DNA from: a virus
Strand: one strand, 5' to 3'
Length of the DNA stretch: 64,000 bases
IMG/VR virus record: IMGVR_UViG_3300007513_000007
Location: 32,001 to 96,000 of that record
The position numbers were made by a program, and so were the translations under genes. Under the pieces are notes generated by a model. The model worked only from the letters and a program-made list of their open reading frames with translations. It was not told the DNA's origin and made no database searches. Within the stretch, counting starts at the first letter, position 1; each line of letters begins with the position of its first letter. Positions 1 to 64,000 of the stretch are shown here, one piece after another.

Positions 1-299
1 TTGTAGATGATCTTCTGCCGCTTCTGGTCCACGGAGCCTTTGTCTGTAAGACGGCCCCACTGACGAAGCAGCTTGTAGCCACCGCCCTGTTCCGGGGTGA
101 TCAACTGCTCATAGAACTTGGAACTGTTCTTCGCTCGATCCAGGAACCAGACCATCGTGGCCATGCCGTCACGCACGGAGTTCTTATTCACGCCTGGGGT
201 AAGAGCGCCACGACGCGCTTCCTTCAGTAGTGGAAGCAGGTGGGCACGGAGTTCCGGCTTCTCGTAAGCCAGCTTGATGCAAGCGATGCGAAGGTTCAT
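1..299 (-). CDS. WGR-domain-like protein with N-terminal LxxxIKLA..PELR..LLPLL tag (runs off window start)
   Basis: Manual translation from ATG 299: MNLRIACIKLAYEKPELRAHLLPLLKEA...NSSKFYEQLI...YKLLRQWGRL; the N..KFY..L...WGR pattern matches WGR domains; RBS GGAG upstream. Confidence 0.75.
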   Translation of the reverse strand, partial: MNLRIACIKLAYEKPELRAHLLPLLKEARRGALTPGVNKNSVRDGMATMVWFLDRAKNSSKFYEQLITPEQGGGYKLLRQWGRLTDKGSVDQKRQKIIY

Positions 300-354
300 G
301 GGGTTCTCCAGAAATGTTTGCTGTTCGTTCGGTATAGGCTGTTGATTCAAGGGG

Positions 355-732
355 TTACCCGTCCACGTTTACAAAGGCGTAGACACGAGCACCGCTGGAA
401 TCAGGATCCAGGGCGACGACGAGGGAACCGGTGAGCGTTCTTTCGTAGTCCTCGGCGTTGGGGTCATCGTTCTCCATCGTGAGGTTAGAGAACATGCGGC
501 CACCCATCGCCTTCGTCACCTTTCGATCAATCTCCAGAGATCCGGGACGAGCCATCGGGTAGTGCTTCAAGAACATCTTTTCGATGTCCCGAGGTTTGAG
601 GTTGACTTCAAACTTCGAGAAGATCGGAACCTTGTCCACCGCCCCTTGCTTCAGGATCGGGAGGAGGTCCTCCCTAAGCTCAGGGCGGGCATGAGCCAGC
701 TTGATGAGCTTTTCGCGTAGGGGATCTGACAT
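355..732 (-). CDS. hypothetical protein with N-terminal LREKLIKLAHARPELREDLLPIL tag
   Basis: 125 aa ORF, RBS AAGGAG, shares leader with 1..299. Confidence 0.85.
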   Translation of the reverse strand: MSDPLREKLIKLAHARPELREDLLPILKQGAVDKVPIFSKFEVNLKPRDIEKMFLKHYPMARPGSLEIDRKVTKAMGGRMFSNLTMENDDPNAEDYERTLTGSLVVALDPDSSGARVYAFVNVDG

Positions 733-764
733 AGCAGGGTGCTCCTTCTCGGAACCCTACCGGA

Positions 765-779
765 ATAGACACTTCACCG
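765..779 (-). promoter_or_regulatory. class II motif CGGT-N7-CTAT (putative late promoter)
   Basis: CGGTGAAGTGTCTAT about 33 nt upstream of the 732 start. Confidence 0.55.
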
Positions 780-788
780 AAGCAGAGG

Positions 789-803
789 CGGTAAACCGCC
801 TAT
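789..803 (+). promoter_or_regulatory. class II motif CGGT-N7-CTAT (putative late promoter)
   Basis: CGGTAAACCGCCTAT upstream of the 850 start. Confidence 0.55.
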
Positions 804-849
804 CAAACACGGACGGTGGTAGCAGAACCACCTGATCCCTTGGAAGAAG

Positions 850-2028
850 ATGGAAAACCCCTCCTCTAATCGCGTAGCGACTGCCTTTTTACGGAAGGCC
901 CGTCACAGCATGAAGATCAGGGGCATGAGTCCCATCGACATGCTGGGCCGGATACGAGACCTCTCCGATTTGATCAAAGGTGGTGCTGACCATCTGTGGG
1001 AGGGGCGCAACACCCCTGATCCCACGCCTGCCCAGGTGAAGGCTTGGAGACAAGAGCGTAAAGCTCTCCTGGAGTTGTTTGGTCAGTTCGAGTTGGGTGC
1101 AGTGCATCTGCATGACATCAAGGACTGGAAGATGTACCAGAAGATGAAGGTGGCCTATGGCGGTTATCCGGGCGGCCCCGGTCAGTACGGGGACGCAACC
1201 GAGGACCCAAGCATCTACCATGAAGAGGAGGTGGACCCCTGCGAGGAGAACCCCGAGTACATCGGCATGTCACTGGATGATGTAGTTGGGTGTGCCCCCG
1301 ATGCGGTCGATGATTGGATGGAGGCTGCCGAAGGCGTCATGGCAGGCTTGAAAAGGCTCGGGTTCAAGGTGCGCGAGGGCAAGGATTGGCACGAGGACGG
1401 TCAACTCAGGATGAGGATTTTCATCCAGGGGCCGCTCGGAAAAGCCGAGATCGACATCACAGGGAACATCGACCCCAACGGACAACTCAAGAGGGGCTGG
1501 GGTCTTTACGCTGGGATCGTGAGGGGTGCCGACTGGTGGGACCTCAAGCATCTCAAGCACGGTGAGATCGAGATGGACGGCGGCAACGTCAGGCGGTTCG
1601 TCAAGAAGGTGCTGGATGTCTGGGCTGACGGCGGCATGAACCGCACCCGGAGGGCTTCTTCTAAGGCCAGTGCCGAGAGGGTCGCTGCCGCTTTCTTGAA
1701 GCAAGGATCATGGGAGATTCACAAGGAGTGGCAGGCTGCGTATCGTTCAGGGATGGGCGACATGCAGAAAAGATGGACCGCCCTACTCAATAAAGCAGGG
1801 CGACAGTTCAAGAAGGACGACTGGAAGCTGGAGCCTCAAAGCTGGCTTGGCCACTACAACCACGGCTCAGATGGCGCTCGCATGGACGGGATGTTGTTTT
1901 TTGAGGATCTCCGCAACGAGGCACGAGGCACACGCGAGACCGAAGACTGGCTGGAAGCGAACCTTGGCCTCAGCTACAACCTGACGGGTCGCGGCTACGG
2001 CAAGTGGTCCTTGAGCCTTGAAGAATAA
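850..2028 (+). CDS. multi-module hypothetical protein with two RVA tags
   Basis: 392 aa ORF; SSNRVATAFLRKA at N-terminus and SAERVAAAFLKQG internally. Confidence 0.85.
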   Translation: MENPSSNRVATAFLRKARHSMKIRGMSPIDMLGRIRDLSDLIKGGADHLWEGRNTPDPTPAQVKAWRQERKALLELFGQFELGAVHLHDIKDWKMYQKMKVAYGGYPGGPGQYGDATEDPSIYHEEEVDPCEENPEYIGMSLDDVVGCAPDAVDDWMEAAEGVMAGLKRLGFKVREGKDWHEDGQLRMRIFIQGPLGKAEIDITGNIDPNGQLKRGWGLYAGIVRGADWWDLKHLKHGEIEMDGGNVRRFVKKVLDVWADGGMNRTRRASSKASAERVAAAFLKQGSWEIHKEWQAAYRSGMGDMQKRWTALLNKAGRQFKKDDWKLEPQSWLGHYNHGSDGARMDGMLFFEDLRNEARGTRETEDWLEANLGLSYNLTGRGYGKWSLSLEE

Positions 2029-2251
2029 GGGAGTTCAGAATGTCTGAAGCAGGAATGGTTGCATGTAAGATCGGGCTTCAAGCTCCCGTAGCCGCCCCCG
2101 GCTGAAATCAGTTGGGCGTAGCTATCGCCGCTATGGGCATCAAGATCGACAACGCTACGATTGCCCAGCATGTCTGGGACGGTATCAAGTCCGGTTACAC
2201 GGAAGTAGACAGCCTGAGTGAATACCTGTGCCGGGAAATGGGCGCGGACGG

Positions 2252-2536
2252 CTAACCCTCGACCATGTTCAGGAGCACTTGCTCCCCTACTACGTCCTCG
2301 ATGGTGTCTGCGATATGGCACGCGGCCTCATCCAAGATCGTATCGGGTGCATAGTGGGCACGCGGGGACGGGACCCACTGACTCTTGAACACAGTGACCC
2401 AAGCAGCCGTGTTCTCGTTGTACTTCTGAATCATCGTGCGGATTCGGTTCTTACGGGCCTCAACACAGCACCGCAACGGAAGCACTATCTCTACGTCTTT
2501 GACGAGGTACGAAGTCTCCACCCACTTCGACTTCAC
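2252..2536 (-). CDS. hypothetical protein
   Basis: 94 aa ORF, protein-like composition; start uncertain. Confidence 0.5.
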   Translation of the reverse strand: MKSKWVETSYLVKDVEIVLPLRCCVEARKNRIRTMIQKYNENTAAWVTVFKSQWVPSPRAHYAPDTILDEAACHIADTIEDVVGEQVLLNMVEG

Positions 2537-2641
2537 AGAGCAAATCCAAAAACTTGAGCGGCTGGCATATACACCTCGGGGAGTCAGCCCTTTTGAATAC
2601 GGTTTTCGCCGTTCAGAAAGACCCCCCTCTGTGGAGGCGCT

Positions 2642-3070
2642 TTATCTCCAGAGTTGAACCGTAGGGGGCTTGCCTTCGCCTCCCCAGGAAACCGACACAG
2701 CGATTCGGATGTAGCCTTTCCATGCTCGAATCTCCATTTCGTTGCCGACCATCCCTTCGTACCGATTCATTCCACCACGGCCCCATCCTTCCTTCTTCAG
2801 CTTCTTGATCTTGGCCAAGGCGCGGGCCATAGCATCCCACTCCTCCTTCACCCTGACCTCATGCGTGACGACCCTGGTCATGGACTCAAGCGTGTACTCG
2901 TGCCTGCCCGTTTGGCTGTCTACGCCCTGGTAGATGAAAGACCGTGTCCAGCCCTTTGCGGTCTTTTTCAAACCTGAAAGGATAGTCCTACGCTCCTCCG
3001 AACCTTTGGGGAGAGTAGAAGCGAGTCGAATGAGCTTCTTACGATCAGATCCGGTAAGGGTTTTAGACAT
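2642..3070 (-). CDS. hypothetical protein with N-terminal DRKKLIRLAS..PKGS.ERR.IL.GL tag
   Basis: 142 aa ORF; leader nearly identical to 3143..3433 but the body is unrelated. Confidence 0.85.
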   Translation of the reverse strand: MSKTLTGSDRKKLIRLASTLPKGSEERRTILSGLKKTAKGWTRSFIYQGVDSQTGRHEYTLESMTRVVTHEVRVKEEWDAMARALAKIKKLKKEGWGRGGMNRYEGMVGNEMEIRAWKGYIRIAVSVSWGGEGKPPTVQLWR

Positions 3071-3142
3071 AGGGGATTTCCTACAGGGTGTTTGTACTTG
3101 TGTCGGGGCAATAGGGAATCAACCAAGTTCGCGGAGCCATGC

Positions 3143-3433
3143 TTACTTACCAAACGCACCGCGAATGTCTCGGAAAGCGAGTTCCACAGCAGCTTCAGCC
3201 AGACGGTAAGCGTCTGGGCCGTAGACCCCATGCTTCTGCAAAGCAGGGTACATCACGTCGTACCATGCTTTCTTGGGTGACAGTCGCGCAGTCTTGTCGG
3301 TTTTTGGCTGAACCACACCCGAAGCCTTAGACAATCCAGCGAGGATAGCCTTACGCTCGGGGGAACCCTTCTCCATCGTGGAGGCGAGTCGAATGAGGGT
3401 TTTTCGATCTGAAGCGGTGAGGGTTTTAGACAT
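3143..3433 (-). CDS. hypothetical protein with N-terminal DRKTLIRLAS tag
   Basis: 96 aa ORF; duplicated 5-prime cassette shared with 2642..3070. Confidence 0.85.
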   Translation of the reverse strand: MSKTLTASDRKTLIRLASTMEKGSPERKAILAGLSKASGVVQPKTDKTARLSPKKAWYDVMYPALQKHGVYGPDAYRLAEAAVELAFRDIRGAFGK

Positions 3434-3488
3434 AGGGGATTTCCTATACGCAAGGGATTGGTTCTACCTTTGCTGGGCAATAGGGAAC

Positions 3489-3665
3489 CTACTGGTCAGT
3501 CTTGGGACGGGCGTCCTGCTCACTCTTGTTGAAAAGGTCGCCCTGTTCCCCCAAGCGTTGGAAAGCAGCAGAGGGATCTCGGGTCTGTGGCTTCTTGGGT
3601 GCCGTTCGCACCCGTTTCGTCACCACCTCAATCTCTTTGCCTTGTCTGTCCTTGATGATCTTCAT
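3489..3665 (-). CDS. small basic hypothetical protein (58 aa)
   Basis: Manual translation MKIIKDRQGKEIEVVTKRVR...; GAGG upstream; below ORF-track cutoff. Confidence 0.55.
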   Translation of the reverse strand: MKIIKDRQGKEIEVVTKRVRTAPKKPQTRDPSAAFQRLGEQGDLFNKSEQDARPKTDQ

Positions 3666-4033
3666 GTTGTTGTAGCCTCGCCTAAAAGGGTTTGAAAACA
3701 GTCTGCGATTTTCAATGCGGTTTCAATGTGCTGGATTTGAGCAAGATAGGGGTCCCAAAAAGTTTTCTGCGCGGTTCTACAAGGCTGTCCGTTGAAGGTC
3801 CTCGTTCGACTTGGCGAAGGCTCGCCTCATCCTTCGGGTGCCCTACGCCTCTCCCCAAGAACAGGTACGCCATGCAAGCCACGCGATCCCCGCAGGGACG
3901 TTACGCACGACGTACTCTGCATGGTCGGCACTGTGGGTGGAGGTGATGCAGCCGCGTAGCCATGCCAGGGCCAACGCCAACTCATCAGCCGTACCGCTGG
4001 CACCGCAGATCACCGCAGACACAGAGGCCCCAA

Positions 4034-4175
4034 GTTCGTTCGTTCGTTCGTCTTTTACGTCGTCACTCATAATGTTGAAATCCTCGGTTCCCATCTGATT
4101 CGTGTTCGTTCGAGTCGAACGAACGCGAACGAACTCAGAGCGGGTAGCTGTTCTCCCTGACTCGAACGAACGAAC
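4034..4175. repeat. GTTC/GAAC tetramer runs in inverted arrangement
   Basis: (GTTC)4 at 4034-4049; palindrome GTTCGTTCG-AGT-CGAACGAAC at 4104-4124; (GAAC)3 at 4164-4175. Confidence 0.8.
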
Positions 4176-4350
4176 ATGCAGTCATCCGCAGCGAGGACAG
4201 GGGTGATGGTGTGTGCCGTGGGTTAGGGTGTGACGGCAAGGTCGGATCTTGCGAAGCCTCTGATACATGCCCGAGGCCCTGGCCCGCTCCTGGTAGTGGG
4301 GCAACACTACACAGGTCACTGACACCACGTCTTACCCTCTCTCCCACTAT

Positions 4351-4824
4351 CTACCCTCCCAAGGTAGACTTGAACGATACCCGTGGAGTCGGGTCCCTGT
4401 ACTCGATGGACTTGAGCAGCAGGTCACGGACTCCCGTAGAAGCCACCCTGGACTCGATGAGGTCAGGGAAGTTCTTACGGGGCTTATGCGTCACCACAGT
4501 CTCGAAGTAGGCCGAGAACTGGTCAGCACCCAGCAGAGCGATGAGGCTCTCGGTGTCAGCCGACTTGGCGAGTTTGACAGTCTTGCGGGGAATGGTGACC
4601 TTGACTTGGCCATCAGTGACAGGGAACTCATGGGTATAGGGGAGTTCACCCCCATTCCAGGTGTCTGCCACCTCTTCCCGCAGCCGGGTCTTCAGGGGTT
4701 CCAGGGCTGCCTGGATCTGGTCACCGATAGCAGCCAAGGCCAGAGCACTGGCTGCCACCTGTTCAGGGGTGCCGGTAGACACCAGCTTTCCTGCATCCTG
4801 GATCATTTCACGGATTGAGGACAT
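4351..4824 (-). CDS. hypothetical protein
   Basis: 157 aa ORF with RBS GAGGT. Confidence 0.8.
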   Translation of the reverse strand: MSSIREMIQDAGKLVSTGTPEQVAASALALAAIGDQIQAALEPLKTRLREEVADTWNGGELPYTHEFPVTDGQVKVTIPRKTVKLAKSADTESLIALLGADQFSAYFETVVTHKPRKNFPDLIESRVASTGVRDLLLKSIEYRDPTPRVSFKSTLGG

Positions 4825-4861
4825 GGTTTACCTCTACTGGTAGGGAGCCTACTGCTGGGAA

Positions 4862-5755
4862 TCAGCAGCAGGACTCATGGAACAGTCCCTTGCCCGGAAT
4901 GTGGATAGCGCCCTCTCCCTTGGAGATGATGCCGCCACAGGTGGAGCAGGGGGAATCGAAGTAGGCTTTGAGGGAGGTAGCACCCTCGGGAAGCGTCTTG
5001 TTGGCTTCAGGCTGGGCTGCTTCCGGCTCCTCTTCCTCGACCACAGGGGGAGTAGGAAGGATGCCACTGTTGGCTGCCTGCTCCCGAAGGCTCTGCTCGA
5101 AGCTGGCATCAGCCTGCTCCAGCAGGGAGGCCATCGTGGTGACAGCAGCAGCCTTGCAGGCTTCCAGCAAGGGGCAACCCTCACAGGACTTGGAGCGGGT
5201 AGAGAAGTGGCCGTAGCACCGGGTGCTCTCGATCTGGAGCCGATGCAGGTAGGCGTCTTCCACGACGTGCTGGCTCTTCTCCACAGGGGGAAGCCAGCAG
5301 ACACCCTCGTTGACTGCTTCTACAGTCAGGGTCTCGATGGCAGGAAGGGTAGCCTCTGCTGCCTCGTCCACGACGGGAGCCTCGGGAACCGTGTTCTCCA
5401 CCTCGTGAGGAGTGCTCTCATCACGGTAGGGGGTCTGGCTCTTGATGAGGTCCACACCAGCCTGGGTAGCCGCGTAGTAGCGACGACGAGGGCACTCGAT
5501 GAGAAACTCTTGCTTGAGGACACCAGCAGTCAGGGTGACTGCACGCTGGGCCTTGGGGTAGTTGGCGTTCTGGCCGCTACGGGTGGTCCCGTAAGCCATC
5601 CAGTCGATGCCGGGAACCAGAGTCTCGATGAAGTGGATGAGCCGGTCCCAGCCGACTTCGCGACCAGGGGCATAGCCGCTGGCTTCTACGATGGCGTGAA
5701 GGACGATGAGCCGCCACTGCTTGGGATAGTGGGCTTGGGGCTGGGAGTAGGTCAT
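4862..5755 (-). CDS. hypothetical protein, winged-helix-like N-terminus and Cys-rich modules
   Basis: 297 aa ORF; CYGH..C.GC...C and C-terminal CSTCGG..HESCC; RBS AGGAG. Confidence 0.8.
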   Translation of the reverse strand: MTYSQPQAHYPKQWRLIVLHAIVEASGYAPGREVGWDRLIHFIETLVPGIDWMAYGTTRSGQNANYPKAQRAVTLTAGVLKQEFLIECPRRRYYAATQAGVDLIKSQTPYRDESTPHEVENTVPEAPVVDEAAEATLPAIETLTVEAVNEGVCWLPPVEKSQHVVEDAYLHRLQIESTRCYGHFSTRSKSCEGCPLLEACKAAAVTTMASLLEQADASFEQSLREQAANSGILPTPPVVEEEEPEAAQPEANKTLPEGATSLKAYFDSPCSTCGGIISKGEGAIHIPGKGLFHESCC

Positions 5756-5824
5756 GTTCTCGGTCTCCTGTGGCCTGCTCCCGAAGGATGAGGCGAGAGG
5801 GTTGGGGTAGTGGGTCTTTCTCTA

Positions 5825-5852
5825 TACGAGGTGAAGGGGGGCGGGGAACCCC
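5825..5852 (-). promoter_or_regulatory. class I promoter motif GGGGTTCC-N16-CGTA
   Basis: exact match upstream of 5755. Confidence 0.8.
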
Positions 5853-5864
5853 CCTTCAGGGGGA

Positions 5865-7064
5865 TTAGTAGCTCTCCTCATCCAGAGCGCCACCAGACAG
5901 ATGGGGGTCGATGAGCCGACGGGCGATGAGCCGGTTGTCAGCATCCAGCTTGTGGGTCCAGGCGCGGAAGGCCCGAGCACCGAACTTGGAGGGCATCGAA
6001 TCGTCCCGGCGAAGCATACGCTCTGCACGGGAGAGGACCGAGCACAGGGCACGGTGGCTGAACTCTGCGTAAAGCTCATCCTTGTCGATGGCTTCGCGGA
6101 GAGCGCGAGTAGCGTTACCCACCTGCTCGATGAACTGGGGAGCCTTCTCGGCCAGGGCCGGGAACTTCTCACGGACGATGATGACCTCATCATCCCAGTG
6201 GAGGTAGGCGAACTGAACGGCGCTGTCGAAGCGGTCCAGGATGGAGGCGTCCAGGCAGCCTGCGCTGACCATACGGCCACGGTCATCACCGGAGCCATTG
6301 GTGTTGGCAGTAGCCACGAACTGCGTTCCGGGGAACACGCTCACGACCTCACCCTCGGGTCCGACGATACGGCCCTGCGTGCTGTCCATGAGCAGCCGAA
6401 GCCACTCGACCTGTGCCGGGTCAGCCCGGTCGAGGTCGGTGAGCACCACGATGGCGGGGCGAGCCACACCGTCACGGCCCATGACACCCTTGGTCACGAC
6501 GTTCCAGAGGTGGCCGAAGTCCCAGCCAGTGCCGTCCTTGTCCATCGAACGCTGGTAGAACCAGGGGCCAATGTCACGGTCAGGAACGATGTTGTTCATG
6601 ACGAGGGGCTTGCGAGCCATGCCAGAGAGGGCCAGCAGGAAGCCGTCCTTTCCGGTTCCGGGGAAGCCCCAGATGTAGACGTTGAGGCCATCAAGAATGT
6701 CCATGATGGCATCCTTCATCATTTCGCGGGCCTTACCCTTGGTGGGGAAGCGGTACGCCTCGGGGATCATGGCGCAGGTATCGGGGTCTGCACCAGCATC
6801 CACCTCGACCTTGAAGCCACAGGCATCGAAGGTCAGGTTGTCGATACCGGGGGCTGCGTTCCGACGCATACCCTTGAACTCGGTCTCGACATGGTCGAGG
6901 TAGTCCTGGCTCACCGTGGGAGCCTTGGGGTACGCAGCGACATACTCGTGCAGAGTCATGCCGTGGTCAGCCGCGAGGTGCGGTCCCAGGAAGTGAGACT
7001 TGTGCCCACAGCCGTCTACTTGGCACTCGGGGCGGGGGTCGATGAGCTTGGGGGTCGGGGTCAT
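5865..7064 (-). CDS. MoxR/CobS-like AAA+ ATPase with N-terminal Zn-finger-like segment
   Basis: Walker A GFPGTGKD, Walker B-like VVLTDLDR, ATANTNG sensor, LDASILDRF; N-terminal C..DGCGH..HL..DHGMTL.EY..YP. Confidence 0.9.
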   Translation of the reverse strand: MTPTPKLIDPRPECQVDGCGHKSHFLGPHLAADHGMTLHEYVAAYPKAPTVSQDYLDHVETEFKGMRRNAAPGIDNLTFDACGFKVEVDAGADPDTCAMIPEAYRFPTKGKAREMMKDAIMDILDGLNVYIWGFPGTGKDGFLLALSGMARKPLVMNNIVPDRDIGPWFYQRSMDKDGTGWDFGHLWNVVTKGVMGRDGVARPAIVVLTDLDRADPAQVEWLRLLMDSTQGRIVGPEGEVVSVFPGTQFVATANTNGSGDDRGRMVSAGCLDASILDRFDSAVQFAYLHWDDEVIIVREKFPALAEKAPQFIEQVGNATRALREAIDKDELYAEFSHRALCSVLSRAERMLRRDDSMPSKFGARAFRAWTHKLDADNRLIARRLIDPHLSGGALDEESY

Positions 7065-7125
7065 GGTCTGAATCTCCTATGAGCCTTGCTTTCGCTGGGC
7101 TACCAGGGTTGCTGTTCTCTCTCAC

Positions 7126-7153
7126 TACGGGGTGCCAGCCGAGGGGGAACCCC
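7126..7153 (-). promoter_or_regulatory. class I promoter motif
   Basis: exact match upstream of 7064. Confidence 0.8.
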
Positions 7154-7154
7154 C

Positions 7155-7295
7155 CTAACTAACTTTCACCGCCACAATATGCGGAGCATAGCCTTGGGCA
7201 ATCTCCTTGAACTCGGCCTTGCCGAAATGGGAATGGCACTTCCTGGTGCTCCAATGCACCGTCTTGCCGCTGTCGATGAACGTGATCTCCCACAT
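7155..7295 (-). CDS. small hypothetical protein (46 aa)
   Basis: MWEITFIDSGKTVHW...; RBS AGGAG. Confidence 0.65.
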   Translation of the reverse strand: MWEITFIDSGKTVHWSTRKCHSHFGKAEFKEIAQGYAPHIVAVKVS

Positions 7296-7305
7296 GGGGT
7301 ATCTC

Positions 7306-7476
7306 CTAAATACTGAAGTCGATGATGGCGATGCCGCGCTTGGGAGGGTCCTCGGAAGGGCGCTCCTGCTGCTCTTGGGGCCGACGAGGCTGCGGGGCAT
7401 GGATAGCGGGGCGCTCGCGCTCCTCACGGTTCTCACGCTCTTGTCGCAGTTTCTCGATTTGCCAGGGTTGAAGCAT
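7306..7476 (-). CDS. small charged hypothetical protein (56 aa)
   Basis: MLQPWQIEKLRQERE...; RBS AGGAG; class I motif upstream. Confidence 0.7.
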   Translation of the reverse strand: MLQPWQIEKLRQERENREERERPAIHAPQPRRPQEQQERPSEDPPKRGIAIIDFSI

Positions 7477-7497
7477 CGTTGAATCTCCTGCGCTCCT

Positions 7498-7525
7498 TAC
7501 GGGCCACGAAGGGGGCCGGAACCCC
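7498..7525 (-). promoter_or_regulatory. class I promoter motif
   Basis: exact match upstream of 7476. Confidence 0.8.
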
Positions 7526-7533
7526 CCTCGCAA

Positions 7534-7671
7534 CTACCGACCGAAGATGGCGTCTCCACGACGAATCTTGAAGATGCGGTAGATGTCCGCACGGACCTTG
7601 CCATCCTGTCCCACGGGGAGACGAACGAACACGGTACGACCGTTGACGGAAACCATAGTGAGCTTGGTCAT
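7534..7671 (-). CDS. small hypothetical protein (45 aa)
   Basis: MTKLTMVSVNGRTVFVRLP...; RBS AAGGAGG. Confidence 0.7.
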   Translation of the reverse strand: MTKLTMVSVNGRTVFVRLPVGQDGKVRADIYRIFKIRRGDAIFGR

Positions 7672-7691
7672 GACGACCTCCTTTCCCACTC

Positions 7692-7719
7692 TACGGGACA
7701 GTGCTGATTCGGGAACCCC
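7692..7719 (-). promoter_or_regulatory. class I promoter motif overlapped by a 12-bp inverted repeat
   Basis: exact match upstream of 7671; TGCTGATTCGGG/CCCGAATCAGCA at 7702-7730. Confidence 0.8.
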
Positions 7720-7808
7720 CCGAATCAGCAATCCAGGACCGCGCTGACAGCAACCGAGGATTTCAACACCACGGCGAGCTACCGCCGCGCCAACAAAGTT
7801 GCGCGACG

Positions 7809-7836
7809 GGGGTTCCCGCTACGCACAACTCCCGTA
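7809..7836 (+). promoter_or_regulatory. class I promoter motif
   Basis: exact match upstream of 7859. Confidence 0.8.
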
Positions 7837-7858
7837 GTGAGTCCATCAGGAGATCCCA

Positions 7859-8317
7859 ATGCTCATCAACGACGCCATCGTAGACCCCGCTGACATGATC
7901 GTGCCCGAGGTACGCTTCGCTGACAGCTATGAGGGGTCCCGTACCCCGAACCGGATCCGCTTCTGCGGTCGCTACGGTGACGGCTACAGTGCTGACTTCC
8001 TCTACCACCGGGGAACCGGCGTTGTCGTCCGTAAGGAAGAGGACGGCCTCTGGCGTGCGTCCTACAACGGTCGCCCCTCTATCTGGAATGGCTGGGTCCG
8101 AGAGACTCGCCCTTACATGGGCACGGGACTCTCCCTGTCCTGTAGCTGCCCCCGCGTGAAGCTCACCCAGGGCTTCAGGACTCGTCGGGAAGCTGCTCTT
8201 GCTGGTCTGGCCGTCGTCCGTAAGGAAGAGGCCCTCTGCCGCAACAGTGAGCGTGTGGACCGCAACCGCATCCGTAACAAGGCCGTGCTCACGAAGGATG
8301 GATGGCTGTATTCTTGA
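7859..8317 (+). CDS. hypothetical protein
   Basis: 152 aa ORF, RBS AGGAG. Confidence 0.8.
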   Translation: MLINDAIVDPADMIVPEVRFADSYEGSRTPNRIRFCGRYGDGYSADFLYHRGTGVVVRKEEDGLWRASYNGRPSIWNGWVRETRPYMGTGLSLSCSCPRVKLTQGFRTRREAALAGLAVVRKEEALCRNSERVDRNRIRNKAVLTKDGWLYS

Positions 8318-8320
8318 TGG

Positions 8321-8348
8321 GGGGTTCCCTGTCAGAAGTCGCCCCGTA
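8321..8348 (+). promoter_or_regulatory. class I promoter motif
   Basis: exact match upstream of 8377. Confidence 0.8.
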
Positions 8349-8376
8349 GTGAGTCTACAAGTTCAAGGAGAACCCA

Positions 8377-9726
8377 ATGGCCCCTCGCCCGAACAAAGCA
8401 GACGAATCCTGGCTCTCTGGAGCCAAGTACCGTGCAACCCACCAGAGCACCATCGACGGTGTGTTGGGTGCTGGTGTGCGCTCCGTCTCCAGCCGGGGGC
8501 AGAACTTCTACAACAAGGACAAGTGGCCTGCACGCCAGTTCACTGCTGCCTTCTGTAAGTGGGCTGCGTCCAACCCTGACAACAGCATCCCGCTGACCCC
8601 CGAGATCGTGCGGGCCTTCTGTCTGGCCGGGAACGAGGACCTCCCCTGTTGGGAGCACCCCGAGATCGTCATCGCCTCTACGCCTGACAACCTCTCTGCT
8701 TTCATGCGGGATGCTCTGGTTGGCGGTGGCTACCATGAGGCATGGCACACAGAGTACAGCCGTCGTGCTGACCTCGACGTGGCTGAAGTCTGGAACCGTA
8801 TCGAGTCCCTGTGGGGCCTCGTCCCGAACTGGGCACCCTACGTCAAGGCGTTGCTCACCTGGGGCAACATCATCGAGGACATTCGCATCGAGCGTTGCGG
8901 GTGCCGCAAGTACCCTGGCTCCCCCAAGAAGATGGAGGCTCTGCAAGACCTCATTCTCATGCAGGAAGAGAAGGGCCGTGAAGCCTCCGAGCACCGTGGG
9001 CTTCCCACGAACGATGACATGGCTACGGTTGTCGGCACCTTCCGGGACCTGGGCCTGGGATACGACACGACGCGCCAGAACGCCGCCTACACGCAGTACC
9101 AGCGCCGTAGCTCCCAAGGGTATGCCCTCGTCACTGAAGGCCCTCTGCGGCCCCTCCTGGACCGCGCAATCGCCCTTGGAGACGAGGATGACATGGAGCA
9201 CCTCTGGATCGCTATGGAAGTAGTGGCAGTGCTTGTGGCTCTCGGCCAGCCTCCCCAGGAAGGTGACGGTCCCGAAGGTGACGGTCCTGGCGATCCTCCT
9301 CAAGACCAGGATGCCACTTGCCCCAAGTGTCGGAGCAAGGACGTGGTGTACCGTCCCTCGCAGAAGGTCATCCACTGCAACGCCTGTGGCTTCGAGCAGA
9401 AGATGGAAGAAGGCGGCGGCGGCGGCGGCAAGGGACCTTCCGTGAACGTGAAGGTGGACCCCAACGATCCCGGTGCCCAAGACGAGGGTAGTGAGTCTGG
9501 TGAGTCCAGCGAGTCTGGCGAAGGTCAGGAAGGCGAAGGTCAGGAAGGCGAAGGCTCTGGCGAGGGCGGTAGCAGCGACAAGAAGCCTGTCTTCAAGGTC
9601 GGTGACCGTGCCCGAGTCAAGGCTGGCCCCCTGGCTGGCAAGACGGTCGAGGTGACCTCTGCCTCCGCACCTGACAGCGAGGGTAACCAGGAACTTCAGT
9701 ACGCAGTGGTGGAGGATGCAGCGTAG
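8377..9726 (+). CDS. CobT-like N-terminal half: HExxH domain, Zn ribbon, acidic linker, KOW-like tail
   Basis: YHEAWH, NIIEDIRIE, CPKC..CNAC, G/E-rich linker, FKVGDRARVKAGPLAGKTVEV. Confidence 0.8.
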   Translation: MAPRPNKADESWLSGAKYRATHQSTIDGVLGAGVRSVSSRGQNFYNKDKWPARQFTAAFCKWAASNPDNSIPLTPEIVRAFCLAGNEDLPCWEHPEIVIASTPDNLSAFMRDALVGGGYHEAWHTEYSRRADLDVAEVWNRIESLWGLVPNWAPYVKALLTWGNIIEDIRIERCGCRKYPGSPKKMEALQDLILMQEEKGREASEHRGLPTNDDMATVVGTFRDLGLGYDTTRQNAAYTQYQRRSSQGYALVTEGPLRPLLDRAIALGDEDDMEHLWIAMEVVAVLVALGQPPQEGDGPEGDGPGDPPQDQDATCPKCRSKDVVYRPSQKVIHCNACGFEQKMEEGGGGGGKGPSVNVKVDPNDPGAQDEGSESGESSESGEGQEGEGQEGEGSGEGGSSDKKPVFKVGDRARVKAGPLAGKTVEVTSASAPDSEGNQELQYAVVEDAA

Positions 9727-9754
9727 GGGGTTCCCCCTCCCTCGTTGCCCCGTA
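9727..9754 (+). promoter_or_regulatory. class I promoter motif
   Basis: exact match between the two CobT-like halves. Confidence 0.8.
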
Positions 9755-9775
9755 GAGAGTCCAAGGAGAGTTCTC

Positions 9776-11185
9776 ATGTCTATGTCCATTCTGCTCAAGC
9801 TCGGTGAAGCCATCTTTGGCACCAACAACGACCTGTCCCTCATCAGCGATGGTGAAGGTGGAGAGGGCACTGATGGTGACGGCGAAGGCGAGGGCGGTGA
9901 GCAGGACGGCCCCGAAGGTGGCGACGAAGGCCAGCCCGGTGACGGTGAGGGCAAGGACGGCGAAGGGAAGGGCAAGGGCCAACCCCAAGCTGGAAATGAG
10001 TTCTCTGGCGAGATTGGCGAAGGTGACACCACCTCTGACACCACAGGCCAGCACACCAACGGCGCTGGCGGGCACTGTGATTCAGGCTCTGCCCGTGACG
10101 ACAGGGCTATTGCCCAAGCACTCCTCGCAGCCATCGAGAACGGCGAACTGTCCGGTCTGGTGGACAACAACGATGCTCTTGGTGACGCCTTGGGTGAACT
10201 CCGGGACAAGGACCAGCCCTGTGAGGATAACGAGAAGCCCTGGAACCCCTATGACCGCTCCTCTGACACCGTAGAGCTTGTGAGAGCGCGTTCTGGTGAC
10301 AAGGAGCACGCTCTGCGCCTTGCCAACTCGGTGAAGAAGGAAGTGGCTGCTATCCGCACACGCCTCCGTTCCAAGTTCCTCCAGAACCGTGGTCGCCGCA
10401 CCATTCATGGTGTTCAGAACGGTCGTGGACTGTCCGAGCGCCGTCTGGTCCAGAGCATGGTCGAGATCACCGCAGGGTCCCGTCCTACTCGCCCTGACTA
10501 CACCAAGGTTCGCAAGCCTGACTGCTCGCTGGCTGTGGCCATCGTCCTCGATGAGTCTGGTTCAATGGGAAGCCACCTCCGGGATGCCTCTCGCGCCATG
10601 ATGGCGATTGCAGAGCCTCTGGATGCAGTGGGCGCTCCGGTCATGGCCATCGGCTTCCGTGATAGCAGCGGTTCGGGACACCACCCCAACCGTGACGAGA
10701 TTTATGCTCCCGACGGCAGCTACAACTTCCATCGCTGGGGAAGCATCCGCATCGACGTGTTCAAGCAGTGGGACGAGAAGTGGCGCAAGGTGATGCCCCG
10801 TATGGCGCGTACACGGGCCACAGGAGGCACTCCGATGTCTGATGGCGTCCAGTATGCCCTCCAGGCCCTCTCCGAGCGTCCAGAGCGCCACAGGGTCATG
10901 CTGGTCATCACTGATGGCTACCCGAATGGAGGCCACGCAGAGGTCATCAAGCGCCAGATCCGTATCGCACGGGAAGCAGGTATCGCTATCGTCGGTATCG
11001 GCATCGACTCGGGCTGCGATGCAGTGTCCCACCACTTCGACCTCTCGGTTCAGTGCCACGACATCTCCCAGCTTCCCAAGAACCTGCTGGACGTGCTGGA
11101 GGAGATCGTCTTCCCCTCCAAGTCCAAGAAGGCTGTCATCGACACCAAGATGAAGCAGTTGAAGGGGCGCAGGAAGAGTGCTTGA
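9776..11185 (+). CDS. VWA-domain protein (CobT-like C-terminal half)
   Basis: MIDAS LDESGSM, GGTPM, LVITDG; acidic G/D/E-rich N-terminus; start re-picked at ATG 9776 after AAGGAG. Confidence 0.9.
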   Translation: MSMSILLKLGEAIFGTNNDLSLISDGEGGEGTDGDGEGEGGEQDGPEGGDEGQPGDGEGKDGEGKGKGQPQAGNEFSGEIGEGDTTSDTTGQHTNGAGGHCDSGSARDDRAIAQALLAAIENGELSGLVDNNDALGDALGELRDKDQPCEDNEKPWNPYDRSSDTVELVRARSGDKEHALRLANSVKKEVAAIRTRLRSKFLQNRGRRTIHGVQNGRGLSERRLVQSMVEITAGSRPTRPDYTKVRKPDCSLAVAIVLDESGSMGSHLRDASRAMMAIAEPLDAVGAPVMAIGFRDSSGSGHHPNRDEIYAPDGSYNFHRWGSIRIDVFKQWDEKWRKVMPRMARTRATGGTPMSDGVQYALQALSERPERHRVMLVITDGYPNGGHAEVIKRQIRIAREAGIAIVGIGIDSGCDAVSHHFDLSVQCHDISQLPKNLLDVLEEIVFPSKSKKAVIDTKMKQLKGRRKSA

Positions 11186-11191
11186 AAGAGG

Positions 11192-11219
11192 GGGGTTCCC
11201 GCTCGGAGCCTCTCCCGTA
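11192..11219 (+). promoter_or_regulatory. class I promoter motif
   Basis: exact match directly upstream of an ORF-less structured region. Confidence 0.8.
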
Positions 11220-11226
11220 TAGAGGT

Positions 11227-11830
11227 CAGCACAGCGAGACACCTCGCTGGTAAGTCTCAAGTCCTTGGTCTTTGTTGACCCTGACTGGAAGTGCTGGCTC
11301 ACATGGGACGTTCGAGATCGAAACCATGCAGCGCGGACGGATACGGAGAGAAGACCAGGGCAACCTCTTTGACATTCAAGTAAGTGTTTTGAGTAGCGAT
11401 CCGTATGGTCAGGGGTAAGGAAACGACCCCTCTTGGTGAGTTAGAGTCTCATCCGGTTCAAAGTAACCGAAGGGCGAATCGAGAGCAGCCCGACCCTCTA
11501 TAAGTGCCGCGCAACCCGTGACGAGCGGGGGAGGGTGCGGATTGAAGGTTCCTGTGGCGGTCGCGAACGTCACAGAAGCACCTTGGGGCGGGAGCCTCAA
11601 GGGGAACAGAAGCACGGCCCACTCTGTGGAGGCCATATCCAGGTCAGAAGCAGAGCGTCGTGTTCTACTCAAAACCCTTACTTGAATGCCAAGGAAACGC
11701 ATCACCAATAGAGCCGTTGATCCGCTTGATTGCGAGTAAAGGACCCCGCCAGGGGTCAGACGGTCATGTTCTCGGACGAAGGGTGATGTAGCGAGACAGC
11801 CTGCCGAGATTCAGGTCCTCGCTTCCCTTG
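11227..11830 (+). ncRNA. candidate large structured ncRNA 1 (family unknown)
   Basis: No credible ORF; 26/28-bp long-range helix 11369-11396/11665-11692; about 8 further hairpins, one capped by a GGGA tetraloop; CAGAAGCA x3; own promoter motif. Ends approximate. Confidence 0.75.
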
Positions 11831-11919
11831 GACCTCGGACATATTCTGTCCGGGTTCCATAAAATCGCCCCTCTGGGGGTGTACAAGCCCGATTCTGTGA
11901 TAAGATTTATTTCGAGAGG

Positions 11920-11947
11920 GGGGTTCCCCACAGTTCCTCCCTCCGTA
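11920..11947 (+). promoter_or_regulatory. class I promoter motif
   Basis: exact match upstream of 12014. Confidence 0.8.
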
Positions 11948-12013
11948 TTGAGACCATCACCCCATCACCCCAGCGCCTCAACCCATTCCGGGTGCAGGCC
12001 AAAGGAGTTCCGA

Positions 12014-12820
12014 ATGACCATCGACGCCACCAACGCATCTTCCTTCGCCACCGCAGCCGCTCTCGCAGAAGCTCGGAACGGCACCTTCACCGGCCTGATC
12101 ACCACCAAGCGTGGCAAGGTCGTGGGTGGAACCCTCTACGGTGACGACACCGTTCACGCCGTCATCATCACTGGCTTCAGCTACATGGGTCTGGTCGAGC
12201 GTTCGCTCGCCAAGCTCCAGGCCATGTCTGCTGCTGACCTCGCTGCCCTCGTGGCCGACGGTCGGGAAGGCTACGACAGCCGCAAGAAGACTGCGAGCCT
12301 CGTGGCCCTCACTCAGGCTGACTACGTTGCCGCTCGCGATGCCCTCGTGGCTTCCTTCCAGAAGACTCTGGCGGGCACCAACAGCGCCACGACCGATCAC
12401 GTCTATGAGTCCCTTCAGGTTCTCCACGACGACGGCACGGTCGAGAGCGTCCGGGGCGCACGGGTCTACCGCTGCGTGGCTTCCAACCCCAACCACGAGT
12501 GCAAGTGCCGCGACTGCTCCGGTGACAAGCGTGCCCCCGTGGACGGTCAGGTGAACCTCTCTGGCCTGCTCATCGGCTCCAAGGTCATCACTGCTGCTGC
12601 TAACGGCCCCAAGCCTGCTGCCCGGAGTGGCGTGGCGACCGTCGCCAAGAACGCTCTTCGGAGCCGCCTGCCCATCAGCCGCTACGTCAGCTACCGTCTG
12701 GAGCAGGGTGGTTCCTGGATTCTGAACGCAGGTGGCACCGCTGCCGCAGCCGCCACCAACGGTGCGGTGACCTTCAACGAGGACCGTGTGGCTGATGCCC
12801 TCGACCTCCTGGTTGCCTAA
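12014..12820 (+). CDS. hypothetical protein (Ala/Thr-rich, C..C..H.C.C..C cluster)
   Basis: start re-picked at ATG 12014 after AAGGAG; strongly biased codon usage. Confidence 0.85.
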   Translation: MTIDATNASSFATAAALAEARNGTFTGLITTKRGKVVGGTLYGDDTVHAVIITGFSYMGLVERSLAKLQAMSAADLAALVADGREGYDSRKKTASLVALTQADYVAARDALVASFQKTLAGTNSATTDHVYESLQVLHDDGTVESVRGARVYRCVASNPNHECKCRDCSGDKRAPVDGQVNLSGLLIGSKVITAAANGPKPAARSGVATVAKNALRSRLPISRYVSYRLEQGGSWILNAGGTAAAAATNGAVTFNEDRVADALDLLVA

Positions 12821-12840
12821 ACCTCAACCTCTAACCAACT

Positions 12841-12868
12841 GAACCCCCGTCCCTGTGGCGGGGGTTCT
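12841..12868 (+). terminator. hairpin, probable terminator
   Basis: GAACCCCCG/CGGGGGTTC stem just after the 12820 stop; its 3-prime arm doubles as a degenerate class I -35 box. Confidence 0.55.
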
Positions 12869-12919
12869 TGCGTCTCGTGTCCGGGTAGTAGAGGGAGGGC
12901 CTCTTGCTGGAGGTGTGCC

Positions 12920-13246
12920 ATCCCTATCTGGCCCAACACAGAACCCGGAACACAACAGAGCACCATTCTCGACTGGCTCTATGAGAACGGTCCAGACTTC
13001 ACCCCCACCACCGCCTCCATCGCTGATCACCTTGGGTTCGAGCGCAAGTACCGAACCAAGCGTGGCAAGGGTGGGTCAGTGCAGTGGCAACTGATCGCGG
13101 ATCCTGACGTGAACCTGGAGGCCCACGAGGAGCATCTCCTCGCCCACAAGATCCAGGAGGTACGGATGCGACGACTCGAACAACGCATCAAGGTTCTCGA
13201 AGACTTGATCCTGGAGATGGGGTCCCGCCTCGAAGACGCTCCATAG
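12920..13246 (+). CDS. HTH-like/coiled-coil hypothetical protein, non-canonical start
   Basis: Open frame IPIWPNTEPGTQQSTILDWLYENG..TTASIADHLG..RMRRLEQRIKVLEDLILEMG; GGAGG lies 6 nt before ATC 12920; no in-frame ATG/GTG/TTG near the 5-prime end. Confidence 0.6.
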   Translation: MPIWPNTEPGTQQSTILDWLYENGPDFTPTTASIADHLGFERKYRTKRGKGGSVQWQLIADPDVNLEAHEEHLLAHKIQEVRMRRLEQRIKVLEDLILEMGSRLEDAP

Positions 13247-13256
13247 GGGACAACCC

Positions 13257-13478
13257 TTATTCAGAGTCGCTGGAGTCGCGTTTCTTGGTGAGCAGTCCGA
13301 GCGCAGCACGAGCAATCATGACAGTTCCAGCAAGCTGGTGCGCCGCCTCGCCGCTTTGGATGACGCCCTTGGCTTGGTCCCACCACACCGAGAGTTGAGC
13401 ACAAGCTCCAAAGGCACGAGCCACCTTGACAGGGTCATGGCCGCAGGCGGGGCAAGGTCGATGGGATCGGTCAGTCAT
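13257..13478 (-). CDS. hypothetical protein with CPAC motif
   Basis: 73 aa ORF, RBS GGAGG. Confidence 0.7.
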   Translation of the reverse strand: MTDRSHRPCPACGHDPVKVARAFGACAQLSVWWDQAKGVIQSGEAAHQLAGTVMIARAALGLLTKKRDSSDSE

Positions 13479-13511
13479 TCTCTTCCCTCCTCCCTACGAA
13501 GACAAAAGGCT

Positions 13512-13648
13512 CACCACCGGCAGTGGTCTGCAACACCACCGGCAGTGGTTTCCTGAAGCAACGCGGGAGTCACACCCACCTGTCCCGAGACGACACGAAG
13601 CGACAAGAGACGACAAGAGACGACAAGAGACGACACGAGGTGTCCCGA
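13512..13648. repeat. 16-bp direct repeat x2 plus 10-bp tandem repeat x5
   Basis: CACCACCGGCAGTGGT at 13512 and 13534; CGACA(A/C)GA(G/A)(A/G) at 13591-13640 flanked by TGTCCCGA. Confidence 0.85.
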
Positions 13649-13832
13649 CGGGATGGACAAGAACTGGTTTGTCCGTCCCGTCGGCAGCCTGAATCAGTTT
13701 CACTGTGCCCATGCAGCCGAGCGTCACACGAGAACTCGCCAGCGATTTTGCTGGCGAACCCCGTTCGGTATGATTTCAACACCAGCTTGATGGCTGCTAC
13801 CCATAATCGCCGTTTTCAGCGTTCTACGAGAG

Positions 13833-14501
13833 GTGGTTCATATCGAAACACCTCTCACGCAACATGGACAACCCCCCGTGAAACTCCCCGCAAGCAACAC
13901 CCCAAGCAACACGGAGCCAGTAAGCCTCGCGGTGTCCCTACTGAACCAACCCTTCCTTCAGTACGAGAGGAAGCCTGCTACACAGAAAGCTCTCTCTGGA
14001 CCGCCTACGGACCCAACGTGGTGGATTCCATACAGGGACAGGGCACTCCTACATACATGCCTATGGACAGGGTGGGGTATGAACCCTCTCCTCCAGGTAT
14101 CCCTACAGCAAGCAAAGGACGCCCTCGAAGACTCTCCACTTGCTTCAAGCCTCATCCCCGAACCTCTATGGAACGACTGCTGGGAATCTCTCCAGCTATG
14201 GGAACAGGCAGCCAACCTCCTGGTATGCACACCCAAGCATCGCTACTGTGGAAATCACCTGCTATTCATCTCCCGAAAGCACACAGACCTTTCCAGGTAT
14301 CCCGGAGGACGTGTCTCTTGCAGGGAGTCTCTCTGGCGCACCTTCCACCGAATCAGGGAGGGACTCACCATCACGGAGATCCAGGAAGTGAGTGCTTCTC
14401 TCTCTGAAGTGTCTGGTATCAGTCTTCCCTCTCCCCCTCCAAGCAGACCTCGGGTATTCACTCCGCGATCTATGGCCCTGTGGCTCTCCTCGCAGAAGTA
14501 G
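13833..14501 (+). CDS. possible hypothetical protein
   Basis: 222 aa frame ends just before a class I motif, but codon usage is atypical and the start is unclear. Confidence 0.35.
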   Translation: MVHIETPLTQHGQPPVKLPASNTPSNTEPVSLAVSLLNQPFLQYERKPATQKALSGPPTDPTWWIPYRDRALLHTCLWTGWGMNPLLQVSLQQAKDALEDSPLASSLIPEPLWNDCWESLQLWEQAANLLVCTPKHRYCGNHLLFISRKHTDLSRYPGGRVSCRESLWRTFHRIREGLTITEIQEVSASLSEVSGISLPSPPPSRPRVFTPRSMALWLSSQK

Positions 14502-14502
14502 G

Positions 14503-14530
14503 GGGGTTCTTACTGCTCTCCAAAAACGTA
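14503..14530 (+). promoter_or_regulatory. class I promoter motif (GGGGTTCT variant)
   Basis: N16 spacing to CGTAGAGAG upstream of 14560. Confidence 0.75.
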
Positions 14531-14559
14531 GAGAGCAAGAAGACAAGGAGTTGATCCCC

Positions 14560-15021
14560 ATGCCCTCTGACCTCTACGACCTCTTTGGAACCAAGACCGA
14601 GGGACCTGCGGGTGCCCCTTACACCAAAGGGTCCATCACCTCTATGGAAGCTGCTGAAGCCATCGCTGACGTTGCTGGTAGGCTACGCAGGCAGGTGTAC
14701 CAGTACATCGTGTCCTGTGGCGCTTCAGGCACTACGGATGATGCTGCTGAAGTAGCCCTCGACATGAAGCACACCACTTACACTGCCCGTAGGGGTGAAC
14801 TGGTCAAGCGGGGACTCGTTGCTGACTCTGGGCACAAGGCAAAGACCCGTTCTGGCCGTAGGGCTACCATCTGGGTTGCCGTGAACCCCAAGAACGCTGC
14901 GAACCTCAAGGAAGTGTCGGACCTCAACAAGATCCGCACCAAGCTGAAGGGCAAGGTCAGCAAGATGTCCGAGGAACAGTGCGAAAAGGTCCTCAACGCC
15001 ATTGAAGGCTGGGGGCTGTAG
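14560..15021 (+). CDS. winged-helix DNA-binding protein
   Basis: RRQVYQYIV..GTTDD..EVALDMKHTTYTARRGELVKRGLV.DSG..TRSGR.A.IW; RBS AAGGAG. Confidence 0.8.
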   Translation: MPSDLYDLFGTKTEGPAGAPYTKGSITSMEAAEAIADVAGRLRRQVYQYIVSCGASGTTDDAAEVALDMKHTTYTARRGELVKRGLVADSGHKAKTRSGRRATIWVAVNPKNAANLKEVSDLNKIRTKLKGKVSKMSEEQCEKVLNAIEGWGL

Positions 15022-15026
15022 CGCAT

Positions 15027-15251
15027 ATGTCTGATTGGGAACACCAACACACGATGGGGGAGATCCAAGAACCCTTGAAGGTCGAACTCGATGAGAACGG
15101 TACGACCCTCTTTGACATCAACCTGGGCAGCTATGTCCTCTTTGATGGCGAGGGTCGGTGTCTCCTCATCCAGAAGGACTTGCCCTTCCCCCCGGAGTAC
15201 TTGCCTGACGAGTACACCATCCTCCAGGTCGTGGAGAAGGTCGAGAAGTAG
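15027..15251 (+). CDS. hypothetical protein
   Basis: 74 aa ORF downstream in operon. Confidence 0.7.
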   Translation: MSDWEHQHTMGEIQEPLKVELDENGTTLFDINLGSYVLFDGEGRCLLIQKDLPFPPEYLPDEYTILQVVEKVEK

Positions 15252-15254
15252 GGC

Positions 15255-15716
15255 TTACCCCAGGATCTGCAAAGGCCCCGGCCCCACATCCAGAACCGCA
15301 TCGCACTCCCAGACATACTCAAAGCCTGAGTCCGTCAGCCTGAACCACACCGTGGTGTTGTCCGCTGTACGCCTGCCACGAAAGAGCATGTTCTCAGCCG
15401 GGGGAGGGAACTCTTCGTCTGTGTGGTACTGGGAGGTATGAAGCCCGTCGATTCCGGGCATCTCGTGCCCTACGCTTGGCTCCCACCCGCGTCCCCGGCC
15501 CAACTCGTACTGCTCTCGAACGTGTGCGTTGCTGGAAACATTGCTGACGAGGTGCCATGTCAGGAACCTTTCCGGGCCTTCCCACCTGCTGATGCACCCC
15601 TCGAAGCCTTCCTCAAGCTGGATGACGCCGATGGAGTAGCCTGACGGGTGGGGATTTACGGTTTGGGCTTCTTCGCGGCTTAGCGAGTTGTAGCCATCGT
15701 CACTGTGTAGGCGCAT
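15255..15716 (-). CDS. hypothetical protein
   Basis: 153 aa ORF, RBS GGAGG, class I variant upstream. Confidence 0.75.
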   Translation of the reverse strand: MRLHSDDGYNSLSREEAQTVNPHPSGYSIGVIQLEEGFEGCISRWEGPERFLTWHLVSNVSSNAHVREQYELGRGRGWEPSVGHEMPGIDGLHTSQYHTDEEFPPPAENMLFRGRRTADNTTVWFRLTDSGFEYVWECDAVLDVGPGPLQILG

Positions 15717-15741
15717 GGTGCTCCCCTCCTTCTACCCTCCT

Positions 15742-15805
15742 TACGGGGGAATCCGAATCGTGGAACCTACGAGAGTGGGGGTTCCCCCTGGCTTTTCGAG
15801 CCGTA
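15742..15805. promoter_or_regulatory. divergent pair of class I motifs
   Basis: TAGGTTCC-N16-CGTA minus at 15742-15769; exact match plus at 15778-15805. Confidence 0.75.
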
Positions 15806-15813
15806 GGGAACTC

Positions 15814-15990
15814 ATGGACACTTACAAATCCCGCATCATCAAATGCCCTGGCCGCAGATGCTTCTGCTTTGGCCCCGGCTACCCCTGCGACCGTGAATCC
15901 TCAAGCAAACGCAAGGCTGCCCGTCTTGCCCGTCGTCGCCTCAAAACCGACGACCGCAAAACCTTCCGACGCCACACCCTTCCTCGTTAG
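15814..15990 (+). CDS. small Cys/Arg-rich protein (58 aa)
   Basis: MDTYKSRIIKCPGRRCFC...KRKAARLARRRLK; directly after a class I motif. Confidence 0.6.
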   Translation: MDTYKSRIIKCPGRRCFCFGPGYPCDRESSSKRKAARLARRRLKTDDRKTFRRHTLPR

Positions 15991-16027
15991 GGTTCCTATC
16001 CGCACCTACGGGTATAGGAGAACCCTC

Positions 16028-16483
16028 ATGAAGACACCCTCACCTATCCCTTCGCTCCCAACCGACAGGAAGGGGTTGATTCGCATGGCTTCGGAACTCC
16101 CCCTCGGTGACCGGAAGCGTAGAGCTATCCTGTCTGGGTTGAAGGCTGGCGCTGGGAAGACCGCCAAGATTGACGACGAGGATCTAAACAAGGTTCTCAT
16201 TGTGATGAAGGCTCATGTAAGCAGACGCCCTGACAAGGGTTGGCGGATGATGGCCGCGCCCGAAGACGCGGCTTCTGGGCCAGCCGATTCTGGCATTGTC
16301 GCTGACTGGCTGGGCTGGGGTGGCGGTGCAGCTACAACTGCTTTGAGGGTGCTTCAGAGACAAGGGCTTGTGAACTCTGTAAAGGGCCGCACACGCAAGA
16401 ATCGGTGGTATTTGACCCCCAAGGGTTTGCAAGCGGCGGTGAGGGCGAAGACCACAACGAAACTGGCCCAGAAGAAGCCCTGA
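16028..16483 (+). CDS. winged-helix-like protein with DRKGLIRMAS..RRAILSGL tag
   Basis: start ATG 16028 after AGGAG; TALRVLQRQGLV..WYLTPKG; class II variant CGTT-N7-CTAT at 15985-15999. Confidence 0.8.
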   Translation: MKTPSPIPSLPTDRKGLIRMASELPLGDRKRRAILSGLKAGAGKTAKIDDEDLNKVLIVMKAHVSRRPDKGWRMMAAPEDAASGPADSGIVADWLGWGGGAATTALRVLQRQGLVNSVKGRTRKNRWYLTPKGLQAAVRAKTTTKLAQKKP

Positions 16484-16490
16484 TTAGAAG

Positions 16491-17582
16491 CTACCCCCAG
16501 ATTTCGTTGAGTGCTTTTTCGTGTTCTGTGGGCAGTATTCCCAGGGCACTCAAGGCCACTGCTTCAGCGAAGTGTTCTTCATCGCTCTTTGAAGAGTACG
16601 GCGTCGGGAAGTTCTTGAGCGCCTTGTTCTGCTTCAGCAGAAACTTGTGGATGTCCCGTACTGGGTGACTTTGCAGGCCGTGGTTTGGGGTGTCGAAGAA
16701 GTATTGCCCGTGTTGGATCATCTTCACCACAGGGCGTTCCTTCATGCCTCGGATCTTCAGGGGGATCTCGTCCCCGACTCCGGGCATGTCGAAATCCGGG
16801 TCCTTGTTCCCGACGTTCCAGTGGTGGTGGTGCCAAGTACGCTTGGCACCCTTGTCAGCAAACTTCTTCCAGTATCGGTGGGCGAGTTCGTGGACCAGGG
16901 CGTGGACCTCATCCATCCCCGTGGCCTTACCCCGGCGAAGGTACATGCTGTCATCCCCCGGCATGTACCAAGCGGCATGGTGCGCTTGGCTGAGTCGGGA
17001 CACGATATGAAGGTCGCCGTATAGGGTCTTGGCGAAGCCTGGAACCGGGTTCTTCTTGGCGAGCTTCTCTGCTCTCTGGATAGCTTTCTTCAGTGCCTCA
17101 AGCTCTGCACCCTCGGCGTTCACCGTGTTGTGGATCCTGAACCTACCCAGCTTGAACAACTCGTCCGTGCCTTCTTGCTTCTCGGGCCAGTTGTAGGCTC
17201 CTCTAATCAGAAGGTCGATCCGCTTTTCGTTCTTGGCCCACCACTTGTAGACATCCTTGGGCATCCGACGGCTGTTGTTGAACAGCCGGTACGCCATTTC
17301 CATGCCCTTTGAATCACGGCGGGGAACACTCCTGGAGGACAGCAAGCCATCCGAAATCCGTGAGCCTTTGTTGATCAAAGCAACCCAGGGACGGTTGGCC
17401 CAGACCCGGACGGTGCGGCTATCACCTGAAAGACCACGATCCTTCCCGTCCTGGACGGCCTTGATGAAATCCTGGCGTGCGATCTCGAACGCATCCAGGT
17501 TGTTCATGATGTCCTGTTCCGTTCCTGCCGCCTGCTTCAAGGAGAAGCGCAGAGCTACTCTGGCCGAATCAGCTTTCATCAT
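16491..17582 (-). CDS. zincin-like metallopeptidase with RVA tag
   Basis: LVHELAH plus C-terminal PTPYSSKSDEEHFAE; N-terminal DSARVALRFSLKQA. Confidence 0.8.
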   Translation of the reverse strand: MMKADSARVALRFSLKQAAGTEQDIMNNLDAFEIARQDFIKAVQDGKDRGLSGDSRTVRVWANRPWVALINKGSRISDGLLSSRSVPRRDSKGMEMAYRLFNNSRRMPKDVYKWWAKNEKRIDLLIRGAYNWPEKQEGTDELFKLGRFRIHNTVNAEGAELEALKKAIQRAEKLAKKNPVPGFAKTLYGDLHIVSRLSQAHHAAWYMPGDDSMYLRRGKATGMDEVHALVHELAHRYWKKFADKGAKRTWHHHHWNVGNKDPDFDMPGVGDEIPLKIRGMKERPVVKMIQHGQYFFDTPNHGLQSHPVRDIHKFLLKQNKALKNFPTPYSSKSDEEHFAEAVALSALGILPTEHEKALNEIWG

Positions 17583-18208
17583 GGGTCCAGCAACGTGACT
17601 ATGCACCTTCCCTCGAAGGTGGTTCCGATGGGGAAGTTGACTCCATCATTCGGGTTTTGGATGAAGAACACGAACTGGGCAGGCGTAGGCCCAGAGGCCG
17701 CGACGTATGTAACGGAGCAACCCGCGTCGATAGGGCCGATCCCCGTGGAGGCTGAAGCGCCTCCGATTTTGTCGATGTTCCCAGACTGGAGGGTTTCATC
17801 GGTGGCGAAGACGTACTCTCCGATTTCACTGTTGCTGGTGCCTTGGGCCTTCATGTGGACCGTGATTCGACCGCCTACGAAGTCTGAAGCAGTGTAGACG
17901 AGCACCTCGATGTTTTCTTGGACCGCTGTGGAGGTCGTATGGGTGAACTGCTCGCAGAACACCCTGCCGCAGGAGTACACCGAAGCCAACTGATGGACTT
18001 CTGCCCACTGGCGTTCCGTGCCTGGGGTCCCGTCCCCGCTGTGCCCCAGGTTCCTGGTGAGGTTCGCGTCTGGAGTGAGGTCCGATGCGATTGATGCTGT
18101 GACCTCAAGGGTGTCTGTTGCCTCATCGTTCCCGATGGTCATGCTTCCAGGAACATCCAGGTGGTCGATGTCGATCCCGATAGCGTCAGTGATCAATACT
18201 CTGGGCAT
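17579..18208 (-). CDS. hypothetical protein, beta-rich, possibly structural
   Basis: 209 aa ORF translationally coupled on both sides. Confidence 0.8.
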   Translation of the reverse strand: MPRVLITDAIGIDIDHLDVPGSMTIGNDEATDTLEVTASIASDLTPDANLTRNLGHSGDGTPGTERQWAEVHQLASVYSCGRVFCEQFTHTTSTAVQENIEVLVYTASDFVGGRITVHMKAQGTSNSEIGEYVFATDETLQSGNIDKIGGASASTGIGPIDAGCSVTYVAASGPTPAQFVFFIQNPNDGVNFPIGTTFEGRCIVTLLDP

Positions 18209-18825
18209 CAGGACCTCATAGACCAGCGTAGAGCCACGCTGGCAGCATTAGGGGTGGAAGCCCAGCGCCGAGTCGGATGTCTGCGCCGCCCCCGTGGCTT
18301 TATGGGATTGCGCGGGGGCTTCCTCCGACCGGATTTATCCGTCCAGGAACTCCCGGAGTTGGCGAAGTTGTCTCGCATGTATTTCTCGGCGGCTTCTTCC
18401 GACATGAATGGCCCGTAAGAGGACATGTCCCCTTCGATCTGGTAGCCATCCTCGTCTTCTTGGTAGTCCTCATTATCGACGTACCACTTGCCGTCTGACG
18501 CCTTGTAGAACTCCCGCTCGGTGTTGGTGCTTCCCTTTTTCTTTTTCTTGATCTTGCCCTTCCAGTAGGACTTCGCATCGGAGCGGGCATCAGGGGATTC
18601 TTTCTTGTTCTTCTGACGCCAACCGGGCATCTGCCAGTCAGCAAGGCCACCGCAAAAGGCACCAGGGTTGCTGATGTTGTCGGTCATCTTCTCGATGCAG
18701 TCCCAGACCTTGTGTTCAGGCGTGCCTTTACCCAGCGTCTTCCAGAACTTCTTGACGGACTTATCCGTCCATCCCGGAGGGAGGTTCTTCCATTTCTTGG
18801 CTACGCGGGCAGCGGATGGCTTCAT
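18208..18825 (-). CDS. hypothetical protein with RVA-like tags at both ends
   Basis: start re-picked at ATG 18825: MKPSAARVAKKW...NAASVALRWSMRS. Confidence 0.8.
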   Translation of the reverse strand: MKPSAARVAKKWKNLPPGWTDKSVKKFWKTLGKGTPEHKVWDCIEKMTDNISNPGAFCGGLADWQMPGWRQKNKKESPDARSDAKSYWKGKIKKKKKGSTNTEREFYKASDGKWYVDNEDYQEDEDGYQIEGDMSSYGPFMSEEAAEKYMRDNFANSGSSWTDKSGRRKPPRNPIKPRGRRRHPTRRWASTPNAASVALRWSMRS

Positions 18826-18850
18826 GGGATTCCTTCCCCCTTCCGAAAGG

Positions 18851-18865
18851 ATAGGAACCTTACCG
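18851..18865 (-). promoter_or_regulatory. class II motif CGGT-N7-CTAT
   Basis: CGGTAAGGTTCCTAT upstream of 18825. Confidence 0.6.
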
Positions 18866-18882
18866 TGCCCCAAATAAGAGAG

Positions 18883-19645
18883 GGGGCCACCCTTTCGGAT
18901 GACCCCCTCATGAGGGAACAAACAAGCACACATGCACTTGCTCCCAGCCGTGACCTCCAAGCCTTTTGAGCCTGTCCCCGTTCGGGTTAGGAGTGTGAAC
19001 ACCAGCAAGTAAAGCTGTTCACGACGTTCCTCCCTGTTCTTCGCAGTCTCCTACGACGGAACAGCACGCGATACTGCTGCCTACATTCTGTGTATCGGAG
19101 GGTAAGCTGTACACTTCTCCCTTCCTCCACACGACAACCTTTGATCTCTTGGGAAGATCGCCACTTGCCCCCTTTCGGGACGGTTGCCAGATTGCTCTGA
19201 CAACCAGAGAGGCTTCTGCATTCAGCAGTCCGATTCTGGGGAACAACCCCCTTCCCAAGACTTTGTTCTTGGTTATTGCCCTGCAACCGTTTCCTCAGTG
19301 AATCAGCAAGTCCGAGGATGCCCTTCGCAGCACTCCGACAGTGGAATGTCGGCTCATGCTCTGGACCACTGGGTGATTCTCGGAGCAACCACGCTCCATA
19401 ACTCACCCCCCTTCATAGTCAGGCGGCAGAGTGTGTGAACACCCCTTTCCTGAACAGGGTTCTGGCTACCTCCCGAAGGAGCCGACGACCCGGCAAGGGT
19501 ACGAAGGTTTTAGGACCCGTCAGCAGGGTCCACTCGCCACCCCTGCAAGCAGGAGCTTTGAGATTCGTTGAAACTGTAAAAGAACTATGCCGCTCTATGG
19601 TGACGGCTACCTGTTTTTTGGCGCTCTGCCAGTCATCAATGACTT
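18883..19645 (-). ncRNA. candidate large structured ncRNA 2 (family unknown)
   Basis: No credible ORF; cUUCGg, GCAA and two GAAA tetraloop hairpins on the minus strand plus at least 4 more stems; exact class I motif at 19654-19681 points into it. Ends approximate. Confidence 0.7.
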
Positions 19646-19652
19646 GTAACCT

Positions 19653-20054
19653 CTACGCGGTCACACTACCAAGGGAACCCCCCCTCAAAACCTTTTCTGC
19701 ATTTTTCAACGCACGCCACGCAGGACGGCCCTTCTTCTCGATCCAACGGTTAGCGACAGCAATAACATGCTTGCACGCTCCAGCACGCCCGTGGTCGGGG
19801 CACGAGCAGCTATGCCGACGTACCGCGTTCCGGTCGATGCTGATGGTCACCATGTAGTCCTGACGGCCCCTACAGAGAGCACGGAGGCCATGCTGACCAT
19901 CCCTGGCCCAAACGATATGGACACCGCTTGCACGGTACACGCGGCCAGTCTCGGACACCTTGATGAGTGCCCGCAGCCCACGCCCACGGTCTTCGACCTG
20001 GGAGATAGCCCACAAGAGGGACTCGGCTGCGCTCTTGGTGATGGTTCCTTTCAT
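19653..20054 (-). CDS. SWIM zinc-finger protein
   Basis: HSCSCPDH....CKHVIAV (CxC..CxH); start re-picked at ATG 20054. Confidence 0.85.
   Translation of the reverse strand: MKGTITKSAAESLLWAISQVEDRGRGLRALIKVSETGRVYRASGVHIVWARDGQHGLRALCRGRQDYMVTISIDRNAVRRHSCSCPDHGRAGACKHVIAVANRWIEKKGRPAWRALKNAEKVLRGGSLGSVTA
19654..19681 (-). promoter_or_regulatory. class I promoter motif
   Basis: exact match; -10 box overlaps the SWIM stop codon. Confidence 0.8.
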
Positions 20055-20073
20055 CGGGACCTCCTGCTCTCCT

Positions 20074-20592
20074 TTACGCGGAAGGAGGGGTATCAGAACC
20101 CCCCTCCGCAGCTTCCGCAGCAATCTTTTTCAGGTACTCGGCACTCGCCTTGGATTCAACGGCTGCATTAGCAACTACGGTGGGGTGATCCTCCCCCATG
20201 TCCTCTGTCACGAACCCTGCATGGACGAACCTCTCGCCATCAGAGTTCACGAGGTGGCTGTCATCGTCACAGTGAAAGTGTGCGTACCAGATGGTCGGGC
20301 CATCCCCTTCCTCAGTACTCCTCGTAGCCTCGAAGTAGGTGGGCTTCTTCAACCCCTCGTACCACTCCTTGACGCCTTCCTCGTTGAAGTGCTCCAGGTA
20401 GAACTCCTGGGGTGCTGCCACGCTCTCATGCAGGGTTCCAGGGAGGGTTTCCATGGTGTGGAAGAAGAACCTCATCACGGAGTCAAGGTTCTGCCACCAT
20501 GTCGTCAGTTCTTCGGCGGTGAAGCCTGTTTCCCAGACCCAATGCCGATAGCCGTATTCTTCTTGGACGTAGACCGTAATGAGGTCGCTCAA
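20074..20592 (-). CDS. acidic hypothetical protein
   Basis: start re-picked at TTG 20592, overlapping the HNH stop (TTGA). Confidence 0.7.
   Translation of the reverse strand: MSDLITVYVQEEYGYRHWVWETGFTAEELTTWWQNLDSVMRFFFHTMETLPGTLHESVAAPQEFYLEHFNEEGVKEWYEGLKKPTYFEATRSTEEGDGPTIWYAHFHCDDDSHLVNSDGERFVHAGFVTEDMGEDHPTVVANAAVESKASAEYLKKIAAEAAEGGSDTPPSA
20075..20102 (-). promoter_or_regulatory. class I promoter motif (GGGGTTCT variant)
   Basis: N16 spacing, upstream of 20054. Confidence 0.7.
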
Positions 20593-21104
20593 GGCAGTCT
20601 CCTTGGCTTCGAGAAGTTGGGGCGCTCGACCTCCCGGTATCGCTTTGCCCGACGATCCTTCTGACACGTTCGGCATTTGCGACGGCCCGTAGAAGGACTC
20701 TTCCAGGTGTTCTCCTCCGTGAACTCGTGCCCGTACTTGCAGTGCGTCTTGGCTGCGTTCGTCACAGCGAAGCTCGTACCCCTTCGGGTGTTCTCCTGTG
20801 TGGTGACTGGTTCCATATGGTCGAGATTGCAGCACAGGCGGTTTCTACAAAGGTGGTCGATTTCCAGTGTGGGATCAATGGGACCTCTTTCGAGAACATA
20901 GAGGACCCGATGTGGGGGCAGGTATCGCTTCTTACCGTCTACACAGACGGCGATGTTGCCGTAGCCTTTAGAGGTCTTGGCTCCTGCCCATTCGAGGCAC
21001 CCCGAAGCAGGCCGTTCTACGCACCGGCTTCGTATTCTTTTGGCGTACTTCTCTGGGATTCCAGCATAGTTGGATGCCTTGACCTTTCGCACCGCCCCCT
21101 TCAA
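20589..21104 (-). CDS. HNH endonuclease (homing type)
   Basis: CLEWAGA..KGYG..HRV..IDHLCRNRLCCNLDHMEPVT..EN..THCKYGHEF; start uncertain. Confidence 0.9.
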   Translation of the reverse strand: MKGAVRKVKASNYAGIPEKYAKRIRSRCVERPASGCLEWAGAKTSKGYGNIAVCVDGKKRYLPPHRVLYVLERGPIDPTLEIDHLCRNRLCCNLDHMEPVTTQENTRRGTSFAVTNAAKTHCKYGHEFTEENTWKSPSTGRRKCRTCQKDRRAKRYREVERPNFSKPRRLP

Positions 21105-21361
21105 GGCTTCTCCTGGGCCTTCTTGGCCTCGTACTCTTCCTTAGCCAGCCCTCCGAGCGCACCGATGCTCCCCAGGAAGTCCTGGAGGTTCTCATCCCCC
21201 CGCTTGGAGCCTGTGAAATAGGCAGGCCCTCCAATGCGGACAGCCTTGTGACCGCCCTTGAAGATGCCTTTCTTCATGGATTCGCGGATCTCTTCGTCAG
21301 TCTCTCCCTCGTAAGGGGAAGTGCCGTCTGCGAATCTACCGTCAGGTCCAAGTACCGCCAT
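21101..21361 (-). CDS. hypothetical protein
   Basis: start ATG 21361 overlaps the DUF5131 stop (TAATG). Confidence 0.65.
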   Translation of the reverse strand: MAVLGPDGRFADGTSPYEGETDEEIRESMKKGIFKGGHKAVRIGGPAYFTGSKRGDENLQDFLGSIGALGGLAKEEYEAKKAQEKP

Positions 21362-22242
21362 TAGCTTGCAGCCCTCTCTTCTTGCCTCTGCTTGTTGATG
21401 ATGAACCCGCCCAAGACCGAAGGAGTCTTGAGAGGAGGAAGCTCGTCCCAGGTACGTCCGTCCAACGTCCGTCCTGCTGCCTTCTTTCCTACACGGGTTC
21501 CCTGGTCGCCGTACTCCCCCCACTGCTTGAAGTGGAAAGGAATAGCCTCCTGCACGCTCTGATCGCGCAGTCCACGCACCCACTTGACCTCACTCGGACG
21601 AGCCTTGTGACCGCTTTCGCCGCCCACGATGACCCACTCCAGCTTCTTGGCCCAGCTTTTGAGGATGCGAACATTGCCGAGCAGCGGTTCACAACTCAAG
21701 TAGCGAACATGAGCGTTGACTTTGATGAGGTGAGGAACCCTTTCCTTTGCCCACTTCTGGTCCTCTACGGTGACGCCGACCCAAACCTGGGGAGGCAACC
21801 CCTTCGGGAAATAGTGTTTCTGCCACGCCAGGAGCCTCTCTGGCCGCTTTGTGAGGAACATGACTACCTGGGGAGCCTTGCACCCTTTGTCAAGGCTCCT
21901 GACCTCATCAGCGAGCAGTTCCAGTTCTTCCCCCGTGATGTCCAGGCTTTCATGGAAGAGGTCCGTCATCGAACCATAGAAAGTCCGACGAGGCTTCAAA
22001 GCGTTTCGGATCTCCGCGAAGTTCCTACGCCGAATGTTGAGGTCACACTGGACCTTCCCCGTCCACGCAGGCTTCTTCATACTGCCGTTCGTAACCCCGT
22101 CGTATCGAGCATGGTTCCCCATGTTCGCGATGCGAACGGAAAGGGTCATCGCATAGCAGTAAGTACATGCAGGAGAGTTCTTGGAACACCCCGCCTGATC
22201 ATTCATCGTATGAGTAGCCCATTCGATTTTGGTTCGTGCCAT
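21361..22242 (-). CDS. phage Gp37/Gp68-like (DUF5131) protein
   Basis: TKIEWA..GCSKNSPACTYCYA, SMTDLFH, LTKRPE, GVTVEDQ, LSCEPLLG, WVIVGGESG, FKQWG, GRTLDGRTWDELP. Confidence 0.92.
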   Translation of the reverse strand: MARTKIEWATHTMNDQAGCSKNSPACTYCYAMTLSVRIANMGNHARYDGVTNGSMKKPAWTGKVQCDLNIRRRNFAEIRNALKPRRTFYGSMTDLFHESLDITGEELELLADEVRSLDKGCKAPQVVMFLTKRPERLLAWQKHYFPKGLPPQVWVGVTVEDQKWAKERVPHLIKVNAHVRYLSCEPLLGNVRILKSWAKKLEWVIVGGESGHKARPSEVKWVRGLRDQSVQEAIPFHFKQWGEYGDQGTRVGKKAAGRTLDGRTWDELPPLKTPSVLGGFIINKQRQEERAAS

Positions 22243-22331
22243 TTTCTCCTACCTCGTAGGTTTGTAGAAAAGGCTGTCTCTTGCAGCCCACAGGCCCTAC
22301 TACACGGAACGCCTCGCAGTAGGACCCCCTC

Positions 22332-22532
22332 CTACCGCCCAGTCTCGTCTACACCTGCGGCTACGAGGCTGCGAGCAAGGCTTTCTTCGTCCTCTGTCAG
22401 AACGATCTCGTTGCCGTTCTCATCCAGGATATGGGTGAAGAACCACTCCCCTCCGCGCAAAGCGAAGGCAACGGTGATGTAGAGGGTTCCCGAGAGGGTT
22501 TCACGCTGAAGCGAAACGGTGGCGTTGTCCAT
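22332..22532 (-). CDS. small hypothetical protein
   Basis: MDNATVSLQRETL...; RBS AGGAG. Confidence 0.65.
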   Translation of the reverse strand: MDNATVSLQRETLSGTLYITVAFALRGGEWFFTHILDENGNEIVLTEDEESLARSLVAAGVDETGR

Positions 22533-22534
22533 GT

Positions 22535-22738
22535 CTACTCCTGGTGGTCTTGGCGACCTTGGGGACGACGATACCGCTTCCGGTTGCGGGTGACGGTGTG
22601 GATGCCACGCCATTGGGCCAAGGTTCCACCAGCCGCGAAGTGGGCAGCACGGTCGAGGCCGCTCTGGGCCTTTCGGTCCCTACGGATACGGTCGGCCCGC
22701 TCACCTTTCTGACGTTGATGTTTGACCTTGCGAGCCAT
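22535..22738 (-). CDS. small basic hypothetical protein
   Basis: 67 aa, RBS AAGGAGG, class I motif upstream. Confidence 0.75.
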   Translation of the reverse strand: MARKVKHQRQKGERADRIRRDRKAQSGLDRAAHFAAGGTLAQWRGIHTVTRNRKRYRRPQGRQDHQE

Positions 22739-22758
22739 GACGGCCTCCTTGAACCCTC

Positions 22759-22786
22759 TACGGCTACAGCCACTTCAGGGAACCCC
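22759..22786 (-). promoter_or_regulatory. class I promoter motif
   Basis: exact match preceded by a T-rich tract. Confidence 0.8.
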
Positions 22787-22929
22787 CTCAAAAAATCTAA
22801 AAAAGATTGTCCGTCAGCGTCACCAAACCGCGTCTTTGGTTGTGAGGCAGTCAGAAATGTTCGCACCGTGCGTCCTACTTCTGAAAGCCCGGTCATCTAC
22901 CCCGTGTCCCGTTTCAACCTTTCCAATCT

Positions 22930-23180
22930 CCCCCAGAAAACACCCCACCGTTCTACTACTTGAGGAAGCCAAAACCCATGACCTATACCCCCACTTCCGT
23001 TTGATCGTTCTGTACAGAGAGGAGTTCCGGCTCAACTCAAGTGCCGAGGCCCGCCGACCCATGTCCGCGAAAACCGGTTCACGTCGTTCTGTCGGGTGAG
23101 TGTCCGGTTTTCGCGCCGTTGCTCGTCTTTCAACTGTCCCCCAGAAAACACTCCACCGTTCTGTTTAGTGAGAAGCCCAT
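22930..23180. repeat. degenerate intergenic repeat, copies 1-2
   Basis: CCCCCAGAAAACAC(C/T)CCACCGTTCT at 22930 and 23138; GACCCATGTCCG near 23056; GTTCTGTCGGGTGAG at 23086. Confidence 0.7.
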
Positions 23181-23315
23181 GACCCAATGCCGCGACCCGC
23201 CGTAGAAACCCCAGTGATTAGGGGGGTAAAGAACCCCCCCTGCCATCTCGCTTATCTTCTTGAAATACCTACGGTTTACCCCTTTCTATAACCCCCTTCA
23301 GCACCCGAGTTCAAG

Positions 23316-24038
23316 ATGAAGTTCCACGAACCCCCCACTGCTCACAAGAAGCCCTTTAGTCGCATCATTCATATCCGGGTTCCTACGCGCCCCGAGTTCG
23401 ACTACACGGCTTATGTCCAAGAGTGCGTGGAGCGTGAGGCGGCCAGCTATGAGCGCACCCGTTCTATCCTCTCCTCTATTCGGGATACCGACTACACCGA
23501 GGAGAAGTGGCAGGAGGCCCAAGAGCGCCGCAGGGAAGCCAAGGAAAGGAGCATGAGGTACTACCTGTCGCTCCCTCCTGCGGATCGGTTGCTCCGCGAG
23601 GTGGTGTGGTTCATCAAGGAATACACCACCCAGGGCGGCATCTACGCTGACGAGCATATCCGCATCCGGGAACTCATGGTGGGCCTCTTGAAGAAGATCA
23701 AAGACCACCTGATTGCAGGCCGGGACGAGGAAGCCTTCTATGCTCTCTACTGCATCAGCGGTTTCGAGGGGCTTTGTTGGGAAGAGGAGACAGCGGAGGA
23801 CGGCTACCTCTACTTCTGGTGTCCTTCGGATCTCGAATGGTACACAGACCAGTGGGCTGACGTGGAGTGGCGCTGGGAAACCTGCATCCAGCACACCGAC
23901 GTTCCCGTAGCCCCTCCTATAGCGGCTCCCTCCGGGCACCTTTCCCATCAGCGGGAGTGTGCCGAATGCTTGGCCGCCGACGCTGCGGCCAAGCAGCAGT
24001 TTTACGCGGCCCAGCCCCAGGCTGCGGCGAAAGCCTGA
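23316..24038 (+). CDS. hypothetical protein
   Basis: 240 aa ORF with typical codon bias. Confidence 0.8.
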   Translation: MKFHEPPTAHKKPFSRIIHIRVPTRPEFDYTAYVQECVEREAASYERTRSILSSIRDTDYTEEKWQEAQERRREAKERSMRYYLSLPPADRLLREVVWFIKEYTTQGGIYADEHIRIRELMVGLLKKIKDHLIAGRDEEAFYALYCISGFEGLCWEEETAEDGYLYFWCPSDLEWYTDQWADVEWRWETCIQHTDVPVAPPIAAPSGHLSHQRECAECLAADAAAKQQFYAAQPQAAAKA

Positions 24039-24045
24039 ATCAGTT

Positions 24046-24204
24046 GACCCATGTCCGGCTCAAAGGGGCTTTGCGTTCTATCGGGTGAGGGAAGCCCGAA
24101 ACAGCATTTTGTCCACAGGAGAAAACCCCATCGTTCTGTTTGATGAAAGCTCCTGAATCAGAGCCATGTCCACATTGCCAAACCTCCCGGTTCTGTCGGG
24201 TGAG
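24046..24204. repeat. degenerate intergenic repeat, copy 3
   Basis: GACCCATGTCCG 24046; GTTCTATCGGGTGAG 24075; GAAAACCCCATCGTTCTGTTT near 24121; GTTCTGTCGGGTGAG 24190. Confidence 0.7.
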
Positions 24205-24390
24205 ATCGAAAATCTCAAAACACACAGCACACAACACACAGCACACAACAAAGGAGGGCCGCCATGACCAGACGTCACCGCCGCCGCAAAATGCGGTAGG
24301 GAGTGAGACCCACTCCCTGGCTCCGATATACGCCCCGGCCCAGTGCCAGCCCAGCGTGAGGGGATGCTCGCGCCAACACCCAATCAAAGG

Positions 24391-24816
24391 ATGATTGTGG
24401 ACCCATACTACGAAATGATAGATGCAGAGAGACCGCTGTTCAGCGTCATCGACTACATCAACCCCCGTACTGGGGCGAGGAATAGTCACCGACCCGGCAT
24501 CTCGCCGGAAATGCGCTGTCTCGGGATTCTGCGGCAGGACGGCACTTACGAGGCCGTTACTGCCCGTGACTACGTTTCTTGGATCAGGCCCATGTCCCCT
24601 CGCAAGTATTTCCCAACAGGGTTGGCTTGCGACCAGAGAATCATGGAGGCGCTCGTACCGCGCTTGAATGAACTCTTTGCGAAGGACAAGTACCCTCCGG
24701 TCACTGCCATGCGGCAAGTCTGGAGACAGGTCTGGCGAGATGCGCTCGATGAGATCGGCTTCACCCGAAAGACTCCCACAGGAGAGTGGTTCGGTGAGCC
24801 GAAGGAAGAGCTTTAG
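24391..24816 (+). CDS. hypothetical protein
   Basis: start re-picked at ATG 24391 after AAGG. Confidence 0.7.
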   Translation: MIVDPYYEMIDAERPLFSVIDYINPRTGARNSHRPGISPEMRCLGILRQDGTYEAVTARDYVSWIRPMSPRKYFPTGLACDQRIMEALVPRLNELFAKDKYPPVTAMRQVWRQVWRDALDEIGFTRKTPTGEWFGEPKEEL

Positions 24817-24834
24817 GTAGCGCCTGGAGCTATG

Positions 24835-24863
24835 GGAGGCCGCCTTGATTCAGGGCGGCCTCC
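24835..24863. terminator. GC-rich hairpin between convergent genes
   Basis: GGAGGCCGCC/GGCGGCCTCC stem. Confidence 0.65.
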
Positions 24864-24869
24864 ACTTCA

Positions 24870-25724
24870 TCACTGTGAGGCGACCCAGTCCCGGACGCTC
24901 TGGTGGTTGATGGCCAGACGGCACATGCTCACCTCGGTGGAGCTTGCGATACGCTCCTCCCACGTCGTGTGTACCCTCTGCTTCCAGTCGGCTGCGTTGG
25001 TGCTTCGGATAGGCCCCAAGTTCCAGAACCCCACCCCATCCAGCCCCGTGCCGCTGGTGTTAGATTCCAGGGTCAGGATCTTCCCCGTCTCCTCGTCGTA
25101 GTCGAGGACCATCCAGGAGTGCCCGCTCGGCCAGCCTCGGATCGTCTGAAGCAGATAAACGCCGTCCTTGGGAACAGCGCCCTTGGGCATCATCTCACCG
25201 ACACCCCATTCAGCGCACACACCGGGGCCGTACCCTTGGTAGGCGTAGCCTTCTGGCTTGGTGAGCGCCCACCGCGCCCATTGGTCTCCCGAGAAGGGGC
25301 CGCCAAAACCATTCCCCAGCAGATAGCCGGTGAACATGACGCAGTTGGTGGTGTCGTCCCCTACATACTTGCTGTTGAGGCGTAGGCCCGGAGGGAGGGT
25401 GGGCATCTGGCCCCCTGATAGGGAGTAGGTCGCCGCCATCGCAGGTCCCAGGAGAGGGACGAAGGAACCCCACAGTTTTTCGTTGCTCTTGGGCAAGTCT
25501 TGGGTGTCTTCCTCTTTGTCCCATAGCTGAAGAGTGGTCCAGGTGTTCGGACCCACGATCCCGTCTACGTCCAGACCGTTCGCGGTCTGGAAGGCTTTGA
25601 CCTCCTTTTCGGTCAAAGCCCCAAAGATGCCGTCAGCATCGCACGGGTAACCCCGCTGGGTGAGGAGTCCTTGGCAAAGGGAAACGTCGTCCCCTCTCGA
25701 TCCCTTCTTGATGGTAGCTGGCAT
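24870..25724 (-). CDS. putative endolysin: peptidoglycan-binding domain plus Cys/His (CHAP/NlpC-like) catalytic domain
   Basis: TIKKGSRGDDV..CQ.LL..DGIFG..T..VKAFQ..GL.VDGIVGPNTW; TNCVMF..GHSWMV..LESN. Confidence 0.8.
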   Translation of the reverse strand: MPATIKKGSRGDDVSLCQGLLTQRGYPCDADGIFGALTEKEVKAFQTANGLDVDGIVGPNTWTTLQLWDKEEDTQDLPKSNEKLWGSFVPLLGPAMAATYSLSGGQMPTLPPGLRLNSKYVGDDTTNCVMFTGYLLGNGFGGPFSGDQWARWALTKPEGYAYQGYGPGVCAEWGVGEMMPKGAVPKDGVYLLQTIRGWPSGHSWMVLDYDEETGKILTLESNTSGTGLDGVGFWNLGPIRSTNAADWKQRVHTTWEERIASSTEVSMCRLAINHQSVRDWVASQ

Positions 25725-25762
25725 CTGCGTGTCCTTTGTTGTCTACGCTTCACCAGTACCGG

Positions 25763-26149
25763 TCAGTTCAGGTAGCCCGGAGGATTTTTACCCGCCAAGG
25801 TTCCCCGGTACTTCCACCAGCTAAACCAGGAGCGGTTGTCCAGGTAGCCTTCCTCGTGTTCGTGCATGTACGCCTCAACCTCGAAGGGGATGAGCTTGTA
25901 CGCCTTGGCCCCACCCTTGTGTCGAATCACCAGGATGAGCCAGAACAAAGGGTAGAGGACGAGAAACCCAACCAACAGAAGCTCCATCCACTGCTTGAAG
26001 TGGATGGTCTCGTGGCGTTTCCCGCGCTCTGAAAGCACCTCTCGGCAGAACACGAAGAAGCCAAGACTGATGGCGTATATGTTGATCGGAGACAGGCGAC
26101 TCAAGAAGACTGGCAATCTGCTGTTGTCTACAAAGACAGGCAGCTTCAT
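25763..26149 (-). CDS. small HExxH protein with membrane helix
   Basis: RHETIHFKQ..AY..IPFEVEAY; start ATG 26149 coupled to upstream stop. Confidence 0.75.
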   Translation of the reverse strand: MKLPVFVDNSRLPVFLSRLSPINIYAISLGFFVFCREVLSERGKRHETIHFKQWMELLLVGFLVLYPLFWLILVIRHKGGAKAYKLIPFEVEAYMHEHEEGYLDNRSWFSWWKYRGTLAGKNPPGYLN

Positions 26150-27156
26150 CCCTTTCTCTTGAAGCAAGACCTGACCCAACTCCAAAGGTACTTCAGGAGT
26201 TCCACGAAGGTAACGTCCTCTACGTCCATGTACTCCTGAACACTGGTTTCGGTGGAGAGCCATGAGGTCGGGACATACTGCCACTCGTACATCATCGCTT
26301 GCTTGATTCCGTACTTGGCTTCCACGGCGTCGAGGAACTTGAGGAAATCCTCCCTCGACCAAGTGCCGAAGGCGTCCATGATTCCACAAGCGTTGTGGGA
26401 CGTGTAAGGCGCTGCCACACACGCGGGCTTTGACAGAGATTCCAGGCTGAACATGGGCCACACGTTGTCTTGGGAGAGCCAGTCCTTGTGGTTCTCGATG
26501 TAGTCGCCCATCGGTCCTGCCAGGAGGCCAGCCGGATCACCGTTGTTCTTGCAGTAGGGGGTGTTGGGGCACCTGCACTTCGGCCCTTCGTCACCCTTGC
26601 AGCCACAAGCTGCCATCTCACCGACCCAGTAGATTTCCGGGTAGGAGTGGTTCCCCTGGTCGTTGGGGGGCGGCCCTTTGGGGGCGTACCCGTAGTCGAG
26701 AGGCACCTTGGGCCAATACTGTGCCCACAGCTTCTCGATCCAGGCTTCCCCTTCCTTGCCGTAGTAGACGTTCACGTTCTCGTAGTCGAAGGCAAGGCAA
26801 GTGACCTTTTGCCCAGTGCTGGACTTGTTCATCTCGTCCACGATCTTGAACGCCATGTCCATCGTGTCACCCGGCTCAAAGGTCTTGGCGGCTCCGGGCC
26901 ACGGATACTGGGCTTCAGTGTCCAGAACCAGACCTGCCTGACAGGTGGAGGGTAGCGCCTCCAGCCAATACTTCTGGAGCCAGCCCTCTTTGACGTAGGT
27001 GCCAGCGGGGATCTCCGGGTCCATCATGATGAAGAACGCCCGCTCGATGTTGTTGTCCTTGATGAACTGGATGTACTGCCCTGCGTAGTCTTTGAAGGTT
27101 TCCTCGTCTGTCGCAGGCTTGCCGACGATAGCTTCGTGCCAAATACCAAGTTTCAT
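26146..27156 (-). CDS. hypothetical protein (Trp/Cys-rich)
   Basis: start re-picked at ATG 27156 (ATGA overlap with upstream micro-ORF). Confidence 0.8.
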   Translation of the reverse strand: MKLGIWHEAIVGKPATDEETFKDYAGQYIQFIKDNNIERAFFIMMDPEIPAGTYVKEGWLQKYWLEALPSTCQAGLVLDTEAQYPWPGAAKTFEPGDTMDMAFKIVDEMNKSSTGQKVTCLAFDYENVNVYYGKEGEAWIEKLWAQYWPKVPLDYGYAPKGPPPNDQGNHSYPEIYWVGEMAACGCKGDEGPKCRCPNTPYCKNNGDPAGLLAGPMGDYIENHKDWLSQDNVWPMFSLESLSKPACVAAPYTSHNACGIMDAFGTWSREDFLKFLDAVEAKYGIKQAMMYEWQYVPTSWLSTETSVQEYMDVEDVTFVELLKYLWSWVRSCFKRKG

Positions 27157-27281
27157 TTGCCCATCCATCCATTGAGCACGTCTTGCATGTAGTCGTGCAT
27201 ATGGTTTGTCCAATCCATCAGGTTGCTGATGTTGGACTGGGCCTGTTGGACTTGACTCGGGGTGGGTCCATTGTCGGACAT
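27153..27281 (-). CDS. small hypothetical protein (42 aa)
   Basis: MSDNGPTPSQVQQAQSNISNLMDW...; RBS GGAGG. Confidence 0.6.
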   Translation of the reverse strand: MSDNGPTPSQVQQAQSNISNLMDWTNHMHDYMQDVLNGWMGK

Positions 27282-27319
27282 GGGGAACCTCCATTCCCCT
27301 GCCTGTGCGTATCGGCTTT

Positions 27320-27679
27320 CTACCGCTTCGGAGCCTTCATTAGATAAGTGCGCTTGACGTAAATGGTGTGGCCCGTGAGAGGGTCCAACACGGAGGTCAT
27401 CTTCTTCGCCATCGCTCCCGTCCCGCCAGGGTGCCGCATATCACAACTCCCCTCCACTACCTTGTAGACGACCCCTCGGTGAAGGGGGAACCTTTTGGTA
27501 AGCGGGGGTTGCGGATCGCCTGCCCTGATAGACCACGCGCCATTCTTCTTGTTGTGTTGCCTCTTCCAGCGTTCCCATTCATCCGCGTCTATTGGTCGAA
27601 ACCCTTGCAGTGAAAGCTCCTTTTCACCCATCACGTCTGGATTCAGTTGAACCCAGTCACCCTTACACAGCTTTGTCAT
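27320..27679 (-). CDS. hypothetical protein
   Basis: 119 aa ORF, RBS AAGG. Confidence 0.7.
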   Translation of the reverse strand: MTKLCKGDWVQLNPDVMGEKELSLQGFRPIDADEWERWKRQHNKKNGAWSIRAGDPQPPLTKRFPLHRGVVYKVVEGSCDMRHPGGTGAMAKKMTSVLDPLTGHTIYVKRTYLMKAPKR

Positions 27680-27727
27680 ACCTTACCTGTACCCGGATTT
27701 ACGGAGAAACTACCCCTGCGATCTCGG

Positions 27728-27755
27728 GGGGTTCCGGGGCGATGCCTTGTCCGTA
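27728..27755 (+). promoter_or_regulatory. class I promoter motif
   Basis: exact match upstream of 27779. Confidence 0.8.
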
Positions 27756-27778
27756 GAGAGTTCAAAGGAGGACGAATC

Positions 27779-28207
27779 ATGTCGTTCAAGATTGGAGATA
27801 AGGTACTTTTTGGCCGTAAGCACGGTCAGCAGAGCCTTGGCGAAGTGGTCAAGGTCAACCGCAAGAGCCTGAAGGTGAAGCTCTTGGAACCACGCGGTGT
27901 CTATAAGGCTCACGCGGTGGGAGGCATCTGGCGGTGTGCTCCTTCCCTTTGCACTCTTGTGGCTGACCACAGTCAGTCCCAGTTCCCGGTGATCGAGAAG
28001 CGGTCGGAAGAGGAACTGATGCGTAGCATCGACATTCTCTACTCCCGTATGTCCCCGGAGAACATTTCCTGGGACGGTGAGCGGTCCCGCACCGAGGTCA
28101 AGCGGGCTTACAGCCGACTCAAGGCTCAACTGCGGGTCTGCTTCAAGGAGCTTGGCCGAGAGGTTAGCGAGCACGAAGCGTACACTTACTGCAAGAACAT
28201 GAGGTAG
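27779..28207 (+). CDS. hypothetical protein with KOW/SH3-like N-terminus
   Basis: MSFKIGDKVLF..GEVVKVNRKSLKVKL; RBS AAGGAGG. Confidence 0.8.
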   Translation: MSFKIGDKVLFGRKHGQQSLGEVVKVNRKSLKVKLLEPRGVYKAHAVGGIWRCAPSLCTLVADHSQSQFPVIEKRSEEELMRSIDILYSRMSPENISWDGERSRTEVKRAYSRLKAQLRVCFKELGREVSEHEAYTYCKNMR

Positions 28208-28218
28208 CAAAAGCTGTC

Positions 28219-28632
28219 ATGATTATCGAAAGGCTCTACCAGGGGAAGGGTATCCCTGAAGGGACTCGCCCCGACCGCATTAGGCAGGTCCAGAAAGTGC
28301 TGGAAACCCGACTGAAGAACAAGATGCACCAACAGTACAACTGGTTCGCTGTCGCTACCAAGGCAGTGGAGGCTGGGCACTGGGGTGGCGTGCGCCGCAT
28401 CAGGGCCAGACGCAAGTTGGCTGACATGATTGACGAGTGCCGGGTCTTCTTGGGGAAGAGGCCGGTCGAACGCCCAAAGGGGTGGGAGAACTACGGGCTT
28501 CGCTTCGGCTATGGTGCGTGTAGCCGTCAGGACGTGATGGAAAGGTTCGGAACCATCGAGGCTCTGGTCAGCTTCATGCTCTACTTCAGGACCGAACTCG
28601 GCATGGAGATACCGACCTCTTACCGGATTTAG
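28219..28632 (+). CDS. hypothetical protein
   Basis: 137 aa ORF in operon. Confidence 0.75.
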   Translation: MIIERLYQGKGIPEGTRPDRIRQVQKVLETRLKNKMHQQYNWFAVATKAVEAGHWGGVRRIRARRKLADMIDECRVFLGKRPVERPKGWENYGLRFGYGACSRQDVMERFGTIEALVSFMLYFRTELGMEIPTSYRI

Positions 28633-28964
28633 CCCTCTACCGCGCCGGTCAAGGCGGGCATGTCGAGTTCAGTGACGTAGGGTGTGCCTTCGCCAACGTA
28701 GGACCCTTCTGTGTTGTGGGACACCCACTCTTCGGCTTCAGTCCACCGCATACGTTCGACATCCATCAGCGCCTTTACCAAGAGGCATCGTCGGTACACA
28801 AGCACACGCTCACCGTTCGCCTCGATGCTGCCGATGATGGCGCGGTCGTAGGTGTCTCGTGGTTCGAGAACCAGAGCCTTTCCCAGATCCGGTGCGTCCA
28901 CACCGTTGTGCTGCTTGAAGGACTTTGCGTTCAGGGAGCGGCCCCAGTGGTCATCCAATGGCAT
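28629..28964 (-). CDS. hypothetical protein
   Basis: start re-picked at ATG 28964; AIIG..VY..EAEEWV.HN..GSYVGEGTP. Confidence 0.7.
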   Translation of the reverse strand: MPLDDHWGRSLNAKSFKQHNGVDAPDLGKALVLEPRDTYDRAIIGSIEANGERVLVYRRCLLVKALMDVERMRWTEAEEWVSHNTEGSYVGEGTPYVTELDMPALTGAVEG

Positions 28965-29038
28965 GAGATCCTCGCTTGATGGGTTTTCGCTTCGCGTCTT
29001 CCCGTACCTTGGGGCCAGGATAGCCACACTATCGCGCC

Positions 29039-29377
29039 TCACGCCTGCGGGAACCCCGCCATGTACTCCTTGGCGGCTTCCTCCAACGCCACCTTGAGGG
29101 ATCTTTGCTTCTCCAAGGGCAACGGGATGGACTCGCCGTCCGGTCGAGGGTGAAAGACCAGCGCCGCCCCAACGATTTGTTGGCCGCACAGGCAAGACGC
29201 CAGAAGGTTGAAGGGGAGGTCCTTGGAAAGCCCGTCTTCGTCAACGTAGACCAACACTCCTGGGATAACAGTGGTGACTGCCTCCAGGTAGCCTCCGTTG
29301 AGAGCTTGTCTGGCTACGTCGTGGCTGATCGGATCGGTGTTCAGCGTCTCTACTGTTCCGTCAGGCTTGAGAATCAT
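29039..29377 (-). CDS. DUF3846-like protein
   Basis: GGYLEAV..VYVDEDGL.KDLPFN..AS..IVG; start may lie further upstream. Confidence 0.65.
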   Translation of the reverse strand: MILKPDGTVETLNTDPISHDVARQALNGGYLEAVTTVIPGVLVYVDEDGLSKDLPFNLLASCLCGQQIVGAALVFHPRPDGESIPLPLEKQRSLKVALEEAAKEYMAGFPQA

Positions 29378-29645
29378 TGAGGTGCCTCCTAATCGCACCT
29401 CTGCTTCTACGTTGGAGGGGGTGGTAACAGCCCCCCTGAAACTTTTTTGAAGGTAGCTGTCAGAAAGAGTGATGTCGGACGTCCCCCCACTGTTTCTTTC
29501 GACCGTAGGAGTTGTTGCTGAATCATCTAAAAGATGAAGACATAGTAATATCAACTACTTACGTCGATCCTTTGATTCGATGGCCGGGAATCGCGGATGT
29601 TGAATCACGGGTTTTAGAGGCTCAAATCAGAGCCAACCGGTGGAC

Positions 29646-30707
29646 TCAGTCCTGGTATTGAGGCTTCAATCCGAGGTGAGTTCCCAAGGTTTTGAACATT
29701 TCGTTGTGCGGTTCCCCGCCGTTTGAAGCAACGACGATATGGATGCACTCATGCAAGACCACTTGCTTTAGGTACTCCATGCTCTTCCCCGCCGCAGGGG
29801 AGATGGAAACCACAGTGTATGGCCGACGGTCGCTTGGCTGTTCTGTAAGGCCAACGGCTCCGGGTGGCAGCCGGATCTTGGAAAAGCCTACCGAGATGCT
29901 CTGGGGGCCTCCCACTAAAGCAAGGTTGCCTGGGAAGAGTTCCTCCCTCGCGGCAAGAGCCTTGTTCAAAGTCATGATGAACAAGGGCCTCAATACTTCC
30001 GCAGAAGCGGTTGCCCGCATCAGCAACCCTTCCAGTGCTTCAGCCCAAGGATAGCCTTGGACTACCATCTCATTCCCGATGTAGTAGGCCCAGTCGAATA
30101 CCCGTGCCCAGTGATCTGGTATCCGGGGTGCCTCGAACACTGCGCCTTCCGTGGGGTACACCACTGTTCCCAACGACCAGATGTTCGAGGGTTGGAATAC
30201 CGTTCGGCAATCAACGCTGGTGTACTGGCCCATTCCTCGAACATCCGGGACCTTGAATCTCCAGCCCTCGGGCAAAGGTTCGAGAGCAGCTTGTGGGGTT
30301 GACGACGCCAGTGCAAAGCAGAGAGCTTCCACTCCTTCCAGGGAGGGTCCCCAGTAGTCTCGCTGCTGTCCCCAGTGGGAGAGGGCTTCTTTGACGGCCT
30401 GTGATGTAGGTGTGGGGGGTTGGATGTCTTCGAGGATCTGGCGGCGAACATAGAAATCCTTCTTGGACCCCCGAAACGAACGCTCACCCAGTTCCACCTC
30501 GTAGCCGACTACCACACCCAGCCGAATCACCACACCCTGAATGGTTCCGGTCTTGCCTCGCTCTGGCAGCAGGTCGCCCCCAGCCGCCTGGGATACTTCG
30601 GCCCGCTTCCCCACAAGATGGTGCTTCCGCTGGATGTCTTCCATGCCTGCTTCGAGGGGCAAGTCTCGATCCCCAATCGGGGCGCTATGGGATGTTCGCT
30701 CACGCAC
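29646..30707 (-). CDS. SprT-like zincin domain protein
   Basis: C-terminal VLHECIH...GEPHNEMF; start uncertain. Confidence 0.75.
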   Translation of the reverse strand: MRERTSHSAPIGDRDLPLEAGMEDIQRKHHLVGKRAEVSQAAGGDLLPERGKTGTIQGVVIRLGVVVGYEVELGERSFRGSKKDFYVRRQILEDIQPPTPTSQAVKEALSHWGQQRDYWGPSLEGVEALCFALASSTPQAALEPLPEGWRFKVPDVRGMGQYTSVDCRTVFQPSNIWSLGTVVYPTEGAVFEAPRIPDHWARVFDWAYYIGNEMVVQGYPWAEALEGLLMRATASAEVLRPLFIMTLNKALAAREELFPGNLALVGGPQSISVGFSKIRLPPGAVGLTEQPSDRRPYTVVSISPAAGKSMEYLKQVVLHECIHIVVASNGGEPHNEMFKTLGTHLGLKPQYQD

Positions 30708-31032
30708 CCTTCACCCCAATCAGCTTGAGCTTCGTGTCTACCAGGGCATCTGAAAAGGCTGTCTCGAACACTTCGAGGACCTCGTCCGTCCCTGACCCCG
30801 ATACCATCCGCACAGTGTTGAAGTCCTCAATCTCGAAGTCTCCGTCCTCGAAGACTTGGATGCGAGCCTTGAACTTGACGGGCTTCACCTTGCTTGTCGG
30901 CTTTTGGCGCATGTCGATCTTCCCTTTGGCGAAGATCAATGGCTCGTCTTCGGCTTGGGATACCCGAGGGCGCACGTCCATCATGCGGATCACCGTTCGG
31001 ACAATCACGCTTTGCTGATAGATGGGGATCAT
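30700..31032 (-). CDS. hypothetical protein
   Basis: 110 aa ORF; start uncertain. Confidence 0.6.
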   Translation of the reverse strand: MIPIYQQSVIVRTVIRMMDVRPRVSQAEDEPLIFAKGKIDMRQKPTSKVKPVKFKARIQVFEDGDFEIEDFNTVRMVSGSGTDEVLEVFETAFSDALVDTKLKLIGVKGA

Positions 31033-31096
31033 GGCTCTGCTCGACTGTTCAAGGAGGTTACCTCCGTCGAGCGGTTGGGATAGCCTTGCTACCGCA

Positions 31097-31609
31097 TCAG
31101 GCGTTCAACCAAAACGGAGGGTCACACCGGGTCCAGGTAGGAACCTTGCCCCGCTTTCCCCAGTTGGCGTACTTCTCCTGAAGCACCTTACGGTACGCCT
31201 TGTGCGTGTCATCGCCCTCAAACCCCTTGGCTGCTTCGCAGCGAGGCCATTCGGAAGGGGTCTGGAGATCGGCTCGGGTCTGAATCACCATCAGGCGACC
31301 CATCTGGCCGCAAGCCAGGATTTCGGACGTGGCCTTGTGAACAGTGCCGAAGCGGAACTCATGCTCTTCTACCAAGGCCATCCCGTAGTAAACAAGCCAG
31401 AAGAAGTTGTCCCAGGACTCGCCCGCCCATTGGGCGAAACGGCCACCTGGGTTGTAGGGCTTTCCAAACAAAGGTCCTTCTGCCAACCCTTTGGTGTGCA
31501 GTGCAGTCGTGAGGATGCGGGCCGTCTCGCCCAGTTGAGAGCGGACGTGTTGGTCTGACAGGTGGGTAGCTGCCACCATCGGGTCAGTATCGGTCGCAAA
31601 GACGTTCAT
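31097..31609 (-). CDS. pyrimidine-dimer glycosylase (DenV)-like protein
   Basis: MNVFATDTDP..AA.HLSDQHV..QLGETARIL..W..ES..NF.WL..YG.AL..EH..RF; class I variant GGGGTCTT-N16-CGTA at 31631-31658. Confidence 0.7.
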   Translation of the reverse strand: MNVFATDTDPMVAATHLSDQHVRSQLGETARILTTALHTKGLAEGPLFGKPYNPGGRFAQWAGESWDNFFWLVYYGMALVEEHEFRFGTVHKATSEILACGQMGRLMVIQTRADLQTPSEWPRCEAAKGFEGDDTHKAYRKVLQEKYANWGKRGKVPTWTRCDPPFWLNA

Positions 31610-31648
31610 CTGTGCCTCCATACGAGAAACTACGCATAAGCAAAGGAT

Positions 31649-32626
31649 TCAAGACCCCCCATTATCCCCAGAGTTATCCACAGGGGGCTTGGTGCCAACC
31701 AAAACAGGCTCCCATGAGGGCTTGAGTGCCGTACCCCAACCTTCCCACAGTTGTGCTGCTTCGGATGCGGGTAGCGTCACGGGCATCTCGCTCGGCCCAT
31801 CACTGCTGAACGCCACACCGGGAACGACTTTCTTGAAACCGATGACCTCGCGCTCGGCTTCGGCAAAGAACCCGTCGAGTTCTGCCTCCCTGTCGGTGCC
31901 TTCAACCCCCAACACCTGCTTCATCACCTGCCACTTGGCCTGTGACGGAAGCACGTTGAACCACGGATCGGGCTGCTTTCCCGGCTCCGGGTACGACAGG
32001 TAGTTGCAGGCACGGAACCCACACTCCCCATCAATGGCCTTGCGGCTCTTGCCCGAAGCATCGAACAGGGCACGCAGTTCCTTCTTCAAGGTCACGATGG
32101 AGGTGTTTACTCGTCCAGCCTGCTTGTCCAAAGTCTTTCCGATGTTGAGGCTCTTCGGGAACCCGCTTCCATACACCCAGGCTTCGAGTTTGATGTCCGT
32201 GAATCCGACTTTCTCCAGTGCTGCGGCCAGCCTGTGGAAAGTCCGCGTCCCACTGAACGCTTTGATGACCCCACCTGATTCAAGTACCCGGTAGGCTTCC
32301 TGCAACCATTGGAGGTGCCATGCTTCCATAGCTTCCAGGTGGTTCCCCATACCTCCCCCGGTCTGGTCATCTGGAAGACCCTCGTTCTCCGCGTTTCGGC
32401 GCTTACCCATTGGTTTCCAATGGTCGTGGGGTTGGGGGCAGTGGCATTTCTTTGCACCGCGCAACCGGCCCCCGCACTCCGCACAAGTCGGATTGGTGGT
32501 TCCGTGCTTGGAGGTGCTGGAGAAGCTGGGCCACTTGATATGCCGTTCACCGATTCCAGGACTGGTGAAGGTGCCGCCATGCTCGTAGGACTTACCGCTC
32601 CCGATCTTGTCCCATTCTTTTCCCAT
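31649..32626 (-). CDS. beta-class N6A/N4C DNA methyltransferase, N-terminal half, second segment
   Basis: (LEF)MGKEWD, EAYRVLESGG..FSGTRTFHRL, WVYGSGFPKS, GWGTALKPSWEP; no FxGxG motif. Confidence 0.85.
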   Translation of the reverse strand: MGKEWDKIGSGKSYEHGGTFTSPGIGERHIKWPSFSSTSKHGTTNPTCAECGGRLRGAKKCHCPQPHDHWKPMGKRRNAENEGLPDDQTGGGMGNHLEAMEAWHLQWLQEAYRVLESGGVIKAFSGTRTFHRLAAALEKVGFTDIKLEAWVYGSGFPKSLNIGKTLDKQAGRVNTSIVTLKKELRALFDASGKSRKAIDGECGFRACNYLSYPEPGKQPDPWFNVLPSQAKWQVMKQVLGVEGTDREAELDGFFAEAEREVIGFKKVVPGVAFSSDGPSEMPVTLPASEAAQLWEGWGTALKPSWEPVLVGTKPPVDNSGDNGGS

Positions 32627-32640
32627 GAACTCAAGGCCAT

Positions 32641-32742
32641 TCAGCCGTAGGGAGGGTCACAAATGACGCTCCCTACGCTGCCCTCCTGGAGTTCGGCCAT
32701 GCGGTTTACGCACTCGCCATGTTTCAGGACAATCTCACTCAT
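32641..32742 (-). CDS. DNA methyltransferase N-terminal 33-aa segment ending DPPYG-stop
   Basis: MSEIVLKHGECVNRMAELQEGSVGSVICDPPYG then TGA; homology resumes 8 nt later in another frame. Confidence 0.85.
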   Translation of the reverse strand: MSEIVLKHGECVNRMAELQEGSVGSVICDPPYG

Positions 32743-33568
32743 CCTCTTCCTCCCTTTGCTGCATCTCCTCTTGGAGTTGCATCCACTTCTGTGCAGACAG
32801 AAGCAGTTCCTCGTCCGGTAGCGTGGACGGGTTCGCTGGGGCCTCCCCCATCGCCACGCATCCTGCCTCATGTTCGTCCATGATGGTTACCAGCTTGGCT
32901 ATGGAGGAGGCATCTCGGAGAGGTCTCTCCAGCGGCTCTTCTTTCCGAGGCTCGAACCAAAGCTGGTCGCCATAGTTCATGAGAAACTCGTCACCTTTGT
33001 GGATGTCCCTCCAAGCAGTGAAATCCAGGAACCTGCGCTGTGTTTTGGGGCAAACGTAGGCGAGCGCAATCGTGTTCCAGTTCTCCTCGGAATGGTTGTA
33101 GAGCATCCCGTACCCCAGTGCGAGGCACTTTACCGGGTCCCTTCTCCAAGGAATGACCATATGCGCCATCAAGGTGAGCTTCGCCATAGACTGGGGGGAG
33201 TCCCTTTGATCTAATGGGCCGGGTGCATACGGTTCCGTGACCACCGACAGGATGGCCTTGTCGGACGTGTAGTTGGTCATGTCTACCGTGTTGTGGGCGA
33301 GTCCGTGCCGCACACTCCCCGCGTTAGTGCAGATGACAAAAACGGGACACCTCTCCACCAATGTCCCTGCCGGTATGTCTTCTCGGGCGTAGATCCCTAT
33401 CCCGGCAGTGCCCTGCCTCATCTCAATCAGGGGGCCGGGTGCTGGCGCTATGTCCGTATGCCCCCACAACGTGCCGCACTGCTTACACTTCCGATAGTTC
33501 TTCGAGCGCCATTGAAAACCGCATGATTGACAAGTAAAGGTGAGGTGTCGAAGGGTTTTCTCGCCCAT
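32735..33568 (-). CDS. SET-domain protein with N-terminal Zn ribbon
   Basis: GIGIYAREDIPAGTLVE, GYGMLYNHS, FTAWRDIHKGDEFLMNYG; CQSC..CKQC. Confidence 0.9.
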   Translation of the reverse strand: MGEKTLRHLTFTCQSCGFQWRSKNYRKCKQCGTLWGHTDIAPAPGPLIEMRQGTAGIGIYAREDIPAGTLVERCPVFVICTNAGSVRHGLAHNTVDMTNYTSDKAILSVVTEPYAPGPLDQRDSPQSMAKLTLMAHMVIPWRRDPVKCLALGYGMLYNHSEENWNTIALAYVCPKTQRRFLDFTAWRDIHKGDEFLMNYGDQLWFEPRKEEPLERPLRDASSIAKLVTIMDEHEAGCVAMGEAPANPSTLPDEELLLSAQKWMQLQEEMQQREEEDE

Positions 33569-35007
33569 CACTCCCCCCACCCGAAGAAATCATCAAGGCT
33601 CTGTTCTTCCTGCTCTACCTTGGGGGCTTCCGACTCGATTGACGCACGATTCCAGCCCTGGTTCTCTGCGTTCCAGTGCCTTACACGGGCATCCGCAATC
33701 TGGATGTACTCTTCTTCCCGCTCAATGCCGATCCCAGAGTGTCCGGTTTTTGTACAGGCGATCATGGTCGTGCCGGAACCAAGAAAAGGGTCCACCACAA
33801 GCCCCTCTTTAGGCACTGTCTCAAGGAGTCTTCGCATCACCTCTACGGGCTTCACCGTCGGATGGGAGTTGTGCCGCTTCTGAACCCCTCGGTTTCGAGG
33901 ATTGTCACCACCCGGATTGCCTTCCTTTCGTCCGTCGTCCCTTTGTGCTGCCTCGATAGAAGCGCACCCTGCTTCTCGTTCGGCTCTCGAAGGCTTGGCG
34001 ACGTAGTGTAGGCGGTCTTCTGGGCTGTCTGCGACAAGGATGCAGTCCCGTACTTCAAAGCCTGCATCCTCCCCGGCACAAGCACCCTTGAACCCCGTAT
34101 CTTCGGATGCCAGAAGCAAGTGCCCTCCTGGCTTCATGACCCGGAGGGCCTCCCCGATCCAATCCCCAACAGCATTGTCTGATTCAGTGAGGATGGCATG
34201 TACCGTGCCGTCTTCGTGCTTGGCCCAGTCGAAATCCGAGGGGTTGGCAATAACAAGGGTGTTGCAGTCATCCAGGTGGTCAGGGGAGACCATCGTCTGA
34301 AGGTATTCTCGGAGTTCTTTGGGGAGCATGAAGTTCTTTACCCGTCCTGAAGGTTGTTTGACCCTCTCCTGGGGGAACTGGTGAAAGAATCGGGCAGCAC
34401 CCCCGGCATCTGCAAACCCCCGTTCAGTTGTGTCCGTGACGGAGTTGGGGTTCCACACCATCGATCCACCCCCTGTCGGATAGATGGGGTTGCCGGTGGG
34501 CTTGCGTACCACCCCTTTAGTGACTCCGCTCTGTTCATCGAGGTCGGCCACAAGGCACCCATCGACACACTCCCAAGCGGGGATCGTTTCGTTTCCGTCC
34601 GGGTCTGTTGCAGGGGACTCCCACGCATCTGGTCGGACATCTTTGCTGCGGCGTGCGCCCCAACCGTGGCGGGGATCTGGCTTTCCCTTTGGGCCGTTGG
34701 GATACCCTTGATGACCCTTCACCTTACGCACGCCGAGGTGCTCGCATCCAGGTTGGTGCTGAAGCACCAAGTTCCCCGGCCAACGGCCAAGAACCTGTCC
34801 GTCCTTCTGGTGGGTGGCGGTTGACCCATAAGCCCCGAAGATACCGTTCCCTTTGGCTGCTTCAGCAGGCTTCGAGTGGGTACTGACCACTTCGCCGTGG
34901 GCTGCTACACGGCATCGGTCGATATTGAGGCCGCCTGTTCCATGATTCAGGGCACATGCAGCAACCGTAGACCCCAGAGGTTTACGGAGAAGGTGGACGG
35001 TTTTCAT
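33568..35007 (-). CDS. beta-class DNA methyltransferase, C-terminal half (SAM-binding)
   Basis: RKPL..GTGGLNIDRCR, GRWPGN, AARFF, HPTVKP, VVDPFLGSGTT, GIEREEEY; DPPY position degenerate (ILTESD). Confidence 0.88.
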   Translation of the reverse strand: MKTVHLLRKPLGSTVAACALNHGTGGLNIDRCRVAAHGEVVSTHSKPAEAAKGNGIFGAYGSTATHQKDGQVLGRWPGNLVLQHQPGCEHLGVRKVKGHQGYPNGPKGKPDPRHGWGARRSKDVRPDAWESPATDPDGNETIPAWECVDGCLVADLDEQSGVTKGVVRKPTGNPIYPTGGGSMVWNPNSVTDTTERGFADAGGAARFFHQFPQERVKQPSGRVKNFMLPKELREYLQTMVSPDHLDDCNTLVIANPSDFDWAKHEDGTVHAILTESDNAVGDWIGEALRVMKPGGHLLLASEDTGFKGACAGEDAGFEVRDCILVADSPEDRLHYVAKPSRAEREAGCASIEAAQRDDGRKEGNPGGDNPRNRGVQKRHNSHPTVKPVEVMRRLLETVPKEGLVVDPFLGSGTTMIACTKTGHSGIGIEREEEYIQIADARVRHWNAENQGWNRASIESEAPKVEQEEQSLDDFFGWGE

Positions 35008-35581
35008 TCACCCTCTCCGGGGAAAACCCAGGCGTTGCCGACCAGTGTTCTCGACACCGGGCTGCGTACATCCCCTTGGAACCAACCAGGACGCGCTCCG
35101 CTGATTCCACAAGGCGTTGTGTTCGAGTCGCATGGCTTCCGCACACACAACACACGGCTGTCACCTTGGTTGCTGAATCAGCCAGGGCCAGGATGGGCGA
35201 AACCGTCGCGAAAGGTTTGCCTTCGTAGTCTAAATCAAGCCCTGCGGCGATGACCCGGTGGCCCTCGCTCGCCAGTTGGTCGAGCGCGTACCCGATGTCA
35301 GGGGAGCGAGGAGTCTTTTCTATGAACTGGACCTCGTCAATCCCAATGACATCGAAGCAGTGCGCCGCCTCCACGATTTCTTCAACGGTGGTGACCGAGG
35401 TGGCAGGGAAGGTAGCGCCGAGATGCGTGGACAGGTTGCTCTCTGAATAACGGTTATCGAGCTTCGGCTTGAAGGCTCCTACGCGCAAGCCTGCGATCTG
35501 CGCCCGTGTCAATCGTCGGACCAACTCCTCCGTCTTTCCAGAGTACATGCACCCAACCACCACCTCCAAACTTCCAGCCAT
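34982..35581 (-). CDS. tdk: thymidine kinase
   Basis: GCMYSGKTEEL, IDEVQF, AGLDLDY.G.PF, C.VCG..AT.TQR, Y.ARCREH. Confidence 0.95.
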   Translation of the reverse strand: MAGSLEVVVGCMYSGKTEELVRRLTRAQIAGLRVGAFKPKLDNRYSESNLSTHLGATFPATSVTTVEEIVEAAHCFDVIGIDEVQFIEKTPRSPDIGYALDQLASEGHRVIAAGLDLDYEGKPFATVSPILALADSATKVTAVCCVCGSHATRTQRLVESAERVLVGSKGMYAARCREHWSATPGFSPERVNENRPPSP

Positions 35582-35589
35582 CTCGTCCC

Positions 35590-36033
35590 CTACGTCAAAG
35601 CAAACTCATTTCCGGTGACCACAACAACATGTCGCCGCTCCCTCCAAGCCATAGCGACACGCTGAAAAACCGCCCCGTCCAGAGGTGGCTCGTAACATTC
35701 CGGCGTCTTGCCACAAGGACGACACCTTACCGAGTCCCAGCCAATACAGGACTCACGAATCGCACAAGCACCATCGTCGGAGGTCACCCGCTGTGCTGAT
35801 TTGAGGGGAGGTCGTCCCAACTCCCTTGCCAGGGGCGTGGCGTACCCGTGCAGAGCGTGGGACAAGGATTCTCCCGTCACCGTCGTCACCCCTTGCGCCC
35901 AAGAGGTTCCCTGAAGGGGTTGGAGGTCTCCCCAAGGAGCGGCATCCGTAGGGAAAGCCACCAACAGCAGGATGCTTCCCTGTTCCTGGTCGGTCAGGTC
36001 GATTTCCCGCAGACGAAGCCTACTCGTCATCAA
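35590..36033 (-). CDS. hypothetical protein
   Basis: 147 aa ORF in operon. Confidence 0.7.
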   Translation of the reverse strand: MMTSRLRLREIDLTDQEQGSILLLVAFPTDAAPWGDLQPLQGTSWAQGVTTVTGESLSHALHGYATPLARELGRPPLKSAQRVTSDDGACAIRESCIGWDSVRCRPCGKTPECYEPPLDGAVFQRVAMAWRERRHVVVVTGNEFALT

Positions 36034-36349
36034 AGACTACACTGAACGTCTGGGCAAACGTGGAAGTCGCACTCCAAGCCGATTCTTCAGATTCGGTAGC
36101 CGTAAGACTGTAGGTGTATTCCCCGCCCAACGTGTGAGGCACGAATGCTTCACCGCCCAGCCAGATGTTCGGGTCATCGCCCTCTGGTTCGGAAACGTCC
36201 TCGGGGTCTGGCATCTCGAACTCTTGAGGAGGCATTTCGATGGCCACCTTGGTTTCAGTCCCGGTGACGTAGACGACGGGCTTACCCGTTTCGGTTTCGA
36301 GGGTGATGACAGTCCCTTTTGGGAGGGTAAAGGCGGTGGGGATGTCCAT
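36020..36349 (-). CDS. acidic hypothetical protein
   Basis: 109 aa ORF, RBS GAAGGA. Confidence 0.7.
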   Translation of the reverse strand: MDIPTAFTLPKGTVITLETETGKPVVYVTGTETKVAIEMPPQEFEMPDPEDVSEPEGDDPNIWLGGEAFVPHTLGGEYTYSLTATESEESAWSATSTFAQTFSVVFDDE

Positions 36350-36382
36350 GCGGCGAAGTCCTTCCGTGATGTCTACTTCACC

Positions 36383-37150
36383 CTACCCGCCCTCTTTGGT
36401 TTCCTTCCCCCCATGCACCACGCAACGAACTTTTCCTTTGAGGCGGCGACAATCATTCCCAATACCTCCGATATACAGGCCGGAATCTGGGTGGGCGCAC
36501 AGACCGGGCCATCCCATCCCGGATTCCTTTTCCCGAGTGCGCCGATGAGCCAAGGGGATGGGATGGGTAAGACCTCGAACATGCCACGCATACGTCCCAC
36601 TGTTAGCACAGCACTTTCCGTCGGCTTGCGCTGCGGCGTTGGCCTCCTCGGACTTCCAGTTCAGGTGGCCACAAGGAAGGTGGTGGGGAGGCTTCCAGTC
36701 CGCAGGTGGCTCGCTGGGAGGGGGAACGTCATCGTCCTCAACTACCCGTTGGAAGGGTCCCCTGGGTTCCTCGATGGCCTCGTCATCGAACTCCGGTTCG
36801 GGTTCCGGGTCAAGAGCCACCAGGACCGGGTAGGAGAGTGATTCGGAATCCACCTCCAACACCTTGTTGGTTACCCCAGCCTCCAACACCTCGGCCCACC
36901 GTTTCGCAGAGAGCCTCTTGAATCCGTGAGCCTTTGCGGCCACAGGTTTCCAGGCGTCAACGCTCTTGCGTCGGCCCGTGTGGGCACGGAGAGCGTCGGC
37001 TATTGCTTGGGCGGCGTCCAGAGGCGTGGCCTTGGCCTTCTCCTCAAAGATGCTGCCGAAAGCATCCATCCCGCTGTTGTCAGCACTTTCGCGCACTGCT
37101 CCAGCCAGACCGCCTACCCAGTCCTCGATTATGTCCTTGGCTTTGGGCAT
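36383..37150 (-). CDS. hypothetical protein
   Basis: start re-picked at ATG 37150; Cys/His-rich C-terminus. Confidence 0.75.
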   Translation of the reverse strand: MPKAKDIIEDWVGGLAGAVRESADNSGMDAFGSIFEEKAKATPLDAAQAIADALRAHTGRRKSVDAWKPVAAKAHGFKRLSAKRWAEVLEAGVTNKVLEVDSESLSYPVLVALDPEPEPEFDDEAIEEPRGPFQRVVEDDDVPPPSEPPADWKPPHHLPCGHLNWKSEEANAAAQADGKCCANSGTYAWHVRGLTHPIPLAHRRTREKESGMGWPGLCAHPDSGLYIGGIGNDCRRLKGKVRCVVHGGKETKEGG

Positions 37151-37322
37151 CAGAACTTTCCAATGGCGGCACGCTTGCCGTCGCGAAGGGCGTCTTCCTT
37201 TACGTTCTGGAGCAGTCGCCAAAGGGCTTCTTGCTCGCGTTCGGTCAGCTTGTCCAGCATCGGAAGCAGGACGTGACGTTCACACCGGGTGCGGTGGAAC
37301 AGGGCTGTGAGGTGGCGCTTGA

Positions 37323-38732
37323 TCATCCCACCCCCAGGTCTTCGATGGGAACGGCGGTGAGGGTCCGCAAGCCATCCTCGCCTCGGGTTTGACCGATGTA
37401 GAGGTCGCCCCAGCCGTAGGTGTGGCGCTGTTCAGCAGAGGGGAGGTTGATGTTGAAGCCACACCCCTTCTTGCGAATCTGCTGCTCCTCTTTCGCGTAG
37501 CTGCCCATTGTCTGGTGTGCCTTCCACGCTGCGAGGCTGTTCCTCTTGTGGTGCATGTCCAGAATCTGCACAACCCGATCTCGGGGAAATGCCCGCAACA
37601 GGTCGAGTGCGTAGTGCTTGATGGCTTCCTCGCCAGTGGTGAGGTCAACGCTGTGATACTGCATGAGTTGCGGTTGCGTGCGAACCGCAATCTCGATCTG
37701 GTCACCTGCTTGACGGGGGCCAACGCAAAGGACGAACGAGCAGAAGGGAGTACCTCCGGGGGTCTTCTTTCCCGCCTTGTGTTCGCCGCTATGGTAGGCG
37801 TAGACGTTGAGCAGGGTGCATTCTAAACCCGTACCGAAGAGGTACACGTTCATGATTTGTCGGGTGGTTTCGGCTCGGGTCATCGCCTTGCCGATGGCTG
37901 TCAGGTTCCCGTTTCGGTTGACGGGCTGAAAGACGCTCTTCACACCTCTACGGTGCGGGAAGACACGGCGTAGCCGCTTCTCGGCCAGAGCGATCATCTT
38001 CCGGGGGTCGAACTCGCCGTGCGTGAAGCAGGCGGCACTGACCTCCATACCGCACTTGCGGTACAGGTCTCGGGCCTTCTTGCGGGTGGCACGGGGCATG
38101 TTGGGGACCAAGAGTTCCCGATCCCGGATAGCGCACTCCCGACCCTTGAGCAGAGTCACCCCAAAGATGGCTGGATACGCAGAGGCTCCCAGCATGGCCT
38201 CCCCCAAGGTCACCATGTTCGGGATGTCAGTGGTCGGAGCCAAGCCGCCAATGCCGTTACAGAAGTCGAGGTGGCCGCTGTTGTAGAGCAGGCGGCTGCT
38301 TCCCTGGACCTGGAGAATGGTGGAGTGTTGGCGCTTCCGTACCTTGATGGCAGGCGCGTTGTTCGGGACCACCAAGCCCCCGGAGTTCAAGGGTTGGTTG
38401 CCCAAGAGCTTCCAATGCCGCTGGTTGCCCATGCCCCGGTTGATTTGGGCTTGTGCCACAACCTGGGCACAGTCGCCGTGGATGATGTGTGCGTTCTGGT
38501 ACAGGCTTTGGGTGTAGGTCGCTTCGCTCTCGGCGCAGTCGATACCCGTGACTCGGGTCAGGTCAAACCCCAACCCCTCAAGGGTAGCGAAGTCTCCCCC
38601 GTGCCCAGCAAGCACCAAGCTCCCCAAGTAGGACGAGCCAATGGCGTTCATCCAGTTGGACATGGAGATCCAGAGCCTCGCTCTGGCAATACGCTTACCG
38701 GGGGAATCTCCCTTGTAGGTGCCTTCTTCCAT
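37323..38732 (-). CDS. hypothetical protein, possible methyltransferase-like N-terminal fold
   Basis: 469 aa; LVLAGHGGD..VTGID..IIHGD resembles a class I SAM-binding pattern (weak). Confidence 0.75.
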   Translation of the reverse strand: MEEGTYKGDSPGKRIARARLWISMSNWMNAIGSSYLGSLVLAGHGGDFATLEGLGFDLTRVTGIDCAESEATYTQSLYQNAHIIHGDCAQVVAQAQINRGMGNQRHWKLLGNQPLNSGGLVVPNNAPAIKVRKRQHSTILQVQGSSRLLYNSGHLDFCNGIGGLAPTTDIPNMVTLGEAMLGASAYPAIFGVTLLKGRECAIRDRELLVPNMPRATRKKARDLYRKCGMEVSAACFTHGEFDPRKMIALAEKRLRRVFPHRRGVKSVFQPVNRNGNLTAIGKAMTRAETTRQIMNVYLFGTGLECTLLNVYAYHSGEHKAGKKTPGGTPFCSFVLCVGPRQAGDQIEIAVRTQPQLMQYHSVDLTTGEEAIKHYALDLLRAFPRDRVVQILDMHHKRNSLAAWKAHQTMGSYAKEEQQIRKKGCGFNINLPSAEQRHTYGWGDLYIGQTRGEDGLRTLTAVPIEDLGVG

Positions 38733-38911
38733 TAGTGACCTTCCTGACAGAGCCGACGGGATGCTTGACGGAGCCGAGTTTCGATGGCCTTGCGGGCACG
38801 ACGAACCTTCCGCTTACGGGCACCGCCATGACCTCGGTGAAAGGTTCCCCCATCACCGTCCACGTCCTTGCGAGCCTTGCCGAAAAGTTTTGCTTTGCCG
38901 CGCTGTGCCAT
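38732..38911 (-). CDS. small Arg/Lys-rich protein (59 aa)
   Basis: MAQRGKAKLFGKARKDVDGDGGTFHRGHGGARKRKVRRARK...; RBS GGAGG; TAATG coupling. Confidence 0.7.
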   Translation of the reverse strand: MAQRGKAKLFGKARKDVDGDGGTFHRGHGGARKRKVRRARKAIETRLRQASRRLCQEGH

Positions 38912-38928
38912 AAAGCCTCCGAACCCTA

Positions 38929-38956
38929 TACGGGTTCAACTTGAAGGGGGAACCCC
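38929..38956 (-). promoter_or_regulatory. class I promoter motif
   Basis: exact match upstream of 38911. Confidence 0.8.
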
Positions 38957-38958
38957 CC

Positions 38959-39354
38959 CTAATCGCTAATCTCCAGCCTGTGAGCCTCGATTTTGAGCCA
39001 TTCGCCCGACCGCTCCCACACTTTGAAGAGTTGACTGGAGGGCTTCCCCTCCCAGTTGGACATGACAACAGAGCGAGGGGCGCTCGCCACGCTGTACTGC
39101 GCGTCCCAGAGTCCTTCCTTCCATTCAGACTTGAACTCGGTAAAGGAAAACGGAACGCCACAGTCTGTTGCACACTGCTTGGCCCGAGCCAAGGCATCCT
39201 TGAAGCTGGCCTTGTGTTCTGTGTTGTCGCGTTCGATAAGGGCCTGCGAAGCCGCAAGGGCGTCCTTCTCTGACACGAAGACACCCTGCACACTCCCGCC
39301 CTCGTGGGCTTCGCCTTGGGTGAGGATGAAAACGACGTTGAGCCATTCAGACAT
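38959..39354 (-). CDS. hypothetical protein
   Basis: start re-picked at ATG 39354 after AGGAG. Confidence 0.75.
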   Translation of the reverse strand: MSEWLNVVFILTQGEAHEGGSVQGVFVSEKDALAASQALIERDNTEHKASFKDALARAKQCATDCGVPFSFTEFKSEWKEGLWDAQYSVASAPRSVVMSNWEGKPSSQLFKVWERSGEWLKIEAHRLEISD

Positions 39355-39398
39355 TGGGGCTAACTCCTGGCTGCAAGCAGCGCGGGTTGGAAGTCCTT

Positions 39399-39426
39399 TA
39401 CGGGAGTACAGGGGGCCAGGAACCCC
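39399..39426 (-). promoter_or_regulatory. class I promoter motif
   Basis: exact match upstream of 39354. Confidence 0.8.
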
Positions 39427-39452
39427 CCACCGGGCACGGGAGTCTTTGATCT

Positions 39453-40571
39453 TCATGCGGTCACCTGAATAAAGAGGCGCTTGCCCACCCTTACTACGGA
39501 ACCTCTGGCCGGAATGGCCTCTACATCCTGACACTTTTCGCCGTCAATCCTGACACCGCCGCCTTGAATAAGTTTGCGGGCCTTGGAGCGGCTCTCACCG
39601 CGTGCTTCAGCCACAAGGGCTACCAAGGGTCCCTGTGCAACCGAAGGGAGGTCAGAGGGCACCTCACGCCGCTGCACGGATGCCTCGAAGTGAGCCTGCG
39701 CCTTGTCAGCGGCAGCCTCGCCGTGAAGCTGGCGAACAATGTCCCACGCCAACAGCTTCTTGTGCTTCATGGGGTGTGCGGGAAACTCCGTGATGGATGT
39801 CAGTAGACCTGCCCATTCTTGAGCGACCTCATCGGAAACGGACATGACCTTTCCGAACATCTGCTCGGGGGCCTCGTCCAACCAGATGGCGTTGTCGAAG
39901 CTCTTGCTCATCTTGCGGCCATCGGTTCCCCGAATCACAGGGGTCATGATGCAGCTTTGAGGCGCTTGGCCTTCGGCTTCCTGAAGCTGGCGAGCGACCT
40001 GGAAGTTGAACAGTTGGTCGGTCCCGCCGATCTCGACCTCGGCCCGGACCTCTACAGAGTCCCACCCTTGAAGCAGGGGCACCAGGAACTCGTGAAGGGC
40101 GATGGCTTGACCGGCATCGTTACGCCGACGGAAGCCATCACGGGACAGCATGTTTGCCACAGTGATCTTGCTTGCAAGGCGGGTGAGGAAGAACGGGACA
40201 CTCATGGCGTCCACGAACTCATGGTTCCGATGAACCTGGAATCCGGGGAGCAGCACCTGCTCTACTTGCTTCAGTAGCGCCTCGGCGTTCTGCCGAACCT
40301 CGTTCTCCGAAAGGATGGGCCGTGTCTTGTCCTGCCCCGACGGGTCACCCAAAGCAGCCGTGATGGTGCCAAGGATGAGGTGCAGGTCGTGACCCTGCTC
40401 CTGCATTTCGCGGGCAACACGAAGGGGAACGAAGTGTCCCAGGTGCAGCCGATCCCTTGTGGGGTCGATGCCGAACTTCACTCGCAAGGGGTGTGAGCTA
40501 CGACTGATGCGCTCCGTCGCTGTCGGAGGGAAGATAAACCAACCCCCGAAGAGCGTCTTCTGCGCCCTCAC
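39453..40571 (-). CDS. tyrS: tyrosyl-tRNA synthetase
   Basis: KFGIDPT..LHLGH (HIGH), LQGWDSV, EIGGTDQLFN, KMSKS, C-terminal S4-like domain. Confidence 0.95.
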   Translation of the reverse strand: MRAQKTLFGGWFIFPPTATERISRSSHPLRVKFGIDPTRDRLHLGHFVPLRVAREMQEQGHDLHLILGTITAALGDPSGQDKTRPILSENEVRQNAEALLKQVEQVLLPGFQVHRNHEFVDAMSVPFFLTRLASKITVANMLSRDGFRRRNDAGQAIALHEFLVPLLQGWDSVEVRAEVEIGGTDQLFNFQVARQLQEAEGQAPQSCIMTPVIRGTDGRKMSKSFDNAIWLDEAPEQMFGKVMSVSDEVAQEWAGLLTSITEFPAHPMKHKKLLAWDIVRQLHGEAAADKAQAHFEASVQRREVPSDLPSVAQGPLVALVAEARGESRSKARKLIQGGGVRIDGEKCQDVEAIPARGSVVRVGKRLFIQVTA

Positions 40572-40689
40572 GACAAGCCTCTTGACCCTCGCGGCGGGTG
40601 ATGCGCTCTTTTGCGCGATCCAGGGAAGCCCAAGTGGAGCGGCTCATAGCGCGTCCTCGGGGTCCGTCTTTTTTGGTGCGATGAGCCAT
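40498..40689 (-). CDS. small hypothetical protein
   Basis: 63 aa, RBS AAGGAGG, class I motif upstream; overlaps the tyrS start. Confidence 0.55.
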   Translation of the reverse strand: MAHRTKKDGPRGRAMSRSTWASLDRAKERITRREGQEACREGAEDALRGLVYLPSDSDGAHQS

Positions 40690-40713
40690 GTCAGCCCTCC
40701 TTCTTGGACTCTT

Positions 40714-40741
40714 TACGGAGCCGCCACGTTCTCGGAACCCC
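40714..40741 (-). promoter_or_regulatory. class I promoter motif
   Basis: exact match upstream of 40689. Confidence 0.8.
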
Positions 40742-40833
40742 CTGCCTCATCAGGTTTATCCGACCACACTGAAGCAGCCAGCACGATGAAGATGACAAGA
40801 CCGATGGCTACCACCAACCCCACAACGCGCCAA

Positions 40834-41022
40834 TCAGGACGGAGCAGGGTTTCTTTCGTCTGATACATCATGGAGTCGGTCCTTTACAGATTGGAGTGCC
40901 TTTCGGATGAGCTTTTGAGGCGCATCGGGAAACTGCTTCTGGGTGGCCTTCCGTGTAGGGAGTTGCTCCTGTTCTTCGAGCCACCTTGTCACTTGTTCAT
41001 ATGTTTGTCGGGTTTGATACAA
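40834..41022 (-). CDS. small hypothetical protein
   Basis: 62 aa ORF, RBS GGAGG. Confidence 0.55.
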   Translation of the reverse strand: MYQTRQTYEQVTRWLEEQEQLPTRKATQKQFPDAPQKLIRKALQSVKDRLHDVSDERNPAPS

Positions 41023-41082
41023 GACTTACCTCCAGAGCCACTCTACCGAAAAGGGGGTCTATAGAGAGACACTTCCCGGTAG

Positions 41083-41110
41083 TAGGTTCCCGAAAGTGTT
41101 TTTGTCCGTA
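41083..41110 (+). promoter_or_regulatory. class I promoter motif (TAGGTTCC variant)
   Basis: N16 spacing to CGTA upstream of 41117. Confidence 0.7.
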
Positions 41111-41116
41111 AGGGGT

Positions 41117-42748
41117 ATGTCCTCGAACACCAGGAATCTGATGAAGATTGGCATTATCTCAAAGAAGCCGCACGCAAAGAACCATGCCCAAGCTCTAAAG
41201 CGCGAGGGTCATGACGTAGTTTTGTTGGACGGTGACCCCAAAAGAATACCTTCCTCCATCGACTTGGTGATCTGCCGCACCGCTTCGTGTAGCCACGGTG
41301 CGAGTAACGTAGCTCTGGAGTGGCAACGCTCTGGAGGAGGTTTCCTGGTGATGGAGAACGGACTGTCCGGGGCTTTGAGAGCCATTCGGCAATACATCGA
41401 ACCCAAGAAGAGCAAGAAGAAGAAGGAAGAGGCCAAGGTCGCTGCTCCTGCTCCCACCCCTACTCCTGTGGAACCGGAGTCCGCACCTATGAAGAAGATC
41501 ACAGGCAGCGTTTTGGATGAGGCCGTCACTATGGTTGGCGAGGGCACTTCTCTCACCAAGGTTGCCAAGCATTTCAATGTTGCTCGCAGCACCCTCACCC
41601 GTGCTCTGATCGAAGCAGGAGGATGGCCCCAAACAAGCCAGCCTCTTTCGCCTGAACCGCAACCTCCCGCAGAAGCAGACGTACTGGAAGCAGGACCTCC
41701 CCCTTCAGAGTCCGAAGTCGAGGAGCTTATCGAGACATGGGCTGTGCTGGTTGTAGAAACCCGCATAAACGACAACTTCGAGCAACGCCTGGAAGTGATG
41801 AAGGGCTTGATGGAGGTCGAGGTCGAGGACTGGCGGCTTCGTAGTGCTTTGATGGCCGCAGCAGGCGAGGATGTCCCGCTGCTCCACGAACCGGAAGAAG
41901 ACCTCGAAACCGAGACGGTCACGCACACCGAACCTGAACCCGAACCTGAACCTGTTGAGGTCGAGGACCCCTCCACACCGGACTACGGTGACGACGAAGG
42001 TGCCTTCGTGTTGCCTCCGATCCCCGTACCTGAACCCCACTTCTTGAAGGCGTGTCCTGTAGACCGCATCCTCAACGATCTTCCTATTGCCCGCAGACTG
42101 GCCGCGTTGGTGTCTAATGAGGATAAGGAGAAGTTCCGAAAGGCGCTCCTGTCCCATGACCGGAACCCCAAGAACGCTGGGGCGTGGATACCTCGGGATT
42201 TGAAGAAGGCCGATGCACCTTTTGCTTCTGCCAAGGGCAAGCCCCTGGTCTTCGCGTTGCTGGTGTGGCTCTTGCTCGATCCCGAAGATGAACCTTCGGG
42301 CAGGGCCTTCCTCCACGCCTACAAGGAGTTGACCAAGAAGGGAACCGACAGTCGTTTCCCCAAGGCTGCTGCTTGGGCCTTGGGCCGCACTCTGGGGGAA
42401 GCCCTTCGTGGTAGGGGTGGTGGTAAGAAGCCGTCCTCTGATAGTCTTTCGGGAACTGAAAAGACCCACTTCCTCCAAGCCCTCGCAAAGAAGAAGGACA
42501 TGCTCGCTGAAAAGGATGCCACCATCCAGAGCCTCCAACAGGAACTCGAACAGGTTCGCGAAGAAGAGGACCGTCTGCGACATGAACTGGAGCTTGCTCT
42601 CCGTTCGCGTTCACAGCAGCCCCCTGCAATCGGAGCCAGCCCTGCTGCCCCTGTTCCGGCCCCTTCGACGGGCTTGACCTTGGACCTCACCGTGGATGAC
42701 TTGGTTCGCGCAGGCTTCCAGGTCCACGTCACGAAGCCCTGTGGGTAA
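41117..42748 (+). CDS. multidomain protein: DUF2325-like N-terminus, HTH, coiled coil
   Basis: IPSSIDLVICRTASCSHG; LTKVAKHFNVARSTLTRAL; C-terminal coil. Confidence 0.8.
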   Translation: MSSNTRNLMKIGIISKKPHAKNHAQALKREGHDVVLLDGDPKRIPSSIDLVICRTASCSHGASNVALEWQRSGGGFLVMENGLSGALRAIRQYIEPKKSKKKKEEAKVAAPAPTPTPVEPESAPMKKITGSVLDEAVTMVGEGTSLTKVAKHFNVARSTLTRALIEAGGWPQTSQPLSPEPQPPAEADVLEAGPPPSESEVEELIETWAVLVVETRINDNFEQRLEVMKGLMEVEVEDWRLRSALMAAAGEDVPLLHEPEEDLETETVTHTEPEPEPEPVEVEDPSTPDYGDDEGAFVLPPIPVPEPHFLKACPVDRILNDLPIARRLAALVSNEDKEKFRKALLSHDRNPKNAGAWIPRDLKKADAPFASAKGKPLVFALLVWLLLDPEDEPSGRAFLHAYKELTKKGTDSRFPKAAAWALGRTLGEALRGRGGGKKPSSDSLSGTEKTHFLQALAKKKDMLAEKDATIQSLQQELEQVREEEDRLRHELELALRSRSQQPPAIGASPAAPVPAPSTGLTLDLTVDDLVRAGFQVHVTKPCG

Positions 42749-42771
42749 GGTCTGACGGTAGGAGGTGCTCA

Positions 42772-43185
42772 ATGGCACAAGGTCGCGTAAAGAGGGTCGC
42801 TAACATCGACCGGAAGTTCGGTGCTGACTCCGAATACCTGTTCCTCAAGGTGCAGGCTCACGGTCGAGGGGAACCCGGCGAAGAATACTGGCTGGTCACC
42901 GACGAAGAGGCCGAGAAGTTCAGCCACCGCGCTACGGAGAACCCTGAAGACATCCCTGACAGCCACTTGGGGATTTTCATGCGCGTAGCGAACGCCACCC
43001 CCAAGCCCGCAGCCAACGACTGGTACGTTTCGGTCAAGGTGAAAATAGCCAACGCGGACAGAGTCCGGGAAGAGGTTTGGTTCCTTACCGAGTTCGACCT
43101 GGAGCGGGTTCGAGGCCGTGTTGAAAAGAACGCAGAAGACATCGAGGCCAACCGTGAAGGGTGGCTTGCCGACCTGTTTGATTGA
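42772..43185 (+). CDS. hypothetical protein with internal tandem duplication
   Basis: EEYWLVTDEE..RATENPEDI versus EEVWFLTEFD..RVEKNAEDI; RBS AGGAGG. Confidence 0.85.
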   Translation: MAQGRVKRVANIDRKFGADSEYLFLKVQAHGRGEPGEEYWLVTDEEAEKFSHRATENPEDIPDSHLGIFMRVANATPKPAANDWYVSVKVKIANADRVREEVWFLTEFDLERVRGRVEKNAEDIEANREGWLADLFD

Positions 43186-43442
43186 TGTTTCGAGCAGTTG
43201 CTTTCTTGAGTGTGTGTCTCTTGAGCGGGTGTTTTGCGCTCATGCACGAAGTTGACGCCATGAACGCCGTCAACCTTTACCGAAACCAGGGGGTTACCCC
43301 TGCGTGTGGCTTCTTCCACGAAGGGATGCAGTTCCCTGACGGGTCTGTGGTGGATCAGGTGGACCAGAACGTAGTTGTAGTGATCATCCCCGACCCCAGA
43401 TCAGCCGAGGGAGAGGATGACCACGCTATCCCTTGCCGGTAG
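43182..43442 (+). CDS. putative lipoprotein
   Basis: hydrophobic leader ending LLSGC. Confidence 0.6.
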   Translation: MMFRAVAFLSVCLLSGCFALMHEVDAMNAVNLYRNQGVTPACGFFHEGMQFPDGSVVDQVDQNVVVVIIPDPRSAEGEDDHAIPCR

Positions 43443-43465
43443 CTTGCTGATACGAGAGGGTAGCC

Positions 43466-44110
43466 ATGAAGCATGACGCCGCCAGGGTTGCCCTTCGCCA
43501 CAGCCTGAAGGCCACGGCCATCGGCCCCTATGAGGATTCCATCATCGACGGCCTCAAGGTCACGCAGGTGGAGACAGACAACCGCCGCTCAAATGCCTCG
43601 ATTCGGGGGAACCGCCTCCTGGTGAAGTGGGGGCAGGACAGCCGGATGTTCAACAAGGCTACCCAGCTTGCGAAGTGGGTCCGTTGGGCTAACCGCAAGC
43701 TGGGCCAGAAGAAGGAACGAGTCCAGCAGAAGAAGGAGTGGACGCGCACGAAAGTGGACGGCTACTCCGTCTACGACCTGGAAGGCAAGGAACAGGTCGC
43801 CGCCATGATGGCGAAGATCCAACGTGACGTAAAACCCTTGCTTCGGGAGTTTGGCCTCCGTTTCCAGACCATCAAAGAGTCTGTGGCCGAGGGGTCGCTG
43901 GGATTCAACCGTGGTGCGGGCCGTATCATCGCCCTCAATGTTCGTCAGAAGCGGAACCCCATGAAGCTCCGCAAGTACAGCGCGATCATGCGGACCATGA
44001 TCCATGAGCTTGCCCACATTCGGCATATGAACCACGGGCCGAACTTCAAGATGTTCGAGCAAGAGCTTCTGGGCGTTGCCCGTAAGACGGGCGTGTACTC
44101 ACCGGGCTGA
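43466..44110 (+). CDS. WLM/Wss1- or YgjP-like zinc metalloprotease with RVA tag
   Basis: SLGFNRGAGRIIALNVR..TMIHELAHIRHMNHGPNF; N-terminal DAARVALRHSLKATA. Confidence 0.85.
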   Translation: MKHDAARVALRHSLKATAIGPYEDSIIDGLKVTQVETDNRRSNASIRGNRLLVKWGQDSRMFNKATQLAKWVRWANRKLGQKKERVQQKKEWTRTKVDGYSVYDLEGKEQVAAMMAKIQRDVKPLLREFGLRFQTIKESVAEGSLGFNRGAGRIIALNVRQKRNPMKLRKYSAIMRTMIHELAHIRHMNHGPNFKMFEQELLGVARKTGVYSPG

Positions 44111-44305
44111 GTTTGCGACGATCCCCGCACACTCCTGGTACACCGCTTCGCTCATATCCTCCCCCATGCAGTCCATGACTGCGTGCAGGAACTCGTCTCT
44201 GGGCTGAACCCAGAAGAAGTACCAAAGAACGGCCAGCCCAAGGATGAACACGACCGGAAGAATAACGTCAGGGTTCAGGTTCTGCTTCAACTTCAGCATT
44301 TGCAT
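44099..44305 (-). CDS. small membrane protein
   Basis: one TM helix; RBS AGGAGG. Confidence 0.7.
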   Translation of the reverse strand: MQMLKLKQNLNPDVILPVVFILGLAVLWYFFWVQPRDEFLHAVMDCMGEDMSEAVYQECAGIVANSAR

Positions 44306-44326
44306 GTCAACACCTCCTGGTCACTA

Positions 44327-44354
44327 TACGACCCAGGAGGTGGCTTGGAACCCC
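44327..44354 (-). promoter_or_regulatory. class I promoter motif
   Basis: exact match upstream of 44305. Confidence 0.8.
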
Positions 44355-44356
44355 CT

Positions 44357-44740
44357 CTACGCTGATGCGATAAGGGCCTTGATCATCAGACTGCCGATTT
44401 GGGCAAAGACATGACTCGCTCTCGCAGCCATGTCGCGAGCCTTGGTCTTGCGGTCTGCTTCAGCGTTCTGGAGCAGTGCAACTGCATCGCTGGCTACGCG
44501 AGGGTTGGCCCAATCAATCGAGGGAGCTTCGCCGTCCAACAGGTCCTTGATAGCGCCTTGCGCCATGTCCAGGCCCGCAGGTCCATGCTGCTCTACCGCA
44601 TCAGCGATGAGAGCCAACACCACCTTGTTGGTCGGATCTCCTGCCTCTGAAGACAAGTCGTCCAGTTCGGATGCGAGCTTGTCGATTGCCACCTGTCCCG
44701 CCACGGGGACCAAGGAAGAAAGTGCGTCTTGCCAGTTCAT
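44357..44740 (-). CDS. hypothetical protein
   Basis: 127 aa helical ORF, RBS AGGAG. Confidence 0.8.
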   Translation of the reverse strand: MNWQDALSSLVPVAGQVAIDKLASELDDLSSEAGDPTNKVVLALIADAVEQHGPAGLDMAQGAIKDLLDGEAPSIDWANPRVASDAVALLQNAEADRKTKARDMAARASHVFAQIGSLMIKALIASA

Positions 44741-44743
44741 CGT

Positions 44744-45205
44744 CTACTCCTCGGTTGCTTCGGGCGCGGGTGCTGCTTCAGCTTCCGGCTCGGTTGTTTC
44801 TGCGGCCTCTTCTTCTGCATCGATCCGCTCCTCGTCGGAGGGCACAGCCTCCTCACCAGGGGGCGGCACAAGAGGACAAGACGACGCGGGAATCTCGGGA
44901 GGGGTTTCCGACGGGCGCTCCTCAATCTGGCTGGCATTGTAGAGGGACATCTGCTTGTGCCACTCTGCCCGATACTCCACGGTCAGCAGCCAATCAGCAG
45001 CCTTCGTGCATTCCGGCTCATTGAAGGTTCCTTCATCACTGCACGCACAGTGCTCCCCGACGAAGGCCCGCAACAATCCTGCCTGCTGGGTTGCCCATTG
45101 GTTGTACTGCTCCAGTTCTGCCCGGTATACCTCTGCACTTCGTAGCACAGTTGGCTTTGGGCACCCCATCAGAGCGACCATAAACAGTGGCCAGATGTAT
45201 CGCAT
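44744..45205 (-). CDS. putative lipoprotein
   Basis: MRYIWPLFMVALMGC lipobox-like leader; acidic tail. Confidence 0.8.
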   Translation of the reverse strand: MRYIWPLFMVALMGCPKPTVLRSAEVYRAELEQYNQWATQQAGLLRAFVGEHCACSDEGTFNEPECTKAADWLLTVEYRAEWHKQMSLYNASQIEERPSETPPEIPASSCPLVPPPGEEAVPSDEERIDAEEEAAETTEPEAEAAPAPEATEE

Positions 45206-45287
45206 TTCCTACTCCCTTCGGATCGCCCGTGATGGACGTTGGTGGATAATACCCCCCGCCGAAAGGCTCCTAACCGAGAAAAATCGG

Positions 45288-45315
45288 GGGGTTCCCGATA
45301 TTGTCCCTCTGCGTA
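45288..45315 (+). promoter_or_regulatory. class I promoter motif
   Basis: exact match upstream of 45325. Confidence 0.8.
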
Positions 45316-45324
45316 GTAGAAAGC

Positions 45325-45636
45325 ATGGAACTACTCCCTTACCAAGTTACGTCTGTGCTTCTCAACGCAAAGAGGATGACAGGCATTCCGTATGAAGTTG
45401 ATGGCTCTCTGGAGCATCGTGAGTTTGTCTGTGTTGGGTTGAGCGATGAGGAACCGGGGGATGAGATCACAAAGATCCTGGTGTCTCCCCATTCCCCTTG
45501 GGAAACCGCCCTGTTCACTGTGACGTTGCTTCATATCCTCGGGAATCCGTGGCTCAATGCTTTGGACCACGTCCCCATTGTCGGATGGTTCACAAGGTTC
45601 TTCGTCAGTCGGCGGGTAGCATCCCAACTGCTTTAG
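45325..45636 (+). CDS. hypothetical membrane protein
   Basis: start re-picked at ATG 45325. Confidence 0.65.
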   Translation: MELLPYQVTSVLLNAKRMTGIPYEVDGSLEHREFVCVGLSDEEPGDEITKILVSPHSPWETALFTVTLLHILGNPWLNALDHVPIVGWFTRFFVSRRVASQLL

Positions 45637-45663
45637 GGGTTCCCGTGAACAGTCCCGACCGTA
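45636..45663 (+). promoter_or_regulatory. class I promoter motif
   Basis: exact match upstream of 45678. Confidence 0.8.
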
Positions 45664-45677
45664 AAGGAGGCAAGGAG

Positions 45678-45872
45678 TTGAAGAAAGTGCTTCATTTCAT
45701 TGCTTACATAGCCGTTGCTTGTTTCCTCGTCGCTTGGTTGCGAAATGGAGGAAGTGTTCAAGGGATGGAGATCGCCCCCGTCGTGGACAGCAGCATCAAA
45801 GGTCTTCTCGTCGGGTTTTCCATCGTAGCCATCATCTTGGTCGTTGCGTTCTTCAACGACCCTCCGTTGTAG
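45678..45872 (+). CDS. small two-TM membrane protein
   Basis: TTG start after AAGGAG; MKKVLHFIAYIAVACFLVAWL. Confidence 0.65.
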   Translation: MKKVLHFIAYIAVACFLVAWLRNGGSVQGMEIAPVVDSSIKGLLVGFSIVAIILVVAFFNDPPL

Positions 45873-46322
45873 GCGTTCAGGTGGAGCTTGTGCTTGAACA
45901 AGAAGAGATGGAGGAACTCTTGCGCGAGGCGCTCGAAGCACGGGGTATAGATATACCTACAAGTGCGCGGTTTCACTTTCGTCAGAACCATAAGAAGCGC
46001 ACACAACGAGGTGTCTTCAAGGTGGAGCCGGGGAAATGGGATCGTCGTGTTGTAGATGCGGGAACGTGTGGGGAGGCTCCTGGAAACCGGGGGACCAACT
46101 CGTAAACGCCAGGGTTGGGGTGTGTAAACAGTGCCCCAAGTTCTCGGAAGAGAAGGCCCGAGGCTCCAAGAAGAAATCCCGGTGTTCCGCTTGTTCGTGT
46201 GACCCCGTCGTCCTCGCCGCAAAGAGCGACGGGTCATGCCCTTTGCGGAAATGGTGAATGGCCCCCCTACCTGCCTATCCGGGGGTCCGGGAAGGGGGCG
46301 GCAAGCAGAGGGGCCGGGGAGA

Positions 46323-46400
46323 TGGCTGGGGCGGTTGGACTCGAACCAACAATCTCCGGGGTAACAACCCGGCGTCCTTGCCTATTAGGACCTCACCCCA
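46323..46400 (-). tRNA. tRNA-Asn(GTT)
   Basis: Full cloverleaf: acceptor TGGGGTG/CGCCCCA, D stem GTCC/GGAC, anticodon stem CCGGG/CCCGG with loop TTGTTAC, T arm GTTGG-TTCGAGT-CCAAC, discriminator G, encoded CCA. Confidence 0.95.
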
Positions 46401-46490
46401 AGATCGCCCCACGGCACCCAGACAGGATTGCCCGACAGGAACGCGGGAAAAGGTGCCGCAGGACGAAAGTGTTGGATATGGACGAAGGGC

Positions 46491-47336
46491 TTATAGGCTG
46501 CCTTGGATTCGATAGGCTGCTGCCACCTGTGTGGCGCACGCCAACCGTACCGGACCAAACTGTGCCTCGTACCAGTCGAGGTGGCCATCGGGATCCGCTT
46601 TATCCAGGTGGCTCGGAACACGCCGCAAGAATGCGAATACGACCGCGTAAATAACTTCGGTGATTGGAAGGGTTCCGAGGATCGCCCATTCGGGGTCCCC
46701 AGTAGCCCAGATGAACACTGCTGGAAGCAGCGTGTGCTCCACAATCTCGGCCAAAGCAAACACAACCCCCAGCTTCCACCCGTGCTTTTTCACCATAGAA
46801 ATCATAGCTTTGAGGGTGTGGACCGGGCTGATAGCTTTCCAGGCGCTCGCCATCACCTTGACGACAACTTCTTCAGTTACGCGGCCTCGGAACTCTTTGA
46901 TGGCGTCCCGGACAACCTTGGCCTTGACCCCACTTGGCAGAGTTCTCCCGTCCCAGTCGTCGCCCTGCTCGAACCCCCACCGATACCCTTCGAGGAAATC
47001 CTCTGTCTCACGGCTGTACTTGGCCTCGTCGGGGTAGTGCCCTCGAACGGCCTCAAACCTTCCTGCTTGGGCACCCTCCAGGAACTCGTCCACGTCGGCA
47101 TCCACTTCAACCTCTCCCAGTTTCTTTACGAAGATGGGGGCTAAATCACGGATGATGTTGTCTACGGCGTCGTCAACAGGGCCTTGGACGAACTCGCGGT
47201 GATGGTCGTAGATGACTTTGAAGGGTTGGGCAATCCATTTCACCCATTCCCGCAACGCCGCTTCTCGCGCCATCTCGGCTTCGAGGTAGCGTTGGGCTAC
47301 CCGCTGGGCACTGGCTTGCTTCTTCAACATCGACAT
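46491..47336 (-). CDS. membrane-associated hypothetical protein with RVA tags
   Basis: KQASAQRVAQRYLEA at N-terminus, CATQVAAAY at C-terminus; hydrophobic C-terminal helices. Confidence 0.85.
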   Translation of the reverse strand: MSMLKKQASAQRVAQRYLEAEMAREAALREWVKWIAQPFKVIYDHHREFVQGPVDDAVDNIIRDLAPIFVKKLGEVEVDADVDEFLEGAQAGRFEAVRGHYPDEAKYSRETEDFLEGYRWGFEQGDDWDGRTLPSGVKAKVVRDAIKEFRGRVTEEVVVKVMASAWKAISPVHTLKAMISMVKKHGWKLGVVFALAEIVEHTLLPAVFIWATGDPEWAILGTLPITEVIYAVVFAFLRRVPSHLDKADPDGHLDWYEAQFGPVRLACATQVAAAYRIQGSL

Positions 47337-47345
47337 TCGCTCCAG

Positions 47346-47360
47346 ATAGACATTTCACCG
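47346..47360 (-). promoter_or_regulatory. class II motif CGGT-N7-CTAT
   Basis: CGGTGAAATGTCTAT 10 nt upstream of 47336. Confidence 0.6.
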
Positions 47361-47551
47361 GACTCGACTAAATACGTCGAAAATCGGGTGCTGGGGCAGG
47401 AATCAAAGAAAGGGGGGTGCTTTTATTGCGCCAGCGTTGTAGAGCATAAGCGGTGGTCGTAAGGTGAGGACCCCCTAAAGGGTCCCCACTATACGAAACC
47501 TACCGCTTATTTTGACAACTAAAACCGCTGACGCAGAGGGAAAGGCCGACG

Positions 47552-48472
47552 ATGAACCAGACGACAGGAACTTATTTCGCCAGGAGAGAACACGGAAACC
47601 ACAAGGTCCTTGGGACCCCTCAAGGATTTGAGGTCTTTTGGCCCTCCGGTTCGGTGAAGTACCCCTCTGCTCGTCAAACCATCATCGCTCTTGTCAACGG
47701 GACCCCGGCCCCGGCCCCCCATGCAAGAGACCCCAAGCTCACCTTTGACCGCTACTTCAAGCGTGGCCGCTTCGCCTCCTCCTCGTCCTACCTGAAGACG
47801 GACGCTCTCGACATGTTCAGGCTGGTCCAAGAGGTTCCCCTCACCGTTGACCGTCCTGCCAAAGTCAAAGCAGCCCCTCCGATCACAGTGGTTGCCCCTA
47901 CGTTGGGCATTGACTTGGATGCCCGAGGCCACGAAGTCCGCAAGCTCTTCTTTGCTGGATTTCTTCGGCGTGTGCTTCGCCTTGGCTACGACCCGGAAGA
48001 GATGCTTCAGGAGATTTACAAAGGCATCCTCATCAGGAACCGGGGCAAGTGCCCTTTTGATGTCGCCAAGAGCAGCTTTGGCCACTACGTCCATATGGTT
48101 GCCGGTTGCATCATCTCCAACTACCACCGCAAGCAATCCCGCAGGAACCACTACGAACTCTTTGGGGTGACGGGGGTGGACGGCGATCTCCTGGACGTGT
48201 CGGAAGCTGACATCGCCATCGCAGACGACCGCACTGATGACTATGCGGCTGGAAGGATCGCTCGCCATTCGATCCTCTCTACTGTTGGACAACGTGCTCG
48301 CGACGTGGGCCATGACCCCAAACTCTCCATCCGGTGCGCCGAGTTGGCTATGGAGGGCTTTCAGAAGTCCGAGATCGCTGCCCGCGTTGGCGAAAGCCCC
48401 TCCCTGGTGGGTAAGACCCTTCGTATTGTGCGTAAGGCAGCGAGGGATTGGGATGCAGAGCAGCAGTTCTAA
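47552..48472 (+). CDS. ECF-like sigma-70 factor with N-terminal extension
   Basis: region 2-like DPEEMLQEIY..FDVAKSSFGHYV..IISNYHRK; region 4 HTH GFQKSEIAARVGESPSLV. Confidence 0.82.
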   Translation: MNQTTGTYFARREHGNHKVLGTPQGFEVFWPSGSVKYPSARQTIIALVNGTPAPAPHARDPKLTFDRYFKRGRFASSSSYLKTDALDMFRLVQEVPLTVDRPAKVKAAPPITVVAPTLGIDLDARGHEVRKLFFAGFLRRVLRLGYDPEEMLQEIYKGILIRNRGKCPFDVAKSSFGHYVHMVAGCIISNYHRKQSRRNHYELFGVTGVDGDLLDVSEADIAIADDRTDDYAAGRIARHSILSTVGQRARDVGHDPKLSIRCAELAMEGFQKSEIAARVGESPSLVGKTLRIVRKAARDWDAEQQF

Positions 48473-48803
48473 CGAGTATTGGGTCTACGTCATCCAATCA
48501 CTGGAGAGGAGGGTCGGGAAACGTGGCCGCCCTCTTCCTGGATTTCACTACGTTGGGTGTACCACTGACGTAAAGCGCAGGCTTCGCCAACACAACGGGG
48601 AAATCAAAGGGGGAGGCAAGTACACCTCCAAGCACCGCCCTTGGGTTCTACGGGCGGTGTACGGCCCTTATGAGGGTCGTTCCAATGCCATGAAAGCCGA
48701 GTACGCTTTGAAGCGGGGCAAGCGCGGTACGGCACGAACCAAGTGGGCCAAGTCGGATTCCAAGTGGTGCCGTGGCCTGGGACCGGATGACCCGAGGGTT
48801 TAG
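48453..48803 (+). CDS. GIY-YIG (SLX1-like) nuclease
   Basis: YWVYVIQS..HYVGCTTDVKRRLRQHNGEIKGGGKYT..RPW..AMKAE. Confidence 0.9.
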   Translation: MQSSSSNEYWVYVIQSLERRVGKRGRPLPGFHYVGCTTDVKRRLRQHNGEIKGGGKYTSKHRPWVLRAVYGPYEGRSNAMKAEYALKRGKRGTARTKWAKSDSKWCRGLGPDDPRV

Positions 48804-48952
48804 GCTTGTCTTGCTTCAGCTTTTGCTCGCGTGACTGTCCGGTAAACGCCGCGCCACGAGCCGTTCTGATCCCATAAGTGGAAGCCGTTTAGCGACAACC
48901 CGTCCCGGATCTTCCAGGTTCCAAGCCAGATGAGGGGTGAGGGGTAGCGCAT
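48800..48952 (-). CDS. small hypothetical protein (50 aa)
   Basis: MRYPSPLIWLGTWKIRDG...; RBS GGAG. Confidence 0.55.
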   Translation of the reverse strand: MRYPSPLIWLGTWKIRDGLSLNGFHLWDQNGSWRGVYRTVTRAKAEARQA

Positions 48953-48982
48953 GTTAGTTCTCCATCTCAACGATGATTATGT

Positions 48983-49432
48983 CTATCCAATCGGACCCTG
49001 TGGTTCCTTGGGCCTCGACGGTGATCCGTTCGCTTTCCACCCCACTCTCGATAAGGTAGTCAACGACCGTTTGTTCCAGGGCTGCGACTCGCTGCTGGGC
49101 CTCCTCTTCATCCCACTTGTCCTTCGTGTGGATCTCGACCTTGATTTGAAGAATGTCTGGGCGAGGTCATTGAAGCCTTGGGTGAGTTCGTTGCTGCTGG
49201 GATCAGGCACGGCTTCCAGAGCCTCGGTGTTGTCTTCTTCGGGGGCTGGCGATTCTTCTGGCATGGGGTCCTCCAGTGGGTTGTCCGGTAAAAGCGAGGG
49301 TAAACCTTGGTTTTCATGGGGTGCTGATTCAGCAACTACTGATTCAGCAACATCGCGGAGGGGGTCTTCTGGAAGACCCTTTCCGGTATATCCACACAGG
49401 TCCGACTCCCCGACCTCTACGCGATCTCGCAT
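48983..49432 (-). CDS. possible acidic low-complexity protein
   Basis: start re-picked at ATG 49432; weak RBS. Confidence 0.45.
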   Translation of the reverse strand: MRDRVEVGESDLCGYTGKGLPEDPLRDVAESVVAESAPHENQGLPSLLPDNPLEDPMPEESPAPEEDNTEALEAVPDPSSNELTQGFNDLAQTFFKSRSRSTRRTSGMKRRPSSESQPWNKRSLTTLSRVGWKANGSPSRPKEPQGPIG

Positions 49433-49462
49433 TGGGGGGCCGCACACACCACGGAGCCAGCC

Positions 49463-50029
49463 ATGAACAGAGCAGACCGACGACGGATGAACCGCAAAGA
49501 GAAGCGCGGGAACCATGTCCACATTCTCACCACACGCCCCGGAAAGTTCCTCATGTTCGGAGGGTTCGGGTCGTTCGGAGAAACAGCGGTCATTCTCGCC
49601 TACACCAAGAGGGATGATGCCGCCTTGTCGGCAAACACTTTCAAGTATGCGATGCACATGCCGCACATTGGAGTACAGCCCATCCCTGCACTCGACTTCC
49701 TCGGAGGGGTTCTGGAAGGCTTGCCCAAGCAAGGGGTCGGGGTGTTGCTTCTGAACAACTTTGCGGTTCCCTTGACCAAGAGCGGAGCCTTGCTTCTGTG
49801 CCAAGGGCTTGGGTGGGATGGTGTCGTGTCTCTCCCCGGAGATGAGTGGTCACGCCTTGTGGAAGACGGGTCGTGGAAGTTGAGGGCGCTTTACTGCGTA
49901 CTGGAACAACTCGGCATGGACTTGGGTGGTGTAGACCCCGACAGGCTGAACGAGCAGGAACAGGCACAGCGTCTTCACCTGTTGTGGCAGCAGGTAGGTG
50001 GGGGCAAGACGGGTTGGGGGGAGGCGTAG
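49463..50029 (+). CDS. hypothetical protein
   Basis: 188 aa ORF beginning MNRADRRR; RBS GGAG. Confidence 0.8.
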   Translation: MNRADRRRMNRKEKRGNHVHILTTRPGKFLMFGGFGSFGETAVILAYTKRDDAALSANTFKYAMHMPHIGVQPIPALDFLGGVLEGLPKQGVGVLLLNNFAVPLTKSGALLLCQGLGWDGVVSLPGDEWSRLVEDGSWKLRALYCVLEQLGMDLGGVDPDRLNEQEQAQRLHLLWQQVGGGKTGWGEA

Positions 50030-50187
50030 GTATCGCTTTCCAGAGAGGGGTGAGGGTCGGTTCAGCTTCCACATGTTCAGCGTCAGTTCCGCTGCCATCG
50101 GCATCTGCTACGGACGGTTCCCCCTCCGGGTCTTCATCCACAACCGAGGCAGGAGCAGCCCCCTCTGATCGGCTTGAAAGGAGTCCA

Positions 50188-51408
50188 CTACCTGTACCTC
50201 TTGAGCTTCTCGTACACGTTGTTGGCATAGCCTCTGGGCTTGCTCAACTGGTACATCGTCTTCAGGTTCAAGTCGTAGAGGGGTTGCTGCTTCGGTGGGA
50301 TCTCCTCGAAGGAATCCCACATTTCCTTGAGGTGGATGGTCGCGTTGACTGCGTTGCCCACTGCCCGATCTGCTTCAAAAGCAGCCGTCTGGAAATCCTG
50401 GAGGCTGTACACGCGCTTGGCGTACCGTCCCTTGAGGCGTTCCAGTTCCGCTTGTGCGTCCCGCTGCGAGAGCCGCCACTTGGTAGTGAGGCTGTGCAGG
50501 ATCTTTCGGTCGGGCATCCCCTTTTGGAGCATCCGCTGTAGCGCCTTTTCGTACTGGCGCTTGTCCTTGCCTACCCCAATGTCTTCCCATGCGTCTGGAG
50601 GCCGTGCTCCAGGACGAGTTCCTGGATCATGACGGTGCTTGGCACCACCTGGGCGACGGTGCATGGGAGGCGCTTGTCTACGCTTGGCCGTCTTGACTTG
50701 GTACGCAGCAGCTACCCGTTCGGCTGAAGCGACACGGGGCACAGGGCCGTCAAAGAGACCTATGTCCTTTGTAAAGAAGACCAGGAAAGGCCCTTGCTCC
50801 TCTGCATACCGAGCAACCTCCCGTACAGGAATATCGTCGTCCGGGTCCAGGTTCATCTGCTTCCAGTAGATGGAGGCAAAACTCTCGGCCTCATCAAGCA
50901 GGTCATCAGCATCCCAGCTTTGCCACTTCCGGTGGTTCCGCATAGCGTGCCTCTTCCACTCCCGGCCAAGGTCCTCGTCCATCCTACGGGCCGCCCGCTT
51001 GTCACGCTTGCGCTTCTGGCGGTTTCGGGTGTCCGACATCCACTCGTCGTTCAGCTTGCGGGTGAGGCCGCATCTCTTGAGGGCCTCCAGAGAATCTTCC
51101 ATCTCATTGGAGCGAAGCACCCGAATCAGTTGTCCCAGTAGTTCCGGGGCGTTCTCCTTGTTGAAGGCTTGCTTCTCGACATGAGAGGCCGTGCTTCGAC
51201 GGAGCATCTCCTGTTGGCGCTCATGTTGTGGGTTGTCTTCACCGCGTGGCACTGCTGCTCCCTTGGGGCTTCCGTAGTCAGGCTGCATCGAGAGAGAACC
51301 TCGGGAAACAAAGTACCAGTCCGGGTATTTTTCCGGGTTTGGCTCCTCGGTATCCGCAGCCCAGCGCCGCATCTGATCGTGGATTATTTCTCGGGGGGTA
51401 CGCGCCAT
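50188..51408 (-). CDS. multi-module hypothetical protein with internal RVA tag
   Basis: start ATG 51408 after GGAGAG; RVASAERVAAAYQVKTA; class II variant CGAT-N7-CTAT at 51432-51446. Confidence 0.85.
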   Translation of the reverse strand: MARTPREIIHDQMRRWAADTEEPNPEKYPDWYFVSRGSLSMQPDYGSPKGAAVPRGEDNPQHERQQEMLRRSTASHVEKQAFNKENAPELLGQLIRVLRSNEMEDSLEALKRCGLTRKLNDEWMSDTRNRQKRKRDKRAARRMDEDLGREWKRHAMRNHRKWQSWDADDLLDEAESFASIYWKQMNLDPDDDIPVREVARYAEEQGPFLVFFTKDIGLFDGPVPRVASAERVAAAYQVKTAKRRQAPPMHRRPGGAKHRHDPGTRPGARPPDAWEDIGVGKDKRQYEKALQRMLQKGMPDRKILHSLTTKWRLSQRDAQAELERLKGRYAKRVYSLQDFQTAAFEADRAVGNAVNATIHLKEMWDSFEEIPPKQQPLYDLNLKTMYQLSKPRGYANNVYEKLKRYR

Positions 51409-51469
51409 GTTCTCTCCGCACCTCGAATCGAATAGGCACCTTATCGGTATTGTGGGCCAAGGAGGGCCT

Positions 51470-51655
51470 ATGCCTCTTTTTGAGTACAAGTGCGAGAAAT
51501 GCGAGAAACGCTTCGAGCGGCTGGTAAAGCACGACGAACGCGACAATCCACAAGACTGTCCTGCGTGCAAAGCCAAGGACTGTAAGAAGATGATCTCCCA
51601 GACATCCTTCTCTTTGAAAGGTGGAGGGTGGGCATCCGACGGGTACAGCAGTTAG
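51470..51655 (+). CDS. FmdB-family zinc-ribbon protein
   Basis: MPLFEYKCEKC..FE..CPAC..KMIS..FSLKGGGW. Confidence 0.9.
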   Translation: MPLFEYKCEKCEKRFERLVKHDERDNPQDCPACKAKDCKKMISQTSFSLKGGGWASDGYSS

Positions 51656-51685
51656 AGCCGCGCCACACCACCTACTGGAGAAAAC

Positions 51686-52777
51686 ATGTTCGTAGAGTAC
51701 ATCTGGGTTGACGGGGCTTCCCCAACCCAAACCATCAGGTCAAAGACCAAGGTGCTACCCGATCTGCTCCCGGATCAAGCCGTGGAACTCCCCGATTGGA
51801 GCTTTGACGGTAGCTCCACCGAACAGGCCACGGGGGACTCCTCCGACTGCGTGCTGAAGCCTGTTTGTGTGATTCCAGACCCGGTTCGCGGGGCTGGAAA
51901 CTACTTGGCGATGTGCGAGGTGTTTACAGCGGCAGGCCACCCCCACCCCACCAACACCCGCGCCAAGGTCCGTGAGTTCTTGGCTGCACGCGATGGTTAT
52001 GCTGACGCTTGGTTTGGGTTGGAACAGGAACACACCCTTTTTGAAGGCTCCCGTCCATTGGGCTTCGGCGGTGAACGGCGCTTCCCGGCCCCCCAAGGCC
52101 CTTACTATTGTGGCGTGGGTGCTGACGAGGTGTATGGCCGCGAGCTTGTTGAGGACCATCTCCAGGCTTGCTACGACGCCGGAATCAAGATCAGCGGCAT
52201 CAACGCGGAAGTGATGCCAGGGCAGTGGGAGTTCCAGATTGGACCTTGCACCGCCCTTGAAGTCGGGGACCACCTCTGGCTTGCCCGCTGGCTTCTCTAC
52301 CGCCTCGGTGAAGAGTACGGCATCAATGCCACTCTCGACCCGAAGCCCGTTCCCGGTGACTGGAACGGTGCGGGAATGCACACCAACTTCTCTACGAAGG
52401 CGATGCGCGAGCCAGGAGGCATGGAGCATATCAAGGCATGGTGTAAAGCCGCTGGAAACCCCGCACGAATCAACGCCCACCTTGCTGCCTACGGTGATGG
52501 CATCGAGATGCGACTGACAGGCAAGCACGAGACCTGCTCTTATCGGGACTTCAAGTACGGTGTCAGTGACCGCACGGCCTCAATCCGCATCCCCCTTGCC
52601 ACCGCACAGGATGGCTGTGGCTACCTCGAAGATCGACGCCCTAATGCCAATGCCTGCCCTTATGCAGTAGTGTTTGAGTGTCTGGAGACGGCAGTGCTGG
52701 CTTCAGAGAAGACAACCCATTTCGACTTCACAGACCCGTCCATTCCCGGTAACTCGCCCCACTACGCACCTGAATAA
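51686..52777 (+). CDS. glnII: glutamine synthetase, type II
   Basis: EYIWVDG, FDGSST.QA, GLEQE, PQGPYYCGVG, NAEVMPGQWEFQIGP, DWNGAGMHTNFST, RLTGKHET, EDRRP. Confidence 0.95.
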   Translation: MFVEYIWVDGASPTQTIRSKTKVLPDLLPDQAVELPDWSFDGSSTEQATGDSSDCVLKPVCVIPDPVRGAGNYLAMCEVFTAAGHPHPTNTRAKVREFLAARDGYADAWFGLEQEHTLFEGSRPLGFGGERRFPAPQGPYYCGVGADEVYGRELVEDHLQACYDAGIKISGINAEVMPGQWEFQIGPCTALEVGDHLWLARWLLYRLGEEYGINATLDPKPVPGDWNGAGMHTNFSTKAMREPGGMEHIKAWCKAAGNPARINAHLAAYGDGIEMRLTGKHETCSYRDFKYGVSDRTASIRIPLATAQDGCGYLEDRRPNANACPYAVVFECLETAVLASEKTTHFDFTDPSIPGNSPHYAPE

Positions 52778-52779
52778 CG

Positions 52780-52833
52780 AAGCCCCCTCCCTTGTGCCGT
52801 CCAGATCAACGGGGTTTTAGGAGAGGGGGCTTT
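52780..52833. terminator. hairpin after glnII
   Basis: AAGCCCCCTCC ... GGAGAGGGGGCTTT. Confidence 0.5.
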
Positions 52834-52975
52834 GCAGCACCTGCAATCCCGTTCGGCCTCGTGTTGCCTACTGGGGACCGTCCCACTGTGTCGCGTGAGC
52901 CGCCTTCTTACACGAAGCCTGAATCCGGTCTTGAAGAAGGTAAGTCACCGGGCACTCGCGTGGGCTTATTCCCTC

Positions 52976-53003
52976 TACGGTCGAAGTAGGAAAGGGGAAC
53001 CCC
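52976..53003 (-). promoter_or_regulatory. class I promoter motif with no long ORF downstream
   Basis: exact match pointing into 52780-52970. Confidence 0.75.
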
Positions 53004-53253
53004 CCAATCTGGGAAAAGAACCCTTCCACAACTCAACGGGGTTGCCTATCCCCTGGCTACCGACTCGAACGGCGCTGTGGAAGGGTAAATGAAAGCGGGT
53101 GGCCCGATAAGGGGGGCCTTTTCGGTTCGCCTACGAGGCGACTCCCCGAGGAGTGCAACCTGATGAAACTGGATCTCTCCGTAGACGAGTGGTACATCCA
53201 GATGGAGAAGATCCTGGCTCACCGAGAGCAAGACCACATAGGAGCAGAACATC

Positions 53254-53763
53254 ATGCTGTATGAAGTGAATGGAACCGAGTACGCTGTGGACATCGTGAC
53301 AACCCCCGAGGGCGAGATCACCAAGGTGTCTTTATTGGACGCGGACTGCGACGGGATAGCTCTGATGCCCACAGAGGCGGTGTTGGAGGCATGGGAGGCA
53401 GACTCTCTGCGAGCCTTGGTGCAGGCGCTTGTGGAAGCGATGCTGGCGAAGCGTGTGCCCCCGTCGCTTCCCGAAGGGTGGTCATGGGATGGCAACCCCT
53501 ATGACGATGAGGGCGACGAGGTGGAGGCGGTTGCCCTTCGTCCGTGGGTGGCGGTGTGGCCTGACAACATGCTGTGGGCTTCTCTCGACGGCAGGTTTGG
53601 CCACGGAAATATGGGCGTAGCAGATGGTCAGGTCGAGGTTGTCGAGGGGGATGACCCAGCGACCATTCGTCGGGCGATTGAGGTTGTGGAAGCATGGGCT
53701 TCGGAAGTGGAACGAGCAGCCCGAATCAGTAATGGAGGGGGTCTATCTGACCCCAGGAGTTGA
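53254..53763 (+). CDS. acidic hypothetical protein
   Basis: 169 aa ORF, RBS AGGAG. Confidence 0.8.
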   Translation: MLYEVNGTEYAVDIVTTPEGEITKVSLLDADCDGIALMPTEAVLEAWEADSLRALVQALVEAMLAKRVPPSLPEGWSWDGNPYDDEGDEVEAVALRPWVAVWPDNMLWASLDGRFGHGNMGVADGQVEVVEGDDPATIRRAIEVVEAWASEVERAARISNGGGLSDPRS

Positions 53764-53963
53764 GCCAGGAGTTGAGCCATGAGTCAGCAAGACATTTTCA
53801 CTTTGTTTGGGGGGCCAACCCCTGTGTCTTCTCGCATTCACAGTCGCGCTCCCCTTGGTTGGAAGCCACCCCAGTCCACTTTCGCAGGCAGGCCGCGTCT
53901 CCGATAAGGGGGAGTAACCCTCTCCCGTTTGGTGGGAGATTGCCTCTCCCGTTTGGTGGGAGA
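53754..53963. repeat. two tandem repeat pairs
   Basis: CAGGAGTTGAGC x2 (53754-53777); CCTCTCCCGTTTGGTGGGAGA x2 (53919 and 53943), each unit self-complementary. Confidence 0.85.
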
Positions 53964-54349
53964 ACCCCGAAAGGTTTTTCACCTCTCGTAGCTCTATACG
54001 GCAGACGTGTTGAACCGGAACCCCACCCTGTTTTCTACAACAGGGTCCTCAAAGCATGATTCGACAGGCCGAAAAAGTAAGACTTCTTCCGGTTTTTCTG
54101 ATGGTCGTGAAGGTGTCCTCGAAAACCCGCGTAGAACCTGGGTTTTCAAGAGTGCCTTTTTTGCCCAAAACCTGATCTTTTCAAAAGGCCCTCTTCAAAG
54201 GGTCAGCCTTTGTTGCAGGGGGCTTCTGCTTTGAGGGTTTCGGCGGCTCCCTGCGTGGCGGCCAGAACGGGGCATCGACCCGCAGTGGCGGGTCCCACTT
54301 CCCTTGGAACCAAGGGTGGTTTGGGATGAAGTCGAAGTTGGACACTTCG

Positions 54350-54973
54350 CTACTTCTTGGCTCTCGCTATTCTCGCAGCGGTTTCTCGGGCCTGCTCCTT
54401 CGCCGTGGCCTTCGCCGCCTGCTTCTTGGTGTCTGCTTTGTTTGCTTCTTCAAAGGCACGGACCTGCTTCAGCCGTTGAAGGGTGGCCGCATCCATGTTC
54501 CGGGTATTTCCCTTTAGGGTCATCTCCCCGGTGTCACGGTCTTGCCAGCGTGAGGTGAATCCGGTCGCGCTTGGGATGATGGCCTTGACGATCTTCGGGT
54601 CCATATGACGAACCGCGATGTCCCATGCCAAATCCAGGAACATCCCGGCGCATACCTCGATGGGCTTATGGTTGTAGAGGGTGGGTTGCCGTTCGCTGTA
54701 CAACAACAGGCCCGAATCCGTTCGGAGTTCAAGGTCGAAGTAGTGTACGGGCTGTGGAACCTCGGGCTTGCTGAACTCCATCCGAAAATGAAGCCCGATA
54801 CGCAAGTCTCCGATGATGACTCGGGGGTTGTTCACAATGCCCCAGTCCACAACATGAACCCGGAGCCTGCCCGCCTCCACGAGACGAGAGACAGCCTCCC
54901 TTTCAATGTCAGACATGGGAGTGTAGGTGCTGCCCGCGCCTTTGCCCCCAAACGGGTTCCCGTTGATCGCCAT
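54350..54973 (-). CDS. hypothetical protein
   Basis: start ATG 54973 after GGAGG, TGATG coupling. Confidence 0.85.
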   Translation of the reverse strand: MAINGNPFGGKGAGSTYTPMSDIEREAVSRLVEAGRLRVHVVDWGIVNNPRVIIGDLRIGLHFRMEFSKPEVPQPVHYFDLELRTDSGLLLYSERQPTLYNHKPIEVCAGMFLDLAWDIAVRHMDPKIVKAIIPSATGFTSRWQDRDTGEMTLKGNTRNMDAATLQRLKQVRAFEEANKADTKKQAAKATAKEQARETAARIARAKK

Positions 54974-55392
54974 CAAACCTCCATCGTGACGTGGCAAGCA
55001 CGGGCCTGCCCATCTTTGGCACCAGGATAGAACGATACCCGCGACCCGCGAACAGGCAGCCAGCTACCTTCCATCTCGCTTCGGTGAAGGAAGTAGACGT
55101 TGCCCCCTGCCGAGATGAAGCCCCACCCCTTCCCCGGATCAAACGAGGACACCTCCCCCTCCAGGCGTGAAGGACGCTCCTGCCTCTGAACAACCAGGGC
55201 CTTTGGACGCCTCTTCCCTTCAACGACAGTCACAAGGACGCGCTCCCCTATGATGGGGGGCGGTCCTTGTGGCTGTAGCCTGTGGAACACGTCGGCGTGG
55301 AAGTAGACCTCTTTACCAGCGGGAGGCGCACAAAACCCATACTCCCGCGTCCGGGTGTACATGCACACCACCATCGGCTGAAGCTCTGACAT
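54973..55392 (-). CDS. tandem cold-shock-domain protein
   Basis: EYGFC..EVYFH and FDPGKGWGFI..YFLH RNP-like motifs. Confidence 0.85.
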   Translation of the reverse strand: MSELQPMVVCMYTRTREYGFCAPPAGKEVYFHADVFHRLQPQGPPPIIGERVLVTVVEGKRRPKALVVQRQERPSRLEGEVSSFDPGKGWGFISAGGNVYFLHRSEMEGSWLPVRGSRVSFYPGAKDGQARACHVTMEV

Positions 55393-55409
55393 CCGTGCTC
55401 ACCTGTGGC

Positions 55410-55670
55410 TTACGCAGCTTCGATAGCCGCCAAGATTTCAGCCTTGGTGTTCCCGCTGGTCATGCCCAGGGCGAGACGATCTGCTTCGGCCAGAAGCTCT
55501 GCCTTGGTATTGGACATGCTGAAGGAAGCGGCTTCCGGCTCGGGTGCCGCTTCCGGCTCCGGTGCTGGGGCTGGGGCTTCCTCGGCTCCAGTTGGGTTGT
55601 TGTGGCGCATCGGATGGCCGCTCCTACGAAGGGGGCGACCCATTGCAGCAAGGGGGATTCCTCTACCCAT
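55410..55670 (-). CDS. small protein with HeH/Rho-N-like C-terminus
   Basis: TKAELLAEA..TKAEILAAIE. Confidence 0.65.
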   Translation of the reverse strand: MGRGIPLAAMGRPLRRSGHPMRHNNPTGAEEAPAPAPEPEAAPEPEAASFSMSNTKAELLAEADRLALGMTSGNTKAEILAAIEAA

Positions 55671-55673
55671 GAT

Positions 55674-56009
55674 TTACTCCTGAATGGTGTTGGGGGGAGA
55701 ATCCCCCTTGTTGGCAGCTATGAGAGCGAGACGAATATAGCGGTCAAGCCACGCCTGCCCTCCAATGAAACCAGCCTCTACGAAGCCAGCGATAAGAACA
55801 CAAGTAAAGAGCAGCCAGTACATCCAGGTGTCAACCTCGATTGCCCGCTCCGGGTGGGTCTGTGTGTAGATGATTCCTCCCAGCCCTATCAGCAGGATCA
55901 GCTTCCAGGTGGCTTCTGCTACCAAGTACGCGACGAACTTCTTGGACTTGAGAGGGCTTTTCTCCTGGGTGCAGGGGGCAGTTATCTCTTGTTTCTTGCG
56001 GGGCGGCAC
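55674..56009 (-). CDS. two-TM membrane protein (possibly holin-like)
   Basis: KSKKFVAYL..two hydrophobic helices..GGQAWLD. Confidence 0.7.
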   Translation of the reverse strand: MPPRKKQEITAPCTQEKSPLKSKKFVAYLVAEATWKLILLIGLGGIIYTQTHPERAIEVDTWMYWLLFTCVLIAGFVEAGFIGGQAWLDRYIRLALIAANKGDSPPNTIQE

Positions 56010-56383
56010 TACAAACCCCCCGGCAACTTTCGGATCGCCTTCTCAAGACGTGTCCGCACCCCTGCCGTAACCTCGGCGTGCTGGATAGCATCGGCAAACT
56101 CCTGGTCGCTAACGAGCAGTGACGTTTGCCTGGGATTCTGGGCTATCAGGGTGGAAAGGCGGTCTTGCGCCTCCCAACTCAAGGTATGGAATAGACGGTT
56201 GAAGTCGTTCCGGGCCTGCTTCGAGGTACGGAGGGCGTTCGCGATGAAGTAGTCTTCGAGGATCGCGGGGTTATCGGCGTTCTTTTGGGTGACCGTCCTG
56301 CCGTCAGGCATCTCCACAAGAGTAGACGCGGCCCCTTCCAGGGCGCACTTATTGCCGTAAGTCCAGAATCCAAAGTTGGACAC
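56009..56383 (-). CDS. hypothetical protein
   Basis: 124 aa ORF, RBS GGAGG. Confidence 0.8.
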   Translation of the reverse strand: MSNFGFWTYGNKCALEGAASTLVEMPDGRTVTQKNADNPAILEDYFIANALRTSKQARNDFNRLFHTLSWEAQDRLSTLIAQNPRQTSLLVSDQEFADAIQHAEVTAGVRTRLEKAIRKLPGGL

Positions 56384-56407
56384 GTTATCCTCCGTTTGGC
56401 AGCCCTT

Positions 56408-56422
56408 ATAGGGGGCCTACCG
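56408..56422 (-). promoter_or_regulatory. class II motif CGGT-N7-CTAT
   Basis: CGGTAGGCCCCCTAT upstream of 56383. Confidence 0.55.
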
Positions 56423-56430
56423 CAGAAGGA

Positions 56431-56961
56431 TCAGCGGGAGGGCAGCTTTATGTTGGAGATGGAGACCACCGATTCGGTCACTTCATCCCGCAGCCTGGAA
56501 GGAGGAACCCCCTCTTCTGTGGGGCCTTCTATATGGTCGTTGAGCCTCTTGATGATCTCGTGCTTCTTGCGGCCCAGGTCAGAAATGTCCACCCCCGCAA
56601 CAGCAGCCTGCTCTCTCAACGAATCCAAAGAGGGGAGCGTTTTGGGCTTGGTTGGGGTGGCGGCCTCTTCTTCGTAGTCGATACGCAGGACCACGCTCCC
56701 CTCCGACGACACCTGCAAAGAGGGAAAGCCCCTTCGCTTCTGGTCCTTCATCAAGGTCTGGGCCAGCAGCTTGGCTACTGCACTATCCGCAAGGAACGCA
56801 TTTGCCTCGGCCATAGCCGCTACGGCCTCTCGAAGACGCTCCCCGATAGTGGTGGTGACCTCCCCCTCCGACCCCACGACCGGGAAGTTCAAGACTTCCT
56901 GGGCAAGTGAAGGGTCGATGGGAAGCTCGATGGGCTTCAGTTTCCTGGTCACGGAAGGCAC
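56431..56961 (-). CDS. hypothetical protein
   Basis: 176 aa ORF, RBS GGAGG. Confidence 0.8.
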   Translation of the reverse strand: MPSVTRKLKPIELPIDPSLAQEVLNFPVVGSEGEVTTTIGERLREAVAAMAEANAFLADSAVAKLLAQTLMKDQKRRGFPSLQVSSEGSVVLRIDYEEEAATPTKPKTLPSLDSLREQAAVAGVDISDLGRKKHEIIKRLNDHIEGPTEEGVPPSRLRDEVTESVVSISNIKLPSR

Positions 56962-57013
56962 CTCCAGGTAAGAGATACCCGCCAGAGAGAAACTTTGACC
57001 CCCCTCCCCCTAA

Positions 57014-57223
57014 CTATCGGCCAATCTTTACCTTCAGGGGGTCGAAACCAGCCCTCATTAGAGCTTCTTCTAACCTTTCACTCTGGCCAGGGTCCTTCTT
57101 TTTCACCCGGCGTGCGTACAACCATAACAGGTCCGACGCTTTTTCGTCCTTCAGAGAGATAGCCCAGAATCCAGCAGGGCACCAATCATGGCTCTGTAAG
57201 GCTTCCGGCTCGGGTTTGGTCAT
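57014..57223 (-). CDS. small hypothetical protein
   Basis: 69 aa, ATGA coupling to upstream gene. Confidence 0.7.
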   Translation of the reverse strand: MTKPEPEALQSHDWCPAGFWAISLKDEKASDLLWLYARRVKKKDPGQSERLEEALMRAGFDPLKVKIGR

Positions 57224-58116
57224 TCCGTGTCCTCTTCCTCACTACCCGGAAGCGTGGAGCCTTCTCCCCCCTCTGGTTCGACCCAACGGGGTTCATGGTC
57301 CCCTTCATCCGTCACCTGCTCTGGGAGCATCGCGTACCTTTCGGCCACCCTCTTCGCGGTGTGGTAGTGCTTGCGATCCTCGATGATCTGCTTGTGCTTC
57401 CGCTTTGCTTCACCAATGGTTTTGGCAAGGATCGCCTTCCCTCGGTCATCAACCCCCACAAAGAAAAGCAGTCTGCCACGGCGATCCTGGATGCCGTCCC
57501 CCAAGCCGATGATGGGCCGGTCGTGGGGGCGTGCTTCACCGAAGAACACGTCCACTGGAATCAGGCCCTGACGCTTGAGCATGGCGGCTGACCCCATCTG
57601 CATGGGCGGCCCTTTTCGGGCAGCCACACGAACAGCGGCAGAAGCCTCTACGAGTCCCTTACGCAAAACACGGGCGGCTTGCCCGATCTCATGCTCCGGG
57701 CGACCATCTTGATAGGCTGTCCACAGTTCCCGTACCTGTGCCGGAAGCGGTGAGAGCAACCCCAACATCTCCCCTTCTGTGTCGAGGCGCACTGCTTCTT
57801 CAAGCAGTGCCTCCGTGGTGAGCAGATGTTTACGGATGCAGTCAGGACAGTGCTTCTGGACATGACCCAGATGGTCCTCCAGCAAGAGCAGTTCCTTGGC
57901 GGCTTCCCGCAGGTTGTAGAGGGGGTCCATCAAAGGAAGCAGTGCTGCGTACCGGGCAGCGACACGTTGGGCTGATTTGAACTTGTCTGGATTCATGCTC
58001 TTGTAGATTCCCATGATGTAGGCGTAGTTCTCGGCCTTCCCCTGCTCTTTCGCACGGGCCTTGGCCTTCTGCCACTTCTTCTCATCGGCTGGGGTCTTGA
58101 CGACGTTGGTAGGCAT
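57220..58116 (-). CDS. multi-module protein with RVA tags between modules
   Basis: MPTNVVKTPADEKKW..; KSAQRVAARY; LLPLMDPLYNLRE..LLEDHL..HCPDCIRKH; TAKRVAERY. Confidence 0.88.
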   Translation of the reverse strand: MPTNVVKTPADEKKWQKAKARAKEQGKAENYAYIMGIYKSMNPDKFKSAQRVAARYAALLPLMDPLYNLREAAKELLLLEDHLGHVQKHCPDCIRKHLLTTEALLEEAVRLDTEGEMLGLLSPLPAQVRELWTAYQDGRPEHEIGQAARVLRKGLVEASAAVRVAARKGPPMQMGSAAMLKRQGLIPVDVFFGEARPHDRPIIGLGDGIQDRRGRLLFFVGVDDRGKAILAKTIGEAKRKHKQIIEDRKHYHTAKRVAERYAMLPEQVTDEGDHEPRWVEPEGGEGSTLPGSEEEDTE

Positions 58117-58856
58117 CAGTTGAGAATCCTCAAGAGGCAAGCCAGATCGTCTACGGTGAAAGAGTCTGATTGCCCACCGGATACGGTCATGCTCATCTTC
58201 AAGGTCAGCCTGTCGTTGACAGCGAACGTCAGAGGGGTCTGGAACTCCACAGACCCTCCGATGTCCCCGCTTGACACGTTGTTGAGGGTGATTCGATAGT
58301 TAGCGCCTTGGTCCACCCCGTTCTTCCACAGAGAAAGGATGAAGCTGTTCTGGCCGCCACTCTCGGTGGAATCAAACTGGGTGCTCATGTGGGTGACCAG
58401 TCCTGCGACAGGCATCCTCCACCCCTGTGCATTCGTTGATCCGTTGACTGTGGAGAGTTCAAAGTCCGTCTGCGGGGCATCCTTCGCGTTGTTCTTACCG
58501 AACCCAAGGAAAGATGGAAGGTTCCCCTCCAAGGCAAGGTGTCCGCTCATGGCCGGGATGGTGACAGTCTCATTCTGGGATGGGTCTTCCCACTCAAGCC
58601 GTGTGCCAAAATCTCCAGTGCCGTGGAGGTTGATCCGGGTCCCAAGGCATATCTCGCGCCAGGATTTATCCCCGTTCCCCAGGTCCACCGTGTTGTCTAC
58701 ATCCGGGATCAAGCTGGAGGTGAACTCTGCGTTGATTTCAATGGCGTCCGTATCCGCATCCCCGATGATCATTGAACCATCGGTCACCATTTCATCAGTG
58801 GTGCTTGCAAGGGATTGAAGCCCTTGTCGAAGCCCCATGAGCTTTACCGTCGCCAT
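58116..58856 (-). CDS. putative virion structural / fibre-like protein
   Basis: IIGDADTD..SSLIPDVDNTVDLG..SWREI, followed by a beta-rich domain. Confidence 0.75.
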   Translation of the reverse strand: MATVKLMGLRQGLQSLASTTDEMVTDGSMIIGDADTDAIEINAEFTSSLIPDVDNTVDLGNGDKSWREICLGTRINLHGTGDFGTRLEWEDPSQNETVTIPAMSGHLALEGNLPSFLGFGKNNAKDAPQTDFELSTVNGSTNAQGWRMPVAGLVTHMSTQFDSTESGGQNSFILSLWKNGVDQGANYRITLNNVSSGDIGGSVEFQTPLTFAVNDRLTLKMSMTVSGGQSDSFTVDDLACLLRILN

Positions 58857-58881
58857 AGCCTCTCCTGCCAAGGCGCGAGAG

Positions 58882-58896
58882 ATAGAGGCAATACCG
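58882..58896 (-). promoter_or_regulatory. class II motif CGGT-N7-CTAT
   Basis: CGGTATTGCCTCTAT upstream of 58856. Confidence 0.6.
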
Positions 58897-58898
58897 TA

Positions 58899-59399
58899 TT
58901 AGTTGGACCCGACGTGCCCCGAGAGGTTGTGGAAGGTGCCTCCGAACTCCCCGTCAACTGACTGGCGCTCCCCGACTGACCCATCAGCGTGGATTTCGTG
59001 CAAGAGGATCTGATTCAAGTCGGGGCCATCCACAGACAACAGGATGTTCTCTGTCTTGTCGGGGTAGTCTTCGAGCGAGTACCCGGCAGTAACCCAAGCC
59101 CCTGCCGCCACGGCCTCTTCCCTGGTCGGAATAGACATCCACGCTTCACAGAGGTGAACGACGTATCGTGCGCCCACCTTTTCACTTTCCACACGCAGTC
59201 TGTGGGCTATCCCTTCACGGTCGTCGCCCCAAGAAGGCTGGGGGTTTACCTGATACACAATGGGCGCTTCTCCGTCAGGGAAGGTCACCAGGAAGAATAC
59301 GGGGGGAATCTCATCGCCACCTTCGCGGAAGGCAACTGCCTGATCCAGAATCCCGCCCACCAGCACACCCGTCCACTTCTTCATGTCTTCATTGTTCAT
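58899..59399 (-). CDS. hypothetical protein
   Basis: start ATG 59399 after GGAG; class II variant GGGT-N7-CTAT at 59431-59445. Confidence 0.8.
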   Translation of the reverse strand: MNNEDMKKWTGVLVGGILDQAVAFREGGDEIPPVFFLVTFPDGEAPIVYQVNPQPSWGDDREGIAHRLRVESEKVGARYVVHLCEAWMSIPTREEAVAAGAWVTAGYSLEDYPDKTENILLSVDGPDLNQILLHEIHADGSVGERQSVDGEFGGTFHNLSGHVGSN

Positions 59400-59455
59400 G
59401 GCTTCTCCGTCATCACCCCTACCCTTTTTGATAGGCAGGGAACCCCCGCCTATTA

Positions 59456-60226
59456 TCACAGGCGGGGGCGGGCCACGGGACGACCGGGAACACTCACGAA
59501 AGACCGTTCCCCTTCGGCGTCTACGACCAATGCAGTCAAGGAGCCGCCGAACACGGCACCTGTGTCCACACCAGTAGCGTGGGGGAACTGCGCCGGTCCA
59601 TCCATGAAAGGTTCATGGCCGAACACAACATGGCCGAAACGCCCATCGTGAACCTCGGCCCAGAACGGGTCAGCTTCGGTTTCGTCACCCAACCGCACGA
59701 ACTTGCCAGTCTCGGCATTGACGTGTCGAACCCGTGCAGTCTTTTCCATAGCCCTGCGAGCCTTCCCCGACATGGAAGCAACTTCTTCCACTGATTCAGG
59801 GAAGGTCACCATGTCACCGGGGACGCCTGCATGGACCACCAAGACTCCGTGCTCGGGAACCCGATGGAAGGGAACTGCGCTGTCCAAGAAGGCAACGTCT
59901 TCTTCGGTCAAGTCGTTCGTTATAGAAGCCAACTCGGGCTGCCGTTCAGCTTGGCCAGCAGCGACCTCGGGCCGCACTGTCAAGTTCCGACGGAACCGGC
60001 GATGCTTGTCTTCGTGGTTGCCCTCTACCACAACAACCTTGTGGGTCTGGGACAACTCACGCACGAACCTAACCACGCCAACGCTGTCCGGTCCCTTGTC
60101 TACCAAATCACCAACGAAGATGATCTGGTCTTCAGGGCCAGGGTTCACGCGCTCGATCAACTCGACCAGTTCCGGCAACATGCCGTGAACGTCGCCTACA
60201 AAGATATGTCGTGGTTGGTGGTGCAT
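59456..60226 (-). CDS. calcineurin-like metallophosphoesterase (PrpA/ApaH-like)
   Basis: GDVHG, GDLVDKGP, GNHE, HAG, VVFGH, DTGAVFGG.LT. Confidence 0.93.
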   Translation of the reverse strand: MHHQPRHIFVGDVHGMLPELVELIERVNPGPEDQIIFVGDLVDKGPDSVGVVRFVRELSQTHKVVVVEGNHEDKHRRFRRNLTVRPEVAAGQAERQPELASITNDLTEEDVAFLDSAVPFHRVPEHGVLVVHAGVPGDMVTFPESVEEVASMSGKARRAMEKTARVRHVNAETGKFVRLGDETEADPFWAEVHDGRFGHVVFGHEPFMDGPAQFPHATGVDTGAVFGGSLTALVVDAEGERSFVSVPGRPVARPRL

Positions 60227-60245
60227 AGCCTCTCCGTGCCCTCTT

Positions 60246-60273
60246 TACGGAGCACGGGAGGCTATGGAACCCC
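60246..60273 (-). promoter_or_regulatory. class I promoter motif
   Basis: exact match upstream of 60226. Confidence 0.8.
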
Positions 60274-60585
60274 CCTACCCGATCTTTGCGTTCATCTTGA
60301 ACATGCGGGTCGCTCCCGGAGGAGGCGCACAACACATGTTGGGCTTGACGTTGCCGCCGTTCTGGAAGGCACCCGCACCAGCCGAGTAGGCCGAAGAGGT
60401 GGTCCCGTCCCGCATCCCAGGGCTACGTCCGACGTTACCGCCGATGCGCTTGCCGAAAGCAGGTCGAATACGAAGATTGGGGGGAGAAGGCTGGTAGGCA
60501 CCAGCAGTAGATCGAACAGCCATGACGAGACTCCTTGTCGGGGGAAAGCGGTACTATTTACAAAGCCGTATAGGGAAGGCATTGG

Positions 60586-60613
60586 AGGGTTCCCTACCTT
60601 CTCGAATCCCGTA
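60586..60613 (+). promoter_or_regulatory. class I promoter motif (AGGGTTCC variant)
   Basis: N16 spacing to CGTAGAG upstream of 60622. Confidence 0.7.
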
Positions 60614-60621
60614 GAGACTAT

Positions 60622-61251
60622 ATGATGCGAAAACCGTTGTCCGAAAAGCCCTTGTGTTTCCTGGATACTGAAACCACGGGCCTTGATTCCAGCATTCACG
60701 AGGTGATCGAGATCGCCATTGTGAAGGAGTACCCGGACGGGCGTAGAGAGCACTACCAAACCTTGATCCGTCCCGAGAACATCGAGGTCGCGGCTCCCAA
60801 GGCCCTTGAGCTAAACGGCTACGCCGCCAACCCCTCTCGGTGGGAGCATATGGAGACGATGGCGACCGTGGGGCCGCTCATCCTCAACGTGTTGGAGGGG
60901 AGCATCGTAGTGGGGCACAACATCAGCTTCGACCTCGACATGCTCGAAGCCAATATGAAACGTGCGGGCCTCAAGCCTCGCCTGCCCTACCACAAGATCG
61001 ATACAGTGACGCTTGCCTATGAGCATCTGGTCCCGTGTGGCCTGGAATCACTCTCAATGGACAAGATCAGGAAGTTCCTGGACTGGTCTATGGAAGGTGC
61101 CCACACTGCCATGAAGGATGCCAAAGACGCACGCCGCCTGTACCGGCTTTGCAGCCGGTCGGGCAAAGGCGCACGCTTTCTTATCCGATGGGGTCACCGT
61201 ACCCGAACCTACCGCGCTACCAAGAAAGCTATGCGGAGAGTGCGTCGATAA
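60622..61251 (+). CDS. DEDDh 3-5 exonuclease (DnaQ-like)
   Basis: LDTETTG, GHNISFD, IDT, H.A..DA. Confidence 0.92.
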   Translation: MMRKPLSEKPLCFLDTETTGLDSSIHEVIEIAIVKEYPDGRREHYQTLIRPENIEVAAPKALELNGYAANPSRWEHMETMATVGPLILNVLEGSIVVGHNISFDLDMLEANMKRAGLKPRLPYHKIDTVTLAYEHLVPCGLESLSMDKIRKFLDWSMEGAHTAMKDAKDARRLYRLCSRSGKGARFLIRWGHRTRTYRATKKAMRRVRR

Positions 61252-61513
61252 GGTCGGCCTTCTTCATACTGGAGTACCCGGAAAGCCCTCGCTCCTTGGC
61301 GATGCTCTTGAGTTCAGCCACCTTCATGGACTTGAAGTCAATAGAGACTGGAGGGTTCACCACGTCCACTGGCTCCGGGACAACCGGGGCCTTGTCAGGT
61401 CCAGGGACGGGCAGCCCCATCTTCCGAAAGGCAGTGCCCACAGAGTCGGGCCTGTGGGTGCGGTGGCCCGCTTCATACATCTTCACGATCTTGTCGGCAG
61501 TTCTTCTATTCAT
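61229..61513 (-). CDS. Rho-N-like domain protein
   Basis: MKVAELKSIAKERGLSGYSSMKKADLIDAL. Confidence 0.85.
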   Translation of the reverse strand: MNRRTADKIVKMYEAGHRTHRPDSVGTAFRKMGLPVPGPDKAPVVPEPVDVVNPPVSIDFKSMKVAELKSIAKERGLSGYSSMKKADLIDALSA

Positions 61514-61800
61514 GGTAGGTCATCCTCTTCTTTGATCAGTTCTTCCAGCCCAAAACGGCGGGCTATGTCATTGGCAAGAGCACGGGTGTGCTTGACGAGT
61601 AACACTACCTCGTAGTGGGTGCGTGGGTTGTCCAACTCTCCCCCATCGCCTCCTCTGCGAAGGTCCTCCAGGTCCCGAACCACCGCATTGAAGCCGAATA
61701 CCCGGTTCCCCCACACGGCCTCCAAGAAGGCAATAGGCGGGGATTCAAGGTCCATCTTGAGCCTATGTTTGTCGAGATCGACAACTTTTTCATCAGACAT
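61510..61800 (-). CDS. hypothetical protein
   Basis: 96 aa, coupled on both sides. Confidence 0.8.
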   Translation of the reverse strand: MSDEKVVDLDKHRLKMDLESPPIAFLEAVWGNRVFGFNAVVRDLEDLRRGGDGGELDNPRTHYEVVLLVKHTRALANDIARRFGLEELIKEEDDLP

Positions 61801-63083
61801 CAGTCACCTACGACGTAGATGCGTGACTTTACCTGCCGCTCTTCCCCTTTGTTCCGTTTGTAGGGCCTAATCCACTTCCTCTTCCTTTCAAACTCCTGTT
61901 GAAGATCGTTGTAGGCGAGGGTGGCTTCGCTTGCTTCTTGCTGTGCTGCACGCGCATCTTGGAGGACTGCGGGAATGTCCTTGGACCCGGCCTCAAGCGC
62001 AGATGCCTTCTCCATGAGGGAGAAAGCCTTCTCCGTGCTTTTGTCGGCAGTGCTCCGGGCTACGGCCATCTTTGCTTGGATGGTGCGCCTCTTGGGCCTC
62101 CAGTGGCCCCGTACCCAATGCTCTGCGGCTTTCCTGCGTCCGGTCGAGGGCTGGGGCTTGCTGTCCCCGTCGGAGGCTTGTCCCATCGCAGCACCGACCC
62201 ACACAATCCGATCTTCGGGGAGATCCTCCAACTTCTTACGCAGCTTCCTGCCACGACTCTTGTTGGGGTTCTTCATACGCTTCAACGCTGCACGCGCTTC
62301 CTTGCGTTCCTCCCGCTTTTTCTTCGCGTCCGGGTCTTCGGAAACATCCGGCTCATCCGTGTCGAGGTACACCAACGTGTTGATGGCGATACGAAGGATG
62401 GACACCATGCTGTTCACCAGCTTCGTGCGGTTGGCTCCCTTGGGCATTTCTGTGCCGAGTTCCAGGCGAAGTCCAAGGGGGAGAAGGTCGTTAGAGGTCT
62501 CGTCCCTCTTTTCATCTTCCAGCATCATGAACAGGTATTGCTCCAGATCCATCTGCATCTGACGCATTTCGTTCAGGTCAATCGTCATCCAGAAAGAGGC
62601 ATCATCGCCGGGGCTGTCCGACCTCTCGTTCTCTACCCCCCACAGGTAGACCGTGATGAGGTCACGTTCTTCGTCATACAACCCTACTTCTGGTGTAGGT
62701 CGAACCAGGAACACTCCAGCGCACTGATGCCACTGGGTACGGGGGCCTCCCCACAGTTCGTGGTCACACCCTGGCAGTGCAATAAACACACAGGGGAAGG
62801 GGAGCTTGAGGTCGTCAGCCGTCACCTCTTCCAAAGAGGTCTTCTCCAACGCCTTACGCATGGCACCGGGAACTACAAAGGTGTTGGAACCCGTCCACTT
62901 GTAGTAGGCCAAGGAAAGTGTCAGCACCCAAAGCGCCCGGTGAAACCCAACACCTGGGATATGGAACAGTCCTTTGGCCTGCTCTGCGGCCTCATCCCGG
63001 ACTTCTGGAGGCAGCGACACCAAAGCATCCAGAATGTTCTGGTGAATCGGATCTCGCGGCATTTCTTGCGGCAGCAATCTCAT
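61800..63083 (-). CDS. hypothetical protein with C-terminal HWVRGHWR motif
   Basis: start re-picked at ATG 63083. Confidence 0.85.
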   Translation of the reverse strand: MRLLPQEMPRDPIHQNILDALVSLPPEVRDEAAEQAKGLFHIPGVGFHRALWVLTLSLAYYKWTGSNTFVVPGAMRKALEKTSLEEVTADDLKLPFPCVFIALPGCDHELWGGPRTQWHQCAGVFLVRPTPEVGLYDEERDLITVYLWGVENERSDSPGDDASFWMTIDLNEMRQMQMDLEQYLFMMLEDEKRDETSNDLLPLGLRLELGTEMPKGANRTKLVNSMVSILRIAINTLVYLDTDEPDVSEDPDAKKKREERKEARAALKRMKNPNKSRGRKLRKKLEDLPEDRIVWVGAAMGQASDGDSKPQPSTGRRKAAEHWVRGHWRPKRRTIQAKMAVARSTADKSTEKAFSLMEKASALEAGSKDIPAVLQDARAAQQEASEATLAYNDLQQEFERKRKWIRPYKRNKGEERQVKSRIYVVGD

Positions 63084-63092
63084 ATGGCTCTC

Positions 63093-63136
63093 TACGTTGC
63101 CAAGGGTGTCTCGGAACCCCCCGGTGAGGTTTCTAT
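63093..63136. promoter_or_regulatory. back-to-back class I (minus) and class II (plus) motifs
   Basis: GGGGTTCC-N16-CGTA minus at 63093-63120; CGGTGAGGTTTCTAT plus at 63122-63136. Confidence 0.7.
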
Positions 63137-63151
63137 GGGCACCGGAAGACG

Positions 63152-63436
63152 ATGGAAACCTTACGCAAAGCACGTTCCTTGGGACGATTCTTCCTCATCT
63201 GGTACAGCGAACAGTTCGCCGTTCCTTTTTGGATCGTGGGTCACGTCCATCTCCATTTTGAGGACTATCACGCGCTACTGGAAACAGGAGCGTCAGTGGT
63301 GATGAACCTAATGGTGGCTGTCGGCTTCTTTATCGCTTGGAAGGATTATGACCGGGAGCGAGAAGTCTTCACGGAAGAAGCAAAGGAGATCGAGAAGGCT
63401 CCTCGACGCAAGGACTTGGAATCAACTGGCCTTTGA
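63152..63436 (+). CDS. small two-TM membrane protein
   Basis: 94 aa ORF. Confidence 0.7.
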   Translation: METLRKARSLGRFFLIWYSEQFAVPFWIVGHVHLHFEDYHALLETGASVVMNLMVAVGFFIAWKDYDREREVFTEEAKEIEKAPRRKDLESTGL

Positions 63437-63859
63437 GATTCTATCTTTCACAGGGCACGCTTCCCAATCACTTGCGGCCTTCTCGCTTTCGAGGAAGGCA
63501 GTCCGTGACTCCGAAGGCCAGTTCACATAGCCGCAAGGTTCCCCTTCTTCGATGAGAGGGTCGAACCAAGCGCAGTTGGGACAAGCCCCTGAAGGCCAGC
63601 ACTTACCCCCCCGCTGTACTCCCAACAGCGCCATCCTCTCGGCTTTCTGCTCGTCCGTCTGCTTGTGTAGAAGCCTTACTGTGGCTTTGCAGTTTCTCCG
63701 GTCTGCGATGTCCTCAATCACTGCGGCTTGCTGGGCGGTCAACACAAGATGGAACACTGACAAAGCACCGTCATGGTCTACTCGGGGATTCCCCGGAACC
63801 CCCAAACCAAAGGGGTCACCCCCTTGAAGCTGCACTGTCCAAATCTCATGGGCCATCAT
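63422..63859 (-). CDS. hypothetical protein
   Basis: 145 aa; CW..CPNC.W...C cluster. Confidence 0.75.
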   Translation of the reverse strand: MMAHEIWTVQLQGGDPFGLGVPGNPRVDHDGALSVFHLVLTAQQAAVIEDIADRRNCKATVRLLHKQTDEQKAERMALLGVQRGGKCWPSGACPNCAWFDPLIEEGEPCGYVNWPSESRTAFLESEKAASDWEACPVKDRISKAS

Positions 63860-64000
63860 CTAAACTGCCTTGGCGGCATCCTTCCACTGGGTGAGCTTCT
63901 CCCACTGGGGAGCATGGTCCCGATCTCCCCACCCGCACAAGGCAAGGGAGAAACCCTTACTGGTAGGGGTGGAGTTGACCGAGGTGACCGTCACCTTCTT

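Follow-up and report, generated by a model that had tools for sequence, protein, structure and literature searches.

The cargo of bacterial microcompartments and encapsulins is addressed by encapsulation peptides, which are short amphipathic helices at either terminus. The internal proteins of phage T4 are diverse defence proteins that have only a targeting sequence in common (PMC3012670), and the T4 protein Alt is a packaged ADP-ribosyltransferase (PMC5512222). The capsid targeting sequence (CTS) of T4 IPI-III and of Alt consists of 10-20 residues, is strictly N-terminal and is cut by gp21 at x-x-E (PMC3012670, PMC5694885). The scaffolding protein of phage P22 binds the coat with a helix-turn-helix of 30 residues (PMC9965877). 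Polyvalent proteins, found in phages and conjugative elements, are multi-domain effectors that include peptidase domains; they are encoded near portal and terminase genes, and their packaging is predicted (PMC5512222).

The DNA studied here is from an uncultured huge phage: the window, meaning the whole stretch of 64,000 nucleotides, comprises positions 32,001-96,000 of the IMG/VR record IMGVR_UViG_3300007513_000007, and the whole contig has 180.6 kb. Five small ORFs of the window (1-299, 355-732, 2642-3070, 3143-3433 and 16028-16483) open with a two-helix module of about 35 residues (hereafter LIRLA module), and a sixth, C-terminal copy is encoded just outside the window. A profile built from the five copies re-finds all five with E-values from 1e-24 to 3e-13 in a six-frame translation of the whole contig; besides these and the sixth copy, this search gave no match below E 0.08. 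The module consensus is (M-S-K-x-L)-T-A-S-D-R-K-A-L-I-R-L-A-S-x-L-P-K-G-S-E-E-R-R-A-I-L-A-G-L-K-K-x-A, with five to six conserved basic residues, a conserved P-K-G-S turn and seven positions that are at least 90% conserved. Subtype 1 (LIKLA...PELR..LLP.LK) is present on 1-299 and 355-732 and subtype 2 (DRK.LIR(L/M)AS..P.G...R(R/K).IL.GL) on the other three ORFs; in subtype 1 the loop is three residues shorter than in the consensus, helix 1 starts without preceding residues, the turn has no Gly and basic residues are fewer. The bodies that follow are unrelated: all-against-all BLASTP found no pair of module-bearing bodies below E 0.7. A sequence-only reading of this DNA had proposed a second leader of about 30 amino acids, longer than the RVA tag, in two subtypes on five unrelated proteins. 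The five copies, their division into subtypes and the difference between the bodies were all confirmed, and the proposed leader proved to be a portable two-helix module of 30-35 residues on unrelated cargo, related in use to the RVA tag. The module family is undescribed and matches no Pfam, PHROG or PDB family.

The gene at the left edge of the window (minus strand, 1-299) is the 5' part of a gene for 260 amino acids, of which 483 nucleotides extend past the edge. Its subtype-1 module (residues 1 to about 30, nucleotides 210-299) is followed by the WGR-like body that had been suggested: residues 48-124 (nucleotides 1-158 in the window) match Pfam PF05406 with 31.3 bits, above the gathering cut-off of 22. 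The other four bodies are orphans. P0002 (125 amino acids, minus strand, 355-732, subtype-1 module at 634-732) has no match in Pfam or PHROG and only four near relatives were found by homology search. P0001 (142 amino acids, minus strand, 2642-3070, profile E 1e-24) has a subtype-2 module at 2951-3070 and is resembled by P0006 and P0007 in the module only; it is in tandem with P0003 (96 amino acids, minus strand, 3143-3433), which has its subtype-2 module at 3317-3433. P0004 (151 amino acids, plus strand, 16028-16483, subtype-2 module at 16028-16159) possibly has a winged-helix body: its ESM features are similar to those of winged helix-turn-helix families (0.90-0.92), but no homologue of the body was found and the AlphaFold2 model made without an alignment is unusable (pLDDT 49), which leaves the earlier winged-helix assignment as a lead only.

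Word-indexed homology searches gave only a handful of relatives, whereas an exhaustive profile search with the module reached 1,333 clusters of phage proteins (clustered at 50% identity, E<=1e-3). In 150 representative proteins out of these clusters, the sample for all position and copy statistics, the module is at the N-terminus in 130 copies, internal in 80 and at the C-terminus in 33; 78 of the 150 proteins carry two or three copies, three being the maximum. Because 113 of 243 copies are thus internal or C-terminal, and because this genome has a C-terminal copy too, the module is not strictly a leader; the original description applies to about half of the family. Internal copies usually have (K/R)(K/R)(A/G)(A/S) just before them. 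Five large relatives have 24, 12, 6, 7 and 7 module matches, often in tandem arrays on the same strand, with the maximum of 24 in one contig of 297 kb. Bodies of the 150 representatives include ADP-ribosyltransferase and pentapeptide repeats, and a Fusello_VP2-like domain is above the Pfam cut-off in both proteins with two LIRLA modules that were scanned (from the relatives L034 and G001). The latter domain and the WGR domain of this genome support the proposal that nucleic-acid-binding domains are among the cargo. The module is phage-restricted: a strict degenerate pattern had one true match in 596 Gb of prokaryote genomes. Among 50,697 GenBank phages, tblastn with the module and its CobS-like neighbour found no module and no close relative.

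AlphaFold2 models, all of single chains, predict two helices per module: in a two-module protein, helices at residues 6-17 and 24-34 and again at 57-68 and 75-85 have pLDDT values above 90. The module is therefore predicted to fold by itself into a helix-turn-helix hairpin some 35 residues long. Structure prediction supported the hairpin but not an oligomer, as the same natural two-module chain shows no confident packing of one module on the other (pTM 0.36).

The module and the shorter RVA tag are connected by a pair of homologous proteins. The ORF at 850-2028 (plus strand, 392 amino acids) has RVA tags in two places, the N-terminus and an internal junction, and P0037 has a LIRLA module in both of them; the two proteins are 53% identical (E 2e-43) and the alignment crosses ...NRTR(K/R)AS... 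into IRLASAL / ERVAAAF. The tag of a C39-like peptidase varies in the same way: LIRLA follows it in L034, an RVA-like tag in this genome and a terminal RVA tag in G005. Homologous proteins thus have the module or the RVA tag at an identical junction, one in place of the other, which is a new observation, and the RVA tag looks like the first helix of the module alone. Within the LIRLA-bearing representatives, RVA tags are not enriched (3 observed, 2.2 expected).

The C39-like peptidase matches Pfam PF13529 (E 5.5e-12 to 2.5e-4), and the match exceeds the cut-off in four out of five proteins; it is catalytically intact, with Q15, C21, H104 and D121/N123 invariant. It is found 0-4.3 kb from a module gene on the same strand at 9 of 52 IMG/VR loci and in this genome, and all ten contigs with the peptidase have a module gene within 4.3 kb; this linkage is likewise a new observation. 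The peptidase itself bears one tag or the other, in some cases at its own C-terminus, and usually adjoins the terminase-portal genes. A Pfam search of this contig found neither terminase nor capsid genes, and its TerL and portal were detected only by means of the G001 proteins; the gene with the C-terminal module copy closes the TerL-portal operon on the plus strand. In G001, a LIRLA gene is placed immediately after the portal gene, and the operon of L034 consists of an RVA protein, a protein with two LIRLA modules, a C39-LIRLA protein, two genes, TerL and portal. In most contigs that show both, the tagged peptidase and module genes adjoin TerL-portal.

We consider the chances about even that the module is a docking tag, independent of its position in the protein, by which exchangeable accessory proteins are brought to the head during assembly. 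Such a tag would tie many unrelated, fast-changing proteins to one conserved phage-encoded partner, and the RVA tag would be interchangeable with the module in this tethering. The most likely destination would be the scaffold core or inner shell of the head under assembly; the tagged proteins would therefore end up in the capsid and could reach the next cell together with the DNA. Gene context favours such delivery in part: tagged genes and a tagged C39-like peptidase are found within or next to the terminase-portal operon. The conserved C39-like cysteine peptidase, with the same tags, would be a candidate for a processing enzyme that arrives at the head as well. The types of cargo (ADP-ribosyltransferase, pentapeptide repeats, WGR, Fusello_VP2-like) fit proteins that act on arrival. 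More tentatively, as a reading that is less likely than not, LIRLA module, RVA tag and tagged peptidase might together form an address-and-processing system by which dozens of interchangeable effectors (over a thousand cargo families clade-wide) are loaded into the capsid and co-injected with the genome.

Several observations count against the head as destination. Most module copies are distant from structural genes: a TerL or portal homologue is found within 10 kb of a module at only 7 of 52 loci, about twice the number expected by chance and in genomes that are related. In G001, 23 of 24 matches are more than 80 kb away from the portal-to-capsid head block, and the module is absent from the protease, the major capsid protein and the acidic scaffold-like protein encoded between these two. 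Module genes are syntenic with a CobS-like AAA+ / VWA block, and a CobS/CobT-like block is beside module genes in four further contigs; a 756-amino-acid protein of G003 with three module copies adjoins ribonucleotide reductase and a Dda/RecD-like helicase. There are also ORFs of 43-66 amino acids that consist of the module only, which one would not expect of a tag that is purely an address, and no conserved protease site follows the module. The proteins with two or three copies resemble multivalent cross-linkers. The module could thus be a docking or co-assembly tag for a hub other than the capsid, for example the replication/transcription machinery, a CobS-like AAA+/VWA chaperone pair or a viral factory or condensate, or the tags could bind to each other. 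We regard this as unlikely: the position of the core neighbourhood beside TerL-portal argues against a non-capsid hub, and the absence of confident module-module packing argues against binding between tags.

The conserved basic residues and the P-K-G-S turn, together with partners that are often DNA-related (WGR, possible winged helix-turn-helix, VP2-like, pentapeptide), would also suit a minimal nucleic-acid-binding motif (HhH-, SAP/HeH- or RHH-like) that stays attached and tethers enzymes to DNA or RNA. Such a motif is distinctly unlikely. Whether the proposed leader is a known DNA-binding domain was checked in four ways: at E<=0.1, Pfam has no HTH, HhH, SAP, HeH or RHH family for the module, an HTH_20 match being at chance level only, PHROGs have no matching family, the module profile found nothing below E 0.07 in the PDB, and Foldseek with the two-module model found nothing below E 2 there. 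A search of the ESM Atlas with the module alone returned generic helical hairpins only. HhH, SAP, HeH and HTH families are thus unsupported by Pfam, PHROG and PDB profiles. A ribbon-helix-helix was rejected too, given the lack of an N-terminal strand in the AlphaFold2 models, of confident module pairing and of a Pfam RHH match, and given that subtype 1 lacks both N-terminal residues and Gly turn. Moreover, subtype 1 has fewer of the basic residues, and the surface is conserved in all paralogues, which is not so in operator-specific binders.

It is very unlikely that the module is a true cleavable leader with no virion role, removed by the linked C39-like peptidase in the way of bacteriocin double-glycine leaders. 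The peptidase with its intact catalytic residues, the N-terminal position of most copies and the (K/R)(K/R)(A/G)(A/S) before internal copies would fit such a leader; however, internal and C-terminal copies are well conserved, the peptidase is tagged itself, sometimes C-terminally, and no export gene stood out when the loci were inspected in general, as opposed to a search for ABC exporters in particular. The region after the module has neither a GG/GA/GS site nor an enrichment of Gly; a small-Gly dipeptide within six residues is found in 26% of copies (background 14%). A conserved E-containing motif within 20 residues, as in T4/phiKZ-type (x-x-E) sites, is absent too. The proposal that the module ends in a K-x-A/G cleavage site holds only in part: the KTA/KAS tail is present in the copies of the window, but it is weak family-wide (46% K and 36% A at these positions) and the site falls inside the predicted second helix.

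At the DNA level, the motif GxTTCCCTATTGCCC is clear upstream of 3070 and 3433, with a variant before 16028 and a weaker one before 732. The WGR gene, 55 nucleotides downstream of 355-732, has GGAGAA 7 nucleotides upstream of its ATG at 299 but no upstream motif, and the claim that each of the five genes has a class II motif or near variant is true for four of them. Before the 16028 gene, a plus-strand hairpin (15988-16027, MFE -21.4 kcal/mol, z -2.7) has the GGAGAA ribosome binding site of that gene in its right arm and the promoter-like motif GGGTTCCTAT as its left arm. A promoter function of the 10-mer form of the class II motif is not established, with 17 sites in the contig (at most one mismatch) and about 11 expected. 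The genes 2642-3070 and 3143-3433 are near-identical in promoter-like motif, ribosome binding site and first codons (3021-3083 and 3384-3446), but that a DNA cassette of these elements has spread by recombination, with the peptide incidental, is hardly credible and is largely refuted by the codon analysis, since half of the conserved residues are encoded by differing codons across copies, promoter and ribosome binding site are absent at internal and C-terminal copies and the amino acid conservation spans 1,333 clusters. Pairs of the four subtype-2 copies use different codons for 9-13 of their 15-19 identical residues, and conservation is therefore at the protein level.

If the tag is an address label, collecting the genes that bear it shows in one step which accessory or injected proteins a large clade of uncultivated phages has, and the tag would offer a ready-made means of loading foreign cargo into these capsids. 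Through its exchange with the RVA tag and its connection to the tagged C39-like peptidase, what was a vaguely defined shared leader becomes a system of three parts that can be tested. Even with a destination other than the capsid, the presence of a constrained module of 35 residues in over 1,300 families of proteins implies that huge phages have an important hub to which it belongs.

Compared with known systems, the module is like the T4 CTS in being a short peptide common to unrelated, fast-evolving accessory and defence proteins, with ADP-ribosyltransferase cargo and variable tandem gene clusters; unlike the CTS it is longer, folded and also internal or C-terminal, has no conserved (L/I/A/S/G)-x-E site and no sequence similarity to the CTS, and is known here from genes alone. 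Double-glycine leaders and Peptidase C39 offer a second parallel: diverse products bear a helical peptide, in most cases N-terminal and about 20-35 residues long, and a C39-family peptidase with Q/C/H/D is encoded next to them. The phage tags differ from those of bacteriocin exporters in the missing GG/GA/GS site and in being internal or C-terminal in many cases, and the phage peptidase is itself tagged and part of a terminase-portal operon, with no exporter recognised on general inspection of the loci. Polyvalent proteins are one giant polypeptide, whereas most phage effectors here have a small gene and a tag of their own. The coat-binding helix-turn-helix of the P22 scaffold, which docks on the shell, shares the hairpin of about 30 residues, the short x-K-G-x turn and the basic residues, and it is portable in engineering use and can be C-terminal; however, hhalign of the module with the P22 scaffold C-terminus detects no homology (probability 0.1), and the module is on dozens of cargo proteins and not on one scaffold, the scaffold-like gene of G001 lacking it. 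If the cargo reading is true, these phages would have a modular code for cargo on a scale far beyond that of the CTS system of T4. As a short helical tag at either terminus and a candidate cargo address, the module is also like the encapsulation peptides of microcompartments and encapsulins.

Five ORFs of the window start with one common peptide, the LIRLA module: four on the minus strand (1-299, 355-732, 2642-3070 and 3143-3433) and one on the plus strand (16028-16483). The window takes up bases 32001-96000 of a 180.6-kb contig, a fragment that is ~40% complete by estimate and whose source is a huge, uncultured phage. A profile built from the five copies recovers all of them from the six-frame translation of this contig, with E-values of 1e-24 to 3e-13 (the background begins at E 0.09). 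The common N-terminal peptide of the sequence-only reading is thus borne out, and its two subtypes are found as described, the main difference being a loop that is three residues shorter in subtype 1. The five bodies, which had been called unrelated, indeed show no relationship to each other. The first ORF encodes, as proposed, a genuine WGR protein (260 aa, extending past the window edge); Pfam and PHROG searches returned no match for the bodies of the remaining four, and the winged-helix body suggested for 16028-16483 may serve as a lead only. The 16028 and 732 genes each have a hairpin (15988-16027, plus strand, and 733-770, minus strand) immediately in front of the start codon; both hairpins enclose the GGAG ribosome-binding site and have a promoter-like GGGTTCC motif as left arm, while the stems at the equivalent places of the 3070 and 3433 genes are weak.

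The modules make up a very large and undescribed family, two-helix tags that are portable between proteins. When 1.84 billion representative proteins were searched exhaustively with a profile, 1,333 clusters matched (E<=1e-3), and in IMG/VR the module is present on at least 52 loci, mostly contigs of 30-297 kb; the five large relatives have 24, 12, 6, 7 and 7 matches, often in same-strand tandem arrays of small genes. No module was found in cultivated phages in GenBank, and a strict degenerate pattern gave one true copy and one chance hit in genomes of bacteria and archaea totalling 596 Gb. The true copy is N-terminal (L058:2181-2224) on a binned 15.5-kb contig of a Terriglobia MAG (RGPS01000140.1), which may be mis-binned phage or a prophage and may hint at a host.

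Among the best 150 cluster representatives, the consensus has ~35 residues, with seven positions at least 90% conserved and ~25 clearly constrained. The 243 copies mapped in these 150 are N-terminal (130), internal (80) or C-terminal (33), and 63 of the proteins have two copies and 15 have three. The same profile also picks up a sixth copy in this phage, 4.5 kb left of the window; it stands at the very C-terminus of a protein of 153 aa (genome 27009-27470), whose last residues before the stop read ...ALIRLASTLPVGDEKRRAILSGLVR. The module is therefore not strictly the leader that had been proposed. In 17 of the 150 representatives (P0019, P0020, P0066, P0091 and 13 others, none in this genome) a second mini-motif, A-G-C-E-K-L-P-x-G-P-M-R-D-N-C-E-K-K with two cysteines 12 apart, directly follows the module (18 sites); several of these sites belong to a conserved family of 500-930 aa (e.g. 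P0019, P0020, P0066, P0091) that also has a short C-terminal module copy (ALIRLA..LP.GS.ERKTILRMA). An AlphaFold2 model of a natural 87-aa protein of two modules has two helices per module (pLDDT >90). It lacks an N-terminal strand and does not pack the two modules together with confidence (pTM 0.36), and ribbon-helix-helix was dropped on these grounds.

New are two links of the module: one to the RVA tag, the other to a C39-like peptidase that is itself tagged and is encoded beside the packaging genes. In its pattern R-h-A-x-x-h, the RVA tag is similar to the module's helix 1. Protein P0037 has one module at the N-terminus and another at residue 190, and the window ORF 850-2028, whose body is 53% identical (E 2e-43), has RVA tags at the same two places, N-terminus and internal junction; in the BLAST alignment, ...NRTRKASSDRQALIRLASALPKGG of P0037 is aligned to ...NRTRRASSKASAE-RVAAAFLKQG. 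The C39-like domain is likewise followed by LIRLA in locus L034, by an RVA-like tag in this genome and by a C-terminal RVA in the relative G005, and the protein after the peptidase in the relative G001 (L060:3504-5003) starts with a hybrid tag, MNFTASTLRLASLRVAFHH. As the tags are swapped at the same places of homologues, the two are, to judge from sequence, interchangeable and alternative forms of one system. RVA-like tags are also present in a 1,255-aa protein just upstream of the head protease in the G001 head block (L056:2816-6580), together with a 'Swiss Army Knife' RNA-repair-type HAD and a eukaryotic-type topoisomerase I core (PF01028, E 3e-24).

The packaging genes, located with G001 proteins, lie in a plus-strand operon (genome coordinates): TerL (16717-18603), portal (19901-21604), a ferritin-like protein, a 647-aa Peptidase_C39-like protein (23859-25802; L001:9859-11802), an RVA-tagged protein and, last, the C-terminal-module gene; the module genes of the window stand 10-27 kb past the portal gene. 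The 647-aa protein, 6-8 kb left of the window, has an N-terminal PF13529 domain (E 5.5e-12) with conserved Q/C/H/D and behind it a stretch of ~470 residues in which RVA-like tags occur. This peptidase has been kept in four of the five large relatives, with Q, C, H and D/N invariant; its homologues in relatives always have LIRLA genes beside them and are sometimes fused to the module, and in G001, G004 and G005 a module gene immediately precedes it. Across the 52 loci, nine have the peptidase 0-4.3 kb from a same-strand module. The L034 operon consists, in this order, of an RVA protein, a 2xLIRLA protein, the peptidase fused to a module, two genes, TerL and portal. Its TerL (L034:5857-8637) has 926 aa versus 636-642 aa elsewhere, and the extra ~300 residues between two TerL-matching blocks are most likely an intein. 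In G001, a module gene immediately follows the portal gene; its product (L057:4818-5834) contains GLKTAS three times, two of them inside a 22-residue repeat, once at the very C-terminus, an echo of the module tail G-L-K-K-T-A that could be a processing site.

We consider it an even call that the module is a tag by which proteins dock on a single conserved partner of the phage, irrespective of the tag's position in the chain; this partner would most likely be the head during its assembly. The C39-like peptidase, tagged as well, would then be a processing enzyme resident at the same place. However, several contexts speak against a simple head reading. The head protease, scaffold-like protein and major capsid protein of G001 have no module, and 23 of its 24 matches are >80 kb from the head block; in the relative G003, a 756-aa protein with three copies adjoins ribonucleotide reductase and helicase. 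Of the 52 loci, 7 have a TerL or portal homologue no more than 10 kb from a module, only ~2x chance, and this among related genomes. Synteny with module genes is also seen, in four other contigs (L006, L009/L053, L012, L013), for the window block 4351-11185; it comprises two unknown genes, one for a CobS-like AAA+ ATPase (5865-7064) and a VWA/CobT-like pair that is split (8377-9726, 9716-11185). A non-capsid hub, or self-assembly, is an unlikely explanation.

That the module is a minimal nucleic-acid binder is improbable: it was matched to no known family by Pfam, PHROGs, the ESM Atlas, Foldseek or a profile search of the PDB. In favour of such a binder, both 2xLIRLA proteins scanned (encoded before the peptidase, one in L034 and one in G001) have a match above cut-off to Pfam Fusello_VP2_Capsid, the family of the DNA-binding protein that is packaged in particles of fuselloviruses. 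A pure cleavable leader for the C39-like peptidase is very improbable. Internal copies are usually preceded by (K/R)(K/R)(A/G)(A/S), but the proposed K-x-A/G cleavage site is weak, since the final G-L is followed by K in 46% and A in 36%, the mapped copies have neither Gly enrichment nor an x-x-E motif after the module, and AlphaFold models place the K-x-A tail in helix 2 or at its end. A DNA cassette deserves hardly any credence: the tandem pair 3070/3433 also has in common an upstream motif, ribosome-binding site and first codons that were recently duplicated, but the four subtype-2 copies use different codons at about half of their identical residues, and thus the peptide is conserved, not the DNA. 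The observation behind the sequence-only reading therefore stands, and its interpretation, a leader on cargo delivered with the genome, is supported in part.

The docking tag has likenesses in known systems. In the P22 scaffolding protein, the C-terminal hairpin of 30 residues that binds the coat also has a helix, an x-K-G-x turn and a basic second helix; it docks to the shell through R293 and K296 (PMC9965877). Homology between this hairpin and the module is not detectable. The proposed tag would also parallel the T4 CTS, which marks a varied set of internal proteins as well as Alt (PMC3012670, PMC5694885, PMC5512222), but the module differs from the CTS in size, fold, position and processing.

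Follow-up and report, generated by a model that had tools for sequence, protein, structure and literature searches.

A peptide of about 10-12 residues that recurs on otherwise unrelated proteins of an uncultured huge marine phage is proposed to act as a portable docking tag that most probably serves to load proteins into the phage head, a reading held with about as much confidence as doubt and in which the partner, the loading, the injection and the processing are putative. The window (the whole stretch of DNA that was analysed, 64,000 nucleotides) belongs to a contig of 180.6 kb, a ~40%-complete fragment of the phage genome. Within it, 11 copies of the tag, with the consensus x-S-A-x-R-[VIL]-A-x-[RA]-[YFWH]-L (in longer form ...S-A-x-R-[V/I/L]-A-x-[R/A]-[Y/F/W/H]-L-x-K/R...), are distributed over seven proteins (Table 1), and five further copies are located upstream of the window on the same contig. 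The recurrence of the tag, selection at the peptide level, its position at module junctions, its interchange with a second leader and, in the relative L024, its head-module context are supported directly.

Table 1. Tagged proteins, hairpin-type leaders and class II promoter-like sites in the window (positions of the window).
Feature	Position	Strand	Details
Three-part mosaic protein, 392 aa	850..2028	+	N-terminal tag SSNRVATAF 862-888; internal tag SAERVAAAF 1669-1695 between two modules
Zincin-like HELAH metallopeptidase	16491..17582	-	N-terminal tag DSARVALRF 17544-17570
Orphan basic protein	18208..18825	-	N-terminal tag SAARVAKKW 18790-18816; degenerate extreme C-terminal copy NAASVALRW 18223-18249
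WLM-type metallopeptidase	43466..44110	+	PF08325, E 3.2e-16; N-terminal tag DAARVALRH 43475-43501
Protein with two hydrophobic segments	46491..47336	-	N-terminal tag SAQRVAQRY 47286-47312; degenerate C-terminal copy CATQVAAAY 46512-46538
Orphan protein	50188..51408	-	internal tag SAERVAAAY 50701-50727, then basic Pro/Arg-rich linker
Orphan protein	57220..58140	-	two internal tags, SAQRVAARY 57949-57975 and TAKRVAERY 57334-57360
Hairpin-type leader LIRLA...PKGSxERRxILxGL	2960..3049	-	N-terminus of 2642..3070
Hairpin-type leader copy	3323-3412	-	in 3143..3433
Hairpin-type leader copy	16061-16147	+	in 16028..16483
Class II promoter-like site CGGT-N8-CCTAT	18846..18871	-	ahead of 18825 operon
Class II promoter-like site	783-808	+	
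Class II promoter-like site	47341-47366	-	
Class II promoter-like site	51427-51452	-	
Class II promoter-like site	58877-58902	-	
Class II promoter-like site	3106-3131	-	
Class II promoter-like site	3475-3500	-	
Class II promoter-like site	15979-16004	+	

The original prediction of one peptide on unrelated proteins is borne out: every quoted peptide is present in its gene, the tag coordinates in all window genes were checked by translation, and the bodies of the tagged proteins show no mutual similarity once the tag is masked (best E 0.08). The called proteome of the contig contains the core RVAxx[FYWH] 15 times, compared to a mean of 2.3 and a maximum of 7 in 300 shuffles. A weight matrix built from other phages only yields 11 matches of at least 14 bits against 0.27 in shuffles, with the protein 46491..47336 as the best match (25.3 bits). 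Chance recurrence of the tag is excluded. A profile scan had been suggested together with the prediction, and scans of the contig proteome, including the weight matrix, did not find the tag in replication, nucleotide-metabolism or tail proteins; the DNA polymerase, helicases, ribonucleotide reductase, baseplate and other large contig proteins contain 0 tags. Across 16 tag copies, third-codon-position identity is 0.30 with 0.28 expected, and the tag arginine is encoded by CGG, CGT, CGC, AGG and AGA. Since the synonymous sites are random, selection acts on the peptide and not on the DNA, and purifying selection on a peptide implies a function. The tag is near-identical in phages with G+C contents from 0.36 to 0.65, which probably infect different hosts. 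No Pfam or PHROG model covers the tag or the hairpin-type leader, even at E ≤ 1.

The tagged proteins of the contig comprise one to three modules apiece. Two of those in the window can be classed as proteases, as had been anticipated, namely the WLM-type metallopeptidase and the zincin-like protein, which presents HExxH and a downstream Glu with weak fold matches to zincins (E above 0.01); together with a C39-like module encoded at contig position 23859, the tagged set of the contig includes three protease modules. The hydrophobic stretches of 46491..47336 agree with the membrane protein that had been claimed. The peptides assigned to a gene at 58116 were recovered, but this position is the end of the upstream neighbour of the tagged gene 57220..58140. 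The zincin-like family comprises 1,239 clusters at E ≤ 0.001 and occurs within proteins as long as 3,524 aa. Among homologues of 850..2028, the two modules are reshuffled and the tag type is exchanged at the junction. The modules of 18208..18825 turn up again in polyproteins of relatives, and the module right after the first tag of 57220..58140 is found in relatives both beside portal genes and fused to the zincin.

Most copies of the tag lie between modules. A collection of 127 non-redundant copies contains 77 internal, 33-41 N-terminal and 9 extreme C-terminal ones, and 150 diverse representatives of the zincin family carry 62 internal, 18 N-terminal and 9 C-terminal tags (89 in total, ~1 in shuffles). 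With ~60% of copies internal, ~30% N-terminal and ~7% at the extreme C-terminus, the tag is not an N-terminal leader in the manner of phage T4. In AlphaFold2 models of 16491..17582 and 850..2028, the tags form helical linker segments with pLDDT < 50 outside the folded modules; in the former (mean pLDDT 89), the tag-bearing residues 1-18 are helical at a pLDDT of 39. The bounding of the tag by K/R-x-A/G persists as a tendency and not as a fixed boundary: [KR]xA is found within 8 residues past the tag aromatic in 29% of tags and at 10% of control positions (~3-fold), and [KR]xA[ST]xx directly precedes 4% of internal copies. Past the tag, no position is conserved, no constant-distance residue pattern points to a scissile bond and Glu is not enriched over control positions. 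The portable peptide-level element of the proposed targeting and cleavage code was retained, as was its role as polyprotein punctuation in relatives, but its fixed cleavage motif found no support, and neither did a T4-style arrangement that combines an N-terminal tag with a fixed cut site. A double-glycine leader, as in C39 substrates, was ruled out by the lack of Gly-Gly or Gly-Ala/Ser enrichment after the tag ([AGS]G within 12 residues in 14% of tags and 14% of controls, GG in 2% and 5%). A Tat signal peptide (S/T-R-R-x-F-L-K, h-region and AxA, N-terminal only) was also rejected, as the tag has a single Arg, no h-region and mostly internal copies. In homologues of two families, the hairpin-type leader (LIRLA...ERRxIL) replaces the RVA tag at the same junction, which implies that a leader is selected for and not one particular linker.

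In relatives, the tag separates the enzyme modules of 'polyvalent' proteins of 2,100-3,100 residues, and it recurs at the junctions of multi-enzyme proteins in 75 IMG/VR loci and in the zincin-family representatives. The modules joined by tags include InPase, PolyA_pol-type nucleotidyltransferase, topoisomerase IB, RNA ligase, a carboxypeptidase-like domain and zincin; proteins of 2,837-3,122 aa from L008, L013 and L024 combine InPase, PolyA_pol head, topoisomerase IB, RNA ligase and M99-like domains with the zincin. L024, the one relative in which the flanking genes were annotated, presents the order large terminase, portal, ~3.4 kb with three genes, a 2,837-aa polyprotein with six tags, two small proteins and head-maturation protease, and one of the small proteins carries a tag between SH3-like and Zn-ribbon modules. 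On the contig, the large terminase (16717-18627, contig coordinates) and portal (19898-21607) also precede the tagged genes, while no head protease and no recognisable capsid gene is encoded on this ~40% of the genome. Here, the modules are separate, individually tagged genes that start past the portal gene, most of them behind the class II motif, and several have homologues inside the polyproteins of relatives or beside their portal genes. The claimed association with class II instead of class I promoters, both of them sequence motifs from which the timing of expression is inferred, applies to five tagged genes or operons in the window with CGGT-N8-CCTAT directly upstream. It does not extend to the operon 41117-44110, which holds the WLM gene and has a class-I-like site instead, nor to a tagged gene outside the window (contig position 29487) with a class I and a weak class II site upstream. 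The class II motif is also found ahead of the portal operon and of tail and baseplate genes outside the window.

It is hypothesized that the tag is a portable amphipathic helix that marks the modules of the polyvalent protein set of this clade, hangs on flexible linkers at the start or end of a module or between modules, and would bring all tagged modules to one common partner as a short docking motif. The likeliest partner would be a component of the assembling head, such as the core, the scaffold, a portal-proximal protein or the inner capsid surface, and docked modules would enter the capsid as cargo and be delivered together with the DNA. The modules form one giant polyprotein in some relatives, which in L024 lies inside the head-gene cluster, and the phage of the contig has separate tagged genes that may be made together with head and tail genes. 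The zincin-like, WLM and C39-like proteases may cut polyproteins near the tags, the tag itself not being a fixed cleavage site. More doubtful is the wider possibility that the RVA helix and its hairpin variant form a general cargo address in a large clade of huge phages, with one conserved prohead receptor and delivery with the DNA.

Several known systems share features with this tag. The capsid-targeting sequence of T4 (IPI-III, Alt) is likewise a peptide of about ten residues on unrelated proteins that are dispensable for shell building, and is cut off by the gp21 prohead protease. The two share the idea of an address combined with maturation, and in L024 the genes of the tagged proteins belong to a head module that runs from portal to protease much as in T4. 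However, the T4 sequence is strictly N-terminal and ends in the L/I-x-E site of gp21, whereas the RVA tag is unrelated in sequence. For position-independent tags, the closest analogy is provided by the short encapsulin cargo-loading peptides, which on flexible linkers at either terminus dock unrelated cargo inside an HK97-fold shell; these are terminal and not inter-domain, their consensus differs, and capsid binding of the RVA tag is putative. Exchangeable modules are also demarcated by junction motifs of polymorphic toxins (VENN of CdiA, PxxxxDPxGL of Rhs), which precede one C-terminal cassette and have known roles in cleavage or translocation, and a short N-terminal stretch suffices for head packaging of DarB in phage P1. 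Neither is known to be related to the tag in sequence, and these analogies serve as leads only.

The polyvalent proteins of phages and conjugative elements, predicted to be packaged, injected and processed by zincins (Iyer et al., 2017; PMC5512222), correspond to the proteins of the relatives, in which several disparate activities in one chain (L008, L013, L024), a zincin-like hub (the family of 16491..17582, with weak zincin fold matches) and a portal or head-gene neighbourhood (L024, and the contig as well) are found. The published set combines InPase, nucleotidyltransferase, zincin-like peptidase hub, topoisomerase and RNA-repair enzymes in one chain near the portal, as in the relatives, whereas the contig encodes its set as individually tagged single genes. 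The main text of that study describes the domains and no recurring inter-domain peptide, the word 'linker' being absent, and no description of the tag was found in the literature searched. A shared joint element would extend the 2017 concept and explain how polyvalent proteins can take the form of either a single giant chain or numerous small genes. Head and injected proteins are usually knowable only through virion proteomics of cultured phages, and huge phages are almost all uncultured; a position-independent tag on polyvalent modules would provide a sequence-only handle on cargo. If the tag is a general cargo address, sequence could directly reveal which proteins hundreds of uncultured phages inject, and new effectors would be recruited by gaining ten residues at one of their termini or at a module junction.

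Among the alternatives, it is possible although unlikely that the tag is a processing signal only, a helix recognised by the proteases of the set itself (zincin-like, C39-like, WLM) or by the head protease, which would cut polyproteins into modules. The position of tags at polyprotein joints, the presence of three protease modules in the tagged set of the contig, the enrichment of [KR]xA just past the tag and the proposal that zincins, as the hub domain of polyvalent proteins, process them (PMC5512222) all agree with such a role. In addition, across the four genomes compared, tags, zincin and C39 module are either all present (the contig and the complete 485-kb relative LR745208.1) or all absent (the cultured distant relatives phage G and Tunturi_5). 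Phage G and Tunturi_5 share the portal and head protease but have no tags, so the head machinery does not require tags; their lack of the zincin and C39 modules fits a protease-centred role equally well. No cultured phage bearing the tag came to light, and searches of a phage collection with zincin, SH3-Zn-ribbon and C39 queries matched no cultured phage and only the uncultured LR745208.1, plus, for the zincin, the enrichment-culture virus Rctr197k. On this reading, a terminal copy in a single-module protein would be a remnant of a split gene or a point at which the protein is trimmed or activated. Terminal copies are, however, kept over deep divergence and swapped for the other leader rather than lost, 9 of the 127 copies and 9 of the 89 in the representatives are at the extreme C-terminus, where a cut frees nothing, and the lack of a fixed-distance scissile pattern also counts against processing alone.

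A handle that acts after injection can be considered quite unlikely. The tag would bind a conserved host factor (for example an Hsp70-type chaperone, an unfoldase, RNA polymerase or the membrane) that pulls, refolds or localises the modules after delivery or ordinary synthesis. The hydrophobic core with basic residues on either side, placed on a flexible linker once per module, is compatible with this, as are the near-constancy of the tag in phages of probably different hosts and the dispersal of the 24 tags of LR745208.1 over its genome without confinement to the head module. However, the portal proteins of these phages are also ~60% identical, so the conservation of the tag is accounted for just as well by a phage partner that is itself conserved; the R-V-A-x-x-aromatic signature is in addition probably stricter than generic chaperone-binding motifs. 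It is improbable that the tags are a non-virion assembly device, whose helices would bind each other or a phage hub and rebuild a multi-enzyme complex in the cell, on the model of the docking domains of split polyketide synthases. Tags at the ends of consecutive genes resemble such an arrangement: three successive ORFs of L027 each end in a tag, and the stop codon of 18208..18825 overlaps the next start (TGATG), so that its C-terminal copy abuts the next gene. Yet many proteins have one tag only, no complementary pairs were seen, and the single consensus that covers all copies would give the assembly no order. The reshuffling of tag-flanking modules between phages would also suit a mere evolutionary joint, kept as a linker where modules shuffle or as an in-frame DNA repeat, but this is very improbable and largely refuted at the DNA level, since the random synonymous sites leave no repeat to recombine on and specific residues are conserved both across the 1,239 clusters of the family and at the ends of proteins.

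All peptides quoted in the original prediction were confirmed by translation in their respective genes, and the window contains 11 copies of the RVA tag, a helical peptide of about ten residues, spread over seven proteins. Five more copies lie upstream of the window, with the codon for the R position at contig 14925, 25053, 28489, 30204 and 31495; the copy at 14925 presents Lys in place of Arg. Chance or composition as the source of the tags is ruled out: the called proteome contains 15 copies of RVAxx[FYWH], compared with an average of 2.3 and never more than 7 in 300 shuffles, and a weight matrix derived only from the copies of other phages yields 11 contig matches of at least 14 bits, with 0.27 expected. 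These matches are confined to genes at contig 13-90 kb, and none falls in proteins of replication, nucleotide metabolism or the baseplate, nor in other large proteins of the contig. The proteins had been described as having unrelated bodies, and no mutual similarity is detected after masking of the tags (best E 0.08), which also rules out hidden homology between them. Among the 16 copies, identity amounts to 0.55 at codon positions 1 and 2 and to 0.30 at position 3, compared with 0.28 expected from the third-position composition of the genome, and the tag arginines are encoded by CGG, CGT, CGC, AGG and AGA. Since synonymous sites are random, the conserved element is a peptide and not DNA, and a DNA or RNA repeat that happens to be read in frame is ruled out. 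No Pfam or PHROG model covers the RVA tag or the second type of leader, termed hairpin leader, and the tag does not match a Tat signal.

The source contig, of which the window represents positions 32001-96000, comprises 180,576 bp (58% G+C) and is classed as linear in IMG/VR. Because its CheckV completeness is 40%, it is a fragment of a huge phage with a whole genome of perhaps ~450 kb. A simple gene call based on codon usage gives 173 genes, which were placed by homology and family searches; on this ~40%-complete contig, these searches found neither a head-maturation protease nor a recognisable capsid gene.

Positions of landmark genes, tagged genes, hairpin leaders and promoter-like motifs
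Feature	Position	Remark
Ribonucleotide reductase, Dda-like helicase	near contig start	homology/family searches
Large terminase	contig 16717-18627	homology/family searches
Portal	contig 19898-21607	homology/family searches
First tagged gene after portal	contig 23859-25802 (window -8141..-6198)	647 aa, N-terminal Peptidase_C39-like module, E 5.5e-12
DNA polymerase A, DnaB-like helicase, SNF2 helicase	contig ~98-107 kb	homology/family searches
Baseplate-J protein	contig ~148-152 kb	surrounded by long operons on the minus strand that encode very large proteins
Hairpin leader, N-terminal	window 2642..3070(-), 3143..3433(-), 16028..16483(+)	
Hairpin leader, extreme C-terminus	contig 27009-27470(+)	outside window
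Class II motif directly upstream of tagged genes/operons	window 850, 18825, 47336, 51408, 58856; contig 23859, 29487	
Class II motif directly upstream of portal operon	contig 18984	top-scoring site
Class I motif (examples)	window 7810(+), 8322(+), 9728(+), 11193(+), 19680(-), 27729(+)	

The zincin-like protein encoded at 16491..17582(-) has many metagenomic homologues and gives access to the tag in related phages. In an alignment of 28 homologues, most carry an RVA-type helix just upstream of the conserved AAG[TS]E.DI, and several present a longer hairpin leader at the same place. A scan of IMG/VR with this alignment identified 75 loci on contigs of up to 536 kb (G+C 0.30-0.65), whose ORFs contain many tags, frequently several in one protein. 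The consensus of 127 non-redundant copies reads x-S-A-x-R-[V 0.70/I/L]-A-[A/S]-[R 0.50]-[Y/F/W/H]-[L 0.39]-x-[K/R/A]-[K/A]. Proteins of 2,100-3,100 aa in these relatives contain four to six tags each, together with InPase, PolyA_pol-type nucleotidyltransferase head, topoisomerase IB, RNA ligase, carboxypeptidase-like and zincin domains. They share their architecture with the 'polyvalent proteins'. Packaging and injection of such proteins, and their processing by zincin-like peptidases, were predicted in an earlier study (Iyer et al., 2017; PMC5512222), in whose main text the word 'linker' is absent. A profile search among 1.84 billion representatives assigns 1,239 clusters to the zincin family at E <= 0.001, with the longest members reaching 3,524 aa, and the best 150 of these clusters contain 89 tags against ~1 in shuffles. 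In the zincin subfamily with an AAGT anchor, an RVA- or hairpin-type leader immediately precedes the domain in nearly all members.

The tag is not bound to one position within a protein. Among the 127 copies, 77 are internal, 33-41 lie 5-8 residues past a start codon and 9 end at most 12 residues from the stop; in one relative (L027), successive ORFs each present a tag at their end. An AlphaFold2 model based on the zincin alignment yields a confident domain (mean pLDDT 89), preceded by a helical tag at residues 1-18 with a pLDDT of 39, and the tag is therefore predicted to be detached from the zincin fold. The model of the 850..2028 protein is poor (mean pLDDT 52.7) and was used only to read off how linkers and modules succeed one another; it places both tags as helices, with pLDDT below 50, between two better-predicted modules. 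The modules of this protein are reshuffled among its homologues, and the leader in front of the C-terminal module is an RVA tag in this phage, the hairpin DRKSLIRLASALPKGSEERRAILSGL in one homologue (P0055) and a third variant, IREALGF, in two others (P0057, P0058). Past the middle module, either an RVA tag or a hairpin follows, depending on the phage, and the next module differs each time. On the contig, the hairpin leader (~28 residues, SDRKxLIRLASxLPKGSxERRxILxGL) is found in four otherwise unrelated small proteins, three times N-terminally and once C-terminally, and in homologues of other families it occupies the place of the RVA tag.

The genomic surroundings of the tag were compared between relatives. 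In the 132-kb contig L024, the large terminase is followed by the portal, a nucleotidyltransferase with two unknown genes, a 2,837-aa polyprotein with six tags, a 255-aa protein, a 212-aa protein, the head-maturation protease (phrog_18299) and another ORF. The family of the 212-aa protein (L024:17188-17823 and eight homologues) comprises an SH3-like module, a Gly/Pro linker, the tag in the form RVAxxY[VL]KKALYWA and a four-Cys Zn-ribbon. In L024 and L011, the two loci in which neighbour genes were examined, its gene immediately precedes that of the head-maturation protease, and the family is present in seven more loci; core protein or partner are its candidate roles. On the present contig, tagged genes start downstream of the portal, the first at a distance of ~2 kb, and its C39-like module is 61-73% identical to the first (N-terminal) module of the relatives' polyproteins. 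The modules of 18208..18825 and 57220..58140 recur in relatives within polyproteins, fused to the zincin or beside the portal gene. Of the complete genomes in the phage collection, the uncultured LR745208.1 (485,034 bp, portal identity 65%) is closest. It encodes the zincin, the C39 module, the SH3-Zn-ribbon protein and the head protease, and contains 24 tags against 2-4 in shuffles; these are dispersed genome-wide, a few of them sitting within the head module (400-407 kb). As drawn from the L024-type polyprotein and from the scattered tags of LR745208.1, the tagged set has two layouts, concatenated in the head module or dispersed as single genes, and the present contig belongs to the dispersed type.

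Two promoter-like motifs recur on the contig. Class I, GGGGGTTCC-N15-CCGTA[G/A/T]AG, has 33 sites, mainly before small genes. It also precedes ORF-free stretches and resembles ECF-sigma promoters. Class II, CGGT-N8-CCTAT(C), has 36 sites of at least 10 bits, ~26 of them intergenic, and is located directly upstream of tagged genes, of all three hairpin-leader genes in the window, of the portal operon and of genes in the tail/baseplate half of the contig. The assignment of tagged genes to class II thus holds for most of them, but a class-I-like site precedes the 41117-44110 operon, which includes the WLM gene, and both classes precede contig 29487. Expression timing is predicted from these promoter-like motifs alone.

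Taken at about an even chance, the tag is a short linear docking motif, most likely for head loading. A single conserved helix, carried on flexible linkers, would act at either end of a protein or between modules, would be exchangeable for another leader and would be limited to the polyvalent/accessory protein set. Its docking partner would most likely be a head-assembly component, because of the head-module position in L024, the promoter motif that tagged genes have in common with portal and tail genes, and the packaging independently predicted for polyvalent proteins. The tag is akin in kind to capsid-targeting and cargo-loading peptides and to polyvalent proteins, and no description of the motif was found in publications that cover polyvalent proteins, capsid targeting sequences or the head proteomes of jumbo phages. 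The T4-style address on diverse cargo put forward in the original prediction fits these observations, whereas an N-terminal tag with a K-x-A cut is not borne out.

A rather unlikely alternative is that the tag serves purely as a protease-recognition element. The triplet [KR]xA occurs within 8 residues past the tag in 29% of copies against 10% of controls, and [KR]xA[SADG] in 12% against 4%; this excess may represent a Lys/Ala-rich continuation of the helix. No fixed cleavage motif was found around the tag. A two-part form for cutting and docking, in which [KR]-x-A-S and two residues precede RVA, is ruled out as a general feature: [KR]xA[ST]xx stands immediately before RVA in 4 of the 16 contig copies and in 4% of the 77 internal copies of relatives. 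A double-glycine leader for the C39-like peptidase is likewise ruled out, as Gly-Gly is not enriched after the tag ([AGS]G 14% against 14% in controls), GG and Glu being depleted if anything. A handle for a host factor after delivery has a somewhat smaller chance still, an assembly tag acting inside the cell is improbable, and a joint without function is very improbable.

Portal similarity singles out two nearest cultured phages, Tunturiibacter phage Tunturi_5 (38%) and Bacillus phage G (26%). Scanned as whole genomes, both are without tags (two matches against ~1.3 expected and one against ~1, respectively), and neither the zincin nor the C39 module was found in them; the head protease of the relatives has a homologue in each. 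Therefore, the tags behave together with the zincin and the C39 module as a single accessory system on common head machinery. When the phage collection was queried with the zincin, C39-module and SH3-Zn-ribbon sequences, no cultured phage was matched; all matches belong to LR745208.1, an uncultured genome, except that the zincin also matches Rctr197k, a virus from an enrichment culture.

Further observations concern the contig itself. A paralogous pair is encoded at window 17579-18208(-) and 58116-58856(-) (BLASTP E 2e-6 over ~57 residues in the N-terminal part), of which one member matches phrog_36222 (function unknown). Each is co-operonic with a tagged gene, one lying downstream with a stop/start overlap (TGATG) and the other upstream. 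In addition, the 9-mers CTGAAGCAG and CTGCTTCAG occur 34 times each on the whole contig, both strands counted; in frame they read Leu-Lys-Gln and Leu-Leu-Gln in preferred codons, and may reflect codon usage and not a site.

What the first reader, a model, noticed from the sequence alone, without database searches (positions are those of the whole stretch)
11227..11830. Candidate ~600-nt structured ncRNA with its own promoter and a 28-bp long-range helix
Seen: no credible ORF between an exact class I promoter (11192-11219) and the next one (11920). TTGACATTCAAGTAAGTGTTTTGAGTAG (11369-11396) pairs 26/28 with 11665-11692, enclosing ~270 nt of hairpins: AGGGGT/ACCCCT 11411-11431, CGGTT/AACCG 11454-11469, GGGC/GCCC 11472-11491, ACCCTC/GAGGGT 11493-11536, CTGTG/CACAG 11552-11575, CCTTGGGGC-GGGA-GCCTCAAGG 11581-11602. 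Further stems: AGCGAG/CTCGCT 11233-11248 and GACCCC/GGGGTC 11742-11757; AGCGAG..CTCGCT recurs at the 3-prime end. Known: phages carry large ornate RNAs of unknown function (GOLLD, ROOL). Inference: a large functional RNA, possibly a new class; I cannot assign it to a family by eye.
Basis: partly seen in the sequence, partly recalled or inferred. Interest (0 to 1): 0.88.

Follow-up and report, generated by a model that had tools for sequence, protein, structure and literature searches.

The report
New structured RNA gene in jumbo phage
A roughly 257-kb marine phage carries, behind one of its own promoters, a gene for a folded RNA of about 330 nucleotides that fits no known RNA family; related phages keep its shape through matching mutations, but its job is unknown.

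Summary
The gap 11186-12013 has no conserved ORF.

Homologous copies exist in four to five related phage lineages from marine metagenomes. On a 10-sequence alignment, 98.7% of the paired positions form standard pairs. Nineteen pairs change on both sides, against 11.8±1.7 in shuffles and 1-3 in slid controls. Many G·U pairs and the folding energies point to the + strand. Rfam 15 and ARAGORN find no known family.

The conserved unit is smaller than claimed. It is the ~330-nt core 11366-11695, closed by helix P1. The 5' leader comes in three unrelated types. The 3' tail of the window is the decayed remnant of a deleted small-ORF cassette. In relatives that keep those ORFs, another promoter sits 40-50 nt after P1, so the RNA is its own transcription unit.

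Function is unknown. My best guess is a stand-alone RNA trimmed or cut at P1 (a possible RNase III substrate) that acts through a bound protein. No transcript data could be obtained. The family was found only in this one phage clade.

The parts
11190..11224 (+). Promoter of the RNA: phage-specific bipartite motif (G-run+TTCC, 15-nt spacer, CCGTA-type second box). The transcription start is inferred near 11227-11232.
   Evidence: The motif has about 30 copies in the genome, mostly just upstream of an RBS and ATG. It is conserved in front of the RNA in every lineage: 82% identity to L104, while the leader behind it is 26%.
11227..11365 (+). 5' leader, type A, specific to this lineage. Probably removed or dispensable.
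   Evidence: It cannot be aligned with leader types B and C of the relatives.
11366..11396 (+). P1, 5' strand of the long-range closing helix.
   Evidence: The consensus has 24 pairs: 16 invariant, 3 covarying, and an A·C mismatch (11372·11689) kept in all lineages.
11397..11404 (+). P2, 5' strand. It pairs with 11537-11544 and closes the variable 5' subdomain.
   Evidence: Four of its 8 pairs change on both sides, and 98.6% of cells are paired.
11405..11536 (+). Variable 5' subdomain of hairpins. It is shortened by about 55 nt in the sister lineages, and hairpins are swapped for other hairpins in L019, L104 and L126.
   Evidence: Alignments. Helices 3-5.
11537..11544 (+). P2, 3' strand.
   Evidence: helix 2.
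11548..11608 (+). Conserved 3' subdomain, first part. It holds hairpin Pb (11553-59/11568-74, 8-nt loop) and hairpin Pc (11581-89/11594-602, GGGA tetraloop). Segment 11603-11608 can pair either with 11548-11552 or with 11661-11666.
   Evidence: Pc: 6 of 9 pairs covary. Pb: 1 of 10 pairs covaries and the rest are invariant. The alternative pairings are read.
11609..11664 (+). Conserved 3' subdomain, second part. It has invariant single-stranded stretches and a small hairpin (11621-26/11634-39). The third CAGAAGCA copy starts at 11645; the other two start at 11573 and 11607.
11665..11695 (+). P1, 3' strand.
11696..11860 (+). Non-conserved tail. It is the decayed remnant of the promoter, RBS and first codons of a small-ORF cassette that relatives still carry. 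An ATG directly followed by a stop lies at 11786-11791.
   Evidence: Alignments. Identity to relatives is 35%. The promoter motif is present at the matching place in L096, L032, L104, L128 and L126 and absent here.
11918..11952 (+). Next promoter of the same class, serving the 268-aa gene at 12014-12820. It marks the downstream limit of the RNA unit.
9776..11185 (+). Upstream neighbour: a protein with a VWA / CobT_C-like domain. Not part of the RNA.

Best explanation
This is a gene for a structured non-coding RNA of a family not described before, carried by a clade of marine phages of about 257 kb.

Shown: a phage-type promoter motif is followed by no conserved ORF. The conserved unit is a 270-330 nt core (window 11366-11695). 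A 24-31 bp helix P1 closes the core. Inside P1, helix P2 closes a variable 5' subdomain. A strongly conserved 3' subdomain follows, with two hairpins (one capped by a GNRA tetraloop), invariant single-stranded stretches and three CAGAAGCA repeats. Compensatory changes maintain the helices, and G·U pairs fit only the + strand. In relatives the unit sits between two promoters, so it is its own transcription unit.

Inferred: the leader and tail are interchangeable or decayed, and no intrinsic terminator is seen. The mature RNA is therefore most likely defined by P1, either as a block to exonucleases or as a cut site for a host double-strand RNase such as RNase III, in the way rRNAs are cut out of their precursors. 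The near-invariant sequence of P1, its conserved A·C mismatch and the invariant loops suggest recognition by a protein. That would make the RNA a trans-acting scaffold or decoy during infection. The alternative pairing of 11603-11608 with 11548-11552 or 11661-11666 may be a conformational switch.
For: Promoter.

No coding signal: gene callers call nothing in the gap. Substitutions fall 17/16/14 over the three codon positions, there is a 1-nt indel, and no ORF is shared between lineages.

Structure: z = -6.8 on the + strand against -2.6 on the - strand. RNAalifold gives 90 pairs on 5 sequences and 76 on 10. With 10 sequences, 98.7% of cells are paired and 19 pairs change on both sides, against 11.8±1.7 in shuffles (0 of 500 reach it) and 1-3 when the partners are slid. 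With 5 sequences the figures are 23 against 13.7±2.1. Twenty of the 76 pairs are G·U in at least one sequence.

The conserved part is confined to promoter and core: identity to L104 is 82% for the promoter, 26% for the leader, 94% and 84% for the two P1 strands, 76-83% for the subdomains and 35% for the tail.

Independence from downstream ORFs: relatives carry two ORFs (L096, L104, L128), one ORF (L126) or none (window, L127, L019) behind the same core. Where ORFs exist they have their own promoter 40-50 nt after P1. In the window that promoter and the ORFs have decayed, while the RNA promoter and core are intact.

No known family.
Against: All homologs come from one narrow clade: the neighbouring protein is 88-100% identical. 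Several copies are recombinants of each other, so the number of independent substitution events is small. The shuffle control can overstate support for related sequences.

Sixteen of the 24 P1 pairs never vary, so they say nothing about pairing.

No terminator-like site was found, so read-through into the next gene is possible and a cis role is not excluded.

No RNase III gene is in the 180-kb record, the host is unknown, and no partner protein was identified.

Relatives at 40-63% neighbour identity lack the RNA. In L029 the syntenic gap holds two small protein genes instead.
Confidence: 0.6

Rival explanations
1. The folded domain is a cis-acting 5' leader. It would control the stability, processing or translation of the genes downstream: the small ORFs in relatives and the 268-aa gene in this phage. 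It would not be a stand-alone RNA.
For: No terminator-like site lies between the RNA and the next gene. In most relatives small ORFs follow within about 95 nt. The X-Y-X' alternative pairing around 11548-11552, 11603-11608 and 11661-11666 resembles a switch.
Against: Each downstream ORF and the 268-aa gene has its own promoter between itself and the RNA. The same core precedes two, one or no ORFs. In the window the ORF cassette and its promoter have decayed while the RNA promoter and core stay intact. No riboswitch or leader family matched.
Confidence: 0.2
2. The inverted repeat acts at the DNA level. It could be an invertible segment (inverton), a miniature transposable element with terminal inverted repeats, or a pair of protein-binding sites. 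In that case the RNA fold would be incidental.
For: The two 31-nt arms are nearly sequence-invariant across lineages, as the ends of mobile elements or recombinase sites are. L019, L104 and L127 carry a 125-nt insertion flanked by an 11-nt direct repeat next to the 5' arm. The region is a recombination mosaic.
Against: The element is single-copy in the genome. Every fetched locus that carries the core, about 30 loci (some from the same contig) across at least five lineages, has it in the same orientation. Compensatory changes occur in the internal helices P2, Pb and Pc, which a DNA-end function would not select. Twenty pairs use G·U, which fits only the + strand RNA. The folding asymmetry agrees. 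No recombinase was noticed next to it.
Confidence: 0.05
3. It is a very divergent or rearranged member of a known RNA class that the models miss. Candidates are a permuted two-piece tmRNA, a group I or group II intron, RNase P RNA, 6S RNA, or ROOL/GOLLD.
For: Leader type C in L126 and L032 carries a tRNA-like T arm, acceptor strand, discriminator and CCA. A complementary strand follows it, which is the order seen in permuted tmRNA genes. GNRA tetraloops and long-range helices are common to large ribozymes.
Against: cmscan against 4227 families gave nothing at E<=10 on the region or E<=1 on five relatives' loci. ARAGORN, which knows permuted tmRNAs, found nothing. No tag-like reading frame is conserved. 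The acceptor-like stem has G3-C70, not the G3·U70 pair that marks alanine acceptance (read; the identity rule is from my own knowledge). The tRNA-like piece is absent from the window's own leader. The flanking genes are whole, so this is not an intron in a gene.
Confidence: 0.05
4. The region is decaying former coding sequence, or it encodes a small protein. The apparent structure would come from G+C-rich sequence plus close relatedness of the copies.
For: The tail 11696-11860 is indeed a gene remnant. In the first 18 codons of the small frame at 11405, the 10 differences from L104 avoid second codon positions (my reading).
Against: That frame has no RBS. A 2-nt indel breaks it in L104, and it is deleted in the sister lineages. 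The conserved 3' subdomain shows no codon periodicity and has a 1-nt indel. Slid-partner controls, which keep the relatedness, drop from 98.7% to 35-45% paired.
Confidence: 0.03

Closest known systems
ROOL and GOLLD (large ornate RNAs, often in phages and prophages; Rfam families; cryo-EM multimers reported in bioRxiv 10.1101/2024.12.08.627333)
   Same: An ORF-less, independently transcribed, highly structured RNA carried by a phage. It has GNRA tetraloops and long-range helices, and its function is unknown. In some lineages a tRNA-like element lies next to it. That ROOL and GOLLD often sit near tRNA genes is from my own knowledge.
   Different: No covariance-model match at all. The conserved core is about 330 nt, roughly half their size. 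One near-invariant 24-31 bp helix closes it. It is known only from one phage clade. Multimer formation was not tested.
RNase III processing stalks: the helices flanking 16S and 23S rRNA in rrn operons, and phage T7 and lambda RNase III sites
   Same: Distant complementary segments form a helix of more than two turns that brackets a folded RNA. It carries one or two conserved mismatches. This is a plausible way to define both ends of a mature RNA cut from a longer transcript (anatomy; the analogy rests on established knowledge).
   Different: Cleavage is not shown. The host and its RNase III are unknown. The bracketed RNA is not rRNA or mRNA.
Two-piece (circularly permuted) tmRNA
   Same: Leader type C of L126 and L032 has a T arm, an acceptor 3' strand and CCA, followed by the complementary 5' strand and then a long helix and hairpins.
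   Different: ARAGORN and Rfam do not call it. There is no tag frame and no G3·U70. The window's own copy lacks the tRNA-like part.
Invertons and miniature inverted-repeat elements
   Same: A segment of about 270 bp lies between 31-bp inverted repeats whose sequence is strongly conserved.
   Different: It has one orientation in every fetched locus that carries it and a single copy in the genome. Internal compensatory changes and G·U pairs show selection on the RNA.

Membership tests
Any Rfam 15 family (including GOLLD, ROOL, OLE, HEARO, raiA, IMES, RNase P, 6S, SRP, tmRNA, group I/II introns, riboswitches) | Match to the family covariance model at or near its gathering score | tested here: not met
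   Across the whole window, only a tRNA at 46327-46399 reaches its gathering score. On 11100-12050 at E<=10 there is only a chance lncRNA hit of 14 bits. Five relatives' loci give nothing at E<=1.
tmRNA (one-piece or permuted) | tRNA-like domain with an alanine-type acceptor stem, plus a tag reading frame, as recognised by ARAGORN | tested here: not met
   ARAGORN finds none in the window or in 7 relatives' loci. No reading frame is conserved. The tRNA-like minihelix is present only in leader type C and has G3-C70.
Group I / group II intron | Insertion within a host gene with exon continuity, and a conserved catalytic core (P3-P9, or domain V) | tested here: not met
   The upstream gene ends with its own stop at 11185 and the downstream gene starts at 12014 behind its own promoter. 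There is no intron model hit.
Retron msr-msd RNA | A reverse transcriptase gene next to the RNA | tested here: not met
   No RVT_1 match anywhere in the 180-kb record, though the record is incomplete. The neighbours are a VWA protein and small ORFs of unknown function.
Y RNA / Ro60 module | A TROVE-domain (Ro60/Rsr) protein encoded in the genome | tested here: not met
   No TROVE match in the record. The upstream VWA protein has no TROVE domain.
Inverton (invertible promoter segment) | Both orientations present in the population, and a recombinase nearby | tested here: not met
   All fetched loci that carry the core, about 30, show one orientation. These are assemblies, so rare flipped forms would be missed.
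RNase III-processed stable RNA (a functional analogy, not a sequence family) | A helix of at least about 20 bp formed by sequences flanking the mature RNA | tested here: met
   P1 has 24-31 bp with 1-3 mismatches in all lineages.
RNase III-processed stable RNA (a functional analogy, not a sequence family) | Actual cleavage within the helix, with discrete ends in vivo | not testable with these tools
No RNase III gene is in the phage record.
New family proposed here | Secondary structure supported by compensatory changes on the promoter's strand | tested here: met
   P2 has 4 of 8 pairs with changes on both sides, Pc 6 of 9, and the P1 extension 3. Slid-partner controls give 1-3 pairs.

The most novel reading that the evidence does not exclude
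This may be the founding example of a new class of phage-encoded structured RNA. It would be a self-contained RNA gene whose mature ~300-nt product is excised at a sequence-invariant double-stranded stalk. It would then act in trans during infection, for example as a protein-sequestering decoy or scaffold, a conformational switch, or a ribozyme. That would add a new kind to the short list of large orphan phage RNAs.
Probability: 0.4. Interest if true: 0.78.

Novelty: new variant of a known kind. Interest (0 to 1): 0.62.

Why it matters
Large structured RNAs with their own promoters are rare in bacteria and phages. Each new class has so far led to new biochemistry, as with ribozymes, RNP scaffolds and the RNA-only cages of ROOL and GOLLD.

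This one comes with a defined promoter, clear domain boundaries and a covariation-supported fold. It also comes with natural deletion variants: a full core and a core shortened by about 55 nt. Natural swaps of leader and tail show which part matters. An in-vitro transcript for probing, cryo-EM, RNase III assays and pull-downs could therefore be designed directly.

It also shows that uncultured marine jumbo phages of unknown host spend promoters on non-coding RNA. A second ORF-less unit behind a promoter, at 18924-19645 on the - strand, hints that this is not a one-off.

The weak points are the narrow distribution and the lack of any expression or functional data.

Tried and rejected
- **Known RNA families.** Rfam gave nothing at gathering scores or at E<=10. 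ARAGORN gave nothing.
- **Phage database.** BLAST of the region against 50,697 phage records found no match.
- **IMG/VR scans.** A scan for relatives of the VWA neighbour found none. A scan for the exact 26-nt arm gave nothing. An 18-nt arm pattern gave 6 hits, all chance matches in AT-rich coding DNA.
- **Pb hairpin pattern.** The 20-nt pattern found 19 hits in GTDB genomes and 1 in IMG/VR. All matched only the pattern itself under model R1, so they are chance.
- **More distant relatives.** nhmmer and covariance model R1 were run over about 65 loci around more distant homologs of the 268-aa neighbour. No further members appeared. The weak hits in L037, L038 and L039 lie inside a 437-aa ORF.
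- **Syntenic gap in L029.** It holds two small protein genes and a different promoter-like repeat, not the RNA.
- **ORF100.** A homolog search for the sister lineages' ORF100 found only its own cluster. Pfam and PHROGs on the small ORFs gave nothing credible.
- **Genes that might point to a mechanism.** Reverse transcriptase, TROVE and RNase III are absent from the record.
- **Apparent 155-nt insertion in L004/L012.** This is a scaffold gap of Ns, not a variant.
- **Variation within the window's own lineage.** It is too low and too patchy to measure selection.
- **Literature.** Two searches found no description of this RNA.
- **Ideas considered and dropped.** A cobalamin riboswitch, suggested by the CobT-like neighbour, has no model hit. 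The TTGACA inside P1 is not a sigma-70 promoter, because there is no -10 box at any spacing. An SRP-like resemblance at 11619-11655 is short shared strings only, with no model hit.

Full report
**Where the window lies.** The window is bases 32001-96000 of a 180,576-nt IMG/VR virus record. Contigs that encode identical neighbouring proteins reach 256,885-257,122 nt in three separate assemblies, so the phage genome is about 257 kb. Pfam and PHROGs recognise few of its proteins. The finding sits in an 829-nt gap. Upstream is a gene for a protein with a VWA/CobT_C-like domain (9776-11185). Downstream is a 268-aa gene of unknown function (12014-12820).

**The observation.** The long inverted repeat came out independently as two 31-nt arms, 11366-11396 and 11665-11695, 90% complementary. 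Its score is 22, against 11.2±1.8 (maximum 18) in dinucleotide shuffles.

The "class I promoter" is real as a motif. A G-run plus TTCC is followed by 15-16 nt and then a CCGTA-type box. It occurs about 30 times in the record, nearly always 10-30 nt before an RBS and start codon. Copies lie at 11190-11224 and 11918-11952. That the motif drives transcription is inferred from this placement, not shown. A weak Sigma70_r2 match, below the cut-off, lies in the ORF 47552-48472.

Gene callers on 17 near-identical contigs place no gene in the gap. As RNA, the + strand folds with z = -6.8 and the - strand with z = -2.6.

**Relatives.** Most contigs of the same phage are 100% identical over the region. 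They therefore add nothing, apart from one mosaic variant, L019.

I searched with the 268-aa neighbour and then fetched DNA around its homologs. This gave homologous copies of the RNA in:
- a sister lineage (L032, L033/L096, L094-L103);
- L128-L130;
- L126;
- L104;
- L127.

In all of these the neighbour is 88-100% identical to the window's. Phages whose neighbour is only 40-63% identical have no detectable copy, by nhmmer or by a covariance model of the 3' subdomain. In one of them that keeps the synteny (L029), two small protein genes fill the gap. Pattern scans of IMG/VR and of GTDB genomes gave only chance matches. As far as these collections show, the family is confined to one phage clade.

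**What is conserved.** Identity between the window and L104 is 82% for the promoter and 26% for the leader. It is 94% and 84% for the two P1 strands, 76-83% for the interior and 35% for the tail. It rises again to 78% at the next promoter.

The leader comes in three unrelated types. The tail of the window aligns, poorly, with the promoter, the RBS and the first codons of a small ORF that the relatives still have. About 560 nt, holding most of that ORF and a second one, are deleted here. An ATG directly followed by a stop is left at 11786-11791.

The functional unit is therefore promoter plus core (11366-11695), not the whole 600-690 nt.

**Structure.** On ten sequences (nine distinct), RNAalifold predicts 76 pairs. 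Of all the paired positions, 98.7% are standard pairs. Nineteen pairs show changes on both sides. Shuffles that keep column composition give 11.8±1.7, and none of 500 reaches 19. Sliding the partners by 1-3 columns keeps the relatedness and gives 1-3. The five-sequence alignment gave the same picture.

| Helix | Pairs | Changing on both sides | Note |
|---|---|---|---|
| P1 | 24 in the consensus | 3 (inner end), plus one A-U to G-C swap between L032 and L033 | 16 invariant; A·C mismatch kept everywhere |
| P2 (11397-11404 with 11537-11544) | 8 | 4 | closes the variable 5' subdomain |
| Pb | 10 | 1 | the rest invariant |
| Pc | 9 | 6 | invariant GGGA tetraloop |

In the variable 5' subdomain, whole hairpins are replaced by other hairpins. 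One replacement has a GAAA loop, in L126.

Twenty of the 76 pairs are G·U in some sequence, which would be A·C on the other strand. The RNA is therefore read from the + strand, the strand of the promoter.

Substitutions in the conserved 3' subdomain fall evenly over the three codon positions (17/16/14). There is a single-base indel, and no frame is shared between lineages.

Segment 11603-11608 can pair with 11548-11552. The sister lineages support this with a U-A to C-G double change. It can also pair with 11661-11666, which L104 keeps fully. With so few lineages I cannot choose between them. It may be a switch.

**Its own transcription unit.** In every relative that keeps ORFs behind the RNA, another copy of the promoter motif lies 40-50 nt after the 3' strand of P1, directly before the RBS of the ORF (sequence). 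The same core is followed by two ORFs (L096, L104, L128), one (L126) or none (window, L127, L019). In the window the ORF promoter has decayed together with the ORFs, while the RNA promoter and the core are intact. This argues against a leader that serves those ORFs and for an RNA with a role of its own.

**What it is not.** Rfam 15 gives nothing, and ARAGORN finds no tmRNA. The flanking genes are whole, so it is not an intron. The record holds no reverse transcriptase, TROVE or RNase III gene.

A DNA-level reading (inverton or miniature transposon) is unlikely, for three reasons:
- The element is single-copy.
- It has the same orientation in all of the roughly 30 fetched loci that carry it.
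- It shows compensatory and G·U changes in internal helices.

**How it may work (inferred).** There is no terminator-like site, and the flanks are free to vary. The ends of the mature RNA are therefore probably set by P1. P1 could act as a stable duplex that stops exonucleases. It could also be a substrate for a host double-strand RNase such as RNase III, as with rRNA precursors. At 24-31 bp it is long enough.

P1 is almost invariant in sequence while other helices drift freely. Its A·C mismatch, the loops of Pb and Pc and three CAGAAGCA repeats are also conserved. This points to recognition by a protein, and so to a scaffold or decoy role. None of this is shown.

**Verdict.** This is a real, conserved, structured RNA gene of a family not in Rfam. 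I put that at about 0.85. The fuller statement, including stand-alone action and processing at P1, I put at 0.6. It resembles the orphan large phage RNAs ROOL and GOLLD in kind but shares no detectable sequence or model match with them. The narrow distribution and the missing expression data keep the score moderate.

The scan's earlier notes on this genome covered the same stretch (e1-5799339, e1-5799345) and a second ORF-less unit (e1-5799346). No look-alike on other DNA had been noted.

Noticed in passing
window 18924-19645 (- strand), promoter at 19654-19686: A second stretch of about 720 nt follows the same promoter motif and has no convincing ORF. The RNA fold has z = -3.2. Model R1 finds no similarity to the RNA studied here.
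   Followed up: partly
L126:2166-2262 and L032:575-672 (leader type C of the same RNA in relatives): This is a tRNA-like 3' half. It has a 5-bp T stem with the loop UUCAAAU, a 7-nt acceptor strand, a discriminator and CCA. A perfectly complementary 7-nt strand follows directly. ARAGORN and Rfam call nothing. It could be a remnant of a tRNA gene, or a processing signal for RNase P or RNase Z.
   Followed up: partly
whole genome; window copies listed: About 30 copies of a bipartite promoter-like motif (G-run+TTCC, 15-16 nt, CCGTA+purine-rich box). It resembles ECF-sigma promoters. A weak Sigma70_r2 match (15 bits, below the cut-off) lies in the ORF 47552-48472. I did not check that one.
   Followed up: partly
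L096:2366-2833 (sister lineages, between the VWA gene and the RNA promoter): An extra promoter plus a 141-aa ORF that the window lacks. The ORF is intact in ten contigs. Thirteen of the 14 variable sites of the 1-kb stretch fall in this unit and only one in the RNA. There is a weak SWIM zinc-finger hit below the cut-off.
   Followed up: partly
window 13500-14250 and 9500-9750: These are hot spots of variation: 49, 36 and 32 variable sites per 250 nt among otherwise near-identical contigs. The ORFs called in 12820-14560 look doubtful and differ between contigs. These look like recombination patches in the phage population.
   Followed up: no
window 11526 / 11580: Two independent assemblies break or scaffold exactly here (L004/L012 with a run of Ns; L020 starts at 11526). 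This is also the boundary of the L019 mosaic patch. Co-occurring variants of the RNA's 5' subdomain apparently split the assembly graph.
   Followed up: yes
L029:3495-3530 and 3884-3925: A more distant relative (43% identical VWA protein, same gene order) uses a different AT-rich repeated promoter-like sequence. It has two small protein genes where this phage has the RNA.
   Followed up: partly
L019, L104, L127, just upstream of the P1 5' strand: A 125-nt insertion relative to the sister lineages, flanked by an 11-nt direct repeat that duplicates the start of the P1 5' strand. It is either an insertion with duplication or a deletion between repeats in the sister lineage.
   Followed up: no
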